Shown piece after piece: positions 1 through 64,000 of a DNA stretch of 64,000 nt. The notes under the pieces were generated by a model. That model was not told the origin of the DNA, did not search any database, and saw nothing but the letters and a program-made list of their open reading frames with translations. A program made the translations under genes and the position numbers. Within the stretch, counting starts at the first letter, position 1, and the number at the start of each line of letters is the position of its first letter. The stretch is from Deltaproteobacteria bacterium (GTDB taxonomy: Bacteria > Bdellovibrionota > Bdellovibrionia > Bdellovibrionales > JAMPXM01). Location: NCBI GenBank assembly GCA_017302795.1, contig JAFLCB010000003.1, positions 26,650 through 90,649 of the forward strand, given 5' to 3'.

Positions 1-69
1 ACGCTGAGTTCCAGCCAAGTTTTTCTGTGCGTTCAATGACGCCACATTGGTTGAAATCCTCAAACCCAT
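1..69 (-). CDS. fliC: flagellin, 5' fragment (gene continues off the left edge)
   Basis: The reverse complement of 1-69 reads ATG GGT TTG AGG ATT TCA ACC AAT GTG GCG TCA TTG AAC GCA CAG AAA AAC TTG GCT GGA ACT CAG CGT = MGLRISTNVASLNAQKNLAGTQR. This is the conserved flagellin N-terminus and nearly identical to the start of the complete flagellin at 507-1355. AAGGAGG (75-81, minus strand) lies 5 nt upstream of the ATG. It is open-ended, so it is absent from the ORF track. Confidence 0.85.
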   Translation of the reverse strand, partial: MGLRISTNVASLNAQKNLAGTQR

Positions 70-506
70 ACTATCCTCCTTGTGTCATACGCGTTCCTCC
101 GTGATCGCTGCCAACCTTGGCATTGAGACGCATTCTGCATCTCGCGGTTTGTTATTTTCTAGGTGCGTGCGACATGCACACTCCCATATACCGATCGGAA
201 TTTTTCGTAAAAAAGAAGAGTCGAGAAAAAGTCTGGTTTTTTTTCGGTGAGTGGGGAAGGTAGGCAAGCGTTGAATGCAAGGCAATCAAGCGGCAATTCA
301 GATCCTGTTTCCAGAATCATGTACTTTATCCAGAATACAGTTAACCGTATCCGGGATTCAGAATTTCAAAACCGTCGCTGTCACACTGCTAGTAGTGTTT
401 AATGTGGGGAGGAATATCGCATCCTCCCCACTAGCAGGAAACAGTATCAGTCAGTCGTCTAGAAAGGGGCGTACCCCTTCTAAGTTTTACGGTTGGTCAG
501 AGTTCA

Positions 507-1355
507 TCAACCTTGGAACGTACGGTTCAAGAGCGAGAGCGCTGTGTTCGATGTCTGGTTCGCTTGCGCGAGGACCGAGGTACCGGCTTGCAACAAGATA
601 TTGTTGCGAGTCATTTCCGCAGTTTCCTCAGCGACGTCGACATCACGAATCCGTGAGTTCGCAGCTGACAAGTTTTCTACCGACACTGCAATGTTACCAA
701 TCGTCGATTGAAGTCGGTTTTGGATAGCACCAAAATCCGCTCGCATCGCCGAAACACTTACGATCGCTGAATCTATCGCCGACAAACTATTTTGTGCGGA
801 CGCTTTGTCAGCGACGCTCGTGAGGTTGACACCAAGAGCTGCACTGTTTGAGTCAGCTTTTGAGGCGTCGAAAGACAATCTATCAATATTTGGATCGTTT
901 CGAGTTCCGACTTGGAAGTCGAGAACCGAACCGGTACCGCTTAACAGCTGAGTGCCGTTAAATTCGGTCGCATCGGCAATACGATCAATTTCCGAGACCA
1001 GCTGATCGTATTCCACGTTCAGGAACTGACGTTCCACGGGACCGATCGTGTCTGATGCGGCTTGTACCGCAAGTTCTCGGAGACGAATCAAGATTGAGCT
1101 CACTTCGTTTAAGCCGCCTTCTGCGACTTGAACAAGCGACACACCATCTTGTGCGTTTCGCGATGCTTGTTTGAGACCGCGTACTTGCGCTCTCAAATTT
1201 TCACTGATTGCCAATCCCGCAGCGTCGTCGCCTGCGCGATTGATGCGGTAACCTGATGACAAGCGCTCAAGGCTCTTGTCCAGTCCCCACTTAGTTCCCA
1301 ACAAATTCCGTTGGGCGTTCAGCGAGGCTACATTGGTATTGATCCGCAGACCCAT
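507..1355 (-). CDS. fliC: flagellin
   Basis: 282-aa ORF. The N-terminus MGLRINTNVASLNAQRNL...RINRAGDDAAGLAISE and the C-terminus ...NSRIRDVDVAEETAEMTRNNILLQAGTSVLAQANQ are the conserved flagellin terminal segments. GGAGGAGG (1360-1367, minus strand) lies just upstream of the ATG at 1355. Confidence 0.95.
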   Translation of the reverse strand: MGLRINTNVASLNAQRNLLGTKWGLDKSLERLSSGYRINRAGDDAAGLAISENLRAQVRGLKQASRNAQDGVSLVQVAEGGLNEVSSILIRLRELAVQAASDTIGPVERQFLNVEYDQLVSEIDRIADATEFNGTQLLSGTGSVLDFQVGTRNDPNIDRLSFDASKADSNSAALGVNLTSVADKASAQNSLSAIDSAIVSVSAMRADFGAIQNRLQSTIGNIAVSVENLSAANSRIRDVDVAEETAEMTRNNILLQAGTSVLAQANQTSNTALSLLNRTFQG

Positions 1356-1559
1356 ACGTCCTCCTCCTTGAAGTTCCGCCGATCGTCCTTGATCTGCGGG
1401 ATCGAAACCGTACTGGCATCGACCTCGGGTTCTTGCTTTCCTGTATCTCTTTTCGGTGTCTCAAGATGAGGCTTTAGGAAATGATTCTCGATATGAGATT
1501 TTCTGGACTTAGGGATTGTATTTCTAAGCCGTAGGTCCGGGAGTTTAGCTGAATTCGTG

Positions 1560-2243
1560 TTATTCCAAGTTGGAAAGAACACCGCGGCAATAATTGCGGT
1601 CATTCAGACTGAGGCAGGTCGAATCCAGCAGTCGTTGAATAATAGTTTTGTATGCCTGAACAGAAGGGTGATCTTTCGCAACAAAGTTTTCCAAACGTAG
1701 TTGAGCAGTTTTTAGATCTGACTTTAATCGAAGGCATTCAACTTTCTGACCAAATGCACTGAGCTTGGGATTCGTATTGATCATCAAGCCAGATTCGACG
1801 TCTGGGAAGTACCGGATTCGCACGTCGTCGCCTAGCTCGGGAACCAGGTTCAACTTTTCGCCGTAGGGGTACAGACGAGGTTCGCTGAGTGAAACCGCCA
1901 CAGTGTGGGGTTTACCAGCGTGATTTTGAAATTCTACTGTGACGATGACCGGCGACTCGTTTCCGAAGAGGTTACTTTGCTTTAAAACGTTTATGACGGT
2001 GGCGGTAGTTTCAACGCCTCTACTGCCTAGGAAATCGAAATAGGCCTGCTGGCCTTTTTGTGCGTTGAAGTAGGTGATTGCGCCAAGCGCTAGACAGAGA
2101 AGAATAAAGATGATGGCATTGTTCACTCGTCGAAGAGCGAAGCGCAAAATCTTCCCCACGACGAACAAAACGGGAAGCGCGAAGATCGGAGCTAGAATCG
2201 GGGTGAAGACGATCCACCCCCATATCAAAGCGAGAACTTTCAT
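1560..2243 (-). CDS. membrane protein of unknown function
   Basis: 227-aa ORF. Two N-terminal hydrophobic helices (LALIWGWIVFTPILAPIFALPVLFVVG, IIFILLCLALGAITYF) are followed by a soluble domain. I recognise no family with confidence. Confidence 0.6.
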   Translation of the reverse strand: MKVLALIWGWIVFTPILAPIFALPVLFVVGKILRFALRRVNNAIIFILLCLALGAITYFNAQKGQQAYFDFLGSRGVETTATVINVLKQSNLFGNESPVIVTVEFQNHAGKPHTVAVSLSEPRLYPYGEKLNLVPELGDDVRIRYFPDVESGLMINTNPKLSAFGQKVECLRLKSDLKTAQLRLENFVAKDHPSVQAYKTIIQRLLDSTCLSLNDRNYCRGVLSNLE

Positions 2244-2314
2244 CTCTTATATTATTGCAGAGGATTAAAACTTAACCAAGGGCTGTATCGGGCCGCAGAT
2301 CAAGGGTGTGCTTA

Positions 2315-2890
2315 TTAGGACGAAACGTCACTTTTCGGGATGGTCCGCACATAGGTTACAAATTCATACGATGGCAGGTCGTTGGTTTCGCTGTCGGCGC
2401 CGGCTCGTCGTTCGGCTTCTTCGAAGTCGCCTTCGTGCCAACGCGGAAAGTGTGCCGACTGTTGACCGTCGTCCACGTCGACTACGATTCCCACCTCTGT
2501 GAGATAAATTTTGTCCGTGACCGGCAGCAATGCCGAATAAAGTTCGCCGCCACCAATGTTGAAAACTTCATCTCCCCACGTCGCATCGGAAGCGATCAGT
2601 TTTTCTGCGGCATCGATCGCCTCGTGTACGCTCTTTACGATAAGAAACTGATCGCTAGCACCGACAATTTTAGGCGGAGGCGTGTAGCCGGCTTGGCGAG
2701 TGACGACGATATGAAATCTTCCCGGCAATAGGCCGGGAAACGATTCCAAAGTCTTTCGACCCATTATCATCACTTTCCCAGTCGTCATTTTTCGAAAAAA
2801 CCGCATGTCCTCTGGAATTCTCCAGGGAAGATCTCCGTCGATTCCGATGATTCGATTCAATGCCATAGCGGCGATCGCTGACAAAATCAT
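2315..2890 (-). CDS. folA: dihydrofolate reductase
   Basis: MILSAIAAMALNRIIGIDGDLPWRIPEDMRFFRKMTTGKVMIMGRKTLES matches the DHFR N-terminal signature. The start codon directly abuts the thyA stop (2890/2891). At 191 aa it is somewhat longer than typical DHFRs. Confidence 0.9.
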   Translation of the reverse strand: MILSAIAAMALNRIIGIDGDLPWRIPEDMRFFRKMTTGKVMIMGRKTLESFPGLLPGRFHIVVTRQAGYTPPPKIVGASDQFLIVKSVHEAIDAAEKLIASDATWGDEVFNIGGGELYSALLPVTDKIYLTEVGIVVDVDDGQQSAHFPRWHEGDFEEAERRAGADSETNDLPSYEFVTYVRTIPKSDVSS

Positions 2891-3748
2891 CTAGATGGCG
2901 ACTTCTGCTTTGATCGCAGGATGTGGATCATAGCCGACGAGTTCAAAATCCTCGTACTTGAAATCAAATAGCGATTTCACTGTGGGGTTCATTTTCATAA
3001 CCGGCATCGGCCGCGGCTCTCGCGTCAGCTGCAACTTTGTTTGCTCTAGGTGATTGGAATATAAATGAGAGTCCCCCAGTGTGTGGATGAACTCACCAGG
3101 CTGTAAACCTGTCACTTGCGCCATCATCATGCACAAAAGCGCGTAGCTTGCGATGTTAAAGGGAACTCCCAAAAATACGTCGGCACTTCGCTGATACATT
3201 TGCAGTGAGAGTTTTCCGTCCGCCGCATAAAATTGGAAGAACGCATGACAAGGCGGCAGCGCCATTTTGTCGACATCACCAGGATTAAACGCGACCACAA
3301 GGTGACGACGCGAATCGGGATTCTTCTTGATCGATTCGATGACGTTTGAAATTTGGTCGATGGTTCGACCGTCGGCAGTTTCCCAAGAGCGCCACTGCTT
3401 TCCGTAGACGGGACCAAGGTTCCCATTCTCGTCGGCCCATTCGTCCCAAATGGAAACTTTATTATCTTTCAGATATTGGATATTTGTTTCGCCCTTCAGG
3501 AACCACAAAAGTTCGTGAATGATCGAGCGCGTATGGCATTTTTTAGTCGTAAGAAGTGGAAAGCCTTCTGAAAGATCAAAGCGCATTTGATGGCCGAACA
3601 CGCTGATCGTGCCGGTGCCAGTACGATCTGACTTTGCCGTGCCTTCGTTCAAAATCCTTCGCATGAGTTCGAAGTAAACATGATCGGCATGTTTCGGGTT
3701 CAGAGGAGCTTTCACCGAGCCAGCGACGGGAGTAGTTTCCAGATTCAT
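2891..3748 (-). CDS. thyA: thymidylate synthase (ThyA type)
   Basis: 285-aa ORF with the ThyA active-site region [43 protein letters not shown] and the C-terminal ...[10 protein letters not shown]. Confidence 0.97.
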
Positions 3749-3856
3749 GGGTTTACCTCCTAGTAATGACTAGTAGTTTGGACAAGCTACTCAAGCCCAA
3801 ACTTAAGTGGCGATCAATCAATTGAGAGGCAAAACTCGTCCTCTGGCGTGCAGACT

Positions 3857-4312
3857 CTAACGCACCCAGCCGACAACTCGAAAAGTTTCAAGCAAGATCG
3901 GATCTTGGTCGGGCTCAAAGTCCGACCGTTCATAGACGTTTACGTCAATAGATACCAAGGTTCTGTCGGCGTGTTCAGCGACGATCCGGAAACTGTGGCG
4001 TTGATCGAAGCCTCCGAAGCCATTTGGCACCTGAAAAATCGTATACCTTTGCACATCCGCTTGAACGACATCGATTTTGAGTGGAGCTGCTACCGGGTAG
4101 CGCGATCGAAAGTCGCGATCAAGGAAGTCTTTGATTTCTTTAGTTATCGCCATCCGTGAAGTCAGTTTGGATGGTACTTTTAAGGACGAAGAAACGGTCG
4201 AAGAAAGAGTCGAAGCAGCGGCACCAGGAGCTTCTGCATTGGCGAAAGATGTCGAAACGGAAACAGTCATAAAACCAATGAAAGCCACGGCCGTTGAGAT
4301 TTTCTGAATCAT
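3857..4312 (-). CDS. secreted protein of unknown function
   Basis: 151-aa ORF. A strong GGAGG lies 5 nt upstream of the ATG (minus strand of 4313-4326). It has a signal-peptide-like N-terminus MIQKISTAVAFIGFMTVSVSTSFANA. I prefer it to the overlapping + strand ORF 3848-4159, which has no RBS or signal. Confidence 0.65.
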   Translation of the reverse strand: MIQKISTAVAFIGFMTVSVSTSFANAEAPGAAASTLSSTVSSSLKVPSKLTSRMAITKEIKDFLDRDFRSRYPVAAPLKIDVVQADVQRYTIFQVPNGFGGFDQRHSFRIVAEHADRTLVSIDVNVYERSDFEPDQDPILLETFRVVGWVR

Positions 4313-4440
4313 AATTCCTCCTCTAGTCGTTCATGCTACCCACGGTGCCGCTAAACCACGCAACTGTTTCTTTCAAAACGCAGCGCCGCGCAGTGCATCA
4401 ATCCTGAAATTGCGGCAAGGAGTTGGGTAGAGCCTTCTCT

Positions 4441-5739
4441 ATGGAAATTAAAGACCCAATTCACGGCTCGATTGAGCTTAGCGACACGGAAGAAGCGATC
4501 CTCGAAACTCGAGAGTTCCAGCGTCTACGTCAGATCAAACAATTGGGTTTTGCCGAATACAGTTTTCCAGGTGCGTCGCATTCTCGATTCCTTCATTCGT
4601 TAGGCGTCATGCATCTCGCTGGTCGCGCCTTTGATTCCATTTTTCGCGCCTTCAAATTTTCCAACGAAGCTGCGCGAAACAGATTGCGACGAGTCGTCCG
4701 ACTTGGAGCTTTATTGCATGATATTGGCCACGGACCGTTGTCTCACACCACCGAAGAAGTCATGCCTAAGGTCGGGGCCTTAAAAATCAAGGCTTATAGT
4801 TCGCGCGAAAAAGGTGCGGCCATCGACAATGATCGCAAAGCAACTCACGAAGACTACACCATCAAGATGGTGACCGATTCGGACTTGGCGATTTGCTTGA
4901 GCAAATCGTCTACCGATATTACGGGACTTCATGTGGCCTGTTTGATTGACCGAGGACTTAAAGCGCCCGACGACTTCTTCCTCGATCAGGGGCTTGATTT
5001 TCGACCGATCCTTTCGCAGGTCGTTTCTAGTGAGATGGACGTCGATCGTATGGATTACCTCGAGCGTGATGCTTATTTTTGCGGAACAAATTACGGTCGC
5101 GTCGAATTAGAATGGCTGATTGGAAATCTGACCTTTCACGAAACACGCGGCAAGGTGCATTTGGCACTTAACCGTCGAGCCCTCTACACGTTTGACGATT
5201 TTTTAATTTCTCGTCACCACATGTACCTGATGGTCTACTTCCATCACAAAAGTATTATTTTTGAAGAAATGCTCCAGCGGTATCTGCATTCCAGCGATTG
5301 CCGATATCACTTACCGGCAGAAATACCAGAGTATCTGAGGTGCTCGGATTATTCGTTGTACGAACACTTGGCCGAACAGAAAAATGAATGGGCCAAGCGA
5401 ATCGCAGATCGCCGTCCTTACCGCATGCTGACAGAAATGCACGCCACGGAAAAAACAGCCCGGCCTAGAAAAATATGCGAAGCGCTTGAGGCGGAGGGTA
5501 TTCTTACTATTCAATCAGGCTCAGCGACGCGTCTTTCTAAGTATCACGCCACTCAAGACCAAGAGGCATTTCCCATTTTTGTGGTAGATCAGTATGACCT
5601 TCGCGAAAAACCAGTGCCGATAGAAAAGGTCACACGGGTTTTTCAAAAATATGAAGAGACTCGCATGATCGAGAGAATTTACGTTGCGCCCGAGTCTTAT
5701 AAAAAGGCGATGAAGATAGTTGCAGATCGAAAGATCTAA
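4441..5739 (+). CDS. HD-domain phosphohydrolase (SAMHD1/COG1078-like, possible dNTP triphosphohydrolase)
   Basis: Motifs HSRFLHSLGVMHLAG, LLHDIGHGPLSH and DVDRMDYLERDAYFCG. The ORF track starts at TTG 4423. ATG 4441 (MEIKDPIHGSIEL) fits the usual family N-terminus better, but the start is uncertain. Confidence 0.85.
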   Translation: MEIKDPIHGSIELSDTEEAILETREFQRLRQIKQLGFAEYSFPGASHSRFLHSLGVMHLAGRAFDSIFRAFKFSNEAARNRLRRVVRLGALLHDIGHGPLSHTTEEVMPKVGALKIKAYSSREKGAAIDNDRKATHEDYTIKMVTDSDLAICLSKSSTDITGLHVACLIDRGLKAPDDFFLDQGLDFRPILSQVVSSEMDVDRMDYLERDAYFCGTNYGRVELEWLIGNLTFHETRGKVHLALNRRALYTFDDFLISRHHMYLMVYFHHKSIIFEEMLQRYLHSSDCRYHLPAEIPEYLRCSDYSLYEHLAEQKNEWAKRIADRRPYRMLTEMHATEKTARPRKICEALEAEGILTIQSGSATRLSKYHATQDQEAFPIFVVDQYDLREKPVPIEKVTRVFQKYEETRMIERIYVAPESYKKAMKIVADRKI

Positions 5740-5753
5740 AGGGAGTTTTTGAA

Positions 5754-6170
5754 GTGAGCGATCGACGCACGGTCAGAGTCGGAGAAAAAGAATCAGTAAC
5801 GGTCACCGTGACGGACGAAATGGTCCGAGCGTTCGCCGAGCTTTCAGGCGATCGCAATCCCGTTCATTTGGACGACGAATTTGCTGCGAAAACGCGTTTT
5901 AAAAAGCGGATAGCGCACGGGATGCTACTAGGTTCGCTGCTTTCTCGTGTGGCGGGAATGATTTTACCGGGACCCGGGACGATCATTATCAGCCAAGACA
6001 TTCGGTACAAAGGGCCTTGCTACGTCGGTGATACAGTGACCGCCGAGATCGCCGTGATTCACGTCCGTGCCGATAAACCAATTATCAAGGTTTCATCTCG
6101 CGTGACCAACTCCGAGGGCGAGGAACTGATCGATGGCGGAGCGATTCTTTATTACGATCCGGTTGTCTGA
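5754..6170 (+). CDS. MaoC-family (R)-specific enoyl-CoA hydratase/dehydratase
   Basis: 138-aa ORF. GTG start with GGGAG 8 nt upstream. Hot-dog/MaoC region SGDRNPVHLDDEFAAKTRFKKRIAHGML. Confidence 0.85.
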   Translation: MSDRRTVRVGEKESVTVTVTDEMVRAFAELSGDRNPVHLDDEFAAKTRFKKRIAHGMLLGSLLSRVAGMILPGPGTIIISQDIRYKGPCYVGDTVTAEIAVIHVRADKPIIKVSSRVTNSEGEELIDGGAILYYDPVV

Positions 6171-6694
6171 TCGACCTGGATACCGCGATGACGTTCCGCA
6201 AGTGATTGCGAAAGTTTGTTGAGGTCGTTCATGACGTCTTGATAGTCGTCTTTGGTGCGTAATCGGCCCTGCACGCCATACTGGCCTTCGGTCAATTGTT
6301 GAATCAGCCTTCGAATGGGAACCATTGGGCCAATCAGTCTATGTGTCAGAATTATTCCAAGTGAAACCGAGATCAGCCCAAAGAGGGCGCCAACCACAAT
6401 AGTCGTGAAAGTTGCAGTTTTTAGCGATTGTTGAATAGCGCCGATCACTTCCGGTTCGATCCGGTAAACCACAGCAAGCGTTGCGATCATGTCTTCCAGT
6501 GAAAGCAGAAACAGTAAGAAGACCGCGCCCATTGTCACCAATGTCATGCCGACAAAATAAAATGAATATTTCAGCTGAAATTCCGGTCGAAGAAGAATGT
6601 TCTTCATCGAGCGTTGGTGTTTGTGTCCTTTGGCGTGGGGGGCCAACTCGGTCGGCGGTTGTGCTTTTTCGGTGGGCGATGGCACTTCACTCAT
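6152..6694 (-). CDS. membrane protein with HAMP-like linker domain
   Basis: 180-aa ORF with AGGAG 9 nt upstream. Two TM helices (YSFYFVGMTLVTMGAVFLLFLL; TIVVGALFGLISVSLGIILT) are followed by the HAMP-like HRLIGPMVPIRRLIQQLTEGQYGVQGRLRTKDDYQDVMNDLNKL. There is no output domain. Its 3' end overlaps the convergent MaoC gene by 19 nt. Confidence 0.6.
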   Translation of the reverse strand: MSEVPSPTEKAQPPTELAPHAKGHKHQRSMKNILLRPEFQLKYSFYFVGMTLVTMGAVFLLFLLSLEDMIATLAVVYRIEPEVIGAIQQSLKTATFTTIVVGALFGLISVSLGIILTHRLIGPMVPIRRLIQQLTEGQYGVQGRLRTKDDYQDVMNDLNKLSQSLAERHRGIQVDQTTGS

Positions 6695-6864
6695 TTGATT
6701 TTGCTCCTAGGCAATATTCTTCACGATTTATAAGGTCTTGCGAAGTGATTCTCTTCAGGCCCACCATGAAAGCCATTTTGGTCTGGCCATTGGTCTTGCG
6801 ATGAACGTGATCAATGCGTCCACAGATGTGATCGTCGTAGGATTAAAAAACGGTGAGGGGCGAC

Positions 6865-7443
6865 ATGTTGCGGTTCAAATGGGTTCGTCTTTGTATTTTG
6901 GTTTTCCTGGCACAAATGCTTTTTTCAAGTCGTTCAATGGCGTTTGTCGAACTCAATGCATTTTACTATTCAGAATCCGAGGCGGCTGCGGCTTCCACGA
7001 GTGGCACGCGCACCTTCCTTGAGGGTACGGTTGGTTTTCGCATCGATAAAGGGGGGCAATATCTAGTTGGATGGGGAATCGCGTCTCATTCGACGTCAGC
7101 TGCGGCGACTGCTACGGCCACCTATTCGAGCTTGCAGATGGGGCCAAGATTTCTGTGGATGATTGATAAATCAAAATCTTGGAGCGTCGGTTTGGCCTAT
7201 TACATTGTTTCCACCGCTACCTACAATGACGGTACGTCGGCTGCAGAAACTTGGAAGGGAACTTCGATTCACGCTGATGGCGGATACAACCTGCCAATCG
7301 GTGACGATGTTTTCTTTGGAATCAGGTTCAACTACTCGGCATCGACTTTCACCGAGCGCCTCATTGGTTCGACCACCTATTCAACAGTCAGTTACACAAA
7401 GACCTACATGTATCCAAGTCTCGCGATGGTCTATATCTTCTAA
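6865..7443 (+). CDS. putative outer-membrane beta-barrel protein
   Basis: ATG 6865 is preceded by GAGGGG. Signal peptide MLRFKWVRLCILVFLAQMLFSSRSMA. It shows alternating hydrophobic beta-strand patterns and an aromatic C-terminus ...SLAMVYIF. The ORF-track start (GTG 6853) is 4 codons upstream. Confidence 0.6.
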   Translation: MLRFKWVRLCILVFLAQMLFSSRSMAFVELNAFYYSESEAAAASTSGTRTFLEGTVGFRIDKGGQYLVGWGIASHSTSAAATATATYSSLQMGPRFLWMIDKSKSWSVGLAYYIVSTATYNDGTSAAETWKGTSIHADGGYNLPIGDDVFFGIRFNYSASTFTERLIGSTTYSTVSYTKTYMYPSLAMVYIF

Positions 7444-7497
7444 GGTACCGCCTACCTTTTGGTAACGCATGCGCGTTACCAAAAGGTAGGCGGTACC
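7444..7497. repeat. palindromic intergenic repeat copy 1 (REP-like, probable bidirectional terminator hairpin)
   Basis: GGTACCGCCTACCTTTTGGTAACGC-atgc-GCGTTACCAAAAGGTAGGCGGTACC has perfect 25-nt arms. It starts immediately after the TAA of the 6865-7443 gene and ends 6 nt before the stop of the convergent HNH gene. Confidence 0.9.
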
Positions 7498-7503
7498 TTC
7501 GGG

Positions 7504-8055
7504 TTAAATGCAGAACTCGTAATCGGATGGGTTGGCAATCGGCGGATTGAATTTCGCGTCCCTAATAGTTTGGATCGCTTCTTCCTGCGTAATTTGCCCG
7601 TTGCTGAGCGCTTTGAAAAGTTCGATTTCTAGATCTTTTCGCAGCTGCTTAACTACTTTTGGTTCTGGCCACAAATTGTCGATGCGATTGGTTCCGCCGA
7701 TTGAAAGCGGAATAAAATGATCGATTGTGTATTCTCTGCGACAGGTTTTCGAAACTCCGTAATCGCGATAGATCTTGTCTTTGTCGCTCGAGCTGACAGC
7801 CCGTTTGCAATACGGGATTTTTTCAGGATAACGATACTCGGCGAAATCGCGGTCGCGTGTAGAGCAAACTGAACCGTTGGTTTTAGTTTCGTCCGGAGTA
7901 AATGGAAAAGCTGTGAAACCGACATTGATTTGTTCGTCCGACCGTTTTTGAACGGTCGTTGCGGCAGATTCTGTCAAAGCCGTGGTCGAGATCAGCGCTA
8001 AAATTAAGCTTGGCAAAACAAACGCGCGCAGCGCACGTTGGAAGCGAAACGACAT
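7504..8055 (-). CDS. secreted HNH-type endonuclease
   Basis: HNH-like core YTIDHFIPLSIGGTNRIDNLWPEP. I prefer the ATG at 8055 (GGAGGG 3 nt upstream). That start gives the signal peptide MSFRFQRALRAFVLPSLILALISTTALTES. The ORF track extends to 8091. Confidence 0.65.
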   Translation of the reverse strand: MSFRFQRALRAFVLPSLILALISTTALTESAATTVQKRSDEQINVGFTAFPFTPDETKTNGSVCSTRDRDFAEYRYPEKIPYCKRAVSSSDKDKIYRDYGVSKTCRREYTIDHFIPLSIGGTNRIDNLWPEPKVVKQLRKDLEIELFKALSNGQITQEEAIQTIRDAKFNPPIANPSDYEFCI

Positions 8056-8152
8056 AGACCCTCCATTGGTCAATTTTATAAGGATGGGCATCTTGCTCGT
8101 CCTTAACTGAAATCGTACTTGGTTTTAAATATTCGTAAAGCGACAAGGAGTG

Positions 8153-8197
8153 CCTGCTACATCTTTGAAACGCACTGCGTTTCAAAGATGTAGCAGG
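8153..8197. repeat. palindromic intergenic repeat copy 2 (divergent subfamily)
   Basis: CCTGCTACATCTTTGAAACGC-act-GCGTTTCAAAGATGTAGCAGG has perfect 21-nt arms, and the right end continues as GGTACC. It lies 15 nt downstream of the stop of the 8212-10425 gene. Confidence 0.8.
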
Positions 8198-8211
8198 TAC
8201 CCCTCGGGGTA

Positions 8212-10425
8212 TTAGCTACGGAGCGACCGGAAGAAAATTTCGGCAAATTTAAGTGCTGTTTGCGGAGCGTGGGCTTTTCGCCAGACTCCTGCTGTGTACT
8301 TTGTCGCTTCAGAATAGGTTGGGTAGGGGTGAATGGTGCCTAGGATTTTCCCCAATCCCAAGCCGTGCTTCATTGCCAATGTGAACTCGGCCAACAGTTC
8401 CCCGGCGTGTGCTCCAACGATAGTTGCTCCTAAAATCTGATCAGAATTTGGCGGCGTCAAAACTTTTACGAAGCCCTCGGCCTTCGAATCCACGATCGCG
8501 CGATCGAGATCATCGAGTTCATACCTTGTGACTTCAAAGGCTATGCCTTTTTCTTTTGCCTCTCGTTCATTCAGTCCGACTCGTGCAACTTCGGGATCGG
8601 TGTAAGTGACGGCGGGGATCACTCGCTCGTCGACTTTGAAACTCCAGTACGGATCAACCAAGGCGTTGACCGACGCATACCATGCCTGATGGGCCGCCGT
8701 GTGAGTGAACTGCCACGGGCCTGCAACATCGCCACAGACAAAAATGTTCGGCATGGATGTTTGCAACGTTTCGCTGCGAGAAATAGTTCCATTCGCTTCG
8801 ATCTCAATTCCCAGCTGTTCAAGCCCAAGGCCCGAAGTGCGCGCGCGCCGACCAAGTGCCACTAAAATACTATCAAATTCTAAGCGGTCCCCATTTTCAG
8901 TGAGGGCTCGCTTTGGAGCAGCCTCTCCTTTTTGAAAGGGGCCAGGTGCTTCGAAGCGAACAATGTTCGTTTGCAGCATCACGCGAACACCATTTTTTTC
9001 TAACGACTTTTGTACGAGGCTCGAAACATCTCTATCTTCTCGGCCTAAAATCGAAGATCCGCGTTCAATCAAAGTGACTTGCGATCCAAGTCTCGAAAAT
9101 GCGAGTGCCAATTCGCAGCCAATGGGACCACCGCCTAAAACCATCATTCGCTTTGGCAGTTCAGCTAGCTGCCACAAGGTTTCGCTCGTTAAGGGACCAC
9201 AATCCCGAAGCCCTTCGATTTCAGGAACGACAGGTGCGGCTCCTGTCGCAATGACGATCGATCTCGAAGTGATAACGCGGGATTTTTTCTGCGCGTCGGT
9301 GACCTCGATCTCCCATGGAGATAAGAGCTTCGCTCGACCGGTTAGGCACTCTACCCCTAGCGCGGTGTAGCGTTCGATAGAGTCGTGAGGTTCGATCGCA
9401 CGAATTTTTTCCTGGACCATGGCCATGACTTTTTGACAGTCGACGGTTTTGGTTTTTAGATCGACGTTGATTCCGTAGGAAGAGCTTGTGTCTACATCAC
9501 GTGCGATTTTCGCAGATTGCAAAATGGCCTTGCTCGGGACGCAACCGGTATTGAGGCAATCACCGCCCATGCGATGTTCTTCAATCAGTGCCACCTTCGC
9601 TTTCGCCACGGCCCCAATGTAACTCGTCACGAGACCTGCGGCTCCTCCGCCGATCGCGATTAAATTGTAATCAAACTTTGGCGGCCGACGAAAGCCATTA
9701 AAGGCGGCGCGACGTTTGTAGATTCGAATCAACAAGCTTGCAATTAGCGGAAAAACTCCAAGTGCCACGAGGCTAGCTAGGATTGTCGGAGAAAGGACTT
9801 CTGAAGGACTGCCGAGAGTCGCAATTTGAGTTCCGGCATTCACGTAGAAAAATGTGCCGGGTAGCATTCCCAATTGGCTCACGAGCGCAAACCGCAATGT
9901 CGAGATACTGGTGAGACCCAAAACAAGATTGACGAGGAAAAACGGAAACACTGGTATCAGCCGAAGAGTGAGAAGGTAAACGATTCCTTCGCGCTTAAGA
10001 CCGTCATTGATTTTTTCCAGAGTGCCACGGAACTTGGCTTCTACGGAAGCGCGCAACAAGTAACGAGTAATCAAAAAACTAAGCGTCGCACCAAGTGTCG
10101 AAGCAAACGAGACGAGGAGTAAACCTTTTCCGAGACCAAAAATCGCTCCACCGGCAAGAGTCAAAACCGTTGCGCCAGGAATAGCCGCCGCGGTAACGAC
10201 GACGTAGGTCGCAAAATAGGTCAGGACAAAAAGCCAAGGCTGGCTTTCAGCTTGAGCCTGAAGCAGATCGCGTTTTGCTTTGAGATTTTCAAAGGTCAAT
10301 TGCGATGTGAGATCACTCGATCGAAGTGCGGCAAAAACCGCCACAAGAATTCCGCCTATGATCAGCCATTTCAACAATGACTTTGCCGTCGAGTGATTTG
10401 TTTGAATTTTCGGCGCGTTAGACAA
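8212..10425 (-). CDS. fusion of a DedA/TVP38-TMEM64 family membrane domain with an FAD-dependent pyridine-nucleotide disulfide oxidoreductase
   Basis: The N-terminal ~230 aa are multi-TM with a DedA-like LRLIPVFPFFLVNLVLG segment. The C-terminal ~480 aa carry the FAD fold IAIGGGAAGLV, the redox-active GGDCLNTGCVPSK, the NAD fold VLGGGPIGCELA and the dimerisation motif IHPYPTYSEA. TTG start at 10425 with GAGAGGA 7 nt upstream. Confidence 0.85.
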   Translation of the reverse strand: MSNAPKIQTNHSTAKSLLKWLIIGGILVAVFAALRSSDLTSQLTFENLKAKRDLLQAQAESQPWLFVLTYFATYVVVTAAAIPGATVLTLAGGAIFGLGKGLLLVSFASTLGATLSFLITRYLLRASVEAKFRGTLEKINDGLKREGIVYLLTLRLIPVFPFFLVNLVLGLTSISTLRFALVSQLGMLPGTFFYVNAGTQIATLGSPSEVLSPTILASLVALGVFPLIASLLIRIYKRRAAFNGFRRPPKFDYNLIAIGGGAAGLVTSYIGAVAKAKVALIEEHRMGGDCLNTGCVPSKAILQSAKIARDVDTSSSYGINVDLKTKTVDCQKVMAMVQEKIRAIEPHDSIERYTALGVECLTGRAKLLSPWEIEVTDAQKKSRVITSRSIVIATGAAPVVPEIEGLRDCGPLTSETLWQLAELPKRMMVLGGGPIGCELALAFSRLGSQVTLIERGSSILGREDRDVSSLVQKSLEKNGVRVMLQTNIVRFEAPGPFQKGEAAPKRALTENGDRLEFDSILVALGRRARTSGLGLEQLGIEIEANGTISRSETLQTSMPNIFVCGDVAGPWQFTHTAAHQAWYASVNALVDPYWSFKVDERVIPAVTYTDPEVARVGLNEREAKEKGIAFEVTRYELDDLDRAIVDSKAEGFVKVLTPPNSDQILGATIVGAHAGELLAEFTLAMKHGLGLGKILGTIHPYPTYSEATKYTAGVWRKAHAPQTALKFAEIFFRSLRS

Positions 10426-10535
10426 TGGAGCGTCCTCTCGTTGTCGACTCTAGGTCGCAGCTGAAACTTTATCGCGATGACCGATAGCACAACAAGCTGT
10501 GTGTTGGCACAAACCGTGATTAATTCCCGGATAAG

Positions 10536-11261
10536 ATGAACTTAAATGCGGACAAAGTAGAAAAATCTTGGCAGGCAGTCCTCGGCGACGAATTTGAAAC
10601 GACCCACATGAAGGCGCTGGGCGATTTCCTTCGCTCTGAAACGGAAAATGGCCTCTCGATATTTCCAGCGGAAAAAGATGTTTTTGCCGCGTTTACCGCG
10701 ACACCCTTCGACAAGGTACGCGTCGTGATCTTGGGGCAAGATCCCTACCATGGAGCCGGGCAGGCGCACGGACTTTCGTTTTCTGTGGAGGCTGGAGTTC
10801 GTCTTCCGCCATCCTTATTGAACATCTACAAAGAGCTCGAATCAGATCTCGGAATACCGCGAGGGAAGTCCGGCAGTTTACGAGAGTGGGCCAATCAAGG
10901 AGTGCTGCTGCTTAATAGCGTGCTGACGGTGAGGGAAAATCAAGCGGCCTCTCATCAAAGACGAGGATGGGAGCAATTTACCGATCGAGCGATCAAAGAG
11001 CTTGCCGACCGCCGAGAGGGAATTGTTTTTATTCTTTGGGGTGCTTACGCACTGAAGAAAGCGGCATTTGTTGATCGGAGTAAGCACCGGGTCATTGAAT
11101 CTGTTCATCCGTCGCCACTGTCGGCATCTCGCGGTTTTTTCGGCAGCCGACCATTTTCAAAAATTAATCAGTACTTCGCGTCTCGAGCTGAACCGCCCAT
11201 CGATTGGGCGGCCCACATCCGGCAAGAAACAGAAAAAGAAAAAAACACCGTCACGGCATAG
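10536..11261 (+). CDS. ung: uracil-DNA glycosylase (family 1)
   Basis: Motifs GQDPYHGAGQAHGLSFSV and HPSPLSASRGF. There is a short K/E-rich C-terminal tail. Confidence 0.93.
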   Translation: MNLNADKVEKSWQAVLGDEFETTHMKALGDFLRSETENGLSIFPAEKDVFAAFTATPFDKVRVVILGQDPYHGAGQAHGLSFSVEAGVRLPPSLLNIYKELESDLGIPRGKSGSLREWANQGVLLLNSVLTVRENQAASHQRRGWEQFTDRAIKELADRREGIVFILWGAYALKKAAFVDRSKHRVIESVHPSPLSASRGFFGSRPFSKINQYFASRAEPPIDWAAHIRQETEKEKNTVTA

Positions 11262-11278
11262 CCGTATCCGGGCGAAAG

Positions 11279-12340
11279 CTATTTGCCCTGCGGAACGACC
11301 ACGGTTCCGTCGAATGCTTCGCCGCCCTTTGCGCCGCCAAGGTTCCGGAAGTGCAAAGTCATTCTGTCCCCTTTGCGCCAACCTCGGATGGATGCTTCCT
11401 TTTGTGCTGGGGTGAAATCAATCGTGATTTCTTTTCCATCCGTGTCGATATAAGTGATATACGCCGTGTTGCCATCGATACTGGATACGGTCGCAGGCAG
11501 TGTATAGCTTTGGGTGCCCCACCAGACATAGCCAAGTGCGCCCGTTGCTGCGGCAGACATCAGCATCATGCCGGTTTTTGTTTTTAAAAAGTTTGGCCGT
11601 GTTGAGGATTGAAGGTCGACACTGCGAATTGGTCCTACGCCTTTCGCACTCGTGATCGGCTGGCCTTGGGAAACAGCTTGTGAGGCCATTTCTGCAGAAG
11701 GTGCGGCGGCAGAAGATACTTTGCTTGCCGCGCCAAGCGGAAACCCGGTGATCGGATCAGCAGGGTTCGCCTCTGCGTATTTACGGAAGCGGCCGGGAGT
11801 TAAAAGCGACGGATTGCCAGCGCCACAACGGGGGCAGCTGACCATTGTTTGGAATGCAGAAGAGTTGCAATATTCGCAGGTCCAGTGCTTTCCGGACCGA
11901 GCATATTTCTTCGTCGCATCCCCATCGCGTGCGAGTGCTTCAGTGTAGATCAGGTGAATTCGGCCGGCGGCATCCGTAAAGTGGTCTGGCAAAATTCTTG
12001 GCTCAAGCCGATCGTCTTTGGAGTGCGGTTTTCCGCAGTTAGGACATTCCTGACTGCCATTTGCGTTGGGCCTTAACGAAACAATACGTTTTTCACCACC
12101 ATCGCGGCACTGCTTGCACTCGTACATGTGCCAAACGTCATCGCCCGGTTTTAAAATGACTTCGATTCGGCCGCTTGGAACTTTTCCGTCAGAAGGAATA
12201 ACGGTAAATGACTGATCGTCGCATTCACTTGCCGCCGCATGATTCGGTGATAGCCCGGAAGAACTGATAAACAAAAATATTCCGAACGCGAGCAATGCTT
12301 TCAGCGCAATATCGCTGAACTGGTTGAATATTTGTTTCAT
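11279..12340 (-). CDS. membrane-associated double zinc-ribbon protein, unknown function
   Basis: 353 aa. N-terminal signal/anchor ALKALLAFGIFLFISSS. There are two CxxC...CxxC units (CKQC...CPNC and CEYC...CPRC), a second hydrophobic segment GMMLMSAAATGALGYVWWG, and a ~75-aa C-terminal domain. The ATG at 12340 overlaps the upstream stop (ATGA). Confidence 0.7.
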   Translation of the reverse strand: MKQIFNQFSDIALKALLAFGIFLFISSSGLSPNHAAASECDDQSFTVIPSDGKVPSGRIEVILKPGDDVWHMYECKQCRDGGEKRIVSLRPNANGSQECPNCGKPHSKDDRLEPRILPDHFTDAAGRIHLIYTEALARDGDATKKYARSGKHWTCEYCNSSAFQTMVSCPRCGAGNPSLLTPGRFRKYAEANPADPITGFPLGAASKVSSAAAPSAEMASQAVSQGQPITSAKGVGPIRSVDLQSSTRPNFLKTKTGMMLMSAAATGALGYVWWGTQSYTLPATVSSIDGNTAYITYIDTDGKEITIDFTPAQKEASIRGWRKGDRMTLHFRNLGGAKGGEAFDGTVVVPQGK

Positions 12341-12906
12341 CGTCCACCTCCGTTAAGCATTCCGTGAGTCATAACGTGGTTTGACTGGGTTGCTCGCGAG
12401 ACGACCGGAAGAAACAGCATCCGGCGGGCCGCTCGTTTTTTATCGTCAGCAATTAAAACACTTCGGCGTTCTTTCATTGTTTTTTCAAGACGCTTGAATT
12501 CGGCCTTTGTGTTTCCTAAGAACGACGAATTCCCGGTTCCCAACGCCGCGACCAGCGGCTTGATTGCAGAATCAAAATCTTGATCAGCACCATACTCGCC
12601 GAAAAACTGAAGACGGGCAGCAAGTGCGGGGAAGACATTCTGCCTTAGAGTCTGGTCTTTCTCAGCCGCAAGGTCAGTCGCCATTGCGCCTACCAAAGCG
12701 CTTCCCGTGGTTGGCTGATCTAAACTTTCGGCAAGATCCAAGACAACCGCACTGACAAGTGTATCGGTAAGCTCTTTGTTCGAATTTCCAATGGCCTTAA
12801 GAATTTGAAGTTTGGATCTCGTCGTTGAAGCAAGCGCGAGTGCTTTTAAGTTTTCCGCGCCACCGACGAACTCAGAACTCTGCTGTTCATGCAAATCGCG
12901 AGGCAT
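12337..12906 (-). CDS. hypothetical protein (predicted helical)
   Basis: 189-aa ORF. Its ATG follows the stop of the upstream 12907-15315 gene with no gap, and its TGA overlaps the downstream ATG. I recognise no motif. Confidence 0.6.
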   Translation of the reverse strand: MPRDLHEQQSSEFVGGAENLKALALASTTRSKLQILKAIGNSNKELTDTLVSAVVLDLAESLDQPTTGSALVGAMATDLAAEKDQTLRQNVFPALAARLQFFGEYGADQDFDSAIKPLVAALGTGNSSFLGNTKAEFKRLEKTMKERRSVLIADDKKRAARRMLFLPVVSRATQSNHVMTHGMLNGGGR

Positions 12907-15315
12907 CTAAGTGACCGTCCCGGATCCTTCGCGCGAGCCGACCGCCGTTACGATAACCGTTCCAAGCTGGTACTTTCGATATATGTCATCGTTTTCTTGA
13001 ATAACTCCGCTTGAGACCATTTCAAGGCTAAACTTCTCGCCTGGAGCGGCTGCTTCCAGCGCCTTACGAAGCTCAGCGGCCCGGATTTCGAATTCGCTAG
13101 ATGACGGTTCGAAAAACGCTTCAATTTCGACGGGAACGACGGTTTTAGTTCCGCGCACATTGGACAAGGGCTTTTCTTTTTTGAGTCGCGCTAAAAATTC
13201 TTTGTAGGGGACGGTTTCGCTCGCTTCCGTTTTTCCAAGGAGGGTAAACAGATGCCGATTTCCATCGGCGACATTGCCGCCGACGAAATAAAATCTTGTT
13301 CCGTTTTCAGCTAGAATTTTTAGGATCTCACTGGAATCAAACTGATCATGTGGAACCGCCGCACGATCGTTATTTTGAAACCGATTGTTCATCACGATGA
13401 TAGTCTTATTTTTATAAAGACTAGCGATCGTCGATCCGGAGGTTAAGTTCTGGAACAAATGAAGAGGTCCTTGGTAGGCAAGATCCCAGACATCGACTTT
13501 CATTCCCAGTTTTTTTGCTAGCCCAAGCCAAGCTAAATATTCCTCTCGCTTGGTCCCACTATTGGTGACCAGCAGCCAGTTTGAGTCTTTATGGCCGCCA
13601 AAGGTTTGCGCGATGGAAAATTTAAAGCTGCGAAGCTGAATCTCTTTTTCGGATCCGTTCGAGCCAAGAGTTTTCAGCGTAGCCCCCGTATGTACATCAA
13701 TAGTTGTGTAGGGAAGGTGGTTGTCGTCGAATTTTAATTTGCCCTTAACAACGAAGCTGGCTCCCGGTGCGAGCAGCGCGATGGATTGGGCAAACGTCGA
13801 AGCGAGTGAGGTGCCATCGAAGCTGATTCCGCCTGGCAGATCTTCGGTCGCAGGACGCCACTGGCGTATCGATGTTGAAAGTGCACGAGCTTCAGCGGAA
13901 CTTATGCCGACAGCGGTTCGGGAAAGGTTTTTTACGGACCACGATACATCTACGATTTCGCCAGGACTTACGGCGTTTCGCTTTGTCTGAAGTGGTGTGA
14001 TCTCAACAGGATAGGAAATGACTAACGTCTTTGGCAGCTGAAGGCCGCGCGGCGTGCGATCAATACGCGTGATTCTTCCAATTGGTACAATCGCTTCCGA
14101 AAGCGCAAGGCGATTTTCTGAAACAGGAAGTTGGTTATCGCGAATTCTGAATCGGAATACTTTCCCCAATGTTGTCGAAGATCGACCGTTCACAGCGGGG
14201 ATTTCGAGTTCGATAGGTTCCGCTGTGATCCAGTTCGAAGCACCTAACGAAAGAAGCGCTTTTGCCTTCCCAGGAATCCAAGGCATATCGCTTTGATTTT
14301 GAACCACGAGATCGGTCACCTCAACAACTTCGCCCGGCTCAAAGACGCCGTTCGCATTTGACTCTCGAAACGAGAAGGAAGTGAGGCGTAGGTCTATGGT
14401 GTCTCGGTAAATCGTAGTTCCGGTAGGTCCACTGACGACGAACTGATAGCTTCCTTTTCCGCCATTGCTTCCGCCAGTGATCGTGCCGCGCCCAGTGGAT
14501 CCGTCGCTGCCATCTGGTCCATCACTAGCGCCAGGCCGACTCTCGTTTCGAGTATCGTCCGTACAATCACCTTTTACGACACGAGAAGAACCATTGCCGT
14601 TGTCTTCAAAGCTATCGGGTGCGCAGGTTTGGGTTCCAGTTTTTTCCGTCCAAGAGGCGCCACTCCCGCCGCGTCCACCGTCGCCGCCTTCGCCTCCGCG
14701 ACCGTTGTATCCTGGGTCGCCGCCTCGGCCGCCTTCAACTTCAAAACCGACAAGCATTGAGAGGTGAAGATCTTCTGCCGCAAGTTTCACGGTGATTTTT
14801 CCACCGGTTCCGCCATCAGACCCGCGTGTTCCGCCTCCGCCGTTGCCGCCGTCTTCGCCACGGCCACCACTTGTCGCCGCTGAGTATTGACTAGCGTCGC
14901 TTCCGCTCGATCCGTCACTTCCATCGCGACCGTCGGCTCCGCGCCCTCCGTTTCCACCGCGCCCGCCATTGGCGCGAAGGTGGAGTGAAACATTCGGAGA
15001 AATTTCGAGACCATCTTGGACACCGCGATTTCCGACAGTTCCAACAATTTGCATGATCGCTTTTCCGCCGCGATCGAGGTCAGATAACGACAATGAAATG
15101 TCTTTGCCGTCTTCTCCGGCCGTCGAAGCTGTGGCACTTCTTCCGCTCCAGCTTTCTCGACTTCCATCACTGCCGTCGCGCCCGGAAGAGTCGTATGAAG
15201 CAGCGTAACTGGAAAATGATTGCGAGAGGATTGAGGTCGCGACAGAAGCCGCGACGATGCCAGTAAGCCATACCTGATGTCGCGCACGGTTCGGGCGTTT
15301 CTTCGTGTTTGTCAC
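12907..15315 (-). CDS. large secreted glycine-rich protein with Ig/CARDB-like repeats and an unknown C-terminal domain
   Basis: The ORF track begins at TTG 15387. I prefer GTG 15315 (GGAGA 5 nt upstream). That start gives the signal-like VTNTKKRPNRARHQVWLTGIVAASVATSILSQSFSSYAAS. About 240 aa of G-[RDNSE]-G low complexity follow (GGRGGNGGRGADGRDGSDGSSGSD, GGRGEDGGNGGGGTRGSDGGTGG, GGRGGDPGYNGRGGEGGDGGRGG). Next come PGE..V...V.N-type beta-sandwich motifs (FEPGEVVEVTDLVVQNQS, VSPGEIVDVSWSVKNLS), then a ~230-aa C-terminal domain (NWLLVTNSGTKREEYLAWLGLAKKLGMKVDVWDL...). Confidence 0.75.
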   Translation of the reverse strand: MTNTKKRPNRARHQVWLTGIVAASVATSILSQSFSSYAASYDSSGRDGSDGSRESWSGRSATASTAGEDGKDISLSLSDLDRGGKAIMQIVGTVGNRGVQDGLEISPNVSLHLRANGGRGGNGGRGADGRDGSDGSSGSDASQYSAATSGGRGEDGGNGGGGTRGSDGGTGGKITVKLAAEDLHLSMLVGFEVEGGRGGDPGYNGRGGEGGDGGRGGSGASWTEKTGTQTCAPDSFEDNGNGSSRVVKGDCTDDTRNESRPGASDGPDGSDGSTGRGTITGGSNGGKGSYQFVVSGPTGTTIYRDTIDLRLTSFSFRESNANGVFEPGEVVEVTDLVVQNQSDMPWIPGKAKALLSLGASNWITAEPIELEIPAVNGRSSTTLGKVFRFRIRDNQLPVSENRLALSEAIVPIGRITRIDRTPRGLQLPKTLVISYPVEITPLQTKRNAVSPGEIVDVSWSVKNLSRTAVGISSAEARALSTSIRQWRPATEDLPGGISFDGTSLASTFAQSIALLAPGASFVVKGKLKFDDNHLPYTTIDVHTGATLKTLGSNGSEKEIQLRSFKFSIAQTFGGHKDSNWLLVTNSGTKREEYLAWLGLAKKLGMKVDVWDLAYQGPLHLFQNLTSGSTIASLYKNKTIIVMNNRFQNNDRAAVPHDQFDSSEILKILAENGTRFYFVGGNVADGNRHLFTLLGKTEASETVPYKEFLARLKKEKPLSNVRGTKTVVPVEIEAFFEPSSSEFEIRAAELRKALEAAAPGEKFSLEMVSSGVIQENDDIYRKYQLGTVIVTAVGSREGSGTVT

Positions 15316-15695
15316 AGAGCTCTCCGTCAAAAAAATGAACGCGTTTGTTGCCGCGATGCCATAAGGCCGCCTGTAGCAGATAGGCAAAGTTCGTTCCCGG
15401 ATTGTAAGGCCTAGCGGGTTGTCGAACTCTTAGACGATGCTTGTACAGGGGTGAGTAAGATTGCACGTCAAAGGGACTGACGAGCAATCGACCTGGCATG
15501 CTCGCCCCGGCCTAAGCCGGCGAATGTCATTCATCAGCGTCGTTCGGCAGTGGAAACAAGCCGGAAACTGTGACTTGCGCGGCTGTGCAACACGTCAATT
15601 AGAGTGCTGGCTTTGACGAGAGTTGAATCATTGAGACAAATTTAGCCTCTGCAGGTAAGCGGGCTGGCAATTAACAAATGCGGGAGGATTTTCGC

Positions 15696-17345
15696 GTGAA
15701 CTTTAAAGCTATCGGTAAGCGTTTTGGACCGGTCGTTATCAAGACTTATGTGGCGTTCGAATTGATTGCTGCTGTCGGCATTGGTCTGGCGGGTCTCGCA
15801 AATCAAGCATCGGCCTCGACGTTTGTTTATTGCTCCGAAGGAAGCCCAAGAACTTTCAATCCGCAAATGGGTTCCGACGGTCCAACTTTCAACGCAAGCT
15901 CGCGGACGATCTATAATCGTCTTGTCGATTTTGAAAAAGGCGGAACGAAGGTCGTGCCGTCACTCGCGGAAAGCTGGTCGACTTCAAAAGATAAACTTCA
16001 AGTAACATTTAAACTTCGCAAGGATGTCGCATTTCAATCGACAGCTTGGTTTAAGCCAACGCGCTCTTTCAATGCCGACGACGTCGTCTTCACATTTAAT
16101 CGCATGCTGAAAAAGGATCATCCGTTTCACACGGTCAATGGCGGAGTGTACGAGTACTTCACTTCGATGGAGATGGATAAGCTCGTTAAAGAAGTAAAGA
16201 AGGTCGATGCGCAAACGGTGACATTCATTTTGTCGCGTCCCGAAACACCGTTCTTGGCGAACATGGCGATGGACTTCGCTTCGATACTCTCCGCTGAGTA
16301 CGGCGACAAATTGGTCGCTGCAAAAACGCTCGAAAAAATGGATCTTGAGCCTGTAGGTACAGGTCCATTTAAATTTGTTCGTTACGAAAAGGATTCGCAA
16401 ATTCGTTTCGAAGCGCACGAAGGTTATTTTGAAGGAAAGTCGAAAATCGAAAAATTGGTTTTTGCAATTACGACGGATCCAAGTGTCCGGGCACAAAAAC
16501 TGAAGCGCGGCGAATGTCAGTTTGTTGCTGAACCTTCGGTTCTTGATCTTCCGTCGTTGAAAAAAGAAATTAAAGTTTCTGTGATCGAACAAGAAGGTCT
16601 CAACGTTGGATACTTGGCTTTAAACGTAGAAAAGAAACCTTTCGGTGATAAGCGAGTGCGCGAGGCGATCGCAAAGGCACTGAACCGAAAAACCTATCTC
16701 GATGCGATTTATCAAGGCCAGGCGACTGTTGCAGTAAACCCGATCCCGCCATCAATGTGGTCTTACAATAAAACAATCAAGGACACCGCGTTCGATACAG
16801 CGGCCGCAAAGCAGTTGTTAGCTGATGCCGGGTTTCCCAATGGTTTTGAAACGACTCTTTGGTACATGCCTGTTTCTCGCCCATACAATCCCAATGCGAA
16901 AAAGATGGCGGAAATGATGCAGGCGGATCTCGCGTTAATTGGAGTAAAGGCAAAGCTCGTATCTTACGAGTGGGGCACTTACCTCGATAAAGCCCGCAAA
17001 GGCGAACACGACATGCTTTTGATCGGCTGGACGGGCGACAATGGCGATCCCGACAATTTCTTGGGCACGCTTCTTAGCTGTGCTGCCGTTAAAGGTGGTT
17101 CGAACTATGCTCGCTGGTGCAACAAAGAGTTCGATAAGCTTGTGACCGATGCGCGCCAGGCGCCAGACCAAGCGACACGTACAAAGCACTACATGAAGGC
17201 TCAAGAAGTTTTCAAACGTGAGCTTCCTTGGGTGACCTTGGCTCACGCGAAAGCTTTCCGTGCGATGGAAAAGCGAGTGACCGGTTATTCGATGTCACCG
17301 TTCGGTACTGACTACTTTTACGGCGTTGATGTTCAGAAGAAATGA
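15696..17345 (+). CDS. ABC transporter substrate-binding protein, peptide/nickel (family 5, DppA/OppA-like)
   Basis: ~550-aa family-5 SBP-like sequence (...FVYCSEGSPRTFNPQ..., ...YMPVSRPYNPNAKKMAEMMQADL...). GTG 15696 has GGGAGG 8 nt upstream and gives a signal-like N-terminus ending ...GLANQASA. The ORF-track ATG 15678 is 6 codons upstream. Confidence 0.9.
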   Translation: MNFKAIGKRFGPVVIKTYVAFELIAAVGIGLAGLANQASASTFVYCSEGSPRTFNPQMGSDGPTFNASSRTIYNRLVDFEKGGTKVVPSLAESWSTSKDKLQVTFKLRKDVAFQSTAWFKPTRSFNADDVVFTFNRMLKKDHPFHTVNGGVYEYFTSMEMDKLVKEVKKVDAQTVTFILSRPETPFLANMAMDFASILSAEYGDKLVAAKTLEKMDLEPVGTGPFKFVRYEKDSQIRFEAHEGYFEGKSKIEKLVFAITTDPSVRAQKLKRGECQFVAEPSVLDLPSLKKEIKVSVIEQEGLNVGYLALNVEKKPFGDKRVREAIAKALNRKTYLDAIYQGQATVAVNPIPPSMWSYNKTIKDTAFDTAAAKQLLADAGFPNGFETTLWYMPVSRPYNPNAKKMAEMMQADLALIGVKAKLVSYEWGTYLDKARKGEHDMLLIGWTGDNGDPDNFLGTLLSCAAVKGGSNYARWCNKEFDKLVTDARQAPDQATRTKHYMKAQEVFKRELPWVTLAHAKAFRAMEKRVTGYSMSPFGTDYFYGVDVQKK

Positions 17346-18376
17346 TCGCTGGAAATTTTGGACCGCTTAAGAAAATCGGGCAGATCCTTGCGACTTTGTT
17401 CGGAATTTCATTGGTCGCTTTCTTTTTAATTCGCCTGGTCCCCGGGGATCCGATCACGCTTTTGATCGGTGAACGGGGCGCCTCGCCCGAGGCCATCGCG
17501 GATTTAAAAGCGCGCGTAGGGCTCGATCGATCTCTACCTGAGCAATACTTCAAATTTGTTTTCAATGCGATTCGCGGGGACCTCGGAACTTCAATTCTTT
17601 CCGGTCGCGACGTATTTTCCGAGTTCAAAGAGCGCTTTGCGGCGACCTCGGAACTTGGGTTGCTAGCACTTTTCCTCGCGAGTGCAGTGGGAATCCCGCT
17701 CGGTATTTTCGCGGCATTAACCCGCGGACGTTGGTTTGACCGGGTTTCCATGGGCGCGGCCGTGGCCTTTTATTCGATGCCCATATTTTGGTGGGGCCTC
17801 ATGGCTATTGTCATCTTCAGCGTGAAGCTTCAATGGTTACCTGTCTCGGGAAGAATCGGCGTCGAACATGACGTCCCGCTTTGGTCTGGAATTTTGATTT
17901 TTGACTCTTGGCTGGCACCCGGAAGTTTCATGGAACGTTTCGCCGCATTTCGAAGCGCCGTGCACCATCTGCTTCTACCAGCACTCGTATTATCGACGGT
18001 TCCCTTAGCAGTGATTGCGCGAATGACTCGTTCAAGTCTCTTGGAAGTTTTAGGCGAGGACTATGTTCGTACAGCCCGCGCGAAAGGCCTGTCTCGCTTT
18101 CGAGTGGTCGTTATCCATGCATTGCGAAATGCATTGATTCCCGTGATTACAGTCATCGGCTTAATGCTAGGAACAATTTTGACAGGTGCGATCTTAACGG
18201 AAACGATTTTTTCGTGGCCCGGTCTTGGGCGTTGGTTAGTCTCGGCAGTTCTTTCGCGCGACTATCCAGTCATTCAAGGTGGAATTCTGCTAGTTGCCAT
18301 AGTCGTGTTATCGACGAGTTTGTTTGTCGACGTACTTTACTATTTTATTTCTCCGCGGTCGCGAGGTGCTAAGTAA
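17342..18376 (+). CDS. ABC transporter permease (DppB/OppB-like)
   Basis: 344 aa, multi-TM, with the binding-protein-dependent transport EAA-type loop ...EDYVRTARAKGLSRFRVVVIHALRNALIPV. ATGA overlap with the upstream stop. Confidence 0.9.
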   Translation: MIAGNFGPLKKIGQILATLFGISLVAFFLIRLVPGDPITLLIGERGASPEAIADLKARVGLDRSLPEQYFKFVFNAIRGDLGTSILSGRDVFSEFKERFAATSELGLLALFLASAVGIPLGIFAALTRGRWFDRVSMGAAVAFYSMPIFWWGLMAIVIFSVKLQWLPVSGRIGVEHDVPLWSGILIFDSWLAPGSFMERFAAFRSAVHHLLLPALVLSTVPLAVIARMTRSSLLEVLGEDYVRTARAKGLSRFRVVVIHALRNALIPVITVIGLMLGTILTGAILTETIFSWPGLGRWLVSAVLSRDYPVIQGGILLVAIVVLSTSLFVDVLYYFISPRSRGAK

Positions 18377-19225
18377 ATGCCTAAATTACCTCGAAACGAA
18401 CCGCTGACGCTCTTAGCACTTGCGATTCTTGTAACCGCGGCAATTGCTGGTCTCTTCGCAGATTTGGTTTCTCCCTACAGTCCGACACAGACCTTTGAAG
18501 GTGCCTATTCCTTACCGCCGTTTTTCTTAGACGGCGCAGATCCAAGATTTTTTCTTGGCACGGACGATGTCGGTCGAGATTTGTTCTCACGACTTCTTCA
18601 CGGTGCGCGAGTCTCTTTGCTATCGGGGCTTTCTGTTTCGGCAATGAGTCTCGTTGTCGGTGTGATTTTGGGCGCGATCGCAGGATGGCGCGGTGGCTGG
18701 ATCGAGGCGTTGATACTTCGAGTGATGGACACGATGATGGCGCTACCGAGTATTCTGTTGGCAATCGTAATCGTGACGATTTTAGGTCCAAGTTTAACAA
18801 ATGCCATTCTTGCTGCAGCGATCACCGCAGTGCCTTCAGTGGTGAGAATTGTTCGCGCTGCGATCCGCGAGGAAAAGGCAAAGCCCTATGCGCTATCGGC
18901 TAAACTTTATGGCGCCGGCGGTTTAAGAATCGTTTCGATCGAGTTGATGCCCAATGCGATGGCGCCGATCTCGGTTCAAGCAACACTTGGCTTTGGCGAT
19001 GGAATTTTAAACGTCGCAGCCCTTGGTTTCTTGGGGCTAGGCGCACGTCCACCAATGGCAGAATGGGGAACAATGCTCGCAGACTCCCGGGCCTATGTCG
19101 AAAGTCAGCCGTGGCTTGTAACGGCACCGGGTGTTTGTATTTTGTTAGTGATTTTGTCCTTTAATTTACTTGGTGACCATCTTCGCGATCGGTTTGATCC
19201 TAAACTTCGCGAACGGAAGACCTAA
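18377..19225 (+). CDS. ABC transporter permease (DppC/OppC-like)
   Basis: 282 aa, multi-TM, with ...REEKAKPYALSAKLYGAGGLRIVSIELMPNAMAPI. It starts directly after the upstream TAA. Confidence 0.9.
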   Translation: MPKLPRNEPLTLLALAILVTAAIAGLFADLVSPYSPTQTFEGAYSLPPFFLDGADPRFFLGTDDVGRDLFSRLLHGARVSLLSGLSVSAMSLVVGVILGAIAGWRGGWIEALILRVMDTMMALPSILLAIVIVTILGPSLTNAILAAAITAVPSVVRIVRAAIREEKAKPYALSAKLYGAGGLRIVSIELMPNAMAPISVQATLGFGDGILNVAALGFLGLGARPPMAEWGTMLADSRAYVESQPWLVTAPGVCILLVILSFNLLGDHLRDRFDPKLRERKT

Positions 19226-20232
19226 TGACATTTCAAGCCACACCTCCGCCGAGAATTTCATCGACGCTTCTTGAAGTTCGCGATCTATCGCTGTCGATAG
19301 GTGATGCCCATCCGCTTCGTGATGTCCGATTAAAACTCGCAAAAGGGCGGTCGCTTGGAATCGTCGGCGAGTCTGGATCCGGTAAGTCTCTTACGTCACT
19401 TTCCATCATGGGTCTGCAACCCGACCGTGCGCGTTTGAATGGGAAAATCTTTTGGAAGGGTCAGGATCTTTTGCAACTCGACCCCGCCCAGCGAGCGGCC
19501 CTTCGTGGCAAAGAAATCGCAATGATTTTTCAAGATCCAATGTCTAGTCTCAATCCCTCTTACACCGTTGGTTTTCAGATCGAAGAGGTTCTTCGATTGC
19601 GATTGGGAATTCGGAACTCTGTCGATCGGCTAAAGCGGGGACTTTCTTTGCTGCGCGAAGTTGGCATCCCGGCGCCAGAAGAGCGTTGGAGTGCCTACCC
19701 CCATCAACTTTCAGGTGGTATGAGCCAACGTGTTTGCATCGCGATGGCATTAGCCGGCGAGCCCGAATTGTTGATTGCTGACGAACCTACGACGGCACTC
19801 GATGTCACTGTCCAGCAGCAAATTCTTGTTTTGTTGCGTAGCCTCATGAAAGAGCGCGGGATGTCGTTGATTTTTGTCACCCATGATCTCGCCGTTGCGA
19901 TGAAGGTCTGCGACGATATTTCAGTATGTTATGCAGGCGAAACGGTGGAGACTGACTCTGCCCAACGGATTTTACAAAGTCCGAGACACCCATATACCGC
20001 TGCTCTTTTGCGTTCGCGACCAGGTTTTGGGCAAAATGTCAGAACGCGCTTAGCGTCGATCGGTGGGGCTGTGCCTCAATCGACAGCGAAAATTGTCGGT
20101 TGCAGTTTCGCTGAAAGGTGCGAGAAAGTCTCGGCATCATGTCGGTTGCAGAAGCCGCTCGCGTATGAAGATTCGTTGAGCTTTGTCCGATGTATTTTGT
20201 ATGATCAGACCAAACCAGGAGTAGAACCATGA
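19225..20232 (+). CDS. ABC transporter ATP-binding protein (DppD/OppD-like)
   Basis: Walker A GESGSGKS, signature LSGGMSQR, Walker B LLIADEPTTALD, and a C-terminal oligopeptide-type extension with Cys residues. TAATG overlap with the upstream gene. Confidence 0.92.
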   Translation: MTFQATPPPRISSTLLEVRDLSLSIGDAHPLRDVRLKLAKGRSLGIVGESGSGKSLTSLSIMGLQPDRARLNGKIFWKGQDLLQLDPAQRAALRGKEIAMIFQDPMSSLNPSYTVGFQIEEVLRLRLGIRNSVDRLKRGLSLLREVGIPAPEERWSAYPHQLSGGMSQRVCIAMALAGEPELLIADEPTTALDVTVQQQILVLLRSLMKERGMSLIFVTHDLAVAMKVCDDISVCYAGETVETDSAQRILQSPRHPYTAALLRSRPGFGQNVRTRLASIGGAVPQSTAKIVGCSFAERCEKVSASCRLQKPLAYEDSLSFVRCILYDQTKPGVEP

Positions 20233-20726
20233 TGAATACTTTGAAACCACTTTCTTTTAGAAATTCACGACAAACGATGCGCCTGGTATTCGGCGGTGCC
20301 GTCGCACTTTTTATGCTTTTGATCGGACTTACTGTTCAGGCCGAGCCTAAAGCGAGCTCTGCTAAAGTCACAGCGACCGAAGTAAAAAAAGAAACTGTGG
20401 AAGCGGTCGAAGCTGCGGGCGCCTATGCAGACGAAAAAAAAGAAGAGTTCACCAAGCGCATGAAATCCAACATCGACGAACTTGATCGCGAAATGGATGA
20501 CTTAAAAAAGGAAACTGAAACTGCTTCGAAAGAGGCGAAGGCCACGGCTAACAAGCGCATCGTTGAAATTCAAAAGAAGCGAGATGCGTTGGTGAAAAAA
20601 TATGAAGCAGTCGAGAAGTCTTCTGAAAAGGCTTGGAAAAAAATGAAAACAGGTCTCGAAAAGGCCTGGGGCGAAGTGAAGACGGCTTATTCCGAAGCGA
20701 AGACCGAGTTGAAATCGAGCAAGTGA
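20229..20726 (+). CDS. small secreted Lys/Glu-rich helical protein, unknown function
   Basis: 165-aa ORF. The signal/anchor MRLVFGGAVALFMLLIGLTVQA is followed by K/E/A-rich amphipathic sequence. ATGA overlap with the upstream ATPase stop and GTGA overlap with the downstream ATPase start. Confidence 0.65.
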   Translation: MMNTLKPLSFRNSRQTMRLVFGGAVALFMLLIGLTVQAEPKASSAKVTATEVKKETVEAVEAAGAYADEKKEEFTKRMKSNIDELDREMDDLKKETETASKEAKATANKRIVEIQKKRDALVKKYEAVEKSSEKAWKKMKTGLEKAWGEVKTAYSEAKTELKSSK

Positions 20727-21736
20727 AGGGCGATATTCTTCTAACGGCACGAAACCTGACAAAGTCCTACGATGTTGGCGGCCGTCCATTTTCAACGGAT
20801 CGACGTGTCGTTCGCGCTGTGCGGGGCATTTCGTTAGAAGTGCGCACAGCAGAGACAGTGGCGATTGTCGGAGAAAGTGGTTGCGGCAAGTCCACCCTCG
20901 CAAGACTGTTAGTCGGGCTGGAGCAGGCCGACACCGGCGAAATCGTGGTAAGCGCTTCGCACGAATGCCATCGAATTCCGATGGTTTTCCAGGATTCATT
21001 GGGCTCGCTTCATCCTCGACGAAATGTCAGAAATCTTGTCGTCGAACCGCTGTTAATTGCCCAAAAGCGAGTTCGCTTAACCCCGGAATTGCGGACTCGG
21101 GCATCGAATCTAGCGGCCTCTGTTGGCCTTTCTGAAGACCAATTGGATCGTCTGCCGCATGAGCTTTCTGGGGGGCAGCGTCAACGCGTTAACATTGCTC
21201 GTGCCCTAGCTTCCGAGTCTAAGATTGTGCTTTTGGACGAGCCCCTGTCCGCACTCGATGTTTCGATTCAAGCTCAAATATTGAACCTCTTAATGGACCT
21301 GCAAGAGTCCCAAGGCCTCGCGATTATTTTTATTTCGCACGATCTTGCAGTAGTTCGACATTTTGCTCATCGAACGCTTGTATTGTACATGGGCGAAGTC
21401 GTCGAGAGCGGTCCGACCGAAACAGTATTGCGGGATCCTTGGCATCCCTATACCCGAGCTCTTTTGGCGGCCGACCCGTCGCATAGTGTGCAGGAATACT
21501 TACCTAATGATTCTCTGGCTGCGGCGACGCCCCTAGCGCTACCGGTTTTGGCAGAGCCGCCTTCGCCTTTCGAGCAGTTCGCGGGCTGCCCGTACGCCGC
21601 GAGATGCTCGATGGCGGAAAAAGCCTGCCGATTAGAAATACCCAGACTTGAAGCCTTTCAAAGTCGGGCCATTGCTTGTCTCCCGAGGTCCCGAGAACTA
21701 AAATCTCAGCATGGAATCAGTCCGACTATATCTTGA
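20723..21736 (+). CDS. ABC transporter ATP-binding protein (DppF/OppF-like)
   Basis: Walker A GESGCGKST, signature LSGGQRQR, Walker B VLLDEPLSALD. I place the start at GTG 20723 (VKGDILLTARNLTKSY), which overlaps the preceding TGA. The ORF-track ATG 20633 would add a low-complexity out-of-frame read of the upstream gene. Confidence 0.88.
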   Translation: MKGDILLTARNLTKSYDVGGRPFSTDRRVVRAVRGISLEVRTAETVAIVGESGCGKSTLARLLVGLEQADTGEIVVSASHECHRIPMVFQDSLGSLHPRRNVRNLVVEPLLIAQKRVRLTPELRTRASNLAASVGLSEDQLDRLPHELSGGQRQRVNIARALASESKIVLLDEPLSALDVSIQAQILNLLMDLQESQGLAIIFISHDLAVVRHFAHRTLVLYMGEVVESGPTETVLRDPWHPYTRALLAADPSHSVQEYLPNDSLAAATPLALPVLAEPPSPFEQFAGCPYAARCSMAEKACRLEIPRLEAFQSRAIACLPRSRELKSQHGISPTIS

Positions 21737-22769
21737 CCGTCTACCGCGTAAGAAGATCGATAAATCGTTCTACCGACAGGTCGAGCCGAATCAAACAATT
21801 GTCATCTATGATCGCCGGCTTCCCGAACATGTTCCCGGATTTAGCCAGTGGCTTCTTCAATTTCCTTACGTCTTTGCCGTTCGGTCAGGAGAGTCGCTAA
21901 AGTCCGTCGAAGCATTCAATGGTTTTCTTTCTAAAGTGCATCGCAAAGTAGGTGGGCATGCAAACCCAAGTTGGACAGTTCTCGCCATTGGCGGAGGATC
22001 CGTTGGAGATTTCGCCGGATTTTTTGCCTCCGTTTACAAGCGCGGCTTGAAACTTGTGCATTTACCAACGACGTGGCTTGCGGCTCTGGATTCCAGCCAC
22101 GGCGGAAAAACCGGGCTTAACTTTCAAGGGGCAAAAAATCAAATTGGTACTTTCTATCCGGCTGACGCAACCGTCATGGTTCGTTCCGTATTGATGGCCT
22201 TGCCGCAAAAGCATTTGCTAGACGCCCTCGGCGAACTACTTAAAATCGCGATCATCGATGGCAGCCCATGGGTAAAAAAAATGCGCTTAGACCGCGGTTC
22301 AGCTTCGGCGCTAGCTCGTGAAGTTTGGAAATTTCTAAAGCCCGCCGTCGAAGCCAAATTGAAAGTTGTGAGGCGAGATCCGCTAGAAAAAACCGGCGAA
22401 CGTCACCGCCTGAATCTCGGTCATACCTTCGGTCACGTCATTGAAGGAGCAACTGGCACTTCTCACGGAATCAGTGTTTGGCTGGGACTCCAGTTTGCGA
22501 TTGAGCTAAGTCTAGAAGAAGGCATTCTAAATCCAAAGCGCGGAGCTGAGCTTCTTACGTGGCTTGCGAAACAAAGTGCTATGGGATTGGTGCAAAGACC
22601 GCGGCTGAAAAGGCAAACTGCTAGAAGGTTAATTAAGACGGACAAGAAACGAACTGGTTCCGATAAAGTTCGATTTGTCTTCGTGAAAGGGCTGGGACAA
22701 ACCGAAGTGCGGGAAATTTCGATCGAAAGATTACTGTTGGCGGCCAAAGAAAATGGATGGTTTCGATGA
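21711..22769 (+). CDS. aroB: 3-dehydroquinate synthase
   Basis: GGGSVGDFAGFFASVYKRGLKLVHLPTTWLAALDSSHGGKTGLNF and LNLGHTFGH motifs. The 5' end overlaps the ATPase gene by 26 nt, and the 3' end overlaps the next ORF. Confidence 0.9.
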   Translation: MESVRLYLDRLPRKKIDKSFYRQVEPNQTIVIYDRRLPEHVPGFSQWLLQFPYVFAVRSGESLKSVEAFNGFLSKVHRKVGGHANPSWTVLAIGGGSVGDFAGFFASVYKRGLKLVHLPTTWLAALDSSHGGKTGLNFQGAKNQIGTFYPADATVMVRSVLMALPQKHLLDALGELLKIAIIDGSPWVKKMRLDRGSASALAREVWKFLKPAVEAKLKVVRRDPLEKTGERHRLNLGHTFGHVIEGATGTSHGISVWLGLQFAIELSLEEGILNPKRGAELLTWLAKQSAMGLVQRPRLKRQTARRLIKTDKKRTGSDKVRFVFVKGLGQTEVREISIERLLLAAKENGWFR

Positions 22770-25700
22770 TTCGTGTGCAGCGGCCGTTTTATTTTAGGGG
22801 CCGTATTCCACTTTCAAAATCGTGGCTTAATCGTGCCCTCATTTTAAAATCGATCCACAATCAAATTCGAATACTCGATTGGGAGCCGTCCGAACTTGAT
22901 GGCGAAGACGTTCTAGCACTGGATCACGCACTGAAAGATCTGGCGGCAGGAAAGACGGATTTCTTTATCGCCGAGAGTGGAACTGGCTTACGTTTTCTAT
23001 TGGCCAGACTATCGATTTTAAACGGTCAATTCAGTGTACGCGGAACGGAAAAGCTTTTATCTCGACCGCTCGACGAGCTCGTCCGCATCCTCGACCTTCT
23101 TGGCTGTAAAATTGAAAAGAAGTCATCGACCGAACTTTCGGTTTCAGCATCAGGATGGCCAGACAAGGCCCTTTCATTGAAAGTCGCAAGTGGTGAAACC
23201 AGTCAATTTTTATCCGCACTTTTGCTAGCGGCATCGCACCGAAGTCCCGGTCAAGGCGTTGAGCCGATTGAAATACTAGAACCAGAAGACCCCGTTTCTG
23301 CCGGCTATATTGAAATGACAAAAGACCTCGTCGATCAAGTTGCAGTGAAAGGCCGACGGGTGCTGGTGCCGGAGGTGGATGCAAGTTCAGCGGCGACGCT
23401 TGGTGCACTTGTCATCGCTGGAAATCGTGCAGAAAATATAGATTTTGTTCGAACCGAACTAGGCTTTTTTAAGGATCAGGTTGAAAAAACAAAACAGCCC
23501 GATCGAGTTTTTTTCGAGTTCGTACGGGATTTTCTCACCTCTGATTCAAGACGTGAGTTTAATTTGAAGTCTGCGCCAGATTTATTTCCAATTATGTCGG
23601 CGCTTGGTGCGCTCCAACCGAACGGGGTTCGCTTGGCGGGGGCCCCTCACCTTCGACTCAAAGAGTCCGATCGAATTTCAGAAATTGTAAAGCTCCTTCG
23701 TTTGATTGGAATTTCCGTCGAAGAATATCCTGACGGAATTGAAACAAAGTCGGTTTCTGCCGAGTTGCGATCTGAGTGGCGTCGCAGAACCGAGCTAGCG
23801 TTTCCCTACATATATCAACCGCCGGCTGACCATCGACTGGCATTCGCGGCGACAGTGCTTTCTGCGGCCGGCGTCCCGATAGAACTTGTCGGCCGAGGAA
23901 TGGTTGCGAAAAGCTTTCCGACATTCTGGTCGATCGTAGAAGGTGATGGGCCTAAAGTGGCGCTTCTTGGACATCGTGGAACAGGAAAGACAGAAGCCTC
24001 TCGTCGGTGGGCACACTTGTTGGGTGCGCGAGCAACAGCAGTCGATCTTGATCGCGAGATTGAAAGGCTATGCGGTCGCTCGGTGCGGGAGCTTTTCGAA
24101 AAAGATGGCGAAGGTGAGTTTCGATTCTATGAAAAAAAAGCGTTTGGCGAAATGGACGAAGAGAGTCGACGCCGAGTTGGCGCCTTTCTGGTCGCCTGCG
24201 GAGCTGGTTTTGACGCTTCACGGATCGATCAATCCTGGCAGAAAATTTGGTTGCGCCGAGCGACCGATGAGGATGGGCGAGTGTTTTTTGGTCGCCCGCG
24301 ACTAGATCCCGATATTTCCCCTATAGAAGAATCGAAAAAAAGGTACTTCGAGCGCACGGCGAAATATGCGTTGGCTTCCAATCGGATTTTCGATCTTGCA
24401 GAAGGCGATGGTGATCCGTCCGAGCAGTTCTGGGTTCGTGACTTGTTTGATGAAGATTCTCTCTCGGGCCTCGGCGGAACAATTTCTTTAATTCCAGAAA
24501 TGCATTTGGGATCAGCTATGGAGCGCTATTTGCGCTGGGGCGTCGCGAGAATGGAAGTTCGCGACGATTTTTTCCCACACGATCAGTTCGGACTTGTCTG
24601 GGCCAGGATCAATGAATTGGTTAAGGATCTGCCTACGAATCGAATAATCGTAAGCTTCAGAAATCCGTTAGAAACCGATCGGACAATAACGTTTCTCGAA
24701 GGCGTCATTCAGCAAGAAGGTTTCGGCGGGATCACAGTCGATTGGCCATTCGAAATCACAAAAGAACTTCCGGCGCGTTTGAAATCGATAATTCGCCATC
24801 CCAAGGTAGACTTTATCGCTAGCTGGCACGGGGACTTCGGAAATCTTGAATTGGATAAGTTTATCGAACTCGAAAGGTCGCTGTTTAAAGATTTTAGCTT
24901 GGAACAAAGTCGACCGAAAGTCGCGATGAAGCTTGCGGCCACAATCAATAGTTTTGACGAACTTCAAATTCTCCACGCGTGGGTGCGCCAGTCCACCGGC
25001 TCCAGAGTGCTGTTGCCAATGTCGAAATCTGGAAGTCGTGCACGTTGGTCGTGGTACCGACTTCTTAGAGGTTCAAGAGTCCCAATGGGCCTCTCGTTTT
25101 GGCGCGATGGGAATGGAACTTCAGTGGATCAACCAACTTTTTCTCAATGGTGGCGTCGCGAACGCTTTGCAGATGTTAATCGATTCGCAGCTGTGTTGGG
25201 CGATCCGGTTCATCATTCACGTACTCCGCTCGAGCACGACTCATTTTTCACTTCGCTCGGTATGCCAGTTTTCGCTATTCAAATTTCAAGAGAGGAAGCA
25301 GAAACGGCGCTCCCTTTTCTTGCGGATCTAGGCCTTGTGGCAGCTGCAGTGACGTCGCCATTGAAGGAATTGGTATGTAAACACCTAAATGTTTCTATGA
25401 CAGTATGCGCTTCCGGCACCGCCGCCAATAATGTCTCTGGTAATGCGGTCAACACTTTGGTTCGTAGCGAAAGCGGCTGGTTAGCGACAGCGACCGATGA
25501 ACCGGGCTTTCGAGCATTATGGACCGAAGCAAAACAGTCTTTTTCGCAAATTAACTTTTCGAGTTCTACAGTTCTATGGGGCGGTGGCGGAATAAAGCAG
25601 TCCGTTTTAAATGTCGTTCCACATGCGATTCCGATTCGCGCTTCCCTCGGCCCGGCGGTTAGCGAGGTAGCGATTCAGCCAGAGATTGTCATCTGGGCGT

Positions 25701-25891
25701 CCGGCAAAGATCGCGGCGAATGGCACTCCTCGTGGAAACCAAAGTTAGTTTTGGATTTGTCCTACACAGATGATTCTGCTGCAAGAACGCTGGCGGTTGA
25801 AATCGGCGCCAAGTATATTTCGGGCTTGTCAATGTTTCGTGCCCAGGCGCAAGGGCAGCGGGAATTCTGGAGCTCACGGTTAATTCAGTAA
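22757..25891 (+). CDS. tetrafunctional shikimate-pathway fusion: EPSP synthase / shikimate kinase / type I 3-dehydroquinate dehydratase-like / shikimate dehydrogenase
   Basis: Single 1044-codon ORF. AroA-like region, aa ~1-396 (nt 22757-23944): LNRALIL, ESGTGLRFL, SGETSQFLSALLLAA, KESDRISE, DHRLAFA. AroK-like region, aa ~399-560 (23951-24436): LLGHRGTGKT, DLDREIE. AroD type I-like region, aa ~575-790 (24479-25126): MEVRDD, IVSFRNP, ASWHGDF, AMKLAA, MSKSGSRARWSW. AroE-like region, aa ~808-1044 (25178-25888): LGDPVHHSRTPLEHD, AVTSPLK, TDEPGF, WGGGGIKQS, GLSMFRAQAQGQREFW. An alternative start at ATG 22766 gives an ATGA overlap with aroB. Confidence 0.85.
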   Translation: MVSMIRVQRPFYFRGRIPLSKSWLNRALILKSIHNQIRILDWEPSELDGEDVLALDHALKDLAAGKTDFFIAESGTGLRFLLARLSILNGQFSVRGTEKLLSRPLDELVRILDLLGCKIEKKSSTELSVSASGWPDKALSLKVASGETSQFLSALLLAASHRSPGQGVEPIEILEPEDPVSAGYIEMTKDLVDQVAVKGRRVLVPEVDASSAATLGALVIAGNRAENIDFVRTELGFFKDQVEKTKQPDRVFFEFVRDFLTSDSRREFNLKSAPDLFPIMSALGALQPNGVRLAGAPHLRLKESDRISEIVKLLRLIGISVEEYPDGIETKSVSAELRSEWRRRTELAFPYIYQPPADHRLAFAATVLSAAGVPIELVGRGMVAKSFPTFWSIVEGDGPKVALLGHRGTGKTEASRRWAHLLGARATAVDLDREIERLCGRSVRELFEKDGEGEFRFYEKKAFGEMDEESRRRVGAFLVACGAGFDASRIDQSWQKIWLRRATDEDGRVFFGRPRLDPDISPIEESKKRYFERTAKYALASNRIFDLAEGDGDPSEQFWVRDLFDEDSLSGLGGTISLIPEMHLGSAMERYLRWGVARMEVRDDFFPHDQFGLVWARINELVKDLPTNRIIVSFRNPLETDRTITFLEGVIQQEGFGGITVDWPFEITKELPARLKSIIRHPKVDFIASWHGDFGNLELDKFIELERSLFKDFSLEQSRPKVAMKLAATINSFDELQILHAWVRQSTGSRVLLPMSKSGSRARWSWYRLLRGSRVPMGLSFWRDGNGTSVDQPTFSQWWRRERFADVNRFAAVLGDPVHHSRTPLEHDSFFTSLGMPVFAIQISREEAETALPFLADLGLVAAAVTSPLKELVCKHLNVSMTVCASGTAANNVSGNAVNTLVRSESGWLATATDEPGFRALWTEAKQSFSQINFSSSTVLWGGGGIKQSVLNVVPHAIPIRASLGPAVSEVAIQPEIVIWASGKDRGEWHSSWKPKLVLDLSYTDDSAARTLAVEIGAKYISGLSMFRAQAQGQREFWSSRLIQ

Positions 25892-25900
25892 GGGGAGTAC

Positions 25901-26974
25901 ATGCCTTCAGCCAATCGGTTTGGTGAAATATTTCAAGTGACAACTTTTGGCGAAAGCCACGGTCATGCGATCGGCTGTGTGATCGACGGTTGCCCAGCGG
26001 GTATTGCGATCTCAACAGAGCAAATTCAAAATGATCTCGACCGGCGACGACCCGGGAAAGCTTCTTGGACATCTGCACGACAAGAACCTGACAACGTGGA
26101 AATCCTATCGGGAGTCTTTCAAGGAAAGTCTTTGGGGACTCCGATTGCCGCGATCATCCGCAACGTCGACGCACGTTCTTCCGATTACAACGAGATTCAG
26201 GCAGCAGTTGAAACTGGCAGTAGTCCGGTTCGAGTGGGTCATGCCGATGATCTTTGGCGGGAAAAATTTGGGCATTCGGACGTGAGAGGCGGCGGAAGAG
26301 CCTCTGGGCGAGAGACGGCAACCCGAGTTTTAGCTGGTGCGATCGCAAAGCAATTGGTAGCGGCTTTGGCTGAAAATCTCAGGGTCATTAGTTTTTCCTC
26401 AGCCGTCGGCACCGAAAAGTTAGAGGCTTCCGAATACCAAGCCGTGCTGAAAAAGTTCGAAGCTGGAACTCTTGGCGCCGATTCGATCGATAAGATGGCC
26501 GCAAGATTTCCATCGGCGGCGAGGGAAAAGAATATCGAGGCCCTGCTTGTTGATGCCGTGAAATCAGGAAAAAGCTATGGCGGTGCTGCCGAAATTTTAA
26601 TTTCAGGAGTTCCCCGAGGGACAGGACAACCTGTTTTTCACAAACTGAAGTCGGATCTTCTAGGCGCTTACTTAAGTATTGGCGCAACTGCCGGCGCTGA
26701 ATTTGGAGCAGGCTTTTCGTCCTCCGACAAAGAAGGAACCCAGTTTCATCACGGAGAAAGCGTCGAACAGTACGGAGGAATTCGCGGTGGACTTGCCACC
26801 GGTGAACTCGTTTCCGCGAGAGTCGCGTTCAAACCAACTTCAACGGTAATGGACGCGGCCAAAAAAGGCCGCCACGATCCTTGTATAGTACCTCGCGCGA
26901 TCCCGGTGCTCGAGGCGATGACGTGGCTTGTATTAGCCGATCATCTTCTTTGGTCACGCCTCGATCGAGTCTAG
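25901..26974 (+). CDS. aroC: chorismate synthase
   Basis: FGEIFQVTTFGESHGHAIGCVIDGCPAG, GGGRASGRETATRV and the ...KPTST... motifs. 357 aa. Confidence 0.95.
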   Translation: MPSANRFGEIFQVTTFGESHGHAIGCVIDGCPAGIAISTEQIQNDLDRRRPGKASWTSARQEPDNVEILSGVFQGKSLGTPIAAIIRNVDARSSDYNEIQAAVETGSSPVRVGHADDLWREKFGHSDVRGGGRASGRETATRVLAGAIAKQLVAALAENLRVISFSSAVGTEKLEASEYQAVLKKFEAGTLGADSIDKMAARFPSAAREKNIEALLVDAVKSGKSYGGAAEILISGVPRGTGQPVFHKLKSDLLGAYLSIGATAGAEFGAGFSSSDKEGTQFHHGESVEQYGGIRGGLATGELVSARVAFKPTSTVMDAAKKGRHDPCIVPRAIPVLEAMTWLVLADHLLWSRLDRV

Positions 26975-26980
26975 CCCGGA

Positions 26981-27034
26981 GGTACCTCCTACATTTTGGT
27001 AGCGCGGGCGCGTTACCAAAATGTAGGAGGTACC
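26981..27034. repeat. palindromic intergenic repeat copy 3
   Basis: GGTACCTCCTACATTTTGGTAgcgcgggcgcgTTACCAAAATGTAGGAGGTACC sits between the convergent stops of aroC (26974) and menG/ubiE (27041). Confidence 0.9.
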
Positions 27035-27040
27035 TTTGGG

Positions 27041-27775
27041 TTAGTTTACGAGGCCGTTATAGATGTAGGCGATGCCAAAAGTGACGGGACGGTACTCAAT
27101 CGATTGAAATCGACCGGTAGATCTCATCAGCGCGACAAATTCTTCCCTACAGGGGAACCGCGAAGAAGAATTTTGCAAGTACTCGTAAGCTGACTTTTGC
27201 CCTGTAATGAGTCCCCCAAGGGCTGGAAGAACTTTTTCAGAATACAAGTTGTAGGCTTTTGCGATGACCGCTTGTTTGGGTTGGCCAAACTCTAGGACCA
27301 TCACTCGTCCACCAGGTTTAACAACACGAGCAAGCTCGGAAATTCCCTTTAGCGGATCGGATACGTTACGAATTCCAAAGGAAATGCTCGCGATATCGAA
27401 CGAGGAATCTGCAAACGGAAGATTCATGACGTCTGCTTGCGAGAAATTAATTTCAAAGCCCCGGCTGATGGCTTTTTGCGGTGCCGGTTTCAGCATTTCC
27501 TCGCAAAAATCTGTCCCTGTAACTTGACCCTTAGGTCCAACGATAGATTTGAATTCGATCGCCAGATCACCGGTACCGGTAGCGCAGTCCAAAATCTTGT
27601 CATCAGGTTTCGCGCCAGACCAATCGACCAATTCTTGGCGCCATAGATGGTGCACTCCGCCCGATAGGACGTTGTTGGCTAAATCGTACCGACCGGCGAT
27701 CTGGGAAAACATCGATCGAACTTTTTCCGCTTCAGGCCGGCCCGCAGTAGGAGAACTAGAGGTAGTTGAGTTCAT
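27041..27775 (-). CDS. ubiE: demethylmenaquinone/ubiquinone C-methyltransferase
   Basis: 244-aa class I SAM methyltransferase with the UbiE/MenG pattern: FSQIAGRYDLANNVLSGGVHHLWR, ILDCATGTGDLA, GRVMVLEFGQP. The ATG overlaps the upstream DAHP synthase stop by 4 nt. Confidence 0.92.
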   Translation of the reverse strand: MNSTTSSSPTAGRPEAEKVRSMFSQIAGRYDLANNVLSGGVHHLWRQELVDWSGAKPDDKILDCATGTGDLAIEFKSIVGPKGQVTGTDFCEEMLKPAPQKAISRGFEINFSQADVMNLPFADSSFDIASISFGIRNVSDPLKGISELARVVKPGGRVMVLEFGQPKQAVIAKAYNLYSEKVLPALGGLITGQKSAYEYLQNSSSRFPCREEFVALMRSTGRFQSIEYRPVTFGIAYIYNGLVN

Positions 27776-28674
27776 GCTCGCTCGGCTCCATGAGAAGAGG
27801 AAAAAAGATCTCTATTTGCAGATGTCAGCAGGGGGCGATCAATCGCGAGCCCAATTGCTTTTGCTCGCTCAACCAGCATTGAGAAATCATTGAAGTCGAG
27901 AGCCTGGAAACTATCTGACAAAGCCTTTTCAGGAACGGGGTGAACTTCGCAGATGATTCCATCTGCACCAGCAGCAAGACCCGCCAGGGCCATCGGTATC
28001 ACTAGTTCGCGTCTGCCCGTACCATGCGACGGATCGACAACGACAGCAAAATCCGTGTGAGCTTTGATCCACGCGACGGCGTTCAGATCGAGAGTGTTTC
28101 GAGTTGCCGTTTCAAAAGTTCGAATGCCGCGTTCGCAAAGAACAACTTGGTCGTTTCCGCCTTTAACGACGTACTCGGCCGCGTGAACCCATTCATCAAT
28201 TGTCGCCGCAAATGCTCGCTTCAGCATGACGGGGCGATTTGTGTGTCCGAGTTCTTTTAAAAGTTCATAGTTATACATATTGCGCGAACCGACTTGAAAC
28301 ATGTCGACGGAATCGAGCATCAGTTCCAGTTGTCGCGGGTCTGTGATCTCGCAAACCATTGGCAATCCAGCATCCGTTTTTACTTTGCCGAGAAAATCAA
28401 AAGCAGGGGTGCCGATTCCTTGAAAGCTATCTGGATTGGTGCGCATTTTAAATACGCCACCGCGCAAGAGAGTCGCTCCTTTTGATTTCACAGCTTCCGC
28501 TGTCAGACGAAGATGCGCTTCGTTTTCAATCGAACAGGGACCCGCGATGACAACGAGTCCATGTCCGCCGATCACAATTCTATTTTGATCACTGCCAACC
28601 GTGACAGCTTTAGTTTTCAATCGTTTTTGTTCGCTAGGTTTCAAGCTCATCTGTTCCGGCTTTCTGGCCCACAT
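27772..28674 (-). CDS. 3-deoxy-7-phosphoheptulonate (DAHP) synthase, type I-beta-like
   Basis: [13 protein letters not shown]...[20 protein letters not shown]...[10 protein letters not shown]...[10 protein letters not shown] resembles the AroA(G)/KdsA-related DAHPS subfamily. An alternative start is M9 at 28650. Confidence 0.85.
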
Positions 28675-28905
28675 TCTTAGCGTTCGAGGGGCAAGTCACG
28701 GACACGTAACATGCTCTTCTCGCTCAGTGTACCTCAAACGGTCGCAATACTCCCACGATCTTGTGGTTGTCTCAAAGAGGAAAACTTCACAAATCCTTGA
28801 ATTTCTAACCTCTTAGCCTATTCTTGATCTTCCCGAACCCTTGGAAGTTGATAATCGTTCCTCGGATGCAATTAACCGGAATTCACGCTAGAAAAACGAT
28901 CTTAT

Positions 28906-31764
28906 ATGGCACCTGTGTCCTTCGAGTTCCCGGTTCGAGAATGGCTAAACAACGGTTGGATCCTTGCGGTCAGTGATCAGCTTTTCTGGGTCGGCGGCAT
29001 GGGGCAACCGCAAGTGGGCAACGCTGCTGAGGTTTGGACGCCCGATTTTTTTGATGCCTCTCTCGACAAGCGCGAGCTTTCAAGTTGGTCAATGCAAATT
29101 GGTTTAGTCGCTCTCGAGACGGCCCTCGAGTTTGAGTTTAAAGATCAGACCTTAGCCAGAAGCCTGGTTTCCTGGAAAATCGACGACGCCGCCAAAGAGA
29201 CTTTCACTCAGGCGTTCGAATTGATCCGTTCAAGAATAGACGATAATCAGCCGCTGCTCAAAAAAGCAGTGCCATGGGTTTTCAGAGAAGGTCAGACGGC
29301 GACCAGTGGCAAAATTGAGTGGTTGGTCCAGCGAATCCGGTTTGGTCTTCGCTCGACGAGAGGTAGCAAAGCCCGCCTTTACGGCCGATGGAATTTGAGC
29401 AGAGGCTATCTCGGCTTGAGTCCCGAAGATTTTGTGAATGTCGATGGCGCTCGTCTGCAGACGATGGCAGTTGCCGGTACGAAGACGTTGGTCGGTGACT
29501 CGGATTCTGAAGTCGAGGTTTCGTCAAACGAGCTTCGCAGCGATCCTAAAGAACAATCTGAGCATCAGTATGTCGTGGACGATCTCGAGACGGTCCTGAA
29601 AAATCAGGCAGTAGTTCAAAATGTCGTCGTCGAATCGACCGAAGTTCGCCGCTTTCGTCGGCTTCTACATCTGGTTACTCCGATCAGTGCGCAGCTTTCT
29701 CCAGCCATTCACTCATCGAGCGACGCGATCTGGAAACTTGTCGAGGCGCTTCACCCTACACCTGCACTTGGCACCGCACCTCGCGATCCAAGTTTGGCAT
29801 TACTTCGCCGCATCGAAAATTTTCAGAACTTAGCTCGAAAGGGTTTTGGTGCGCCCTTTGCCGTCAAGATGGGGAATCGACTTGAGAGCGTTGTGGCGAT
29901 TCGCCAGTTTCGCTGGGAGAGTTCGCGAACGGATGTCGTTAAAATCGAAGTGGGTTCTGGTTGCGGAATTGTGAAGGGCAGTCGGCTTGAAAAAGAGTGG
30001 CTCGAACTTTCGTCCAAACGTTCGGCTGTGCTTCACGCGTTTGGTTTAAGTGCGGAGTCGCGCCGCCCTCTTGGCTGGTCGCTGGCAATACTTCGAAGTC
30101 TGATCGAAGCAGACGTTCGCCGCTTCGTTGTTTGTGCTGGTGCTCGCAATGCGCCGCTTGTGGCAGCGCTTGATACAATAGCGAAATTGAGCGCTGGTTT
30201 CGCGCCAAACTCCAAAATCGAAGTTGACTCGTTTTTTGAAGAACGTTCGGCAGCCTTTTTTGCGCTAGGGCTTGCTAAAGCCAGTGGCGCAGCTGTCGCA
30301 GTCGTTACGACTTCGGGTACGGCGGTCACGGAACTTTCCTCTGCGATGGCGGAAGCAGATTTTTCGGGTGTGCCTTTGATTGCACTTACGGCTGATCGCC
30401 CAAGAAGGCTTCGCTCCACGGGGGCGCCGCAGTCGATCGATCAGAACGGGATTTTCGCGCGGTTTTCTGATGCCTCGGTCGATCTCGAAGAAGGCGAAGC
30501 ATTGTCTCCCGGGGTGATCGCCGTGTCGCTTTCCCGCCGGCGGCCGATTCATATTAATCTTTGTTTCGAAGAACCGCTTTTAATAGATAGAGAATCACTG
30601 GTAGGACCGTCAGTGGATTTAGCTGTCAGTCTATCAGTAAACTTAGTTGGCGCTTCGGCAAAATCGGGCAATTCGGGAGAAATTAGCGCAAGCGAAGAGG
30701 ATGCATTCAGAGCTGCACTCAAGCGGCGCACGATCGGCGGTGGGGCCGCCATTGTGGGTTCACTCGATACAGATGAACGTGAACCAGTTGCTAAGTTTAT
30801 TTTGCGTCACCAGATTCCCTGCTTACTGGAAGCGACATCGGGCTTACGCGGGGATCCGAGGTTCTCGCTGCTTGAACTAAAAGCGGGCGACCGCGATTTA
30901 CAAACGTGGATTCGAACAAGTCGCTTGGCTCAGGTGTTTCGGTTTGGTGGAGTACCGACCACGCGGGTATGGCGCGATCTAGACGAACCGCTCACGTCGA
31001 CCCAGACGTACTCGGTCTCTAGATTGCGATTTGCAGGATTGGGTCGTGGTGAACATTTCTCCGCTGGATCACTCAATTGGATTTCGCGGCTACGAGCAAT
31101 TCTGAATGTTGAAAATCTCTCTTCGACGGAAAACGGAACGGAATCAGAAGCGCAGCTCCTGCTTCAGGACCAATTGAGCGTAACCAAACTGGATCAAGTT
31201 CTTGCGCTTGTTCCTGAAGCTGAACCAAACTTTGTCCGCGTTTTGTCAGAAATTATTCCACATACGGCACTTGTTTATGTCGGAAACAGTTTGCCGGTTC
31301 GGTGGTGGGACTGGGTCGCCAGTCGCAAACGTCCGATGGGGACTATCTTCGCAAATCGAGGGGTAAACGGAATCGACGGACAGATTTCGACCGCGCTTGG
31401 CGTTGCGGCGGGAAGTGGCTGTCGGGAGCTTTGGATCGTCGTCGGAGATCTAACTGCCCTCTACGATCTTTCGGGACTGTGGGCTGCCAAACTTTTAAGT
31501 GGGGCCAAGCTTCGAGTCGTGGTCATAAACAATTCTGGCGGCCAGATTTTCCGCGAAGTTCTTAAATCGGCCCCCTGCGGGGCTGCGCCATTTGTAAATT
31601 CACATTCTTTAAAATTTAAAAACTGGGCCGCGATGTGGGGATTTTCCTACGAACACTGCTCCGATACTGCTCGCCTAAGTCACCTGTCTTTTCCCGATCG
31701 TGTGGTTCTTGAGATAGAGCCAGATCCCGAAGCAACCGAAAAGTTTTGGAGAACAATCGAATGA
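28906..31764 (+). CDS. bifunctional isochorismate synthase (MenF) / SEPHCHC synthase (MenD) fusion
   Basis: Single 952-aa ORF. The N-terminal ~385 aa carry chorismate-utilising enzyme motifs (LHPTPALGTAPRD, RKGFGAPFAV, EVGSGCGIVKGSRLEKEWLEL). The remainder is a ThDP-dependent MenD (VVCAGARNAPLVAAL, FFEERSAAFFALGLAKASG, TTSGTAVTELSSAMAEADFSGVPLIALTADRP, GVNGIDGQISTALG, VVGDLTALYD). Confidence 0.85.
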   Translation: MAPVSFEFPVREWLNNGWILAVSDQLFWVGGMGQPQVGNAAEVWTPDFFDASLDKRELSSWSMQIGLVALETALEFEFKDQTLARSLVSWKIDDAAKETFTQAFELIRSRIDDNQPLLKKAVPWVFREGQTATSGKIEWLVQRIRFGLRSTRGSKARLYGRWNLSRGYLGLSPEDFVNVDGARLQTMAVAGTKTLVGDSDSEVEVSSNELRSDPKEQSEHQYVVDDLETVLKNQAVVQNVVVESTEVRRFRRLLHLVTPISAQLSPAIHSSSDAIWKLVEALHPTPALGTAPRDPSLALLRRIENFQNLARKGFGAPFAVKMGNRLESVVAIRQFRWESSRTDVVKIEVGSGCGIVKGSRLEKEWLELSSKRSAVLHAFGLSAESRRPLGWSLAILRSLIEADVRRFVVCAGARNAPLVAALDTIAKLSAGFAPNSKIEVDSFFEERSAAFFALGLAKASGAAVAVVTTSGTAVTELSSAMAEADFSGVPLIALTADRPRRLRSTGAPQSIDQNGIFARFSDASVDLEEGEALSPGVIAVSLSRRRPIHINLCFEEPLLIDRESLVGPSVDLAVSLSVNLVGASAKSGNSGEISASEEDAFRAALKRRTIGGGAAIVGSLDTDEREPVAKFILRHQIPCLLEATSGLRGDPRFSLLELKAGDRDLQTWIRTSRLAQVFRFGGVPTTRVWRDLDEPLTSTQTYSVSRLRFAGLGRGEHFSAGSLNWISRLRAILNVENLSSTENGTESEAQLLLQDQLSVTKLDQVLALVPEAEPNFVRVLSEIIPHTALVYVGNSLPVRWWDWVASRKRPMGTIFANRGVNGIDGQISTALGVAAGSGCRELWIVVGDLTALYDLSGLWAAKLLSGAKLRVVVINNSGGQIFREVLKSAPCGAAPFVNSHSLKFKNWAAMWGFSYEHCSDTARLSHLSFPDRVVLEIEPDPEATEKFWRTIE

Positions 31765-32534
31765 TTTTGATTGGACTTCACGGTTTTTTTGGAATCCCAA
31801 GTGACTGGAAAAAAATCGGTGAGCTCTTAAAGCTAGATATTGTCACTCCTGATTTATCCATTTGGGCAACGAGGGCCGAGGTGACCGATCTCCAGTCTTT
31901 TGCTAAATCGATGAATCGCTCGGTCCAAATTTTAAGTGAAGAGCGGCATGAACCAGTTGCGATCATGGGTTATTCCATGGGTGCGAGGCTTGCGTCGGCT
32001 TGTGTATTGGCTGCGCCCGAACTTTATAAGGCGGCACTTTTTGTTTCGATGAATCCCGGCCTTTCTGACGCTGATTTAGCGGCGCGCGACACCCGTGCGA
32101 AGTTTGATCAGCTATGGGCCGCCCGAATGCGTTTAGATCCTTGGCAAGAAACTTGGCAGAGATGGAACGATCAAGAAGTATTGAAGCCGGGATCTAGGAC
32201 GGTATTGAAGTCGGCCGATGTGACGAGGCTTTCTGAAATTTCCAGGACTCTGGAGGGTCGGCGTGAGGCGTGGGCTCGTGCGATGGAAATCTGGTCGTTA
32301 GCGAAGCAGCCGGATTACAGAAAGACACTCATTGAATGGGCGCAGTCTGGGCATCCTACAACGGTGATGACTGGGACTGAAGACGTGAAGTTCACGGAAT
32401 TGACAACTGCTTGGCTGAACAATTCGTCTGATTCGATCAGACATCGGTTGTCTTTTAGCTCTGGGCACCGGGTGTTAACGGAAGCTCCAGAGGACGTAGC
32501 GTCCGAAATTTCAACACTTCTCAGGGGTCTATAA
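31761..32534 (+). CDS. menH: alpha/beta hydrolase, probable SHCHC synthase
   Basis: MILIGLHGFFG..., nucleophile elbow GYSMGARLA, and position directly after menD. ATG 31761 forms an ATGA overlap with the menD stop. The ORF track starts at TTG 31746. Confidence 0.75.
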   Translation: MILIGLHGFFGIPSDWKKIGELLKLDIVTPDLSIWATRAEVTDLQSFAKSMNRSVQILSEERHEPVAIMGYSMGARLASACVLAAPELYKAALFVSMNPGLSDADLAARDTRAKFDQLWAARMRLDPWQETWQRWNDQEVLKPGSRTVLKSADVTRLSEISRTLEGRREAWARAMEIWSLAKQPDYRKTLIEWAQSGHPTTVMTGTEDVKFTELTTAWLNNSSDSIRHRLSFSSGHRVLTEAPEDVASEISTLLRGL

Positions 32535-32574
32535 ACCTGTTACTCATTTGATCACATAAATTGCCGGAGGCTTC

Positions 32575-33522
32575 ATGACTGCTCGTCGCCAATCGAAAAA
32601 GGCTTCACCTAAAATTCTTGCTGCATCACCCAAGGCTTCAACGAAGGCTTCACCAAAAGCTGATCCGCGCAAGTCGACAATCAAGTCTGCAGCAAAATGG
32701 ACGGCGATGAAACCGAGTCGCTTTAAGAAGTACTCGGATATTCGCCTTGAAACGGACGGCGAAGGTATCGCCAAGATCACCATTGACCGACCAGAGGTTC
32801 GCAATGCGTTTCGTCCTCAGACTGTTAAAGAGATGTTGGATGCCATGGATGTTGCGCGCGATGATGCCAGCATCGGAGTCATCATTTTAACCGGTCAAGG
32901 CGACATGGCGTTTTGTTCGGGAGGCGATCAGCGCGTTCGAGGCGAGGGAGGCTATGTCGGCGGTGACGGTGTTCCCCGATTGAACATTCTCGATATGCAG
33001 AAAGCTATTCGCTCTTGCCCCAAACCTGTCGTCGCCATGATTGCAGGCTATGCGATTGGCGGGGGCCACGTGTTGCACGTCGTTTGCGATCTTTCGATTG
33101 CGGCTGATAATGCGCGTTTTGGTCAGACAGGACCCAAGGTCGGTTCTTTTGATGGTGGGCTTGGCTCATCGTACCTTTCGCGAATTGTCGGGCAAAAGAA
33201 GGCACGCGAAATTTGGTTTCTCTGCCGTCAGTACGACGCAAAACAAGCGATGGACATGGGCCTCGTGAACACCGTTGTACCTCTCAAAGACCTTGAAGTT
33301 GAAACGGTTCAATGGTGCCGAGAAATGTTGGAGCTTTCTCCTATGGCACTTCGTTTCTTAAAAGCAGCCCACAACGCGGATTGCGATGGTCAAATTGGTC
33401 TTCTAGATTTCGCAGGCAATGCGACCTTGCTTTACTACCTGAGCGAGGAAGGTTCGGAAGGTAAAAACGCGTATCTTGAAAAGCGTCGTCCTGACTTTTC
33501 GAAGTTCCCACGTCTGCCGTGA
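32575..33522 (+). CDS. menB: 1,4-dihydroxy-2-naphthoyl-CoA synthase with basic N-terminal extension
   Basis: Crotonase-fold MenB core: [85 protein letters not shown] lies 4 nt upstream of ATG 32575. The first ~44 aa are an ASPK-rich extension, and an internal alternative start is at 32707. Confidence 0.93.
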
Positions 33523-33531
33523 TGAAGCTCG

Positions 33532-34098
33532 CTAGCGTTTTCGGTAGCTGACAGTGACGTTGGCGACGCGAACCCCGAACTTTGTCATCGTCGTGCGACT
33601 GAGAAGGGTTTTTTCGTCGATCATGTGCATCCAGTCCTCGACATCGAATTCATAAATCTTCTTGTCGGCGCCTGTGCCGATTGGAACCTTGACGGTATAG
33701 AGCATCTGGAAGGTGTTACCTGAAACTTCGGTTGAAGCTTTGCCAACGACGTCGCCCATGATGCCTTCATACTTACCTTCGGCGGTCTTGGTGAGGGTCC
33801 AAGTTTTCGATTCTTTTTCGCCATCAGACCATTGAAGTTCTTCGTTCAGCGTCCCAACCGGTCCGTTCCAGCTAGCGTTCATGACCATTGTAAATCGACG
33901 AACTACTTTTCCCGATCTGTCGTGAACCATGCCGTGAACGTCGAGGGTGCCGTTGAAAAATGACTCAAGGGAAAGCTTTGGAAGCTCAGAAGCATAGTCT
34001 TTAGGTTGAATGGACGAGCAGCCAGCAAGGTGAAACGAACCGAGCAAGAAGCAAACGCTAGCGAAGAAACGGAAAATAGCATGAGTTTTATTTTTCAT
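33532..34098 (-). CDS. lipoprotein, possibly DUF3833-like
   Basis: From ATG 34098 the N-terminus MKNKTHAIFRFFASVCFLLGSFHLAGCSS carries a lipobox (LAGC). The mature ~165-aa beta-rich domain is FFNGTLDVHGMVHDRSGKVVRRF.... The family assignment is from memory only. Confidence 0.6.
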   Translation of the reverse strand: MKNKTHAIFRFFASVCFLLGSFHLAGCSSIQPKDYASELPKLSLESFFNGTLDVHGMVHDRSGKVVRRFTMVMNASWNGPVGTLNEELQWSDGEKESKTWTLTKTAEGKYEGIMGDVVGKASTEVSGNTFQMLYTVKVPIGTGADKKIYEFDVEDWMHMIDEKTLLSRTTMTKFGVRVANVTVSYRKR

Positions 34099-34265
34099 GT
34101 GATCACTTTCATCAGGAACCAAGAATCAATTCAATTTATTTTCACCATCTCAGGGAGACCAGGTATTATACAGTCATGACACTCGACGTACTGCGGGCAG
34201 ATTTCTTTTTTTCGTTCGCGTCGTCTGAAATTTTGAGGCTTTGTTCAGATTCTGGCGAAATGGAA

Positions 34266-34290
34266 CTAGGCCTTCCTTCGGAAGGCCTAG
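34266..34290. terminator. strong GC-rich hairpin between two minus-strand genes
   Basis: CTAGGCCTTCC-ttc-GGAAGGCCTAG has an 11-bp perfect stem. It lies ~100 nt downstream of the 34391-35092 gene. There is no clear U-tract, so terminator function is tentative. Confidence 0.3.
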
Positions 34291-34390
34291 CATGGCGTCG
34301 ACGGCTACAAAACTCCCGCGTAAACATCGAAAACATTCCATCCGCGCGACATTCTGTCTTCCGCGGTTCGACTCGACCATTTTTCTAGCT

Positions 34391-35092
34391 TCATGGGGAC
34401 GAATAACTGAGAGATTTAATCTTTACTTCAAATTTGGACTTCGAATCATCGCCATCAATGCTCAGCCATATACCGGCCGCGGGAATCGGGGAAGTGAACT
34501 TCTTCGAAATCGACACTGAAACTGGTTTGGCCGGTGAGTCAGTGGATCCAACCGTCGGCCCTGCGGGGATTGGAGCCAGGAACATATATTCTTCGTGCAT
34601 GAACTTACTTTTTGGATGCTGTCGTGATTTTCCAATCAGTTCCTTTCGCGAGGTCACCGAATAGAAATAAATTTTATCTAGCCCGTGGCCCTTCGGCGCA
34701 AGCGCAAACATCCGCTTCACCCACTCGGGTGCAAACAAAGAACCCATTGTTCCTAGTTTCTCCGGTCCCTCTGCGACAAGTCCAACCCGTAGAAGCGAGT
34801 CCTCTTCAAACTCTTTCCAACTTTCGAGTCGGTTCAAGTTACCAGTGATTTCGACCTCGGCTGCGATTCCGTCAACCGGCGTGATTTTGCCAAAACCGTG
34901 GATCAGCGGGCTAGCCGATCCATTAACTTTTACGAGTGTTCCGGTCTCGCTTCGCTCGATCACATTCGGCGTGATCTTACCAAACTTCAACTCCAACCAG
35001 CCATCTGAGGTTCCCATGGGGATTGCGATCATCGCCATTGCAAAACGCGTCGATAACTTTGCATTGGTAGAAGTCGAGACTTTCGCCATCAT
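34391..35092 (-). CDS. hypothetical protein
   Basis: 233-aa ORF with a 4-nt overlap with the upstream OsmC-like gene. I recognise no motif. Confidence 0.6.
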   Translation of the reverse strand: MMAKVSTSTNAKLSTRFAMAMIAIPMGTSDGWLELKFGKITPNVIERSETGTLVKVNGSASPLIHGFGKITPVDGIAAEVEITGNLNRLESWKEFEEDSLLRVGLVAEGPEKLGTMGSLFAPEWVKRMFALAPKGHGLDKIYFYSVTSRKELIGKSRQHPKSKFMHEEYMFLAPIPAGPTVGSTDSPAKPVSVSISKKFTSPIPAAGIWLSIDGDDSKSKFEVKIKSLSYSSP

Positions 35093-35544
35093 GCTATGAC
35101 CTCGAAGCTATAAGTGGTTTCCGTTTTGACTGATTGGTGAATCAGGCACTGCCCCGACACTTTTTCTAGCAGGCGCCCGGCACGTTCAGTGTTTGATGGT
35201 TTGGAAAGTTTAACATCGAGGTGGGCCCGTGCCATCCAAGGTTTCCCGTTTTCGTTTAAATCGACCTCTAAGTTGCAGGCGATGTCTAGCGTCTGGTAAG
35301 TCACAGCGGACTTTTCTGCGATGACCCGAAATGTGGCGGCAAAACAATTGGCCATCGCGAGAGCGAAAAAGTCTTCCGGAGAATAGCCGCCTCCGGGTCC
35401 ATTGAATCCAGGCGGGATCGCGACGGCGAGCTCTTGAGGTACGGCTTGGGCGTTTGTGGCCCATGTTGGGTGATTTGGGCCTAGGTCTTTAACTTCAACG
35501 CGAAAGTTCATCGGGAATTTGTACATAGTTCGTTTAGCTTCCAT
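35089..35544 (-). CDS. OsmC/Ohr-family peroxiredoxin-like protein
   Basis: The C-terminal ~140 aa show the OsmC pattern with two conserved Cys contexts (LAMANCFAATF, VSGQCLIHQS). The start is set at M107 of the track ORF (35544). M113 (35526) is also possible. The 257-aa track ORF runs into the divergent gene and is too long. Confidence 0.7.
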   Translation of the reverse strand: MEAKRTMYKFPMNFRVEVKDLGPNHPTWATNAQAVPQELAVAIPPGFNGPGGGYSPEDFFALAMANCFAATFRVIAEKSAVTYQTLDIACNLEVDLNENGKPWMARAHLDVKLSKPSNTERAGRLLEKVSGQCLIHQSVKTETTYSFEVIA

Positions 35545-35637
35545 TGTTTTCGGGGCGAGGTCAAAAAAACTGAAATCCATTTTTAAATGACGGATCAGTT
35601 CTCGCTGAACAAGCCTTTTAACGGTATTCTTGAATCC

Positions 35638-36009
35638 ATGTTGGAAAAGTCGAAGATTTTGTACGATGGCAATTGTGTGGTGTGCGATATTGAGATCTCG
35701 CATTACAAACGAATTGCGCCGATGGATTTCGAAATGGTGGATATTTCGAACCCGTCGTTTAAAGCTGTGGAGTACGGCCTTACAGCTGACGCGGTAAATC
35801 GCCACATGCACGTGATGAGCCCAGATGGGAAAATCCATGTGGGAGTAGATGCGTTCGCACATATCTGGTCTCGAATTCCGCGCTACTCGTTTGCAAAAAG
35901 AGTCGTCGATCTCCCGGGAGTTCGCTCGGTGGCGGAGCTCGGATACGAGGTTTTTGTGCGCCTACGGCCCCATTTGCCGAAAAAGAATGCTTCACCATTA
36001 GGGGCATGA
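35638..36009 (+). CDS. thiol-disulfide oxidoreductase DCC family (DUF393) protein
   Basis: N-terminal YDGNCVVCDIEISHY matches the DCC YDGxCxxC signature. I prefer the start at ATG 35638 (MLEKSKILYDG...). The ORF-track ATG 35587 would leave almost no divergent intergenic space. Confidence 0.7.
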   Translation: MLEKSKILYDGNCVVCDIEISHYKRIAPMDFEMVDISNPSFKAVEYGLTADAVNRHMHVMSPDGKIHVGVDAFAHIWSRIPRYSFAKRVVDLPGVRSVAELGYEVFVRLRPHLPKKNASPLGA

Positions 36010-36053
36010 ATTTAGTTGTTGAAAGTCCGACCTATCAGTAGCACGTTTCGACG

Positions 36054-36935
36054 ATGAACCCGTGGATCCTTGCCCTCCGACCTAAGACACTAACTGCCGC
36101 TCTGGTGCCGATTTTAGTCGCGACCGCTTTGGTGCACGCTTCCGGTATTGCAGTAAAATGGTGGGTTTCCGTTTTCGCGTTGATCGCATCGTTCTTTATT
36201 CAAATCGCGACAAATTTGATTAACGACGCGATCGACTTCGACAAAGGCGCGGACACCGATCAGCGCACGGGCCCAAAACGCGTAACCCAGTCCGGTATGA
36301 TCTCGCGGCGTAAGGTGATGGTAGGCGCCGGAGTTTGTCTCGCGCTTGCATTCGCATTCGGTGTGCCACTTGTCGTTGAGGGAGGGTGGCCGATTGCCGC
36401 GATCGGAGTGGTCTCAATCGCGCTTGCCTATGGCTATACAGGCGGGCCATTTCCCTTGGCATACATGGGCCTTGGAGATCTCTTTGTAATTTTATTTTTC
36501 GGTGTCATCGGAGTCATGGGAACCTTTTTTTTACACACGGGCCAGTGGTCCGAGCTCGCGGCTGTCGCAGGCCTGCAGGTTGGTTTTTTGGCTACGGTGC
36601 TCATTGCTATCAATAATCTTCGCGATTCACCTGAAGACGTAAAAGTCGGAAAAAAAACGCTGGCCGTTCGGTTTGGCGCCAAATTTTCGAAAATTGAAAT
36701 TGCCGTTCTATGCTACGCGCCGTTTCTAATGGGCATGGCCTACGAAAATCGTGGTTGGATGTGGGCCGCATACGCACCATTGATTGCTGTTCCGCTTGTC
36801 AGTCGTCTCGTTCGCGGAATTTGGGCAGCTGATCCCGGCCCTGTCATGAATCGATTCCTGGCGATGGCCGCCGCTCTTCATTTGCTATTTGGTCTCGCGT
36901 TGGCCGGCGGTTTATGGTTCGGTACAAAGACATGA
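36054..36935 (+). CDS. menA: 1,4-dihydroxy-2-naphthoate polyprenyltransferase
   Basis: 293-aa multi-TM UbiA-family protein with NLINDAIDFDKGADT and ...NNLRDSPEDVKVGKKTLAVRFG motifs. Confidence 0.88.
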   Translation: MNPWILALRPKTLTAALVPILVATALVHASGIAVKWWVSVFALIASFFIQIATNLINDAIDFDKGADTDQRTGPKRVTQSGMISRRKVMVGAGVCLALAFAFGVPLVVEGGWPIAAIGVVSIALAYGYTGGPFPLAYMGLGDLFVILFFGVIGVMGTFFLHTGQWSELAAVAGLQVGFLATVLIAINNLRDSPEDVKVGKKTLAVRFGAKFSKIEIAVLCYAPFLMGMAYENRGWMWAAYAPLIAVPLVSRLVRGIWAADPGPVMNRFLAMAAALHLLFGLALAGGLWFGTKT

Positions 36936-38014
36936 TGGAAGTTCACCGCTATCAGTTGATAGTTCGCGGTGCCTACAGCAAATCAGCTTTGCGCGGCGCT
37001 GGAATGCGACCAGGCGCCTTGCTTCGTTTCAAGTTTGACGATGGCGTGATTGCTCATGCAGATCTTTTTCCGTGGCCGGAGCTAGGTGATGCCGTGTTGT
37101 CGGACTTACTTCACGAGTTAAGCCAGGCGCTGCTCGGAGCTAGCAATGGCGGCGAACTTCCCATTGTAAAGGCACGATTGAAAATGCTAGCCGACGGCGA
37201 TCAGCGATTTTTACTTCTTCCGCGCATCGTGGACGCGCTGGAAGCAGAAGCTATTGCCCTTCGTGAACAACGTCCACTTGTTGATGGTTCTGTGCAAAAT
37301 CACTTCACGGCACTCTCAGCTTTACAGTTGGCGCCCGCCGATATTTTGGATGCAAGGCGCGGGGGATTTCCTGCAATCAAAGTGAAAATCAGCGGACTTC
37401 TGGAGGAAGCGAAGGCGCTCGGTCGATTGCAATCACACTGGGATTTGCCTCTGAGGCTAGATGCTAGTGAGAACGCAACCATCGAAAGCTTGCGGGTTTT
37501 CTTAGACGCCCTTCCGATCCGCCTTCGAGACGCCATTGAATTTATCGAAGATCCGTTTCCGTTTTCGCTAAAACGCTGGTCGGCCTTTCATTCAGAGACA
37601 GGAATTCCAATTGCCATCGATCGGCCGGTGATGGGCCTTGTCTGTGACCAACGCGGGTCCGAGAAAAATCTCGGCGAAGTGTTTTCAGAAAAAGCGGCGC
37701 AAATTTATATTCATAAGCCGGCCTGGCTTCAGGATGACGCTACCAACGCTGCGACCAAAGCTTCGATTCCAATCATCGTTACTTCCGCGTTGGGACACCC
37801 TGTTGGAAATTTGTGGGCGGCCTCGGTCGCAGCGAGATTAGCGCCGGGCAATGTACACGGTTGTTTTACCCACACCGCTTATCGCGATGATGAAATCTCG
37901 AACTCTTTGATAGCGTCGAAACAAATTCGAGGCTGTCGAATCTTCGGTCTCGGGCCAGGCTTGGGGCTACCGGCAAAATCGTTGAACCGAATTAAGTGGG
38001 AAAAGTTCGCATGA
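36932..38014 (+). CDS. menC: o-succinylbenzoate synthase (enolase superfamily)
   Basis: FPAIKVKISG (KxK), LPLRLDASENA, IEFIEDPFP and IPIAIDRP metal/catalytic positions. ATG 36932 forms an ATGA overlap with the menA stop. Confidence 0.78.
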   Translation: MMEVHRYQLIVRGAYSKSALRGAGMRPGALLRFKFDDGVIAHADLFPWPELGDAVLSDLLHELSQALLGASNGGELPIVKARLKMLADGDQRFLLLPRIVDALEAEAIALREQRPLVDGSVQNHFTALSALQLAPADILDARRGGFPAIKVKISGLLEEAKALGRLQSHWDLPLRLDASENATIESLRVFLDALPIRLRDAIEFIEDPFPFSLKRWSAFHSETGIPIAIDRPVMGLVCDQRGSEKNLGEVFSEKAAQIYIHKPAWLQDDATNAATKASIPIIVTSALGHPVGNLWAASVAARLAPGNVHGCFTHTAYRDDEISNSLIASKQIRGCRIFGLGPGLGLPAKSLNRIKWEKFA

Positions 38015-39180
38015 GCGACCGCGGCCAGCGCGCGCAAGGACTACTGCTGAATCCCCGGCTTCCGGAAGGTCGGCGACTGACAATTGAAGCGGCTTGGAAA
38101 AAGAAGCTGGATTCGATTACAGCTTCTGCGGGGACTGATGCGATCGGAATTTTAACCAGCGGCTCGACGTCTGGTGGCGCGATGGAATGTGTGACGGTGC
38201 TTTCACAGCCGGCACTAGAATCTTCGGCAGCTGCGGTGAACCGGCATTTCCATTTCTCTTCGAAAACCAGGTGGGCGTTGATGCTTCCGACGTTTCACGT
38301 GGGCGGGTACATGATCCAGCTTCGCGCGGAACTCACGGGTGCTGAAGTTTTCCCATTCAAAAGCGAATGGAATGCCCTTGCGGCGACGGACTTCTTAACA
38401 GACGGAAAAATTTCGGTAGTATCACTCGTTCCAGCACAAGTTTTTGACCTCGTTAGTTCTCGATTATCTGCGCCGGCATCACTTCAGACCGTGATTGTCG
38501 GCGGCGGACGCCTAGATGTGGGCCTTCGGCAACAAGCGATCGCTCTAGGGTGGCCGATATTTGAAAGTTACGGAATGACGGAAACGTGTTCACAGATTGC
38601 AGCTTCGGAAAACGCACAGTCGTCACGTATGCGGTCGCTCGGACATTTTCAATTGAAAGTTGACCACGAAACAAGTGAGCTTCTTGTAAATGGACCGGCA
38701 CTGTTTTCTGGAAAGCTTCAGTTTGAAGGGGAGAATGCTTTTTGGCGGCCCGCTGAAACAGATGTCGATGGGTTCTATCGCACCACGGACCGCGTTCAGC
38801 TGTTTACTGAAAACGGGGTAAGTTATTTGTCATTCCTTGGGCGTACCATCGACGTCGTAAAAGTACTCGGGGAAAATATCGATTTGGCAAAGGTGCGAGC
38901 TGCTCTTGTATCGATTGATTCCCCGGCCGGGGTGACAAATATGGATGTCGTTGCAATCGCGAATCAGCGAAGAGAGCACGAGCTAGTTTTGGTCCTCGAA
39001 GCTCCAAAAACCGATTTTGATGCAGACAACTTGCTTCAAATTTTGAGGAAAGTTCAGTCTAGATTGCGCGAAAGCCTTTTGCCGGTTGAAGTTCCAACAG
39101 CTATCAAAACTGTGTCTCAGTTTCCGAGATCTGATCTAGGTAAAATCCTTTACCCGAAGCTTCTTGCCGAACTTTCATGA
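38011..39180 (+). CDS. menE: o-succinylbenzoate-CoA ligase-like adenylate-forming enzyme (short form)
   Basis: ILTSGSTSGG (AMP-binding P-loop variant), YGMTET, ...TTDRV... and a C-terminal ...RSDLGKI. ATG 38011 forms an ATGA overlap with the menC stop. At ~389 aa it is shorter than typical MenE. Confidence 0.75.
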   Translation: MSDRGQRAQGLLLNPRLPEGRRLTIEAAWKKKLDSITASAGTDAIGILTSGSTSGGAMECVTVLSQPALESSAAAVNRHFHFSSKTRWALMLPTFHVGGYMIQLRAELTGAEVFPFKSEWNALAATDFLTDGKISVVSLVPAQVFDLVSSRLSAPASLQTVIVGGGRLDVGLRQQAIALGWPIFESYGMTETCSQIAASENAQSSRMRSLGHFQLKVDHETSELLVNGPALFSGKLQFEGENAFWRPAETDVDGFYRTTDRVQLFTENGVSYLSFLGRTIDVVKVLGENIDLAKVRAALVSIDSPAGVTNMDVVAIANQRREHELVLVLEAPKTDFDADNLLQILRKVQSRLRESLLPVEVPTAIKTVSQFPRSDLGKILYPKLLAELS

Positions 39181-39409
39181 CTGTTTATTGTTTAGTCACC
39201 GGAATCCGCGCTGTCGCGTCTATTGAAAGCGCGATCTGTGACACTGCTTATGGAAAAAATCGTTGGCGCCACTTTTCGTCCTCCTTTGGTGTTCAACGCC
39301 AAACTTATCCATAGAGGCTTTAATGGCAGCTAGAACGCATATTCATGTGATGTCTGTGAGGCGAGAGCTCTTTGGTCAAGTGGTCCGAACATTGATCTAG
39401 AGCCCAGCC

Positions 39410-39799
39410 ATGTTGTCCTTTTATGGGTTAGCTCAAATTCTCTTCCTGACGGTTTCGCTTGTTTCCGCGCCGGCTTTTGCTCGGTCCGATGTTACGTGCA
39501 CGCGAGGGGATCTTAACGATCGACTACCGAAGATAGTCCGCTTCAAGATCGTTTCCGAGAATCAAATTGAAGCTCAAGCGTGGTCCCAGAAGAATGTCGC
39601 GTCTCCGAAGTCCGAGCTCAAGAGTCTAGAAGTTCCAGGGCAAGAAGGGGTCGCGATTTTTTCGATCTCTGGTCTTTTGGGAGTTTCGGGCAATGCGAAG
39701 TTGTTGGTCACTCGAACTGCTTTGAAATTTCACAATGTAGGTTCGATGATTATCACCAACCGCACGGCCGGAGATATTAGCTCCTATCATTGTCAATAG
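39410..39799 (+). CDS. small secreted protein, unknown function
   Basis: 129-aa ORF with signal peptide MLSFYGLAQILFLTVSLVSAPAFA and Cys near both ends of the mature protein. Confidence 0.5.
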   Translation: MLSFYGLAQILFLTVSLVSAPAFARSDVTCTRGDLNDRLPKIVRFKIVSENQIEAQAWSQKNVASPKSELKSLEVPGQEGVAIFSISGLLGVSGNAKLLVTRTALKFHNVGSMIITNRTAGDISSYHCQ

Positions 39800-39836
39800 G
39801 CTCACGCCTAAGCGTCAATAGGCTCACGCCTAAGCG
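39793..39836. repeat. perfect 22-bp tandem duplication spanning two convergent stop codons
   Basis: TCAATAGGCTCACGCCTAAGCG occurs at 39793-39814 and again at 39815-39836. Copy 1 contains the TAG of the + gene (39797-39799). Copy 2 contains the stop (39830-39832) of the minus-strand SDR gene. Confidence 0.9.
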
Positions 39837-40672
39837 AGGCCTTGATTGACGGCGATCGTCTGACCAGTAATTCCAGCGCCCAACGGGCTCACCAAAAACG
39901 CAACAGTGTTAGCAACTCGTTCTGGATCCATCATCGCTGCTCGCGGGAAATTAACTTTCAGTGCCGCCAACGCGTCGTTGATCGAGCCACGGTTCGGCGC
40001 GCTTGCGGCGCCGGCGCCGCGTGCGCCTGGCGCGCCTGGAGGATTCGTTTGTTGAATCAAAAACTCTTCGCTAATCCCTACGCTAACTACGTTCACAGTC
40101 ACGTTGCTTGCCAAAACTTCGCGCGAAAGAATTCGTGCAAAGTCAGTGAGACCGCCGCGGGTCGCAGCGAGAATTCCATTCTTTTCGAGGCCCAAACGGA
40201 CTATGTCGTGTTGCAGATACACGATGCGTCCACGCTTTCGTCCCTCTAGGAATTTTAGAACCGCGTGGGTCATCATCAGCGGCGCCCGAAGGTTCACATC
40301 CATCAATCGATCGAGATCTTCAAGCGACTCGGCATCGCGAAAATCACGAACATCGGTTGTCAAAAGTCCATCAACGAAAATATCTAAACCCCCGTAGGCT
40401 TCTGCTGCTCGCGAAGCCGCATCCTGAACATGGTGGGGTTTTGAAAGATCTGCCTGAATCGCGACGGCGCGCCCAAAACGCTCATTGACCTCGCGTGTGT
40501 TCATCAATTGTTCGGCGAAACGCGACGCCCGCTCGATATTCCGATCGATCAGCGCAATATTGCATCCTAAAGAAGTGAGCTTCGAGGCGATTGCCTGATT
40601 GACTGTTGTGCAGGGGCCAGTCAAAAGTGCTGTGCGCTCGGAAAGTTTAAAACTTGCATCGATATCTGCCAT
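39830..40672 (-). CDS. short-chain dehydrogenase/reductase (SDR) family oxidoreductase
   Basis: The Rossmann N-terminus is a variant of the SDR TGxxxGxG motif (ALLTGPCTTVNQAIA). A classical SDR body follows, with an unusual Gly/Ala/Pro-rich insert (NPPGAPGARGAGAASAPNRGS) and ...GITGQTIAVNQGL at the C-terminus. Confidence 0.8.
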   Translation of the reverse strand: MADIDASFKLSERTALLTGPCTTVNQAIASKLTSLGCNIALIDRNIERASRFAEQLMNTREVNERFGRAVAIQADLSKPHHVQDAASRAAEAYGGLDIFVDGLLTTDVRDFRDAESLEDLDRLMDVNLRAPLMMTHAVLKFLEGRKRGRIVYLQHDIVRLGLEKNGILAATRGGLTDFARILSREVLASNVTVNVVSVGISEEFLIQQTNPPGAPGARGAGAASAPNRGSINDALAALKVNFPRAAMMDPERVANTVAFLVSPLGAGITGQTIAVNQGLA

Positions 40673-40720
40673 CGGTCTGATCTCCGGAGTCCGGCCCCGA
40701 AGGGACGGAGTAAATGGGAA

Positions 40721-41938
40721 CTACATTCTTTCGATAATAACCGCGATGCCCTGGCCGCCGCCAATGCATGCCGAACCTGCTGCATACTTCGCTGGGTTTC
40801 CAGCAGCAGCGCGTCGCCCTAGTTCATACATCAAGTGATTCATAATACGTGTTCCGCTCGCAGCAAGTGGATGGCCGATCGCAATGGCGCCGCCATTGAC
40901 GTTTGTTTTTGATCGATCGAGACCCAGTTCTTTTTCAACCGCTAAATACTGAGCCGCGAAAGCTTCGTTCACTTCCACCAGATCCATATCGGAAAGTTTT
41001 AAGTTCGCTTTTGTAAGTGCCTTGCGTATCGCTCCAGCAGGACCGATACCCATGATTTTTGGATCACAGCCGACCGCTCCCCAAGAAACTAGTCTCGCCA
41101 TTGGCTTAAGACCGCGACGGTTGGCTTCCGCTTCCGTCATCAGAACTGACATTGCAGCGCCATCGACAATTCCACTAGCCGTTGCGGCGGTCACAGTGCC
41201 ACCCGGTTTAAACATCGGCTTCATAGCCTGAAGCTTTTCTAAAGCAACACCCGGTTTTGGATGCTCGTCTTTATCGATGGTGACCGAACCTTTTCTTGTT
41301 TCAACTACTATTGGCGACATTTCCGCAGCGAAAATGCCTACAGCCAATGCGTCCGCGCAACGTTTTTGAGAGAGGAGCGAATACTCCTCGCATGCATCGC
41401 GAGAAATACTATATTTTTCGGCCAAGTTTTCAGCAGTGATCGCCATCGGCATTCCCGCATAAGCGTCGGTCAGGGCACTTGTCATGTAATCTTCAAGGGG
41501 CGCTTGCCCCATGCGAAATCCTTCGAAGCGGGCACCGCGCAATATGTAGGGAATCTGGGACATTTGTTCGACGCCACCCGCGAGAACAATCGTCGCATCG
41601 CCAGCCATGATCATTTCTGCTGCAGTAATCCAAGATTGAAATCCAGAGCCGCAAAGGCGATTCAGTCCGAGCGCGCCGTTTTCCACAGGCACGCCTAAGT
41701 GAAGGCCTACGTGACGTGGGACATAAGCCGCATCTGATCCACTTTGAACAACATTTCCCAAAACGACATGATCGATGTTTCCGGCATCAACCTTCGCTTG
41801 CTCAAGCGCCGCGCGCCCTGCCGCAACCGCCAATTGCGTTGCGCCGACATCTTTTAGGCCACCACCAAAGGAGCCAAATGGAGTTCTTTTTCCAGCGACA
41901 ATAACTATTGAAGATCCAACCGAAGAATTATTTGCCAT
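40721..41938 (-). CDS. acetyl-CoA C-acetyltransferase (thiolase)
   Basis: IVIVAGKRTPFGSFGG, active-site NRLCGSGFQS, NVNGGAIAIGHPLAASG, and CIGGGQGIAVIIE. The start is set at ATG 41938 (MANNSS...). The longer track ORF (to 42091) would overlap divergent purD. Confidence 0.92.
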   Translation of the reverse strand: MANNSSVGSSIVIVAGKRTPFGSFGGGLKDVGATQLAVAAGRAALEQAKVDAGNIDHVVLGNVVQSGSDAAYVPRHVGLHLGVPVENGALGLNRLCGSGFQSWITAAEMIMAGDATIVLAGGVEQMSQIPYILRGARFEGFRMGQAPLEDYMTSALTDAYAGMPMAITAENLAEKYSISRDACEEYSLLSQKRCADALAVGIFAAEMSPIVVETRKGSVTIDKDEHPKPGVALEKLQAMKPMFKPGGTVTAATASGIVDGAAMSVLMTEAEANRRGLKPMARLVSWGAVGCDPKIMGIGPAGAIRKALTKANLKLSDMDLVEVNEAFAAQYLAVEKELGLDRSKTNVNGGAIAIGHPLAASGTRIMNHLMYELGRRAAAGNPAKYAAGSACIGGGQGIAVIIERM

Positions 41939-42025
41939 AGTGGGCATGAGGTTAAAGGATTGTCCCTCGTTTATCAATGCAGCAACGCGTTTGCGTATTT
42001 TGAAAAATGCCACTAGGGATAGGCC

Positions 42026-43360
42026 ATGAACAATGTCACGCGGGTCCTCGTCATCGGTCAGGGTGGTCGCGAACACGCCATCGTGCGACAAATCGCCCAG
42101 AATTCTAGCATCGCAACTGTCTATGTCGTTCCTGGCAGTGACGGGATTGCTGGCACGCCAAAAGTCGAGTGCGTTTCGATGAGCTTGGACTCATCGGGAT
42201 TTCCGGCCTTAGTCGCATTTGCGAAAGAAAACCGAATTGATCTCGTTGTGATTGGTCCCGAGCAGCCGCTGGCGGACGGATTGGCCGACGTTACTCGGGC
42301 AGCAGGGCTAAGAGTCTTTGGCCCATCAAAAGAAGGTGCGCGGCTAGAGGCGAGTAAGATCCACGCCAAAGAATTAATGAAGGCCTCTGGAGTTCGCACC
42401 GCACGCTCGTTTGTCGTCAAAACAGTAGCTGAAACTTTAGCAGCAGCCGCTTCGTTTCGCCCGCCTTATGTTTTAAAAGCCGACGGTCTTGCGGCAGGAA
42501 AAGGCGTCTTTATTGAGAAGACACTCGAAGGGTTAAAATCTGCCGCCCATTTTTTGTTTGAAGAAAAAGGGTTGGGAGTCGCTGGGGAATCCGCTCTTCT
42601 AGAGGAATTTTCTCCGGGAGTGGAGCTAAGTTTCTTGGTCCTAACCAACGGCAAAGGATTTATTTCGATGCCGGTTGCTCGCGATCATAAACGTCTTTTG
42701 GACGACGACGAGGGGCCGAACACTGGGGGCATGGGTGTTGTGGCACCTATACCGATGGAAGACGGCCTGCTCGAGAAAATCGAACGCGACGTTGTGGCAC
42801 CCGTGATTCGTGAGATTGAAAAGCGCGACTTCATGTTTCGCGGAGTTTTGTATTTTGGATTGATGCTGACGCCCGAGGGACCGAGCGTTTTAGAATTCAA
42901 CACGCGTTTTGGCGACCCGGAAGCGCAAGTGCTTATGACATTGTTAGACGAAGTTGCGGGTCCCTCGTGGGTCGGCGTGCTGACAGAAATCGCTGACGGA
43001 AAACTTCCTTCTGCTATCTGGTCGCAAACTCGCTCGGTCGCCTGCCTCGTTCTTGCGGCGGAAGGATATCCTGATCGCCCCATCAAAGGGGTTGAGATCT
43101 CGGGTCTTGATGCAAACGGAGAGCTTAAACCAATAACGACTCGGGAAAGCGAAGCGAGTTACGTGATTCACGCTGGCACCAAGCGTGGCTCTGGCAGCGC
43201 CTTTGTCACAAATGGCGGTCGCGTGTTGAATGTTGTCGGATATTCCAATCGTGGCTTAAAGACAGCTCTGAATCTCGCCTACGCGGCCGCAGAAAGCATT
43301 CATTGGGATGGCCGACAAATTCGGCGGGACATCGGTCGCAGCGTTCTCGACCGCAAGTAA
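42026..43360 (+). CDS. purD: phosphoribosylamine-glycine ligase
   Basis: VLVIGQGGREHAI, ATP-grasp body with ...VLKADGLAAGKGV..., FNTRFGDPEAQV and NGGRVLNVVG. Confidence 0.95.
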   Translation: MNNVTRVLVIGQGGREHAIVRQIAQNSSIATVYVVPGSDGIAGTPKVECVSMSLDSSGFPALVAFAKENRIDLVVIGPEQPLADGLADVTRAAGLRVFGPSKEGARLEASKIHAKELMKASGVRTARSFVVKTVAETLAAAASFRPPYVLKADGLAAGKGVFIEKTLEGLKSAAHFLFEEKGLGVAGESALLEEFSPGVELSFLVLTNGKGFISMPVARDHKRLLDDDEGPNTGGMGVVAPIPMEDGLLEKIERDVVAPVIREIEKRDFMFRGVLYFGLMLTPEGPSVLEFNTRFGDPEAQVLMTLLDEVAGPSWVGVLTEIADGKLPSAIWSQTRSVACLVLAAEGYPDRPIKGVEISGLDANGELKPITTRESEASYVIHAGTKRGSGSAFVTNGGRVLNVVGYSNRGLKTALNLAYAAAESIHWDGRQIRRDIGRSVLDRK

Positions 43361-43365
43361 CCAAA

Positions 43366-43419
43366 GGTACCTCCTACATTTTGGTAACGCACATGCGTTA
43401 CCAAAATGTAGGAGGTACC
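43366..43419. repeat. palindromic intergenic repeat copy 4
   Basis: GGTACCTCCTACATTTTGGTAACGC-acat-GCGTTACCAAAATGTAGGAGGTACC has perfect 25-nt arms. It lies 5 nt after the purD stop, between convergent genes. Confidence 0.9.
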
Positions 43420-43460
43420 TTTTAGCAGCGCAGGCCCAAGCCGAAGCGACACACATAGAA

Positions 43461-44303
43461 TTACCAGTTTAGGCGAAGACTGATCATGTCTCGCTTTTCA
43501 TCCGGGCGATTACTGTGGCTGTAAACAAGCTTTGAATCTTGTGACAATGGTTCGAAGATTTCGAGATCTGTGCTTCGTGCCGCAACCGAATAGCTGAGCT
43601 CTGCATTCGTAAGGCCGCGGTACTCCATGCTAGCTTTCGTTTGCGATGCCTTCATTTGAAACTTGATATTGTGTTGAGTGGAATCCGGCTCTTCACCGCC
43701 GAGAGCTACTTCCGCTTTCATTTTTTCTTCGACGGTCACTGCCGCTCGGCCGAATGCTGTGTTTCTCACGCTCTCTTGCTTGAAGAAGCTTGAAACTGAA
43801 TGATCAAGGACCTGGGCCGCAACTTGACCGCCATCAGTTACTGGGGAAAGTGAACTAGGCAAAATCAAACTATAATCGGTACCGATGGTTTCGACGCGAT
43901 CGATGGTTCGGAAATCGATTCCCCGCGAAAAATCTGAAATGTCTTTTGAAAGCCTAAATTTCTCTTTTGCTGTCTCGCCAGGTGCAAGCAGCACATGAGA
44001 CGTTGCTTCGGATTCTTCCCGCGATTGGGATTTTGGCCCGAAGACAGCGGGATTCATGCGCATCATCGCCGGACGTCGCATTTTAAGAATTGAAAGAGTG
44101 TTCGTGACGTCGCCTTCGTAGATTAAAAATCCTAACGAGAATGTGGTGACGAGAAACAAGGTCGCAACGAACACATGCGACGCCACTTTGCACAAAAATC
44201 TATTCCGCGCGCAAAGCCTGCCCGGTGCAGTACTGCTAGCAACTGTATCTGGTTCGGTTGAAATTTTGCGATCTTCTTGGCGTTCATTCATCTGATTGAC
44301 CAT
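43461..44303 (-). CDS. hypothetical membrane-anchored/envelope protein
   Basis: The ORF has one hydrophobic segment (VASHVFVATLFLVTTFSLGFLIY) and an aromatic C-terminus ...MISLRLNW. The start is uncertain: TTG 44339 in the track, ATG 44303 or ATG 44291. Confidence 0.55.
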   Translation of the reverse strand: MVNQMNERQEDRKISTEPDTVASSTAPGRLCARNRFLCKVASHVFVATLFLVTTFSLGFLIYEGDVTNTLSILKMRRPAMMRMNPAVFGPKSQSREESEATSHVLLAPGETAKEKFRLSKDISDFSRGIDFRTIDRVETIGTDYSLILPSSLSPVTDGGQVAAQVLDHSVSSFFKQESVRNTAFGRAAVTVEEKMKAEVALGGEEPDSTQHNIKFQMKASQTKASMEYRGLTNAELSYSVAARSTDLEIFEPLSQDSKLVYSHSNRPDEKRDMISLRLNW

Positions 44304-44338
44304 CCTGCTCTCTATAGGGAGCAATTCAGGTGCCAGCA

Positions 44339-44433
44339 AATTGTGACGGATCTCATTAAATGCCTGTCAGGACAGGTTTATTCCGGTTTGGTGGGGTACC
44401 ACCGTACCGGAATGATACGCTGTCGTCACAATT
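44339..44433. promoter_or_regulatory. nested inverted-repeat element in a divergent intergenic region (operator or structured leader; function unknown)
   Basis: The outer inverted repeat is AATTGTGACG (44339-44348) / CGTCACAATT (44424-44433). It encloses CCTGTC-ag-GACAGG (44363-44376) and the hairpin ATTCCGGT-tt-GGTGG-ggta-CCACC-gt-ACCGGAAT (44380-44413). Confidence 0.35.
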
Positions 44434-44478
44434 ATTAGTTTACTGACATGTGTATGAAAATCAGCCAGTTTTCTAGAC

Positions 44479-45132
44479 ATGCAAGACACCAAAGCAGAAC
44501 TGAAAACTGAGTCCTCGCAGATTGATAGCGCTACAGAAATTTCTGTTTCCCGCGATGCATTTTCCAGCGGCCAGGTCGGCAGTAAGATGTGGTTAGCGCA
44601 ACTCCTCGAAACACTCGCGCCGGCCTACTCAGCGAGCGGACCGCACACGGTTTGGATCTATGGTGGATGGCAGGGAGTCATGGGATTTATTCTGCTTTCC
44701 CGCCAAGCTTCGCGAGCAGATTTCCAAATAGAACGGGTTCGAAGTTTTGATATTGATGATCGCGCCACAGAAGCCGCTAATCTGATTTGCGAGAACTGGG
44801 TTTGGCGAGAATGGACTTTTCGAGCATTCACAAAAGATTGTGACCAGCTTCAGCCTCAGGACGCCGCTGAATATGGTCCAAGTCCCACGGTCGTTATAAA
44901 CACGTCGGTTGAGCATTTTGATAATCGGAATTGGTTCGAGAATATTGCAGAAGGAACGATTGTCGCTCTTCAAGCTTCTGATTTCGAACACGAGGGCGCT
45001 GTCGCATTAGCTAAGTCCGATGAAGCTTTCGCCGAAGCATTTCCACTTCGCGAGGTTTGGTTCACGGGTGCGCTTGATTTCAATTACGATAGCTGGAGCT
45101 TTAAGCGGCGCATGCGCATCGGCCGTAAATAG
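44479..45132 (+). CDS. hypothetical protein (possibly Rossmann/methyltransferase-like fold)
   Basis: 217-aa ORF. There is weak resemblance to class I methyltransferase strand order (VWIYGGWQGVMG, VRSFDID, VVINTSVEH), but no canonical SAM motif. Confidence 0.5.
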   Translation: MQDTKAELKTESSQIDSATEISVSRDAFSSGQVGSKMWLAQLLETLAPAYSASGPHTVWIYGGWQGVMGFILLSRQASRADFQIERVRSFDIDDRATEAANLICENWVWREWTFRAFTKDCDQLQPQDAAEYGPSPTVVINTSVEHFDNRNWFENIAEGTIVALQASDFEHEGAVALAKSDEAFAEAFPLREVWFTGALDFNYDSWSFKRRMRIGRK

Positions 45133-45148
45133 CTCGCTGCCGCCACAA

Positions 45149-45202
45149 GGTACCGCCTACATTTTGGTAACGCATGTGCGTTACCAAAATGTAGGCGGTA
45201 CC
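45149..45202. repeat. palindromic intergenic repeat copy 5
   Basis: GGTACCGCCTACATTTTGGTAACGC-atgt-GCGTTACCAAAATGTAGGCGGTACC has perfect 25-nt arms. It sits between convergent stops at 45132 and 45203 and abuts the latter. Confidence 0.9.
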
Positions 45203-45778
45203 TTATGGTGCGAGGTGCCTTATGGCAAAACAGTTCGGACCGAATTCACCGGCGCTCGGATCCTTCTCTCCGATCCACGGCCCAACCCTTTGGAAACCCA
45301 TTTTCTCATAGGCAGGCATGGCGCTTTTGCGCGGAAAAGTCCACGCAACCTCACACCCGGTTCGCTTCGCCTCGGTAAAAGCAGCGTTCATAACGGCACT
45401 CGCGGCACCTAAGCCCCGAAACTCTGGAGCAACGTAAAGTCCACGCGTGCGAAAGCTGCGCATGAGATTGGCGGAATCGGAGTTTTGAACATTCGGCGCG
45501 GGAATGAGGCCACCAAAATGACCGCTGAGCACGGCGATCACGGACGGTTCAGGTTCATTAATTTTTTTTTTCGACACGAGAATTCGCCAAAACGACGCTG
45601 GCTCCTGCATCAGCTGGAGGTCTATACCGCCCAGCCACTTCATTGCACTATTGGACTCGATTTTGGAGATGCGACCGGGCCAAAGCTTTGCTTGCCAAAT
45701 TGGAAGTACGTCTTCAAAACGACACTCTTCCAACACGGCCGCAACCTGATTTCCAAGCGTGAGGCCCGTTGCCGCCAT
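45203..45778 (-). CDS. GNAT-family N-acetyltransferase
   Basis: Acetyl-CoA binding region RTRGLYVAPEFRGLGAASAVMNAAFTEAKRTGCEVAW...AMPAYEKMGFQRVG. The start is set at ATG 45778, which avoids overlap with the upstream regulator. The track ORF extends to 45838. Confidence 0.75.
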   Translation of the reverse strand: MAATGLTLGNQVAAVLEECRFEDVLPIWQAKLWPGRISKIESNSAMKWLGGIDLQLMQEPASFWRILVSKKKINEPEPSVIAVLSGHFGGLIPAPNVQNSDSANLMRSFRTRGLYVAPEFRGLGAASAVMNAAFTEAKRTGCEVAWTFPRKSAMPAYEKMGFQRVGPWIGEKDPSAGEFGPNCFAIRHLAP

Positions 45779-45785
45779 CGAAGAG

Positions 45786-47357
45786 TTAGACCTCAACATC
45801 CGGTGGTGGACGCAGGCCTTTCTTTTTAATTTTCTCAACCAACGTTGTTCGATTAAGTTTTAAAATTGCAGCCGCTTGGTTTCTGTTCCAGCCGGTTTTT
45901 TCTAGTGCCTGAAGAATCAAAGCGTTCTCGTAAGCATCGACAGCAGAATTGAAATCGAGGCCGTTGTCGGGGACATCGATCGAATCCATCGAAAGACCGC
46001 TGTTGTGAGAAGTACCAATACCGTTACCGCCTATGCCAAACTCTGGTCGGACGTTAGCGCGATAGTGATCTGGAAGATCAAGTAATTCTATAATTCCATC
46101 ACCTTTTAAAACTGCCAGACGCTCGACAAGATTCTCAAGTTCGCGAATGTTACCCGGCCAAGGGTGATGCACGAGTGCATTCATCGCCTCAGGTGAAAAC
46201 CCTAGCAACTGACGAGCTTTCCGATTGGGACCGGCGCGTTCGGCAAGACGGTCGTTGGAAATTTGTAGGAAATGATGCAGCAAAAGCGGGATATCATCGC
46301 GGCGCTCTTTCAGGGCCGGCAGTCGAACCGGAATGACATTTAAGCGATAAAACAGATCCTCGCGGAAAAGACCTTTTTGTACGGCCTTTGCTAAATCCAC
46401 GTTTGTCGCCGCAACGACCCGAACATCGGCTTCATGAGTTTTCATGCTACCAACTGGTTCAAAACGCCGCTCTTGAAGGACGCGCAAAAGTTTGACCTGC
46501 AGGTTCAATGGCAATTCGCCAATTTCGTCCAAGAAAAGTGTTCCGCCGCTAGCGAGATCAAAGCGGCCTTGGCGGTTGGCGATGGCACCAGTGAAAGCGC
46601 CTTTTACGTGTCCGAAAAGTTCACTTTCAAGAAGTTCTCCAGGAATTGCTCCACAGTTTACGGGAACAAAAGGTTTATTCACGCGGGAAGAGTTATAATG
46701 AATGGCTTTTGCGATTAGCTCTTTTCCGGTTCCACTTTCACCAGAAACCAAAACCGTCGAGTCCGAATCGGCCACTCGTTCGACCATGCTTAGAACATGG
46801 CGAATTTCTTCGCTGTTACCGATGATGTTTTCAAATCGATAGCGCCGTGAGAGAGCCGAACGCAAAGTTTGGTTTTCCACTTGCAGTGACTTGTGTGAAA
46901 TTGCTTTTTCAATGATCGAGACAAGTTCTTCCATGTTGAAGGGCTTCGTTACGAAATGGAAAGCGCCCATTTGGGTTGCTTTGACCGCGAGCTCGATCGA
47001 ACCGTGTCCGGTCAATATAATCACTTGGCATTGCGGGTGAAGTGACTTGAGCTTGGTCATTAGCTCGAGACCATCTCCGTCAGGTAACCGAAGGTCGATC
47101 ATCGCTAGGTCAAAAGCAGTTTCCGACGACATCAAAGATTCGGCTTCACGCTTCGAATTCGCAGTGACTGCTTGAAATCCTTGGCGATCCAGAATTCTAA
47201 AAAGTGCGGTTCGCAAAGAGGATTCATCGTCGACGACAAGTGCGCGAATCGGCTTTCCACCTGCTTGGGCAAGTCGCGGATTGGAACCAACGATTCCGCT
47301 GATGGAATTTATGGAGGGATCGAAGGTCGAGTGGGATCCAAAACCTTGAGTAGACAT
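45786..47357 (-). CDS. sigma-54-dependent response regulator (NtrC family)
   Basis: Receiver domain ([12 protein letters not shown] ... [12 protein letters not shown]). AAA+ sigma54-interaction domain ([25 protein letters not shown]). C-terminal Fis-type HTH ([23 protein letters not shown]). Confidence 0.92.
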
Positions 47358-47534
47358 CGCGACGCAGTCCTTTCGTCGGAATACATTTTTCTATCGAGAA
47401 AGCGCGGGGGACTGGAAATCCGCTCCAGTCAAGCGTCCGCCGCTTTGCGCTTCTCATCTATAATGCTAAGGACTCGGCGAAAGAGGTGTCAAATTTTCGC
47501 CGTCAAAGAATTGGTCTACGTCAGAAAACTGGTC

Positions 47535-49565
47535 CTATGGGCTAAGGACTTTTGTTAACGGAAGGGAAAGAATTGCCCGCTGGACCAGTTGTTCCTTGCC
47601 CATTTCGAAATGATTGGACGCCGTTTCCAATTCAAGACGGCCTCCGTGTTCGAGCAATATTTGACGAGCAACAGTTAAATCAAGGCGGCCGCTGCGATCA
47701 TGGTTCTCGGCTTGGCTACCGTTTGGCAACGGCACTGGTCCAATGATCACAGTTAGCTCGTCGGAACTCTTTACGATTTTTAAGTTGATTAAGAAATCGC
47801 GAAGACTGCCGGACATTAACGTCAGCAAAATGGCGCGCACAGCTTGCGCCAAAAGATTGAAGCGTCCTTGAATTGGCGCCACGTCAAGATTTGACGGTTC
47901 GAGATCAAGTTTGAATCTGATGCCTTTTGATCTCGTCTGAAGCTCTGTGATTTTCATGGCTTGGCGAACGATTTCAATCAAATCATGTTCGTGAGCTTCG
48001 TCTTCATCGGCGCGTCTAGAAAAACCTAGTAGATCGCGAACGATTTCAGCACAGCGGCGGGTTCCATTTTCCATCTCTCGAAGTTCGATTTCGAGTTCCG
48101 CCTTTCCTTCGAAATTCAAAGTTTTTAAATCCATCAAAAGAAGCTGGATGTGACTAAGCATTCCGCCTATGGGATTGTTTAATTGATGCGCGATGCTTGA
48201 GCCGATCGTACCGAGTTCCGCCATTTTGGATGATTCGACGATACGCTTTTCGAATTGAACGGTGGTTGTGGCGTCACGATACAAATGAACTAAAATCGCA
48301 TCGTCGCCGCTTTCGCCAAGTCCGCTAACGGCGGAATCGGTATTCAACGGTCGCGAACTAACCTCGCTCGTCTGTGCATGTAATTGATCGTCGATACGAA
48401 ATTGTGCTGTGCGCGCGACGGTTCCGCCAATGGTTTGTCCGCCGCCTGAGTGCAATCTTCGTCGCTGGCGAAATCGGCCCGACGTGTAATCGTCCATTAC
48501 CGGGCAACCCGAGCAGGCTGACTTTCGGTCAAATACGGCTTCAAAACAGGGCCGACCGACCACTTGTTCAGGAGCGCGGCCCTTTAGGAGTGCGCGGTTG
48601 CCACGAACCAGACGAAGATTCTCGTCCAACACTGCAACCGGATGAGTGATCGCATTGAATGTCTGTTCCCACTCATGTTTGATTTGTTCCATTCGCTCGA
48701 GGGACCGCAACCTAGTAACGGCTAACGTCACTGCTTCGGCGATCGGATTCAAAAACCCACGGTCATCTGAACGAAAGGGGCGATCCGGCGATCTGCCAAA
48801 GTGTATATGCCCATTGCCGCCCGTTGCCACCGAGTAAACGGTGCCCGCTCGTTTATCCATTGGTGCTGCGTCAAGGCGACTTTGCGACGAGAAAGTGATT
48901 CGCACCCAATCAATTTGCGGAGCTTCGCTACTCGCCGTATTTTGGGAACTTAGGATTTGCATCAGTTGGCGCTCTATTTCGGGAATACTTTGGCTGACGT
49001 GAACGGCGTTTAAAGCGCGATGCATGACTTCGCTTTTTCGCTGGCTTTGTTGCAGTCGCCAAGTACTGTCATTAAGTTCGGTTCGGCGCTGCTCAATTCG
49101 CTGTTCAAGTTCTTCCGAAAGTCGCTGCAAAGTTTGATTGTGTTCGAAAAACATAGCAAGCGATTCGCTAGCTTGCTTTACTTCTCGAGCCTGATCGAGC
49201 GCGGACATTACGTGATTTTGAAAATCATCCGTTGTATAGGAATCGACCCAAGCAAAAAGAGAGTCGGCTTGCATGTACTGAAGCACAGAATCAGCATTTG
49301 CATCATCGTATGGCCCAACAGCAATGATCTTTTTGCCGAGCAATTCCGGATGAGAGGCTTTCACACTTAGCAAAGCGACTGGTAAAACTACGACATCTAG
49401 ATTGGCCGCGCGAACCATTTTCAAATTTTCACTTGTTAGACTTTTAAACGGAAAATTTGCTGCGCCGATAGACTCAGCAGCGTCCTTTGCCTCGCGGCTT
49501 TCGTCGCCTAAGATAGCGATCGAAGAAACGGCCGTGCTGGACATGTCACCAGACGACGTGGGCAT
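47535..49565 (-). CDS. cytoplasmic PAS-domain sensor histidine kinase with receiver-like N-terminus and degenerate ATP-binding boxes
   Basis: H-box SSIAHQLNNPIGGM. PAS region EQTFNAITHPVAVLDENLRLVRGN...GRPCFEAVFDRKSACSGCPV. The C-terminal HATPase-like region lacks clear DxGxG/GxGxG boxes (…SGRLDLTVARQILLEHGGRLELE). There is no TM segment. Confidence 0.85.
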   Translation of the reverse strand: MPTSSGDMSSTAVSSIAILGDESREAKDAAESIGAANFPFKSLTSENLKMVRAANLDVVVLPVALLSVKASHPELLGKKIIAVGPYDDANADSVLQYMQADSLFAWVDSYTTDDFQNHVMSALDQAREVKQASESLAMFFEHNQTLQRLSEELEQRIEQRRTELNDSTWRLQQSQRKSEVMHRALNAVHVSQSIPEIERQLMQILSSQNTASSEAPQIDWVRITFSSQSRLDAAPMDKRAGTVYSVATGGNGHIHFGRSPDRPFRSDDRGFLNPIAEAVTLAVTRLRSLERMEQIKHEWEQTFNAITHPVAVLDENLRLVRGNRALLKGRAPEQVVGRPCFEAVFDRKSACSGCPVMDDYTSGRFRQRRRLHSGGGQTIGGTVARTAQFRIDDQLHAQTSEVSSRPLNTDSAVSGLGESGDDAILVHLYRDATTTVQFEKRIVESSKMAELGTIGSSIAHQLNNPIGGMLSHIQLLLMDLKTLNFEGKAELEIELREMENGTRRCAEIVRDLLGFSRRADEDEAHEHDLIEIVRQAMKITELQTRSKGIRFKLDLEPSNLDVAPIQGRFNLLAQAVRAILLTLMSGSLRDFLINLKIVKSSDELTVIIGPVPLPNGSQAENHDRSGRLDLTVARQILLEHGGRLELETASNHFEMGKEQLVQRAILSLPLTKVLSP

Positions 49566-50305
49566 TACGGCGTGATCCTCTCTTGAAATTGTTGTCGCCA
49601 GATCGACAAGAGTTCGCTCGGTGTAGCGACTTCGAAATCCGGAATTTCAGATGGTTTCGCTGGCGCAAGATGGGCATGTTCGCCGTGCCGAATCCAAACC
49701 GTTCGCCAGTCTAAAAGCTTCGCTTCTCCGAGATCGGTGTCGACGCGGTTTCCGATAGACAAGAAACTTTTCGCAGGAACATCACTGTATTTTTCACGGG
49801 TTCGTAAGAAGGCTTCGTACTTTGGACCCTTGCCATTGGGCAAGGAGGGCCTTGCTTCGACGATTTGAATCGTTTCAAAAAAATCGCCGATGCCAAGGCG
49901 ATTGATTTTTTCCGTCTGAACGGCCGAATCCCCTGAGGTCACGAGGTGGAGAGTTGAATTCCCTTTCGTCCACTTCAAAAGTTCGAATGCTCCGTCGGTC
50001 AATCGAACGGTGCCGGCTGGAATATTTTCTAACGGGGGACGAAGGAAAATCTGTCTTGCCGCTTCGCCCAGCACTGCATTTCCGTCGGCGAGGCTTGTCC
50101 AAACTTCGGCGCGCGGCTGTTCGCGCAAGATCGCGGTTCGTCGGATCATCAGAGCCTCGATCATTGCCTCACGAATGCTTAAGTCGGTGGTTTTTTCTCG
50201 AACAATCACTTCCATCGCGCGCCGAGCAGCGATCGGTATAAGTCCGCCTGAGGTATCAAGAAGTGTATCGTCCAAGTCGAACGTCACATGGCGAAAAAAA
50301 CTCAA
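49565..50305 (-). CDS. HAD-superfamily hydrolase
   Basis: Motif I VTFDLDDTLLDT, motif II LHLVTSG, and a motif III/IV region SIGNRVDTDLGEAK. Overlaps both neighbours by 1 and 4 nt. Confidence 0.8.
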   Translation of the reverse strand: MSFFRHVTFDLDDTLLDTSGGLIPIAARRAMEVIVREKTTDLSIREAMIEALMIRRTAILREQPRAEVWTSLADGNAVLGEAARQIFLRPPLENIPAGTVRLTDGAFELLKWTKGNSTLHLVTSGDSAVQTEKINRLGIGDFFETIQIVEARPSLPNGKGPKYEAFLRTREKYSDVPAKSFLSIGNRVDTDLGEAKLLDWRTVWIRHGEHAHLAPAKPSEIPDFEVATPSELLSIWRQQFQERITP

Positions 50306-51060
50306 AGACCGCCACCTTGCCCGAAGTTCTGATGCGTTCGCAATTGCCCCGGTGGGCGCCGTGCGCTGTGATCCGTAAAAATACCGCGCATCGCTTTTTC
50401 AAACCGTGGCCATATTTGAGCGAGATCCGTTAACTTCTCTTGCTCTTCGATGCAAATGACTGGGACCTGTTTGTCGTGCCAGCCGTAGCGACTGAGCGAG
50501 CCAGGAGTGGGATACCCAATTTCAGGAACAAGTTTGTATCCGCTACTAGCGGAAAGTCGTCCGCCGTCGGTCTGCGCCCGTGGGCCCGTTGCGACGATGC
50601 AGGGTTCCCACGAATGACAATGAATCAAAAGTCTTGGATCATGAGTTTCGACTAATTCGACAATCCCTTGCACTTCTGGTTCGCTCATCGGCGACGGGCC
50701 AGGATTGTAACGGGGTTGATCAGCTGTCGGCGTCCAATCCTTAGAAGGATAATTGCGATTAAGATCAACGCCGCGCGCGTTCACCCGAGTCCCCGCCTTG
50801 AAGCCATCGACATTCAAACACGGGATGATGATCCAAGGGACCATCTGCGTAGTGACTGACCAAGCTTCAAGTGCGCGAAGAGTGTCTTCAGCTAACCTAA
50901 CGCCCTCGGGCTCGTCGCCGTGAACACCGCCAAAAAGTAAAATCGGACGCTCCCCGGCAAGTTCTGTCAGCGGACGTGAGGAGGCCAAGGGAATGGCTGT
51001 TCCCAGCGCGGTTTTTTTCCAACACTCAAGATGTGTGGTTGTGGTCAAAAAGTCCTCCAC
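50302..51060 (-). CDS. M14-family zinc carboxypeptidase-like protein (MpaA / murein-peptide amidase-like)
   Basis: LFGGVHGDEPEG (Zn ligands), PCLNVDGF, and GVDLNRNYP motifs typical of small cytoplasmic/periplasmic M14 peptidases. Confidence 0.72.
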   Translation of the reverse strand: MEDFLTTTTHLECWKKTALGTAIPLASSRPLTELAGERPILLFGGVHGDEPEGVRLAEDTLRALEAWSVTTQMVPWIIIPCLNVDGFKAGTRVNARGVDLNRNYPSKDWTPTADQPRYNPGPSPMSEPEVQGIVELVETHDPRLLIHCHSWEPCIVATGPRAQTDGGRLSASSGYKLVPEIGYPTPGSLSRYGWHDKQVPVICIEEQEKLTDLAQIWPRFEKAMRGIFTDHSARRPPGQLRTHQNFGQGGGL

Positions 51061-51192
51061 CGATCATCCGCCGAATGTTTTTCGGTCCATATTCATTGTG
51101 CGTCCCAGGAGGGCGCTTGTCGAGCGCCAAACTGTGCCTTGAATGTTTCATGCTGCTTGCGGAATGTGGGCACAGGCCCTAATTTCTTGGGG

Positions 51193-52578
51193 ATGAGCAG
51201 TTCATCAGCCACGACCTCGACCTTGCCTCTTTCTGTTATCGTGCTTGCCGCAGGCAAAGGCACCCGAATGAAATCACCTTTACCTAAAGTGCTTCATCCC
51301 GTTGTCGGGCTGCCGATGGTGATGCGCGTTTTAAACGCTGCAAAATCGATAGGAGCAAAAGAACTTCGTGTTGTCGTTGGATACGGCGAAGCCTTGGTGC
51401 GACGAGTGATCGAGCCTATGGGCGCAACCGCGTTTCCGCAAAAAGAGCAGCGGGGAACTGCGGACGCTGTGATGTCGGCCGAGCCAGGATCTTTAAAAGG
51501 CACCGTTATTATTTTAACTGGCGACAATCCTTTGCTTGAGCCTTCGGATTTAAAGCATGTTCTCGCAGAATTTTACGAAATGAAAGCCGATGTCGCCGTT
51601 GTCACAGCCGAAATGAAAAAACCTGGGTCGTTGGGGCGTATCGTCCGACAAAAAGGTGAACTGAAGGCCATCGTTGAAGCGGGCGACGCGGGTACGGACA
51701 CGTTAAAAATTCGTGAAGTGAACAGCGGCATGTACGTCGCAAAAGCGGAAGTACTCGCGGAGCTTCTTCCGAAAGTGAAGCCGAACAATTCTAAAGGCGA
51801 GCTCTACCTGACCGACATCATCGCGATTGGCTTAGAAGAGCGGTTTAAAGTGATTGCCATCAAAGCGCGCCCCGAAGTGGCATTTGGCGTTAACGATCAA
51901 GCAGAGCTCGCGGTAGCGTCGCGAGTTGTTTTCAATCGCAATCGAAAAAAGCTTTTAGAAAATGGCGTCGTGATGGTGGATCCGCGAACGGTTTACGCCG
52001 AGGACGATGTTGTGATCGGAGGCGGCACGGTCGTTTATCCGAACGTCTATTTGCGCGGCGCCACCAAGATCGGTAGCTACTGTGTGCTTGAACCAGGTGT
52101 GCATATTATTTCTTCGTCGGTCGCCGATAGCACGCATATCAAAGCTGGCTGCTATTTTGAAAACGCTGTCGTCGGCGAGAAAGTTCAGATTGGGCCCTAC
52201 GCGCGCCTCCGACCAGAAACAATGGTTGGTCGCGAAGCGCACATCGGAAATTTTGTGGAACTGAAAAAAACCACCTTTGGTGCACGCTCTAAAGCAGGAC
52301 ATTTGACATATTTGGGCGACGCGACCATAGGCGAGGATGTTAATATTGGCTGCGGAACGATCACGTGTAACTACGCGGCTGACCGAAAGAAATATCAAAC
52401 TGTCATCGAAAGCGGCGTCTTCGTGGGAAGCGATGTTCAGTTTGTTGCGCCGATCACGGTTGGCGAAGGTGCGGTGATCGCATCGGGGTCGACAATCACC
52501 GAAAATGTGCCGGCAAAAGCTTTGGCTGTTGCCCGCGGCCGACAAGTGAACAAGGCCGACTGGTCGCCTAAAAAGTAA
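51193..52578 (+). CDS. glmU: bifunctional UDP-N-acetylglucosamine pyrophosphorylase / glucosamine-1-phosphate N-acetyltransferase
   Basis: VIVLAAGKGTRMKSPLPKVLHP, and C-terminal left-handed beta-helix hexapeptide repeats. The start is set at ATG 51193 (MSSSSATTSTLPLSVIVLAAG). The upstream 54 codons of the track ORF are Cys-rich and look like noise. Confidence 0.93.
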   Translation: MSSSSATTSTLPLSVIVLAAGKGTRMKSPLPKVLHPVVGLPMVMRVLNAAKSIGAKELRVVVGYGEALVRRVIEPMGATAFPQKEQRGTADAVMSAEPGSLKGTVIILTGDNPLLEPSDLKHVLAEFYEMKADVAVVTAEMKKPGSLGRIVRQKGELKAIVEAGDAGTDTLKIREVNSGMYVAKAEVLAELLPKVKPNNSKGELYLTDIIAIGLEERFKVIAIKARPEVAFGVNDQAELAVASRVVFNRNRKKLLENGVVMVDPRTVYAEDDVVIGGGTVVYPNVYLRGATKIGSYCVLEPGVHIISSSVADSTHIKAGCYFENAVVGEKVQIGPYARLRPETMVGREAHIGNFVELKKTTFGARSKAGHLTYLGDATIGEDVNIGCGTITCNYAADRKKYQTVIESGVFVGSDVQFVAPITVGEGAVIASGSTITENVPAKALAVARGRQVNKADWSPKK

Positions 52579-52610
52579 ACCGAAGTTCAGTCGATTGAGG
52601 AGTTTCAGTT

Positions 52611-54473
52611 ATGTGTGGAATAGTTGGTTACTTCGGTGCGAAAGATCCCAAAGAAGTCATCGTCGGTGGTCTGAAGCGCCTTGAATACCGAGGCTACGAT
52701 AGTGCAGGTGTTGCGATTTTAGATTCTGTGGGCGTGCCGGCCGGCTCACCAGCTGGATCGATGAAGATCAAAGTCGTTCGCGCTTCTGGGAAGCTAGCAG
52801 AGCTTTCAAAAAAGTTAGAAACCGAAAAGTTTTCTGGCCGACTTGGCATCGGCCACACTCGCTGGGCGACACACGGTGTACCTAGCGAGCGAAATGCTCA
52901 CCCACATTCGGTTGATGGCGTGTCGCTGGTTCACAACGGTATCATTGAAAATTATCAAGAGATCAAAGCCGAGCTGATTCGCGGCGGTTCGGAAATCAAA
53001 AGCGACACGGATTCCGAATTAGTTGCGCACTTGATTGCCGCAAAGGTCAAAGAGACTGGCGACCTGTTTAAAGCAGTGGAGCTTGTATTGCCGCGCTTGA
53101 CGGGTGCCTACGCGATTTTAGCTATGTGGGAAAAGCAACCAGAGGTCATGGTTGCCTTCAAAAATGGTCCGCCTTTGGTGATCGGCCTTGGCGACAAGGA
53201 AATGATTGTCGCAAGTGATGTTCAAGCGATTATCAGCCATACGAATAAAGTCGTTTACTTAGATGATCACGAAATTGCTTTGTGCAAGGGAAGCGAGCTT
53301 CAGGTTTTTTCGGCCTCAGGCCAAGCCATCAAAAAAGAAATCGCGACAATCACTTGGTCCGCCGATCAAGTTGAAAAAGCCGGCTTTAAGCATTTCATGT
53401 TAAAGGAAATTTTCGAGCAGCCTCGCGCGGTGGCCAACGCGATTGCCCCGCACATTGATCTCAAGACCAAAACTGTTCACTTGTCCGAAGTCGGAATTTC
53501 TGACGAAGCACTGCAGAAAATTGAACGGATTTTCATCATCGCTTGCGGAACTAGCTACTACGCAGGAATGGCCGGAAAGTACCTAGTCGAAGAAATTTCC
53601 CGAGTTCCAGTTGAGTGCGATATCGCAAGCGAATTTCGATATCGCGCTCCGGTAATTCCGAAAAATTCCTTGGTCATCACGATTTCGCAATCCGGTGAAA
53701 CGGCCGACACATTGGCTGCAATTCGCCTAGCTAAACAGGCCGGCGCAACAACACTTTCCATTTGCAACGTGCGTGCTTCGTCGATCGATCGCGAAGCGCA
53801 CGGTCGGCTTTATATGAATTCTGGTCCTGAAATTGGTGTGGCATCCACGAAGGCTTTCGTATCGACTCTTGCCATTTTGAATCTGCTGGCGCTGACGTTT
53901 GGTCGCCTTCATGGGCACGTCTCGACAGCGGTCGAGCAAAGCGCAGTCGAGTCGTTGCTGGGGCTTCCTGCTCAAATGGAAACGGTGCTTTCCTATGATA
54001 AATTTTTTGCCGAATCTGCGGCAAAACTGAAAGCCTATCGCGGAATTCTGTTTATGGGTCGTGGGATCAATTATCCGATCGCACTTGAAGGAGCGTTGAA
54101 GCTAAAAGAGCTCGCTTATATGCACGCCGAAGGTTACGCCGCTGGCGAGATGAAACACGGACCGTTAGCGTTGATTGACGATCGCATGTTGATCTTGATG
54201 GTTTGTCCTAACGATAAAAATTACGAAAAGACGCTTTCCAACCTGGAAGAAGCCCGCGCTCGCGGCGGAAAAATTGTTTCGATCGGCACCGGCGACAATC
54301 ACGAATTGAAAGCCGTCAGCGACGATTATCTTGCTCTACCTAAGGCGAGCTGGATGTTGAATCCGATTTTGGCGTCGATTCCGGTCCAGCTTTTGGCCTA
54401 TCACGTGGCCGACGCAATGGGGCATGATGTGGATCAGCCAAGGAACCTCGCGAAGTCTGTCACAGTCGAATAA
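52611..54473 (+). CDS. glmS: glutamine-fructose-6-phosphate aminotransferase
   Basis: MCGIVGY N-terminal nucleophile, two SIS domains (ISQSGETADT), and the C-terminal ...DQPRNLAKSVTVE. Confidence 0.97.
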   Translation: MCGIVGYFGAKDPKEVIVGGLKRLEYRGYDSAGVAILDSVGVPAGSPAGSMKIKVVRASGKLAELSKKLETEKFSGRLGIGHTRWATHGVPSERNAHPHSVDGVSLVHNGIIENYQEIKAELIRGGSEIKSDTDSELVAHLIAAKVKETGDLFKAVELVLPRLTGAYAILAMWEKQPEVMVAFKNGPPLVIGLGDKEMIVASDVQAIISHTNKVVYLDDHEIALCKGSELQVFSASGQAIKKEIATITWSADQVEKAGFKHFMLKEIFEQPRAVANAIAPHIDLKTKTVHLSEVGISDEALQKIERIFIIACGTSYYAGMAGKYLVEEISRVPVECDIASEFRYRAPVIPKNSLVITISQSGETADTLAAIRLAKQAGATTLSICNVRASSIDREAHGRLYMNSGPEIGVASTKAFVSTLAILNLLALTFGRLHGHVSTAVEQSAVESLLGLPAQMETVLSYDKFFAESAAKLKAYRGILFMGRGINYPIALEGALKLKELAYMHAEGYAAGEMKHGPLALIDDRMLILMVCPNDKNYEKTLSNLEEARARGGKIVSIGTGDNHELKAVSDDYLALPKASWMLNPILASIPVQLLAYHVADAMGHDVDQPRNLAKSVTVE

Positions 54474-54535
54474 TGCCAGAATAATCCCCGAGCGGCGCAC
54501 CTGTAGAAAATAGTTTCCGCTTCTGGACGCTAGCG

Positions 54536-54562
54536 AGCGTGATTCAGTTTTGGAATCACGCT
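54536..54562. terminator. 10-bp hairpin between glmS and the deacetylase gene
   Basis: AGCGTGATTC-agttttg-GAATCACGCT. It lies 63 nt after the glmS stop and 12 nt before ATG 54574. There is no U-tract, so it could be a terminator or a translational/regulatory hairpin. Confidence 0.3.
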
Positions 54563-54573
54563 ACGCTATCAAA

Positions 54574-55929
54574 ATGAAAATCCGCACTTTATTCCGTTCA
54601 AGTTCCGTCTGCACTACCGCATGGTTTTTGACGATCGCGTCGGCGTCGGCTGCGACCGTTGATTTCCCAGGTCAGCCCCTTGAAATCGTTAAGGCCTATC
54701 GCTATCTCGAGGCAAGGTCGGCCGATTTCACTTTGGAATTCGACACAGAACTGGATTCAAAAAAAGGCAATGTCTTGAATACGAAACTCTACGCTCGCCT
54801 TTGGGCGACAAGAGTTATTCGCGAAGAGGCGGCTCACAAGCTCGCGGAATCTATGCTTCGCACGGCCATGGTGGTTAGAACTCCAGAAGGCCACACAGCC
54901 TTTCGCAACGCAGAGGCTCGGAAAACAGAAGCCGATGTTTTCAACGAGCTGTCTCAGCAATACATTTCTGGCCTCCCACTTGTTGACGACGTCATAGAGG
55001 CGTTAGGGCACATGGATGCAGAGGCGATGACCGCAAAATACAAAGAGGTTCATCGAGATCTGTTGGCGCGTGTTCCCAGTATTTATAAGGCCGAAAGAAG
55101 GGCGAAATTCGAGAACAATTGGGGACAAGATTCCGAAGTTAGCGATTGGCGAAAGCGGGCGAAGACAGAGGCACCGGCAGCGATCATAAAATCGATGGAT
55201 GATGCCATTCGTCGCTACGCCAGATCGCAATACAATTCTACGCGTGAGCCAGCATCTACGCGCACAACGGCCGCTGCCGGACGTTATGGGCCGTCGACAG
55301 GCGCGACTGGAAACCTCACGGGTCGCGAATTTCCAAGCAAAATGTGGGCGCTGACTTATGACGACGGCCCGGCAAAACAAACAGACGAAATTCTGACAGC
55401 TCTTGCGAAACGAAACATGAAGGCCACATTTTTCTGGCTTTCGAAAAATGCTCCGAGCTATGCGACAACAGCCGTCGCAAGGGCAAAAAATGAAGGCCAT
55501 GGGCTTGCGAATCATTCGGCGACCCACGCCCAATTGACAAAGGTGTCTTCGGCCGCTCTTGATCGCGAAATTTTAAGTTCAACGTCGGACCTTGAGGCGA
55601 TTTACGGGCAAAAGCTTGGTTTTTTCCGGCTGCCTTATGGCGCTGGACGAAATGACACATCCATTCGTACGCGAATTGAAAAAGCGGGACTTGTTCACGT
55701 TTATTGGAATGTCGACACGCTCGATTGGCAGGACCGAAATCCTACGACGGTCTATCAGCGGACGATGAAGCAAGTGAACCAACAGGGACGTGGCGTGATT
55801 TTGTTTCATGACATTCACTCGCAAACTGTCACGGCATCGGCCCGGGTGATGGACGATTTAAAATCACAAGGTTCGCGAGTCGTGACTATGCAGGAAGCAC
55901 TCTCGGTCTTGAACGGAGAGATCCCGTGA
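54574..55929 (+). CDS. secreted polysaccharide (peptidoglycan-type) deacetylase, CE4/NodB domain with ~230-aa N-terminal domain
   Basis: Signal peptide MKIRTLFRSSSVCTTAWFLTIASASA. NodB motifs LTYDDGP, ANHSATH, FRLPYGAG and VILFHDIH lie in the C-terminal ~200 aa. Confidence 0.85.
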   Translation: MKIRTLFRSSSVCTTAWFLTIASASAATVDFPGQPLEIVKAYRYLEARSADFTLEFDTELDSKKGNVLNTKLYARLWATRVIREEAAHKLAESMLRTAMVVRTPEGHTAFRNAEARKTEADVFNELSQQYISGLPLVDDVIEALGHMDAEAMTAKYKEVHRDLLARVPSIYKAERRAKFENNWGQDSEVSDWRKRAKTEAPAAIIKSMDDAIRRYARSQYNSTREPASTRTTAAAGRYGPSTGATGNLTGREFPSKMWALTYDDGPAKQTDEILTALAKRNMKATFFWLSKNAPSYATTAVARAKNEGHGLANHSATHAQLTKVSSAALDREILSSTSDLEAIYGQKLGFFRLPYGAGRNDTSIRTRIEKAGLVHVYWNVDTLDWQDRNPTTVYQRTMKQVNQQGRGVILFHDIHSQTVTASARVMDDLKSQGSRVVTMQEALSVLNGEIP

Positions 55930-56498
55930 TCCAAGTTTTCATAAAAAATAATTCTTTCATCGCCCTAGCGGCTCTTTTTCTTTCGGCCGGCTGTGCGACC
56001 AGTACGCCTCGTCAAGAGCCCGCGCCTGTTGCCACACCTCTGGAAAAAACTTTGGCGGAACTATCATTGAAAGAACTCGATCAGGCCGCCCTTTTTTTTC
56101 GGGTCGCTTTTGATAAATCGCTCGAGAGCTGGCAGGGGGCAGGGGATCAGACTCTAGCGGGTTGCAAAGTTTCTGGGGAAAAGGCCGAAAACGCGTTAGC
56201 GGAAATTCGTCCTTGGCTTGATCGGCGCGCAGCAGAAGAGGCACGGCGGGTTGTCGAAGCCCCTAAAACATATCGCCTCCCGATCGACGAGGCGGCTTGC
56301 GCGCAGGATTGTTCCTGCGGTTTAGGTTTGCGTGTTTTGGAGGCGGCGGAACTTGAAAAACAGAGCCATTCCCGAGTGAAGGATCTAAAGAAGCTTCGCT
56401 CGAAGCTAGAGGCCAAAGTGGAGTTAATTTCAGCTGAACGGGCCGAGTTTTGTGCTGAAACAATGACCTGGATCTGTACCTCAGGCCTCCTGAAGTAA
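55926..56498 (+). CDS. lipoprotein, unknown function
   Basis: GTG start in a GTGA overlap with the deacetylase stop. Lipobox ALFLSAGC. The helical mature part is cysteine-containing. Confidence 0.6.
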   Translation: MIQVFIKNNSFIALAALFLSAGCATSTPRQEPAPVATPLEKTLAELSLKELDQAALFFRVAFDKSLESWQGAGDQTLAGCKVSGEKAENALAEIRPWLDRRAAEEARRVVEAPKTYRLPIDEAACAQDCSCGLGLRVLEAAELEKQSHSRVKDLKKLRSKLEAKVELISAERAEFCAETMTWICTSGLLK

Positions 56499-56506
56499 GC
56501 CCGGTC

Positions 56507-56557
56507 GTACCTCCTACAATTTTGAAACGCAGCGCGTTTCAAAAATGTAGGAGGTAC
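56507..56557. repeat. palindromic intergenic repeat copy 6 (TTTGAAACGC subfamily)
   Basis: GTACCTCCTACAATTTTGAAACGC-agc-GCGTTTCAAAAATGTAGGAGGTAC has 24-nt arms with one A.A mismatch. It lies 8 nt after the lipoprotein stop and upstream of manC. Confidence 0.85.
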
Positions 56558-56615
56558 GCGGACCGCGAGGCTCTAGCTCCTTGCAAAACCGCGTGGATTC
56601 ATGTGATTTAGCCGA

Positions 56616-58109
56616 ATGTCGAAATTCATTCCTGCGATCATGTCGGGTGGAAGCGGAACCAGGCTTTGGCCAGTTTCAAGGCAGTCGTTTCCGAAACAGT
56701 TTTCCGAACTTTTTGGACCTGGCCTAGAAAACTCTCTTTTCGCAAAAGCCACCATGCGCCTTCTGCCGCTGGGTTCGCCTTGGACGATCACTGTTCAAGA
56801 CATGCAGGTCCTGACAGAAAAAACTTTGAACACCTGCAAGGTGCCGAAATCCGACATTCAGGCCCAAACACTTTACGAACCGCGCGGTCGCAACACAGCC
56901 GCCGCCGTCGCATTCTTTTGCCGCGTCTTAGAACTTCGCGATCAGCGCGATGCGATCGGCGGAGTTTTTCCGGCCGATCAATTGATTCGCGACGAAGTGA
57001 AGTTTCAAAACGCTGTGCGGGAAGCGATTCTTTTTGCTGAAAAAGGCGAAGTCGTCACTCTTGGAATTAGTCCGACTTTTCCCGCGACCGGTTATGGGTA
57101 CATTGAAACGGCCGGTTTCGCGTCGGTAAACCCGGCGGCAAGCGCGTCGGTTAACTCGGCGGCAAGCGCGCCAGTAGACCCGGCGGCGAAAGCGCTTCTC
57201 GCGACACGGTTTCGCGAAAAACCGGATTTGAAAACTGCGACCGAGTTTCTTTCCAAGGGGGGGTATCTTTGGAACGCCGGCATGTTTGTTTTCAAAGTTT
57301 CGAAAATGATCGAACTTATGAAACTTCACGCGCCTAAAGTTTGGGCGCCATTTGAAACCCTCAAATCGGATCTTTCGAATCTCAAAGAAGTTTATGATCA
57401 GGTCGAAGTGATCTCGATCGACTTTGCCGTGATGGAACGGTTGAAGACCCACGTGACGGTCCCATGCGATTTTGACTGGAGTGATGTTGGGTCGTGGGAC
57501 GCGATCGCCGCAATGCCGCGCGAAGCGAAACCCGGTGGGCAAGCGGATGGCGGTGACTTACCAATCGAAATAGGCGGGAAAGATAACTTCGTCTCGCCCT
57601 ATGGCGATAAATCTTATGCGTTTGTAGGCACAGACGACTTGATCGTTGTCGATACCCAAGACGCGTTGCTAGTTGCAAAGCGCGGGCAGTCAGAAAAAGT
57701 AAAAGACGTTGTCGACCGTTTAAAAACTCAAAGCCACGGACTTCGCGCCACGAATCACGGTTTTGAAACGCGGCCTTGGGGAAAGTTTGAAATCCTTCGC
57801 GACACGGAAGAGTTTAAATCCAAAACAATCACCGTCGATGCGGGCGCCCAGCTATCGCTTCAGTCCCACACGAAGCGCGCCGAACACTGGATCATCGTTC
57901 GCGGACGCGGCGAAGTGGTTTTGAACGATGAAGTGATCTCCGTGACAGCCGGGTCGCACGTTTTCATTCCGATCGGGGCGAAGCATCGCATGCGAAACAC
58001 CGAGCCCGCAGGTTCGGGAAAGGATCTCGTCTTTGTTGAAATTCAACTTGGAACCTACTTTGGAGAAGACGACATCACCCGCTATGAGGACAATTATGGA
58101 CGCAAATGA
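56616..58109 (+). CDS. manC: mannose-1-phosphate guanylyltransferase / mannose-6-phosphate isomerase (type II PMI)
   Basis: MSGGSGTRLWPVSRQSFPKQF and GYGYIE...FREKP...WNAGMFVF. C-terminal cupin RPWGKFEIL...QLSLQSHTKRAEHWIIVRGRGEV. It contains an in-frame tandem-repeat insert. Confidence 0.92.
   Translation: MSKFIPAIMSGGSGTRLWPVSRQSFPKQFSELFGPGLENSLFAKATMRLLPLGSPWTITVQDMQVLTEKTLNTCKVPKSDIQAQTLYEPRGRNTAAAVAFFCRVLELRDQRDAIGGVFPADQLIRDEVKFQNAVREAILFAEKGEVVTLGISPTFPATGYGYIETAGFASVNPAASASVNSAASAPVDPAAKALLATRFREKPDLKTATEFLSKGGYLWNAGMFVFKVSKMIELMKLHAPKVWAPFETLKSDLSNLKEVYDQVEVISIDFAVMERLKTHVTVPCDFDWSDVGSWDAIAAMPREAKPGGQADGGDLPIEIGGKDNFVSPYGDKSYAFVGTDDLIVVDTQDALLVAKRGQSEKVKDVVDRLKTQSHGLRATNHGFETRPWGKFEILRDTEEFKSKTITVDAGAQLSLQSHTKRAEHWIIVRGRGEVVLNDEVISVTAGSHVFIPIGAKHRMRNTEPAGSGKDLVFVEIQLGTYFGEDDITRYEDNYGRK
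57120..57193 (+). repeat. three tandem ~24-bp units inside manC (in frame)
   Basis: The three units are GCGTCGGTAAACCCGGCGGCAAGC / GCGTCGGTTAACTCGGCGGCAAGC / GCGCCAGTAGACCCGGCGGCGAAAGC. They encode ASVNPAAS-ASVNSAAS-APVDPAAKA. Confidence 0.85.
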
Positions 58110-58977
58110 GGCGGCAGTGAATAAGGCGGCAGTGAATATGTTGGCATTAGGCAGTCGAGCGGCGCTTTCGCCGATTGCCATGCGAAAGTCCGTGATCGAC
58201 ATGGCTTTTGCTGGAAGCTCTGTCCACATCGGCTGCGCGTTTTCGCTGATAGAAATCGTCTCGACACTTCTTTCCGATGTTATGGATCTTGGAGAAGGTG
58301 AATCGGATCCAAACCGCGACCGGATTTTTCTTTCCAAGGGCCACGGGGTCATGGCGCTTTATGTTGGCTATGAAGCCATCGGGTGGCTCGAAAGAGTTCA
58401 CTTAGAAAAATACTTTTCAGATGGCTCTCTTCTTCACGGTTTGGCAGAAGCGCGCGTGCCGATGTTGGAAGTCTCTGCCGGTTCTTTGGGTCACGGACTT
58501 CCGGTCGCAGTCGGTTATGCGCTTGGAAAAAAGCGAAATGGTCAGCCAGGCCACGTGTACTGCATCGTTGGCGACGGCGAGATGAATGAAGGTTCCATGT
58601 GGGAAGCGCTGTTGTTCGCAGGTCACCACAAACTTGATAATCTCACAGTCATTGTCGATGCCAATGGACACCAAGCAATGGGCCGCATTCCCGAAATCTT
58701 GAACATGGAACCTTTCGCCGATAAATTTCGCGCCTTTGGTTTCGAAACTTCTGACATCGATGGGCACTCTATCCAGGCTTTAAAAGCGATCTTTGAAAGT
58801 AATCTGTTGAAAACTGGAAAGCCCAAAGCCATTGTCGCCCGCACCGTCAAAGGTAAAGGTGTTTCGTTTATGGAAGACAACAATGAGTGGCATTACCGCA
58901 GGCTCACGCCTGAACTGCTTGAAGTTGCCGGAAAAGAACTGGCGGCCCAAGTGCGTAAAGAGGTGGACCATGCGTGA
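58096..58977 (+). CDS. transketolase, N-terminal (ThDP-binding) subunit
   Basis: HIGCAFSLIEIV, SKGHGVMALY, GSLGHGLPVAVG and the ThDP motif CIVGDGEMNEGSMWEALLFAGHHKLDNLTVIVDANG. The start is ambiguous: ATG 58096 overlaps manC by 14 nt, and the alternatives are 58084 or 58138. Confidence 0.85.
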   Translation: MDANEAAVNKAAVNMLALGSRAALSPIAMRKSVIDMAFAGSSVHIGCAFSLIEIVSTLLSDVMDLGEGESDPNRDRIFLSKGHGVMALYVGYEAIGWLERVHLEKYFSDGSLLHGLAEARVPMLEVSAGSLGHGLPVAVGYALGKKRNGQPGHVYCIVGDGEMNEGSMWEALLFAGHHKLDNLTVIVDANGHQAMGRIPEILNMEPFADKFRAFGFETSDIDGHSIQALKAIFESNLLKTGKPKAIVARTVKGKGVSFMEDNNEWHYRRLTPELLEVAGKELAAQVRKEVDHA

Positions 58978-59887
58978 ACGTCTTTCTGACCTTCTTGTGA
59001 AAGCTTGTACGGCCGATTCTCGTCGAGTTGTCTTGAGCGGTGACCATGGCTACGCACTTTTCGATGCGCTTCGAAAGGAGTCGCCGAAGTCTTTCATCAA
59101 TGTCGGAGTGATGGAGCAGGCCATGGTGGGAATGGCTGCTGGTCTTGCTAAATCAGGTGCTCGGCCGATCGTTTATGGGCTTTCGGCATTCATACCCATT
59201 CGCGTTTTAGAGCAAATGAAAATGGATGTCTGCCACGTCGGATATCCAGTGATTTTCCTTGGGGACGGCGCCGGGCTTGTCTACTCGACCCTTGGGGCCT
59301 CGCACCAGTGTGGCGAAGATGTTGCGGCATTGAAGCCACTTCCAGGAATGAAAATCTTTACGCCGGCAGATGCAGAAGAACTAGAAGCAGTGTTCAACGA
59401 AGCGCTCGCGACCAATGGGCCTTGTTACATTCGTATAGGGAAAAGTGATCGTCCGGCCGTCTCAGACGAACGACTTTCGTCCACAGCGCCGCGCTTGCTT
59501 CGTAAGACTAGTTCAGAACGCCCGATCTTGGTCACTATGGGGTCAATGACGGCCTTCGGAAATCAACTCGCAGGGGAATTTGATCTCGGACACCTTTCGG
59601 TCTTGCGCGTAAAACCAATTCATAAAGAACTTGTCGAGATTCTTCATACCGCAAAAGAGATTTGGGTTCTAGAAGAGCACCATCGAAGTGGCGGATTAGC
59701 CTCCACGATCAGCGATGCGCTGATCGACGAAGGCTACTCGGTGCCGAAAATGAAAATCTGGTCGTTGAAAGATCAGTTTGTTCATACATGTGGCTCTTAT
59801 CAACATGCGCTCTCAGAGCATCAGTTAAGTGACCAGCAAGTTCGCCAATCGTTTGGCCAAAATCTAAGCAGCAGAGGGGCACTATAA
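58970..59887 (+). CDS. transketolase, C-terminal (pyrimidine-binding) subunit
   Basis: [31 protein letters not shown] and [16 protein letters not shown] 58970 overlaps the upstream stop by 8 nt. The upstream part of the track ORF is out of frame relative to the N-terminal subunit. Confidence 0.85.
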
Positions 59888-59888
59888 A

Positions 59889-61205
59889 ATGTCGATCGAA
59901 ACTACTCGCAATGCAGTGATCGAAGCTGCTCGTGCCCATCATCGAGCCCTTCCACCGCGCAAAATCGTACCGGGCCAAGACTACATTCCGGTCACAGGAA
60001 AAATTCTCGACGAAGACGACTTGGTCAATCTTGTCGATTCAAGTCTTGATATGTGGCTGACGGCTGGTCGCTTTGCGACGGAATTTGAAAAGAGCTTCGC
60101 GCAAAGTTTTGGAACTAAGTTTGCGCTGCTGGTCAACAGCGGTTCGTCCGCAAACCTTGTGGCATTTACAGCGTTGACGTCACCTCGCCTCGGTGACCGA
60201 CGAATCAAGCCAGGTGACGAAGTGATTACTGTGGCAGCTGGATTCCCGACGACGGTGAACCCGATTATTCAAAATGGCTGTATTCCGGTTTTTGTCGACG
60301 TCGAACTAGGTACCTATGAAATCGACGTAACGAAATTGGAAGCCGCCGTTTCTCCTAAGACAAAAGCGGTGATGATTGCGCACACTCTTGGCAATGCGTT
60401 CGATGTAAAAGCCGTGAAAGAGTTTTGCGATCGCCACGGACTTTGGTTGGTGGAAGATTGCTGTGATGCTTTGGGCGCGACCGTTGACGGAAAACCCATC
60501 GGAACTTACGGCGATATCGCGACTGTCAGTTTTTATCCCGCTCACCACATCACGATGGGTGAAGGCGGTGCAGTTTGCATGTCGAATGCGCAATTGAAGT
60601 TGGCAGCCGAATCGATTCGCGATTGGGGTCGTGACTGTTGGTGCCCACCCGGAAAAGACAACACGTGCAAAAAACGCTACGACTGGCAACTTGGCGATCT
60701 GCCAGAAGGTTACGATCACAAATATATTTACAGTCACATCGGCTACAATTTGAAAGTCAGCGACATGCAGGCCGCGGTCGGAGTCTCTCAGCTTAAGAAA
60801 CTTCCTGGCTTCATCGAGCGCCGACGAGAAAATTTCAATTATCTTCTAAGCAAAATGGCGGATCTCGAAGGCGATCTCATCCTTCCGAAATCGCTAAAGG
60901 GGTCGAGTCCGTCGTGGTTCGGCTTTGCCTTAACAGTCCAGCCCAGAGCGGGAATCACGCGAAACGCCCTGGTAAAAAGGCTGGAATCCGAGAAAATCGG
61001 AACACGTCTTTTGTTCGGCGGCCACCTTTTGAAGCAACCTGCTTATAAGGGCATTGAACACCGTGTGGTCGGTGATCTTAAAAACACCGAACGCATCATG
61101 CATGACACGTTTTGGGTGGGTGTTTGGCCAGGGCTTGAAAAGGTACACCTCGATTACATTTCGGATCGCATTCATGCAGCGATCAACGAGGCTAAAGGAA
61201 AGTAA
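59889..61205 (+). CDS. rfbH: E1-type NDP-4-keto-6-deoxyhexose 3-dehydratase (RfbH/DdhC-like, DegT/DnrJ/EryC1 fold with Fe-S motif)
   Basis: 438 aa. Aminotransferase fold with [13 protein letters not shown], where His replaces the usual PLP lysine. The Cys pattern C-X57-C-X1-C-X7-C was counted directly in ...EDCC...(57 aa)...[11 protein letters not shown]. Confidence 0.82.
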
Positions 61206-62305
61206 TGAATGCCGAAATTCTAACCGGTGAGGTCATCACTGCCGCAAAGAGAGAGCTCACTTTGCGTTGCTTTGAAGACTGGAAACGCCTCGGGCCAGCA
61301 CACGTTCTGCTGACTGGTGGCACCGGTTTTTTTGGTTCTTGGATCATCGCAAGTTTCTTGGCGCTTCGCGAAGCGGGTCTCAAAGTTGAACTCACCGTTC
61401 TTTCGCGAAACCCGGACGTGTTCTTGGAAAAAAACCCGTCGCTTAAAAGTGTTCCGGGCCTGATTTTTAAAAAAGGGGATGTCGTCACGGCGACAATCCC
61501 GTTCAGTGTGACGCACGTTTTTCATTTCGCAACCACACCTGCAAACCGCGCAGATGCGTCGGCGGAAGCGGAAATGCGAGAGACGATCGTTTCTGGCACA
61601 AGGCGAATGCTAGAAGAGGCCGAGCGTGTCGGTGCGAAGAGATTTTTGTTGGCAAGTTCTGGCGCTGTTTATGGCCGCGGAAATTCGGATCTCCCATTTG
61701 AAGGTCTTGTCGACGCCAGTCTCTTGCCAGCCATCACAGATCTTTCAGATCCGCTGAATGGTGGACTGACGATGTATGGTGCCGCAAAGCGTGAGGCCGA
61801 GCGGCTTTGCTATGAAGCGCAAAAAGCAAGGCGAGTTGAAACCGTCGTCGCGCGAGGGTTTGCATTTTCAGGTCCGCTTTTTCCGGTCGAAGGGCCTTAC
61901 GCGATTTCTGGTTTCATGTCGGCCATGCTTAACGGCCTTCCTTTGAACGTGCGAACTCCGCAAACGGTGCGTGCGTACCTTGATGGGCGCGATTTGGTTC
62001 AGGTGCTTTGGATGCTTTTGGCCAGGGGGCGATCGGGCGAAGCGTACAACGTCGGCGGATCGGAATCGGTGAACATGCACGAATTGGCGGATCTCATTCG
62101 CGCGGTGGCCTTAAAGGTCGGTCGAAAGGTGCCGGAGGTGCGGATTGCCGGGCACATGATGCAGAGCCCCGACACCTATCGGCCAAGCTTAAAGAAGCTT
62201 GAAACCGAGTTTGGCTGGCAGCCCGTGATTAGTTTGAGAGAAAGTCTTCGCGATCACGCGCTTTGGGCCACTCGAGAGGCAGGCCCAACCGGCCACTCTA
62301 GCTAG
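61205..62305 (+). CDS. NAD-dependent epimerase/dehydratase family (extended SDR) protein
   Basis: VLLTGGTGFFGSWI Rossmann motif and catalytic YGAAK (YxxxK). The ATG overlaps the upstream TAA by 1 nt. Confidence 0.8.
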   Translation: MNAEILTGEVITAAKRELTLRCFEDWKRLGPAHVLLTGGTGFFGSWIIASFLALREAGLKVELTVLSRNPDVFLEKNPSLKSVPGLIFKKGDVVTATIPFSVTHVFHFATTPANRADASAEAEMRETIVSGTRRMLEEAERVGAKRFLLASSGAVYGRGNSDLPFEGLVDASLLPAITDLSDPLNGGLTMYGAAKREAERLCYEAQKARRVETVVARGFAFSGPLFPVEGPYAISGFMSAMLNGLPLNVRTPQTVRAYLDGRDLVQVLWMLLARGRSGEAYNVGGSESVNMHELADLIRAVALKVGRKVPEVRIAGHMMQSPDTYRPSLKKLETEFGWQPVISLRESLRDHALWATREAGPTGHSS

Positions 62306-62351
62306 GTAAAAGCTCGACAAAGTTCGGCCGAAATCCTACGACTATACCCCT

Positions 62352-63434
62352 ATGAAAAAAGCTCTCATCACGGGTATCACGGGCCAAGACGGCGCCTATC
62401 TCGCCGAATTTCTTTTGGACAAAGGCTATGAAGTTCACGGCATCAAGCGGCGAACTTCTTTGTTCAACACTGATCGCATCGACCACTTGTTTCGCGATCC
62501 ACATGAAAAAGGTCGCTCCGACAAAGGTGCAAACCTCCATCTGCACCACGGGGACATGACCGACTCTTCCAGCATATTGCGGATCATCAAACAAGTTCAG
62601 CCGGACGAGATTTATAACCTCGCAGCGCAATCACACGTCGCAGTTTCGTTTGAAGAGCCCGAGTACACGGCGAATTCGGATGCCATCGGACCTTTGCGAG
62701 TACTTGAAGCAATTCGCATTTTAGGTCTCGAGAAAAAAACTCGCTTTTATCAAGCGTCGACGTCGGAACTTTACGGCTTGGTCCAAGAAACTCCGCAAAA
62801 AGAGACGACCCCGTTTTATCCGCGAAGTCCTTACGCAGTCGCGAAGATGTATGCGTATTGGATTACGGTCAATTACCGCGAGGCCTACGGCATCTACGCG
62901 TGCAACGGAATTTTGTTTAACCACGAATCTCCCCTACGCGGAGAAACGTTCGTCACAAGAAAAATCACGCGCGGCCTTTCGCGTATCAAGTACGGCCTCG
63001 AAAAGTGTCTGTACCTCGGCAACATGGATGCAAAGCGCGACTGGGGCCACGCCAGAGATTACGTTGAAATGCAGTGGCTGATGCTTCAACAAGAAAAGCC
63101 AGAAGACTTCGTCATTGCCACTGGTGTTCAGTACAGCGTTCGCGAGTTCGTGGTTGCAGCTGCAAAACACATGGGAATGACGATCACTTGGAATGGCGAA
63201 GGCGCCTCAGAAAAGGGCTTCGATCAAGAAGGTCGCTGCATTGTAGCGGTCGATCCGCGTTACTACCGACCGACAGAAGTGGAATCTCTTTTGGGCGATC
63301 CAACCAAGGCGAAAGAAAAGCTTGGCTGGACACCGCGAACAACGTTTGTCGAGTTGGTGAAAGAAATGATGGAAGCCGATTTGAAGCTGGCGGAACGCGA
63401 TTCAAAGTTCACGTCGCTGAAAGTAGTGAGGTAG
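62352..63434 (+). CDS. gmd: GDP-mannose 4,6-dehydratase
   Basis: [69 protein letters not shown], and [18 protein letters not shown]. Confidence 0.96.
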
Positions 63435-63442
63435 ATCTTAAG

Positions 63443-64000
63443 ATGAAGATCCTTCTAACTGGCGGAACCGGAATGGTCGGCCGCAACATTTTGGACTACG
63501 CCAGAACGCATGGCGCTGCCTATGAGTTCTATGCACCTTCAAGTGGTGAATTGAACCTTCTCGACCGGGCCTCGACGGAAACGTACATGCTTAAGCATCG
63601 GCCCGATCTTGTTATTCATTGCGCAGGTCGAGTGGGCGGAATTCAGGCCAACATCTCAAACCCCGTCGCATTTTTGATCGACAATCTCGACATGGCTCGT
63701 AACATTTTGGGAGCCGCACACAAAGCGCGCGTCACGAAAGTTCTGAACATGGGAACGTCATGCATGTACCCGCGCGACGCGGAAAATCCGCTGAAAGAAG
63801 AACTCGTTTTAAAGGGTGAGCTCGAACCAACCAACGAAGGGTACGCGATCGCGAAAGTTTTTGCTGCGAAGTATGCGTCCTACATTCACCGCGAAAACAA
63901 CGATCTCAAGTACAAGACTTTGATTCCGTGCAACCTCTACGGACGGCACGACAATTTCGATCCTTTGTCCTCCCACATGATTCCAGCGGTTATTCACAAA
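63443..64000 (+). CDS. fcl: GDP-L-fucose synthase (GDP-4-keto-6-deoxymannose 3,5-epimerase/4-reductase), 5' part; runs off the right edge
   Basis: Translating from ATG 63443 gives MKILLTGGTGMVGRNILDY...DLVIHCAGRVGGIQANISNPVAFLIDNL...GTSCMYPRDAENPLKEE...EPTNEGYAIAKV...CNLYGRHDNFD. There is no stop before 64000, so it is absent from the ORF track. Confidence 0.9.
   Translation, partial: MKILLTGGTGMVGRNILDYARTHGAAYEFYAPSSGELNLLDRASTETYMLKHRPDLVIHCAGRVGGIQANISNPVAFLIDNLDMARNILGAAHKARVTKVLNMGTSCMYPRDAENPLKEELVLKGELEPTNEGYAIAKVFAAKYASYIHRENNDLKYKTLIPCNLYGRHDNFDPLSSHMIPAVIHK

Follow-up and report, generated by a model that had tools for sequence, protein, structure and literature searches.

Long palindromes next to stop codons in a Bdellovibrionota clade: a probable family of REP/REPIN-like hairpin repeats replaced as whole units

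Six related palindromes are present in the window, i.e., the whole 64,000-nt stretch of a Bdellovibrionota metagenome-assembled genome (MAG) analysed here. Each consists of one long palindrome and takes up almost all of the spacer that follows one or two stop codons. The most probable reading, to which we give about 60%, is that they represent lineage-specific, non-coding and non-autonomous mobile hairpin repeats of a REP/REPIN-like kind in a clade of Bdellovibrionota, and they are best read as a new, undescribed hairpin repeat family rather than as a classical REP doublet. As judged from the aligned sequences, the comparison of orthologous sites showed that the palindromes are overwritten or homogenised as whole units while their junctions stay fixed.

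All six copies listed in the initial annotation were confirmed at their places, with arms of 25–29 bp, an unpaired centre of 1–4 nt (a loop of 3–4 nt had been proposed) and an element length of 54–60 bp. Their description as perfect palindromes with GGTACC caps held for part of the family: GGTACC is found at both ends only in copies 1, 3, 4 and 5, while copy 2, with a decayed left cap, has GAGTGCC/GGTACC and copy 6 has CGTACC/GGTACG; strict perfection is limited to copies 1, 4 and 5, with one mismatch in copies 3 and 6 and two in copy 2. CTAC...GTAG is invariant and lies fully paired inside the stem, the termini being GGTACC or CGTACC, and nine copies have seven different centres, which makes this part hypervariable. 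The RNA hairpins of 25–29 bp have predicted energies of -41 to -57 kcal/mol. An isolated arm has no more folding potential than its shuffled versions (-0.6 to -4.1 kcal/mol, z -0.9 to +0.6) and forms no REP-like sub-hairpin, so these elements cannot take the clover form by which RAYTs have been proposed to recognise REPINs. The copies fall into two classes, A-type (copies 1, 3, 4 and 5) and B-type (copy 6 and, as a variant, copy 2).

Copy 1 (A-type, GGTACC-GCCTAC-C-TTTTGGTAACGC with the centre ATGC; extended span 7442..7499) has a perfect 27-bp stem with a predicted folding energy of -52.6 kcal/mol (z -11.5) and a covariance model score of 84 bits. It directly abuts (0 nt) the stop codon TAA of 6853..7443(+) and is 6 nt away from the stop of the HNH-like gene 7504..8055(-). 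Copy 2 (B-type variant, TGCTAC-A-TCTTTGAAACGC with the centre C; 8146..8204; 80 bits) is located ~95 nt before the start of the same gene and 10 nt from the stop of 8212..10425(-). Copy 3 (A-type; 26975..27040), in which G in the left arm and A in the right arm at one position make one G.T mismatch, lies between the stops of the chorismate synthase and UbiE/MenG methyltransferase genes (6 nt from each), and the outer CCCGGA/TTTGGG lengthens its RNA pairing to 31 bp (-57.2 kcal/mol). It is identical across six independent assemblies, whose contigs end at this copy. Copy 4 (A-type, centre CA; 43363..43422; 87 bits) has perfect 29-bp arms, is identical in the 98% strain L014, and has a stop codon on each side, that of purD at 5 nt and that of 43461..44303(-) at 41 nt. 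Copy 5 (45143..45208; a G variant of the A-type with the centre TG) lies 16 nt after the stop of 44479..45132(+), and its right cap abuts the stop codon of a GNAT gene (0 nt). The 15-bp stretch GCTCGCTGCCGCCAC directly to its left (45132..45146) is absent from strains L014, L015 and L016 and therefore marks an indel at the edge of the copy. Copy 6 (B-type, CGTACC-TCCTAC-A-(A/T)TTTTGAAACGC with the centre AGC and one A.A mismatch; 56506..56558; 72 bits) is found 8 nt past the stop of 55926..56498(+), upstream of a manC-like gene.

The arm motif had 14 matches in the window against 0.32 expected in shuffles, 12 of which correspond to both arms of the six copies, the other two being 2-mismatch matches at chance level. 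A covariance model built from nine distinct copies recovered exactly the six window copies at 66–87 bits, with the next best match at 10 bits; neither this model nor the arm search produced half copies, decayed copies or solo arms in the window. The 8 kb upstream of it and the 9.4 kb downstream had no additional copy and the density is therefore uneven, the copy counts for this genome resting on ~82 kb of its sequence. Independent Logan assemblies break inside copies 3, 4, 5 and 6, an indirect sign of further copies in the genome.

The placement of the elements agreed with what had been noticed initially. Each of the six copies is extragenic, at the 3' side of a gene, with the nearest stop codon 0–10 nt away (0–15 nt had been claimed), and four of the six (copies 1, 3, 4 and 5) are indeed located between convergent genes, occupying four of the eight convergent junctions of the window (P=0.005 when junctions are counted, 4e-5 when spacer length is used). 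The divergent, promoter-containing spacers of the window have no elements.

The claim that differences between copies are mirrored in both arms was borne out: 13 of 30 stem pairs change on both sides and 91.9% of the cells are paired, a level that 0 of 500 shuffles reached. Seven out of ten covarying changes are transversions, and the residual mismatches (G.T, A.C, T.T and A.A) have no wobble bias, which fits DNA copying rather than stepwise RNA compensation. Mutations in a single arm were seen only as strain polymorphisms (L029/L030 versus L031).

Outside this genome, family members were detected in a Pseudobdellovibrio MAG, a Bdellovibrionales MAG and the 85–87%-identical relative L029–L031, while the ~72% relative L022 carries a different GGTACC-capped palindrome. 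The arm sequence is conserved even between genomes otherwise without detectable nucleotide similarity (L007). The strict full-palindrome pattern gave no match in a genome contig collection, which lacks the window's own genome, and the degenerate pattern matched only two loci there. Metagenome contigs had no match to the full or the single-arm pattern, and the viral contig, plasmid and phage collections gave none either. Rfam models had no gathering-level match in the window; the sub-threshold ones were generic miRNA-precursor hairpin models, with 26–42 bits against thresholds of 67–100.

The sites of copies 3, 4 and 5 are empty in relatives of ~70–76% identity, whose 20.7, 9.9 and 21.6 kb of syntenic DNA had no copies; at such empty sites the convergent genes abut or overlap, with no substitute hairpin. 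The copy-3 site is empty, with three extra genes, in the ~73% relatives L009–L011, the two genes flanking the copy-4 site overlap in L025, where the palindrome is absent, and the copy-5 site is empty in L021, L022 and L025. Alignment with the relatives showed that the C-termini of the flanking proteins are conserved, and the element therefore sits between natural stop codons. At the copy-1 site, the relative L029–L031 has a B-type palindrome, nearly identical to copy 6 of the window, at the same junctions as the A-type copy of the window: 10 of the 50 stem positions differ, all of them in mirrored pairs (5/5), compared with 9 of 87 positions in the flanks. The copy-2 site of the same relative, again with the same junctions, differs by two mirrored pairs plus two unmirrored cap changes (2/4 mirrored), and two mirrored substitution pairs separate copy 5 of the window from its counterparts in the 97–98%-identical strains L014, L015 and L016. 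Of the five derived states at copy 1, three to four recur in copies 3, 4 and 5 of the same genome, and copies in one genome are more alike to each other than to their orthologues. Different variants at identical junctions, mostly mirrored and with derived states that match those of paralogues, therefore point to overwriting or homogenisation of the whole unit, which upholds the earlier suggestion that entire palindromes are copied. Within the clade, the elements thus keep their junctions, and what changes is their sequence, exchanged or homogenised as a unit. Separately, one palindrome in L030 coincides exactly with a synteny break or an assembly chimera.

In the preferred reading of a mobile hairpin repeat, a sequence-specific enzyme whose gene lies elsewhere in the genome would handle the element as folded single-stranded DNA, the most likely candidate being a HUH/Y1 transposase of the RAYT/IS200 kind. 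Such an enzyme would recognise the conserved positions (the GTAC cap, CTAC, TTTG and AACGC) and would excise, insert or overwrite copies at reusable sites, and only copies in 3' spacers would survive because insertions there would disturb neither coding sequence nor promoters. When transcribed, the 25–29-bp RNA hairpin, as modelled, probably acts in a secondary role as a 3'-end barrier or RNase III substrate. In agreement with the initial annotation, a Pfam Y1_Tnp search and the annotations of the window found no RAYT in it, and a transposase of any kind was absent from the window and from ~250 kb of related loci. The 183-aa ORF between copies 1 and 2 was used as a homologue query, and the idea of a RAYT flanked by these two copies was rejected: the flanked gene encodes an HNH-like protein that carries a signal peptide, is secreted and has no Y1_Tnp match. 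A bolder and rather unlikely version is that a sequence-specific enzyme, or a repair route working on the extruded hairpin, reads the GGTACC-capped stem and rewrites resident copies arm-to-arm and copy-to-copy, free of any RAYT, by a mechanism undescribed for bacterial repeats. If this in-place rewriting is true, the palindromes would be kept perfect yet evolve at a near-neutral rate, and the distinct GGTACC-capped palindrome of L022 would represent a second specificity of the same system.

Bidirectional termination, proposed in the initial annotation, was not supported as the primary nature of the elements. The short T-runs on both strands do exist, but they are only 2–4 T long. A terminator scan that requires a stem and five or more T within 8 nt was passed by copy 4 alone, on both strands; the remaining five have 2–3 T, and the window as a whole shows no enrichment of terminator-like sites. 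A broader form of this explanation assumes host-selected bidirectional terminators or 3'-UTR RNA hairpins, in which pairing is selected, sequence drifts and the resemblance between copies results from descent or convergence. The proximity to stop codons and to half of the convergent junctions, the predicted stability of the RNA hairpins, the behaviour of copy 4 and the outer-stem G.U pairs of copy 3, which complete the pairing on one strand only, would be in line with it. It does not explain why the primary sequence, unneeded for a terminator, is conserved across genera, why the covariation consists mainly of transversions without wobble intermediates, or why orthologous sites are empty without an alternative hairpin. 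Furthermore, divergence of the palindrome is no slower than that of its flanks and yet mirrored, while two-hit compensation under selection would be slower; the L007 copy adjoins a separate canonical bidirectional terminator, and the L022 palindrome has a stop codon 1 nt before it and the Shine-Dalgarno sequence of the next gene 10 nt after it. On balance we regard this explanation as unlikely.

Two inverted 25–27-bp arms with almost nothing between them, conserved GGTACC outer ends and a lineage-specific distribution could also describe a minimal MITE, in which two terminal inverted repeats from a DDE-type insertion sequence meet end to end and which would be moved in trans by cut-and-paste as double-stranded DNA. 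Inspection of the six copies, with approximate element ends, gave no direct target-site duplication, their flanks being inverted AA...TT; neither a parent IS with matching ends in the window or related loci nor a match in plasmid or phage collections was found, and a DDE mechanism leaves the strict arm-to-arm identity and the overwriting at unchanged junctions unexplained, which makes this origin quite improbable. Maintenance of old sites independent of any transposase deserves about the same low credence. Here, extrusion of the hairpin or cruciform would be followed by intra-strand mismatch repair, or by breakage and replication of hairpin-capped ends, copying arm onto arm. Arm-to-arm conversion of this kind could produce mirrored changes without a transposase, and the mirrored differences at fixed junctions, the hypervariable centre, the 15-bp indel at the edge of copy 5 and the L030 synteny break or chimera would all suit it; it would explain neither the derived states shared by non-orthologous copies of one genome, nor the spread to sites empty in relatives, nor the specific bases conserved across genera. 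That the elements are bound by a dimeric DNA-binding protein acting, for instance, in the nucleoid, in partition or in regulation is very improbable: dyad symmetry, the conserved GGTACC caps (each a 6-bp palindrome, ~48 bp apart) and the clustering of six copies within 50 kb are compatible with such binding sites, but independently bound half-sites need not covary as Watson-Crick complements, promoter-containing divergent spacers have no elements, and the half-site order is everted relative to the parS consensus. Comparison with the architectures of parS, dif/pdif, attC and telomere-resolvase sites led to rejection of all four on half-site order, spacer length, perfect pairing and copy number. 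Avoidance of KpnI-type restriction sites was rejected as well, GGTACC occurring seven times outside the elements against ~3.9 expected. A composite transposon with the genes from copy 4 to copy 5 as its cargo was discarded, these genes being present and syntenic in palindrome-free relatives, and so was an insertion that truncates overlapping convergent genes and supplies their stops, since the C-termini align with those of the relatives; a stop inside the palindrome arm is met in only one reading frame.

Few non-coding features of bacterial genomes are commoner than REPs and REPINs, whose spread and persistence are debated, and the existing evidence comes almost entirely from Pseudomonas and enterobacteria. 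The present family is a very clean case in a distant phylum, with a single near-perfect hairpin and few variable positions, in which mirrored changes at fixed orthologous junctions show directly a unit-wise rewriting and not drift. If the enzyme is found, the system would test transposase overwriting of REPIN-like elements and show its minimal substrate. In addition, the palindromes break short-read assemblies of the genomes of these predators, and those flush with stop codons could affect translation termination and mRNA 3' ends.

Among known systems, the Correia elements of Neisseria are MITEs of 100–150 bp with an internal region and a TA target-site duplication. The palindromes resemble them in being small, non-coding, bounded by TIRs, intergenic and often co-transcribed with neighbours, and differ in that neither the duplication nor the internal region was seen. 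With bidirectional intrinsic terminators they share the position at convergent stops, dyad symmetry and flanking A/T residues; the stem is 2–4 times the usual length, there are only 2–4 U, the sequence is common to unrelated loci and genera, and the palindromes are absent from the orthologous junctions of relatives. REPs within 15 nt of stop codons in Escherichia coli reportedly cause ribosome stalling and lower protein output. There, as here with several caps abutting the stop, a stable hairpin follows immediately after the stop codon, the hairpins of the present family being twice as long and perfect.

The proposed REP/BIME-like nature was only partly sustained: lineage-specific insertion and whole-unit copying agree with it, while the unpaired GTAG tag, stems of 5–13 bp and self-folding arms are all missing. 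A REP is defined as an imperfect palindrome of 20–40 bp with a stem of 5–13 bp and an unpaired terminal GTAG/CGTC (Di Nocera et al. 2013, PMC3733652), in contrast to the stems of 25–29 bp in elements of 54–60 bp found here, with CTAC/GTAG paired inside the stem and GGTACC as the terminal motif. The GTAG/CGTC REP superfamilies are nevertheless similar in their location, mostly downstream of coding regions, and in having subfamilies with alternative complementary stem residues; some CGTC families are without a known transposase and some TIR repeats near TIRYT genes are self-complementary (PMC3733652). A REPIN consists of two inverted REPs, each a short hairpin, and a spacer (70–110 bp in total), as opposed to one uninterrupted 25–29-bp stem; its arms fold individually, unlike those described here, which surround a centre of 1–4 nt and leave no solo REP-like remnants. 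REPIN hosts have a cognate RAYT flanked by the repeats; the search for one here covered the window and related loci and found none. In the literature searched, neither palindromic repeats of this sort nor RAYTs were reported for Bdellovibrio/Bdellovibrionota. REPINs show compensatory changes across the hairpin (Bertels & Rainey 2011, PMC3116915) and, at conserved extragenic sites, change type and 'may be overwritten' (REPORTH preprint, bioRxiv 10.1101/2024.10.14.618302); both traits were found in the present family, whose likeness to REPINs thus comprises extragenic repeated long hairpins, two-sided compensatory changes, lineage-specific populations and type changes at conserved sites.

The palindrome family is real and well beyond chance. 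The six members that the initial annotation had placed in the window were all found in position, spanning, with their complementary flanks, 7442-7499 (copy 1), 8146-8204 (copy 2), 26975-27040 (copy 3), 43363-43422 (copy 4), 45143-45208 (copy 5) and 56506-56558 (copy 6). An 18-nt arm motif matched the window 14 times against 0.32 expected from shuffles, 12 of these matches being both arms of the six copies, and a covariance model trained on nine distinct copies scored them at 66–87 bits, while the rest of the window reached 10 bits at most. Folding, proposed as a check together with the covariance model, predicted RNA hairpins of -41 to -57 kcal/mol (z -9 to -15). The description as GGTACC-capped perfect palindromes was only partially correct: GGTACC was present at both ends of the A-type copies (1, 3, 4 and 5), while the B-type copies had GAGTGCC/GGTACC (copy 2) and CGTACC/GGTACG (copy 6), and strict perfection was limited to copies 1, 4 and 5. 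The unpaired centre was 1–4 nt instead of 3–4 nt, and the adjacent T-runs were indeed short (2–4 T). Solo arms were found neither in the window nor in any of the loci examined. The A-type centres (43383-43398, 45166-45181 and 7461-7476) read TGGTAACGCA..TGCG, with GG and GC spaced as in the sigma-54 -24/-12 promoter (TGGCAC-N5-TTGC); a gene for a sigma-54 activator is located 600 bp away from copy 5, but the match is weak and probably a coincidence.

The window covers a densely packed housekeeping region, of which 5.8% is intergenic, on a 415-kb contig (proteins MBN85398xx) of a MAG deposited as 'Deltaproteobacteria bacterium', and its relatives are Bdellovibrionales/Pseudobdellovibrio. It includes two large fusions, a 1044-aa AROM-like protein with EPSP synthase, shikimate kinase and shikimate dehydrogenase domains (22757-25891) and a 952-aa MenF-MenD-like protein combining a chorismate-binding enzyme with a ThDP enzyme (28906-31764). 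The proposed association with gene ends was confirmed: at least one stop codon was located 0–10 nt from each copy, and four copies occupied convergent junctions (4 of 8 in the window) against none of the 9 divergent spacers (by junction count, P=0.005; by spacer length, P=4e-5). If the element were removed, the spacers of these four convergent junctions would measure just 6–46 nt. A different, imperfect 34-bp palindrome centred on GGTACC (ATTCCGGTTTGGTGGGGTACCACCGTACCGGAAT, 44380-44413), unrelated to the family in sequence, was present between two divergent genes of unknown function; it was conserved in all strains L014-L018 and may be an operator. The gene between copies 1 and 2 (7504-8055, minus strand) encodes a secreted HNH-like protein and was also found in the relative 85–87% identical to the window (L029 4572-5129, L030 182-739 and L031 140-697), with a palindrome on each side in all lineages where both sides were readable. 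Its likeness to a REPtron is superficial, since the product has a signal peptide and lacks a HUH domain.

No further copies were detected in 8 kb upstream or 9.4 kb downstream of the window, which brought the total coverage of this genome to ~82 kb. Contigs of independent Logan assemblies broke inside copies 3, 4, 5 and 6, an indirect sign that the genome or community holds identical arms at other places. Upstream of the window, Logan contig L026 terminated at a tRNA-Leu(CAG) gene (20210-20296) without a palindrome, so the family is not the cause of every assembly break in this genome.

Three further lineages carried full copies: a Pseudobdellovibrio MAG (L007, 4660-4712), a Bdellovibrionales MAG (L008, 1467-1517) and the 85–87% relative (L029-L031). 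In L007 the downstream gene's stop codon overlapped the cap, and directly before the palindrome there was a separate canonical bidirectional terminator (AAAAGCCAGGGTTAACCCTGGCTTTTTT, 4632-4658), following a gene for a topoisomerase VI subunit A/Spo11 homologue (3456-4616). The L008 copy may lie in a divergent spacer if the adjoining 162-aa ORF is real, in which case it would possibly depart from the stop-codon rule. Comparison of orthologous spacers, as suggested by the initial annotation, revealed palindromes in the 85–87% relative and their absence in the ~70–76% relatives, with no copy in the syntenic DNA of L009-L011, L021 and L025. In these relatives, convergent genes abutted or overlapped at the copy-4 and copy-5 sites, while at the copy-3 site three extra genes (101, 316 and 134 aa, none with a Pfam match) were located between ubiE/menG and aroC (L009 10742-12705, also L010, L011 and one JGI contig), the homology to the window ending exactly at both stop codons. 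No substitute hairpin was found at the empty sites of copies 3, 4 and 5. The insertion was shown to be lineage-specific and, since the C-termini of the flanking proteins aligned in all lineages, to lie between natural stop codons. One ~72% relative had a distinct palindrome (GGGTACCCGGTTCTTTTTTGAGAAGCG..., arms of 31 bp, L022 2949-3017), 1 nt past the glmS stop and 10 nt ahead of the next gene's Shine-Dalgarno sequence, in which the GGTACC cap and a T-run/GA motif were those of the family; it scored 49 bits by the covariance model, though tens of bits are also reached by generic long hairpins. Apart from the palindromes, a ~4.3 kb segment of the window (11217-15583, with genes for 353-aa, 189-aa and 826-aa DUF7932 proteins) was missing from L029, where the peptide-binding-protein gene directly adjoined the UDG gene.

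The mirrored arm differences were reproduced among the nine distinct copies, both sides changing in 13 of 30 stem pairs. Of the cells, 91.9% were paired, none of 500 shuffles attained any of the covariation values, and sliding the partner by 1–3 columns decreased pairing to 38–46%. Transversions accounted for seven of the ten types of paired change (e.g., G:C to T:A, T:A to A:T), and the few stem mismatches were G.T, A.C, T.T and A.A. RNA stems change through wobble pairs and are rich in transitions, a pattern not seen here; the covariation fits copying of DNA. The bases conserved in the arms across genera were GTAC, CTAC, TTTG and AACGC.

The copy-1 site had both junctions in common between the window and L029-L031, namely TAACCCGA at one end and, at the other, the convergent gene's stop codon abutting the cap. 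The palindromes between them were of different subfamilies: the window carried the A-type GGTACC-GCCTAC-C-TTTTGGTAACGC and L031 the B-type CGTACC-TCCTAC-A-TTTTTGAAACGC, the stems differing in 10 of 50 positions, which formed five exactly mirrored pairs, and the flanks in 9 of 87. The derived A-type states of copy 1 also occurred elsewhere in its genome, in copies 3, 4 and 5, and the L029 copy at this site was near-identical to copy 6 of the window. At the copy-2 site, two mirrored pairs separated the window from L029-L031, together with two unmirrored changes in a cap undergoing decay. Copy 5 varied between strains 97–98% identical, in two mirrored pairs and in an indel of 15 bp at its border; copy 4 was identical. 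Single-arm mutations were observed only as strain polymorphisms (L029/L030 vs L031). In-place compensatory evolution was rejected, because it cannot generate identical linked states at more than one locus and would lag the flank divergence, whereas the stems diverged not slower than the flanks. The palindromes are thus overwritten, or homogenised, each as a unit. The copies were shown by these alignments to stay at fixed junctions, with both arms changing together and variant states common to paralogous copies, which favored the copying of whole palindromes considered in the initial annotation. L030 and L029 had an identical HNH-like protein, the palindrome and everything to the right of it in common, and diverged exactly at the left cap (L030 1-65 vs L029 4391-4455 and L008 2148-2212), where the left flank of L030 was the 3' end of another gene, 89% identical to a 412-aa gene of L008, its stop codon TAG lying 1 nt away from the cap. 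The cause of this break is either that two copies of the palindrome rearranged with each other or that the assembly is chimeric across the repeat.

A sequence-specific enzyme encoded outside the window would act on the element in its folded, single-stranded form. A HUH/Y1 transposase of the RAYT/IS200 type is the most plausible candidate, because such enzymes perform precise excision and reinsertion at a fixed target, making the sites reusable; in agreement with the initial annotation, domain searches and precomputed annotations gave no RAYT-like transposase in the window. Selection against insertions in coding sequences and promoters would remove all but the 3'-spacer copies. A transposase-independent route could contribute to the arm identity, for instance if breaks capped by hairpins are replicated or mismatches are repaired within an extruded hairpin, but it would leave the spread to new sites and the state sharing between loci unexplained. 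Plausible by-products at the mRNA level are a 3'-end barrier, an RNase III substrate and disturbed translation termination at the abutting stop codons.

The palindromes had no match in Rfam, in plasmid and phage records or in viral contigs, and no description of palindromic repeats of this kind in Bdellovibrio was found in the literature searched. The suggested role as bidirectional terminators was not supported: copy 4 alone passed the stem-plus-T-run scan, and such sites were not enriched in the window (observed 35, 28 and 33; expected 27, 29 and 30), which argues against a canonical terminator family. Classical REPs have a 5–13-bp stem and an unpaired GTAG tag (PMC3733652), while the stems of the family are 25–29 bp with CTAC/GTAG paired inside, and a REP doublet was rejected because the single arms do not fold. 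The REP/BIME-like assignment of the initial annotation was retained for the REP/REPIN-like rewriting of whole units, but not for the classical REP or REP-doublet architecture. The best reading is that these Bdellovibrionota palindromes form a REP/REPIN-like family of hairpin repeats, a variant of simple architecture that has not been described before. REPINs are known to show compensatory changes (PMC3116915), and a recent report has them at conserved extragenic sites, where they 'may be overwritten' (10.1101/2024.10.14.618302), the same behaviour as that of the window palindromes, whose overwriting has direct comparative evidence in the aligned loci.

Follow-up and report, generated by a model that had tools for sequence, protein, structure and literature searches.

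Proteins of the DUF7932 family (PF25560), such as A0A2Z6R152 of Rhizophagus clarus and A0A3G4ZNF8 of the giant virus Terrestrivirus, are the closest described relatives of the locus analysed here and have the whole architecture of its large protein in common with it, while Pfam models one domain only of that architecture. In a literature search DUF7932 was mentioned in no paper, and no relevant Bdellovibrio paper was found. A second point of reference is offered by the glycine-rich polyproline-II / polyglycine-II helical bundle domains, which have been reviewed (bioRxiv 10.1101/2023.11.25.568672); snow-flea antifreeze protein, the Obg N-domain, phage S16 gp38, ALK/LTK and acetophenone carboxylase have such domains, with short runs in which every third residue is glycine. 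The present locus lies in a window of 64,000 nucleotides, the whole stretch of DNA that was analysed, and we consider it on the whole likely that it represents a two-gene module, comprising a giant of ~990 aa that is split by a nonsense mutation (Trp803 to TAG) and a partner protein encoded by gene 3, this estimate including a role of the module as an envelope scaffold.

Three co-oriented open reading frames (ORFs) occupy the minus strand, on which all features given below also lie, at 12907..15387 (gene 1), 12337..12906 (gene 2) and 11279..12340 (gene 3). The TAG of gene 1 (12909-12907) is immediately followed by the ATG of gene 2 (12906-12904), and the giant's stop and the partner's start overlap as ATGA at 12340-12337, so that the ORF calls agree with the first-pass annotation in the frames and in both junctions. 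A length of about 800 aa had been given there for gene 1, which stands as 802 aa (12910..15315) when translation begins at GTG 15315; the reading frame is open back to TTG 15387, yielding a version of 826 aa from a less likely start. The GTG was taken as the likely start because it is preceded by GGAG and because the ortholog P0005 begins at the same residue. Gene 2 (12337..12906) encodes 189 aa and gene 3 (11279..12340) encodes 353 aa, the latter with GGAGGTG before its start. A terminator-like hairpin with a T-run (11245..11266) is located 13 nt past the partner stop codon; terminator-like sites in the region are not more numerous than expected by chance, and for this one only the position is suggestive.

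A comparison is offered by L005, a contig 97.6% identical to the window over 12 kb, which reads ACT TGG ATG where the window reads ACT TAG ATG and carries a single ORF of 992 aa (protein P0005) in place of genes 1 and 2. Alignment of the DNA to this contig places the difference at 12907..12909, a G-to-A change within a Trp codon that produces a premature TAG. The other close homologs, and those of L001, L009 and L010, likewise consist of one fused chain of 960-1,075 aa. P0002, P0003 and P0005-P0014 carry the tail attached to the remainder, and among the intact homologs inspected, which extend to 27% identity, none has the parts corresponding to gene 1 and gene 2 apart. Length is also consistent across the family, 127 of the 159 collected proteins (nearly all from profile search) measuring 900-1,300 aa. 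In an AlphaFold model of residues 566-992 (pTM 0.80), a beta-strand crosses the junction and the tail packs with helices at 808-968 against the alpha/beta domain. Judged by these sequence comparisons, gene 2 is the cut-off C-terminal tail of gene 1, made by a recent single-base nonsense change. In the ancestral protein its ATG at 12906 encoded an internal Met, hence TAG-ATG is not a designed stop-start junction, and the ORF of gene 2 starts one codon past the TAG since that codon happens to be Met.

For the portion of the giant in gene 1, dN/dS is estimated at 0.22, for the portion in gene 2 at 0.09, and for gene 3 at 0.14; neighbouring genes lie at 0.00-0.22. Values of 0.09-0.22 from aligned sequences indicate that both halves of the giant and gene 3 are under purifying selection, and on this ground the stop is a recent one. 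Among the competing explanations, the one that survives best holds that the TAG arose in a MAG through an error of sequencing or consensus, or represents a minority variant there, and that the organism makes an intact giant of 992 aa. We regard this as unlikely; the difference is of one base only, both halves are under purifying selection and the window agrees with a MAG, gene 3 having 100% identity to P0160, whose label reads "MAG: Deltaproteobacteria bacterium", but the same TAG is found in the Logan assembly L019 (SRR13786854), which is 100% identical to the window over 10 kb. The window sequence, derived from NCBI, and this assembly were probably built from the same reads, so their agreement is weak as independent evidence. 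TAG is an ordinary stop in the window, ending 9 of its 40 long ORFs, and on this count a reassignment or readthrough of TAG was dropped.

Rather more improbable is the explanation that this lineage is losing the module, which would be dispensable and on its way to a pseudogene without current function. Besides the nonsense mutation in the window, it draws on the relative GCA_041442895.1, in which the giant is called as pieces of 413 and 468 aa and gene 3 as fragments of 62 and 96 aa, on P0001, a separate call that begins in the wrong reading frame, and on L008, in which the final 49 aa of the giant form an ORF of their own. Against it, the dN/dS values resemble those of housekeeping neighbours, gene 3 is intact in the window, both genes are intact in other lineages, and fragmentation in MAGs can result from assembly error, especially in GGN-rich repeats. 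Given the fragments in GCA_041442895.1 and L008, the locus may be prone either to decay or to assembly error.

Returning to the two-gene module with its split giant, the protein begins with a predicted Sec-type signal peptide (aa 1-38; 15202..15315), composed of a positive n-region, the hydrophobic stretch VWLTGIVAASVATSIL and then ..SYA/AS, a heuristic call read from the sequence that matches the signal-like N-terminus seen by the first-pass annotation and is shared by P0005, with its same start. Equivalent N-termini are present in all close homologs. A heuristic of this kind flagged a signal-like N-terminus in 67 of the 159 collected family proteins, and many family members, fungal ones included, are without a signal peptide, which means that the core function of the family cannot be envelope-specific.

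The signal is followed by a glycine-rich module (aa 39-296; 14428..15201) in which beta segments alternate with G-x-x runs. There are three such runs of 8 triplets each (aa 117-140, 150-173 and 196-219), after which comes a Cys231/Cys251 hairpin; this Cys pair is commoner in signal-bearing forms (25/63 vs 8/52, odds ratio 3.6, p 0.007, phylogeny being ignored). Glycine makes up 27% of residues 65-320 of gene 1, its autocorrelation within the module is 0.58 at lag 3 vs ~0.25 at other lags, and the Gly columns are near-invariant across 128 aligned family members. AlphaFold assigns neither helix nor strand to the module at pLDDT 80-92, and this combination of glycine periodicity with confident regions of the model devoid of assigned secondary structure may reflect polyglycine-II-type helices.

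The earlier judgement that these repeats are neither RTX nor collagen has held. A regular-expression search returned 0 matches to the RTX nonapeptide GGxGxDxUx, and 4 GGxGxD hexamers were found, none with the hydrophobic position. As to collagen, the longest run reaches only 8 triplets, beta segments interrupt the pattern, Pro occurs 5 times in 256 aa, and Pfam Collagen (PF01391) is absent at E up to 10 from six family N-termini; one fungal homolog of the giant is labelled "collagen-like protein" by its source. Homology to Obg was also rejected, in that Pfam GTP1_OBG, which scored 1.5e-65 on an Obg control, failed to match any of six family N-termini with E allowed up to 10, while hmmsearch gave 3 bits and hhalign 10% probability over 26 columns. 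A local motif of the giant, GGxGGxIxVxxxxDxxLLML, looks like a stretch of Obg and is kept as a structural analogy only.

Two Ig-like beta-sandwiches come next, both all-beta in the AlphaFold model. The first (aa 308-435; 14011..14394) corresponds to DUF7932, the Pfam match to PF25560 covering residues 332-459 of the 826-aa ORF with 49.8 bits and E 6e-13, where the gathering score is 27 bits and family homologs reach 180 bits; the Ig-type region proposed from the sequence is borne out by this match. The second (aa 436-568; 13612..14010) retrieved with Foldseek the tandem beta-sandwich proteins factor XIII, alpha-2-macroglobulin, integrin alpha and arrestins. The C-terminal domain noted in gene 1 (aa 575-802; 12910..13593) takes in AlphaFold models the form of a flavodoxin-like alpha/beta domain with a beta-sheet extension, and carries, from the family consensus, the motif LLVxNxxTxRxExxAW...VWDxS...GKTIxxLNN. 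With E allowed up to 10 Pfam still gave no match for it, and no Cys, His or Ser is invariant in the 128-sequence family alignment. Foldseek gave nothing below E 0.02, the best PDB matches being the weakly similar DJ-1 of S. pombe and human and YajL of E. coli, at E 0.02-0.3, the best of them at 0.02-0.05, and a target-normalised TM-score of ~0.3. A TIR-like domain, considered from the beta-alpha-beta pattern by eye, was rejected on the grounds of no TIR among the Foldseek top 50, no Pfam match and no conserved catalytic Glu.

The partner starts with a hydrophobic, signal-peptide-like segment (aa 1-38; 12227..12340; ..HAAA/SE), and 11 of the 12 family members have an N-terminus resembling a cleavable signal. 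Two Cys4 knuckle pairs follow, the first (12023..12124) formed by C75, C78, C99 and C102 in the pattern YxCxxC...QxCxxCxxPH and the second (11816..11884) by C155, C158, C169 and C172 in CxxCxSSxF...CxxCGA, all eight Cys being invariant in 11 sequences. The protein also contains a low-complexity linker and a second hydrophobic segment (aa 256-275; 11516..11575), which is Gly/Ala-rich, preceded by TRPNFLKTK and of mean hydropathy 1.2-1.9, and which completes the earlier description of two CxxC..CxxC pairs between two hydrophobic segments. Charges around this segment run from +1 to +4 before and from -3 to +1 after it in 12/12 proteins. Simple rules applied to the sequence leave the topology self-contradictory: the signal-like N-terminus would favour the periplasmic zinc ribbons suggested by the first-pass annotation, while the charges of the second segment point the other way in all 12. 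An internal Tat signal in gene 3 was discarded, as the motif (S/T-R-R-x-F-L-K) is internal and degenerate, reading TRPNFLK in the window and holding RR in 3/12 proteins. The small conserved C-terminal domain (aa 280-353; 11282..11503) is probably beta-rich, with WRxG and NxxGxKGxE conserved, and has no Pfam or PDB relative; a DUF3592-like identity was set aside, there being no Pfam match at E up to 1.

Zinc-ribbon Pfam matches of the partner all fall below the gathering score, DZR reaching 10-20 bits vs the cut-off of 27.3, PADLOC returned only a chance-level Cas12f match (0.049), and a metagenome scan for gene 3 gave no match. The partner family numbers 13 members, and those named by their source are all labelled Bdellovibrionales or Deltaproteobacteria. 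It is found in Bdellovibrionales only and always beside the giant, directly downstream of it in L001-L003, L005, L007-L010, L012 and L019. Conservation of the neighbourhood, recommended by the first-pass annotation as a check, is in this respect upheld, the giant and gene 3 being adjacent in every Bdellovibrionales locus examined, and fails for gene 1 and gene 2 as separate units, these being fused. The adjacency persists across three neighbourhoods, namely dpp/ung, a giant Fic-domain protein with rimP-nusA, and Big-domain/CBS. In L015, a Pseudobdellovibrionaceae MAG, a 409-aa protein built like the partner is encoded two genes upstream of the giant. Such strict pairing of the giant with a Cys8 partner in Bdellovibrionales provides an experimental handle in a predatory bacterium. 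Outside this order the giant occurs without the partner, and the partner-less loci (Myxococcales, L018 and L006) have no conserved neighbours in common.

The surroundings of the module had been described as an accessory-looking patch, a description that does not match the genes found there. Its neighbours in the window comprise a dpp ABC transporter, a shikimate-pathway fusion, ung, a DedA-oxidoreductase fusion, and MaoC and HD-domain genes, with dppA and ung next to the module, and no HNH domain was detected among the neighbours scanned, contrary to the HNH nuclease reported earlier. GC content is even across the neighbourhood and the same flanks recur in relatives. The neighbourhood is a housekeeping one, not accessory.

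The giant family is far larger than that of its partner. With E up to 1e-3 a profile search collected 1,184 clusters, and with E up to 1e-30 it collected 307; in many proteins of ~1,000 aa it aligned as many as all 751 positions of the profile, and in a 128-sequence alignment conserved motifs are found in every module, so that the similarity is full-length and collinear. Members are distributed over Bdellovibrionales (Bdellovibrionota), Myxococcota, Planctomycetota, Endozoicomonas, fungi and the giant virus Terrestrivirus, whose protein was matched by Foldseek at E 2.6e-36, and multi-copy modular versions exist in Glomeromycota. The family is uncharacterised, no member having a characterised homolog: NCBIfam and PDB sequence searches with single sequences and profiles were empty, Pfam (DUF7932 apart) and Foldseek returned nothing specific, PADLOC matched neither the giant nor gene 2, and an IMG/VR scan for the giant gave no match, in keeping with the earlier statement that no function could be assigned. 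What emerges is a large family, of more than 1,000 clusters at 50% identity, without functional information and common to bacteria, fungi and a giant virus.

This patchy cross-kingdom spread, together with the multi-copy Glomeromycota versions, is typical of conflict genes and, along with an alpha/beta domain that is weakly DJ-1/PfpI-like, could be read as a sign of enzyme activity in the giant or of a role as conflict effector (toxin or defence protein, for example), with the partner as its regulator or immunity protein. We deem this improbable, to about the same degree as decay, for PADLOC is without a match, the domain lacks both a conserved nucleophile and a relative in Pfam or PDB, the module resides in housekeeping neighbourhoods rather than defence islands, and most lineages are without the partner. 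Least credible of all, indeed very unlikely, is the first-pass proposal of a genuine three-gene, translationally coupled operon, in which three separate proteins are made and TAG-ATG serves as a functional stop-restart: the three ORFs do exist as described, recur in the same arrangement in L019, and include a gene 2 part at dN/dS 0.09, but the relative at 97.6% identity reads TGG within a single ORF, the intact homologs inspected are fused, the junction is crossed by a beta-strand predicted within one compact unit, gene 2 is without a signal peptide while gene 1 has one, and the low gene 2 value reflects history before the mutation, since it was measured against a lineage with an intact gene. 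An annotation trap is hereby corrected, in which a stop directly before an ATG mimicked translational coupling in what is a single gene in every relative.

For the two-gene module, the domain types and the gene adjacency allow a tentative proposal, in which the giant would be a non-enzymatic envelope scaffold tethered by its partner. The non-enzymatic reading draws on the alpha/beta domain, with its lack of invariant Cys, His or Ser, of Pfam matches and of Foldseek matches below E 0.02. For export speak the signal-like N-termini across the clade and the Cys pair of the hairpin, commoner in forms with a signal. The predicted Sec-type signal makes an envelope location plausible; once exported, the giant might act there as a scaffold or binding protein. 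Its glycine-rich module, probably polyglycine-II-type helices lying on beta-sheets, would provide the working surface, with the Ig-like pair as a spacer, and the alpha/beta domain with the helical end would couple to the membrane partner, which would tether or regulate the giant. In this strain the tail, if made, would be without a signal peptide and stay in the cytoplasm, thus the module is probably impaired. A further-reaching version, which we consider doubtful, would have the giant bear a hitherto unrecognised class of glycine-rich polyglycine-II-type domain, defining a family common to predatory and aquatic bacteria, fungi and giant viruses; in Bdellovibrionales the giant would be exported and coupled to a Cys8 membrane protein whose zinc-ribbon-like domain is possibly periplasmic, as a new envelope system possibly serving prey contact. 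On present evidence, the locus is an uncharacterised family member and not a demonstrated new system.

Set against known systems, the giant shares with RTX proteins (PMC3034196) the Gly-/Asp-rich repeats and, as predicted, the nature of a large exported protein, but RTX proteins carry a C-terminal type I signal whereas the giant carries an N-terminal Sec-type signal, and type I secretion genes are not among its adjoining genes. Bacterial collagen-like proteins likewise have the G-x-x triplet periodicity. The three-layer alpha/beta domain of the models recalls the DJ-1/PfpI or class I glutamine-amidotransferase-like fold, from which it differs in that the nucleophile Cys/His is not conserved and there is no Pfam match. 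In gene 3, the two CxxC...CxxC pairs have the zinc-ribbon spacing of double zinc-ribbon proteins (DZR PF12773 and other Zn_ribbon families), but the ribbons differ in placement, lying between a signal-like and a second hydrophobic segment, and the sequence fits metal binding or disulfides equally. Closer in design are the polyproline-II / polyglycine-II bundle proteins, whose short runs with Gly at every third residue are also those of the giant; the G-x-x runs, modelled with confidence, free of alpha/beta assignment and interleaved with beta-strands, appear to recall gp38 and ALK in particular. There is no sequence relationship between the giant and these proteins, the likeness arising from Gly periodicity and model confidence; if the fold is confirmed, the glycine-triplet module would join the polyglycine-II bundle domains known from nature, of which there are very few. 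Compared to the other DUF7932 proteins, lastly, the Bdellovibrionales members add a predicted Sec signal and a dedicated membrane partner, and the copy in the window is interrupted by a stop codon.

An ORF scan of the window recovered three minus-strand ORFs, gene 1 (12907..15387), gene 2 (12337..12906) and gene 3 (11279..12340), with both junctions described in the first-pass annotation: the gene 1 stop TAG (12909-12907) abuts the ATG (12906-12904) of gene 2, and the gene 3 start sits within ATGA (12340-12337), preceded by GGAGGTG. A terminator-like hairpin lies downstream of gene 3. Judging from the sequence, GTG 15315, with GGAG ahead of it, is the most likely start codon of gene 1 and gives 802 aa; an intact ortholog, P0005, begins at the equivalent residue. 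The glycine-rich coding region also holds long ORFs in alternative frames (14787..15287 on the minus strand, 14465..14767 and 14969..15208 on the plus strand) because of its GGN-rich codons, and the public gene call of one relative (P0001) opens in a false frame of this kind and then shifts to the correct one, which suggests a frameshift or assembly error there.

The descriptive part of that annotation, covering ORFs, junctions, N-terminus, glycine-rich region and gene 3 Cys pairs, was correct. Its translationally coupled three-gene operon has to be abandoned, since gene 2 is the tail of a larger protein, here called the giant. When the non-repetitive portion of gene 1 was used as query, few homologs came back, and in two of these the gene 1 C-terminus runs continuously into gene 2 sequence. 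By alignment-based search, P0005 (992 aa, 99% protein identity) reads ...SGTVTWMPRDLHEQ... across the junction. The contig carrying it, L005, matches the window at 97.6% identity across 12.2 kb and has two genes, one for the 992-aa giant and one, gene 3, of 353 aa, again overlapping at ATGA; the junction codons are ACT TAG ATG in the window vs. ACT TGG ATG in L005. The remaining close homologs (P0006-P0013) are all one-piece proteins of 963-1,075 aa, as is the giant at three more distant loci (L001, L009, L010). AlphaFold predicts residues 566-992 of the intact protein as compact (pTM 0.80), with a beta-strand crossing the junction and the helical tail packed against an alpha/beta domain. Together these comparisons indicate that the gene 1/gene 2 boundary is a nonsense mutation in a giant gene with a recent premature stop.

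Recoding of TAG was dropped as an unnecessary explanation, since TAG closes 9 of the 40 long ORFs in the window and is an ordinary stop there. As for an assembly artifact, the Logan assembly of run SRR13786854 contains the same TAG allele, with 100% identity to the window over 10 kb; the allele is not peculiar to one assembler, although both assemblies probably derive from one set of reads. Compared with L005, the gene 1 part has a dN/dS of 0.22, the gene 2 part 0.09 and gene 3 0.14 (neighbouring genes, 0.00-0.22), and these ratios indicate that purifying selection acted on the giant gene until very recently. If still translated from the adjacent ATG, the tail would have no signal peptide, whereas the remainder has one, and the two halves would therefore end up in different compartments. 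In L008 (3848..7004), from a Bdellovibrionales MAG, gene calling divides the giant into 996 aa and a separate 49-aa ORF just ahead of gene 3, a second example of a broken giant C-terminus that is either genuine or a product of misassembly.

The locus had been placed in an accessory-looking patch, a description that its surroundings contradict: the flanks hold housekeeping genes (dppABCDF-type transporter genes, an EPSP synthase/shikimate kinase/dehydrogenase fusion, ung, a DedA-oxidoreductase fusion, MaoC and HD-domain genes), GC content is flat, and relatives have the same flanks. No HNH domain was found among the neighbours scanned, contrary to the reported HNH nuclease; the nuclease-like neighbour (4423..5739, plus strand) combines an HD domain with an HD-associated region. 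The gene beside ung (8212..10425, minus strand; 737 aa) fuses a DedA/VTT membrane domain to a complete pyridine-nucleotide-disulfide oxidoreductase, an arrangement conserved in relatives, and the 1,074-aa EPSP synthase, shikimate kinase and shikimate dehydrogenase fusion (22667..25891, plus strand) has a 1,029-aa counterpart in the relative GCA_041442895.1.

Taking the genetic and architectural conclusions jointly, we are highly confident that the locus is a two-gene module of the giant and gene 3. As first described, gene 3 carries two CxxC..CxxC pairs flanked by two hydrophobic segments. A profile search returned 13 relatives; wherever a source name is given, it is Bdellovibrionales or Deltaproteobacteria, and P0160, taken from a "Deltaproteobacteria bacterium" MAG, is 100% identical to the window's gene 3. 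Invariant in the family are eight Cys (YxCxxC...QxCxxCxxPH and CxxCxSSxF...CxxCGA), a hydrophobic Gly/Ala-rich segment and a C-terminal domain with WRxG and NxxGxKGxE.

All gene 3 relatives with readable context lie immediately downstream of a giant bearing DUF7932 (PF25560), and this adjacency is conserved in three unrelated neighbourhoods: dpp/ung (L005, L007/L012, L019), a 1,766-aa Fic-domain protein with rimP-nusA-infB (L001, L008, L009), and Big-domain and CBS genes (L010). The approximately 1,766-aa protein, immediately upstream of the giant in this second Bdellovibrionales clade (L001 3920..9220, also L008 and L009), weakly matches cytidylyltransferase-like, PNP_UDP phosphorylase and Fic domains. 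A different gene order with an additional third component occurs in a Pseudobdellovibrionaceae MAG (L015, CAZFMF010000019.1, 2636..8027), where three overlapping plus-strand genes encode a 409-aa protein that shares the layout of gene 3 (hydrophobic N-terminus, two Cys4 pairs, linker, hydrophobic segment, C-terminal domain), a signal-bearing 303-aa protein without Pfam match, and, two genes downstream of the first, a 1,085-aa giant. No gene 3-like neighbour of the giant was found in Myxococcales, Endozoicomonas, Planctomycetota, L006, L018 or fungal loci. The pairing is real but confined to one lineage, and gene 3, a Bdellovibrionales-specific addition encoding the membrane partner, has as far as could be found not been described before.

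The topology of gene 3 receives two readings. The N-terminal segment of 11 of the 12 proteins is Sec-signal-like and cleavable-looking (short h-region, AxA-like site), by which the Cys domains would face the periplasm, as had been suspected. Net charge around the second hydrophobic segment is +1 to +4 in the 15 residues before and -3 to +1 in the 15 after in all 12, and by the positive-inside rule this would make the Cys domains cytoplasmic, with the C-terminal domain outside; a seven-Lys run after the first hydrophobic segment of the L015 protein also favours this. The stretch ahead of the second segment resembles a degenerate Tat motif (TRPNFLK, SRRPLK, and SRRQVL in L015); a Tat signal was rejected, as the motif is internal and RR occurs in three proteins only.

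The giant adds a member to a family that is catalogued but wholly uncharacterised. Its first Ig-like domain, DUF7932, is Pfam's single match in the 826-aa ORF (residues 332-459, E 6e-13), and NCBIfam, PADLOC and PDB sequence searches gave no match with single sequences or profiles. When 1.84 billion representative proteins were searched with a HMMER profile, 1,184 clusters matched at E up to 1e-3 and 307 at 1e-30 or below; most are 950-1,200 aa long and align collinearly with the query. Across a 128-sequence alignment, a start motif (I/L)D(V/A)SGxxGxDG, the DUF7932 motif NxDGIxEPGExV...NxGGMPTP and an alpha/beta motif LLVxNxxTxRxExxAW...VWDxS...GKTIxxLNN are conserved, and Gly columns are close to invariant.

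The named members are drawn from MAGs of Bdellovibrionales and Bdellovibrionaceae, from further bacteria (Myxococcales/Myxococcota, Planctomycetota, Endozoicomonas, Pseudobdellovibrionaceae) and from fungi (Xylaria, Hypoxylon, Xylographa; Glomeromycota Acaulospora and Rhizophagus), and 20 more metagenome loci resemble intron-bearing fungal genes. In Glomeromycota the module is sometimes triplicated or fused to TPR repeats: among proteins of 1,600-1,900 aa from Acaulospora colombiana and Rhizophagus clarus, P0070 and P0144 (source label "collagen-like protein" for the latter) carry the Gly-rich and Ig-like module in two or three tandem copies, and P0145 has N-terminal TPR repeats. In fungal P0015, P0077 and P0090 a longer Cys-rich insert (e.g., PGACKCHGGQGNCAGCDSKP), which may be a metal site, replaces a two-Cys hairpin in the region aligned to giant residues 220-264. 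A full-length member in the giant virus Terrestrivirus sp. (BFVD A0A3G4ZNF8, 1,137 aa, Foldseek E 2.6e-36) points to cross-kingdom transfer.

The reported signal-like N-terminus of gene 1 is readable as an n-region with strong positive charge, then a hydrophobic core of 16 residues, then ..SYA|AS. A signal-like N-terminus, as judged by a simple hydropathy rule, occurs in 67 of the 159 proteins collected, and many full-length members have none, hence the core function is not bound to export. The proposal of an uncharacterised envelope or surface system survives in part: the signal-like N-terminus makes the envelope a plausible location, and no characterised homolog turned up. From domain types and gene adjacency we tentatively propose, as a possibility we consider rather doubtful, that the giant would be an exported, non-enzymatic scaffold or binding protein that the gene 3 product would tether or control.

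The glycine-rich repeats are, as stated earlier, not canonical RTX: residues 65-320 of gene 1 are 27% Gly with 0 RTX nonapeptides and Pro 5 in 256 aa, G-x-x forms three runs of exactly eight triplets each, and Gly-Gly autocorrelation is 0.58, 0.43 and 0.39 at lags 3, 6 and 9 (about 0.25 at others). The full-length AlphaFold model (mean pLDDT 75.8) predicts beta-strands alternating with three Gly runs (residues 39-296), two beta-sandwiches (289-568), an alpha/beta domain with an added sheet (580-800) and a helical region (808-968); the Gly runs are confident (block means 73-92) yet without assigned helix or strand. In nine diverse members, relaxing Pfam to E 10 still gave no match in the alpha/beta domain, and no Cys, His or Ser there is invariant in the 128-sequence alignment; we read it as a putatively non-catalytic alpha/beta module. 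In a Foldseek search of the PDB, the whole model matched exclusively tandem beta-sandwich proteins (factor XIII, alpha-2-macroglobulin, integrin alpha, arrestins, PAD4). With the C-terminal model alone no Foldseek match reached E 0.01, the best being to DJ-1/YajL-type flavodoxin folds (probability up to 0.87, target TM-score about 0.3).
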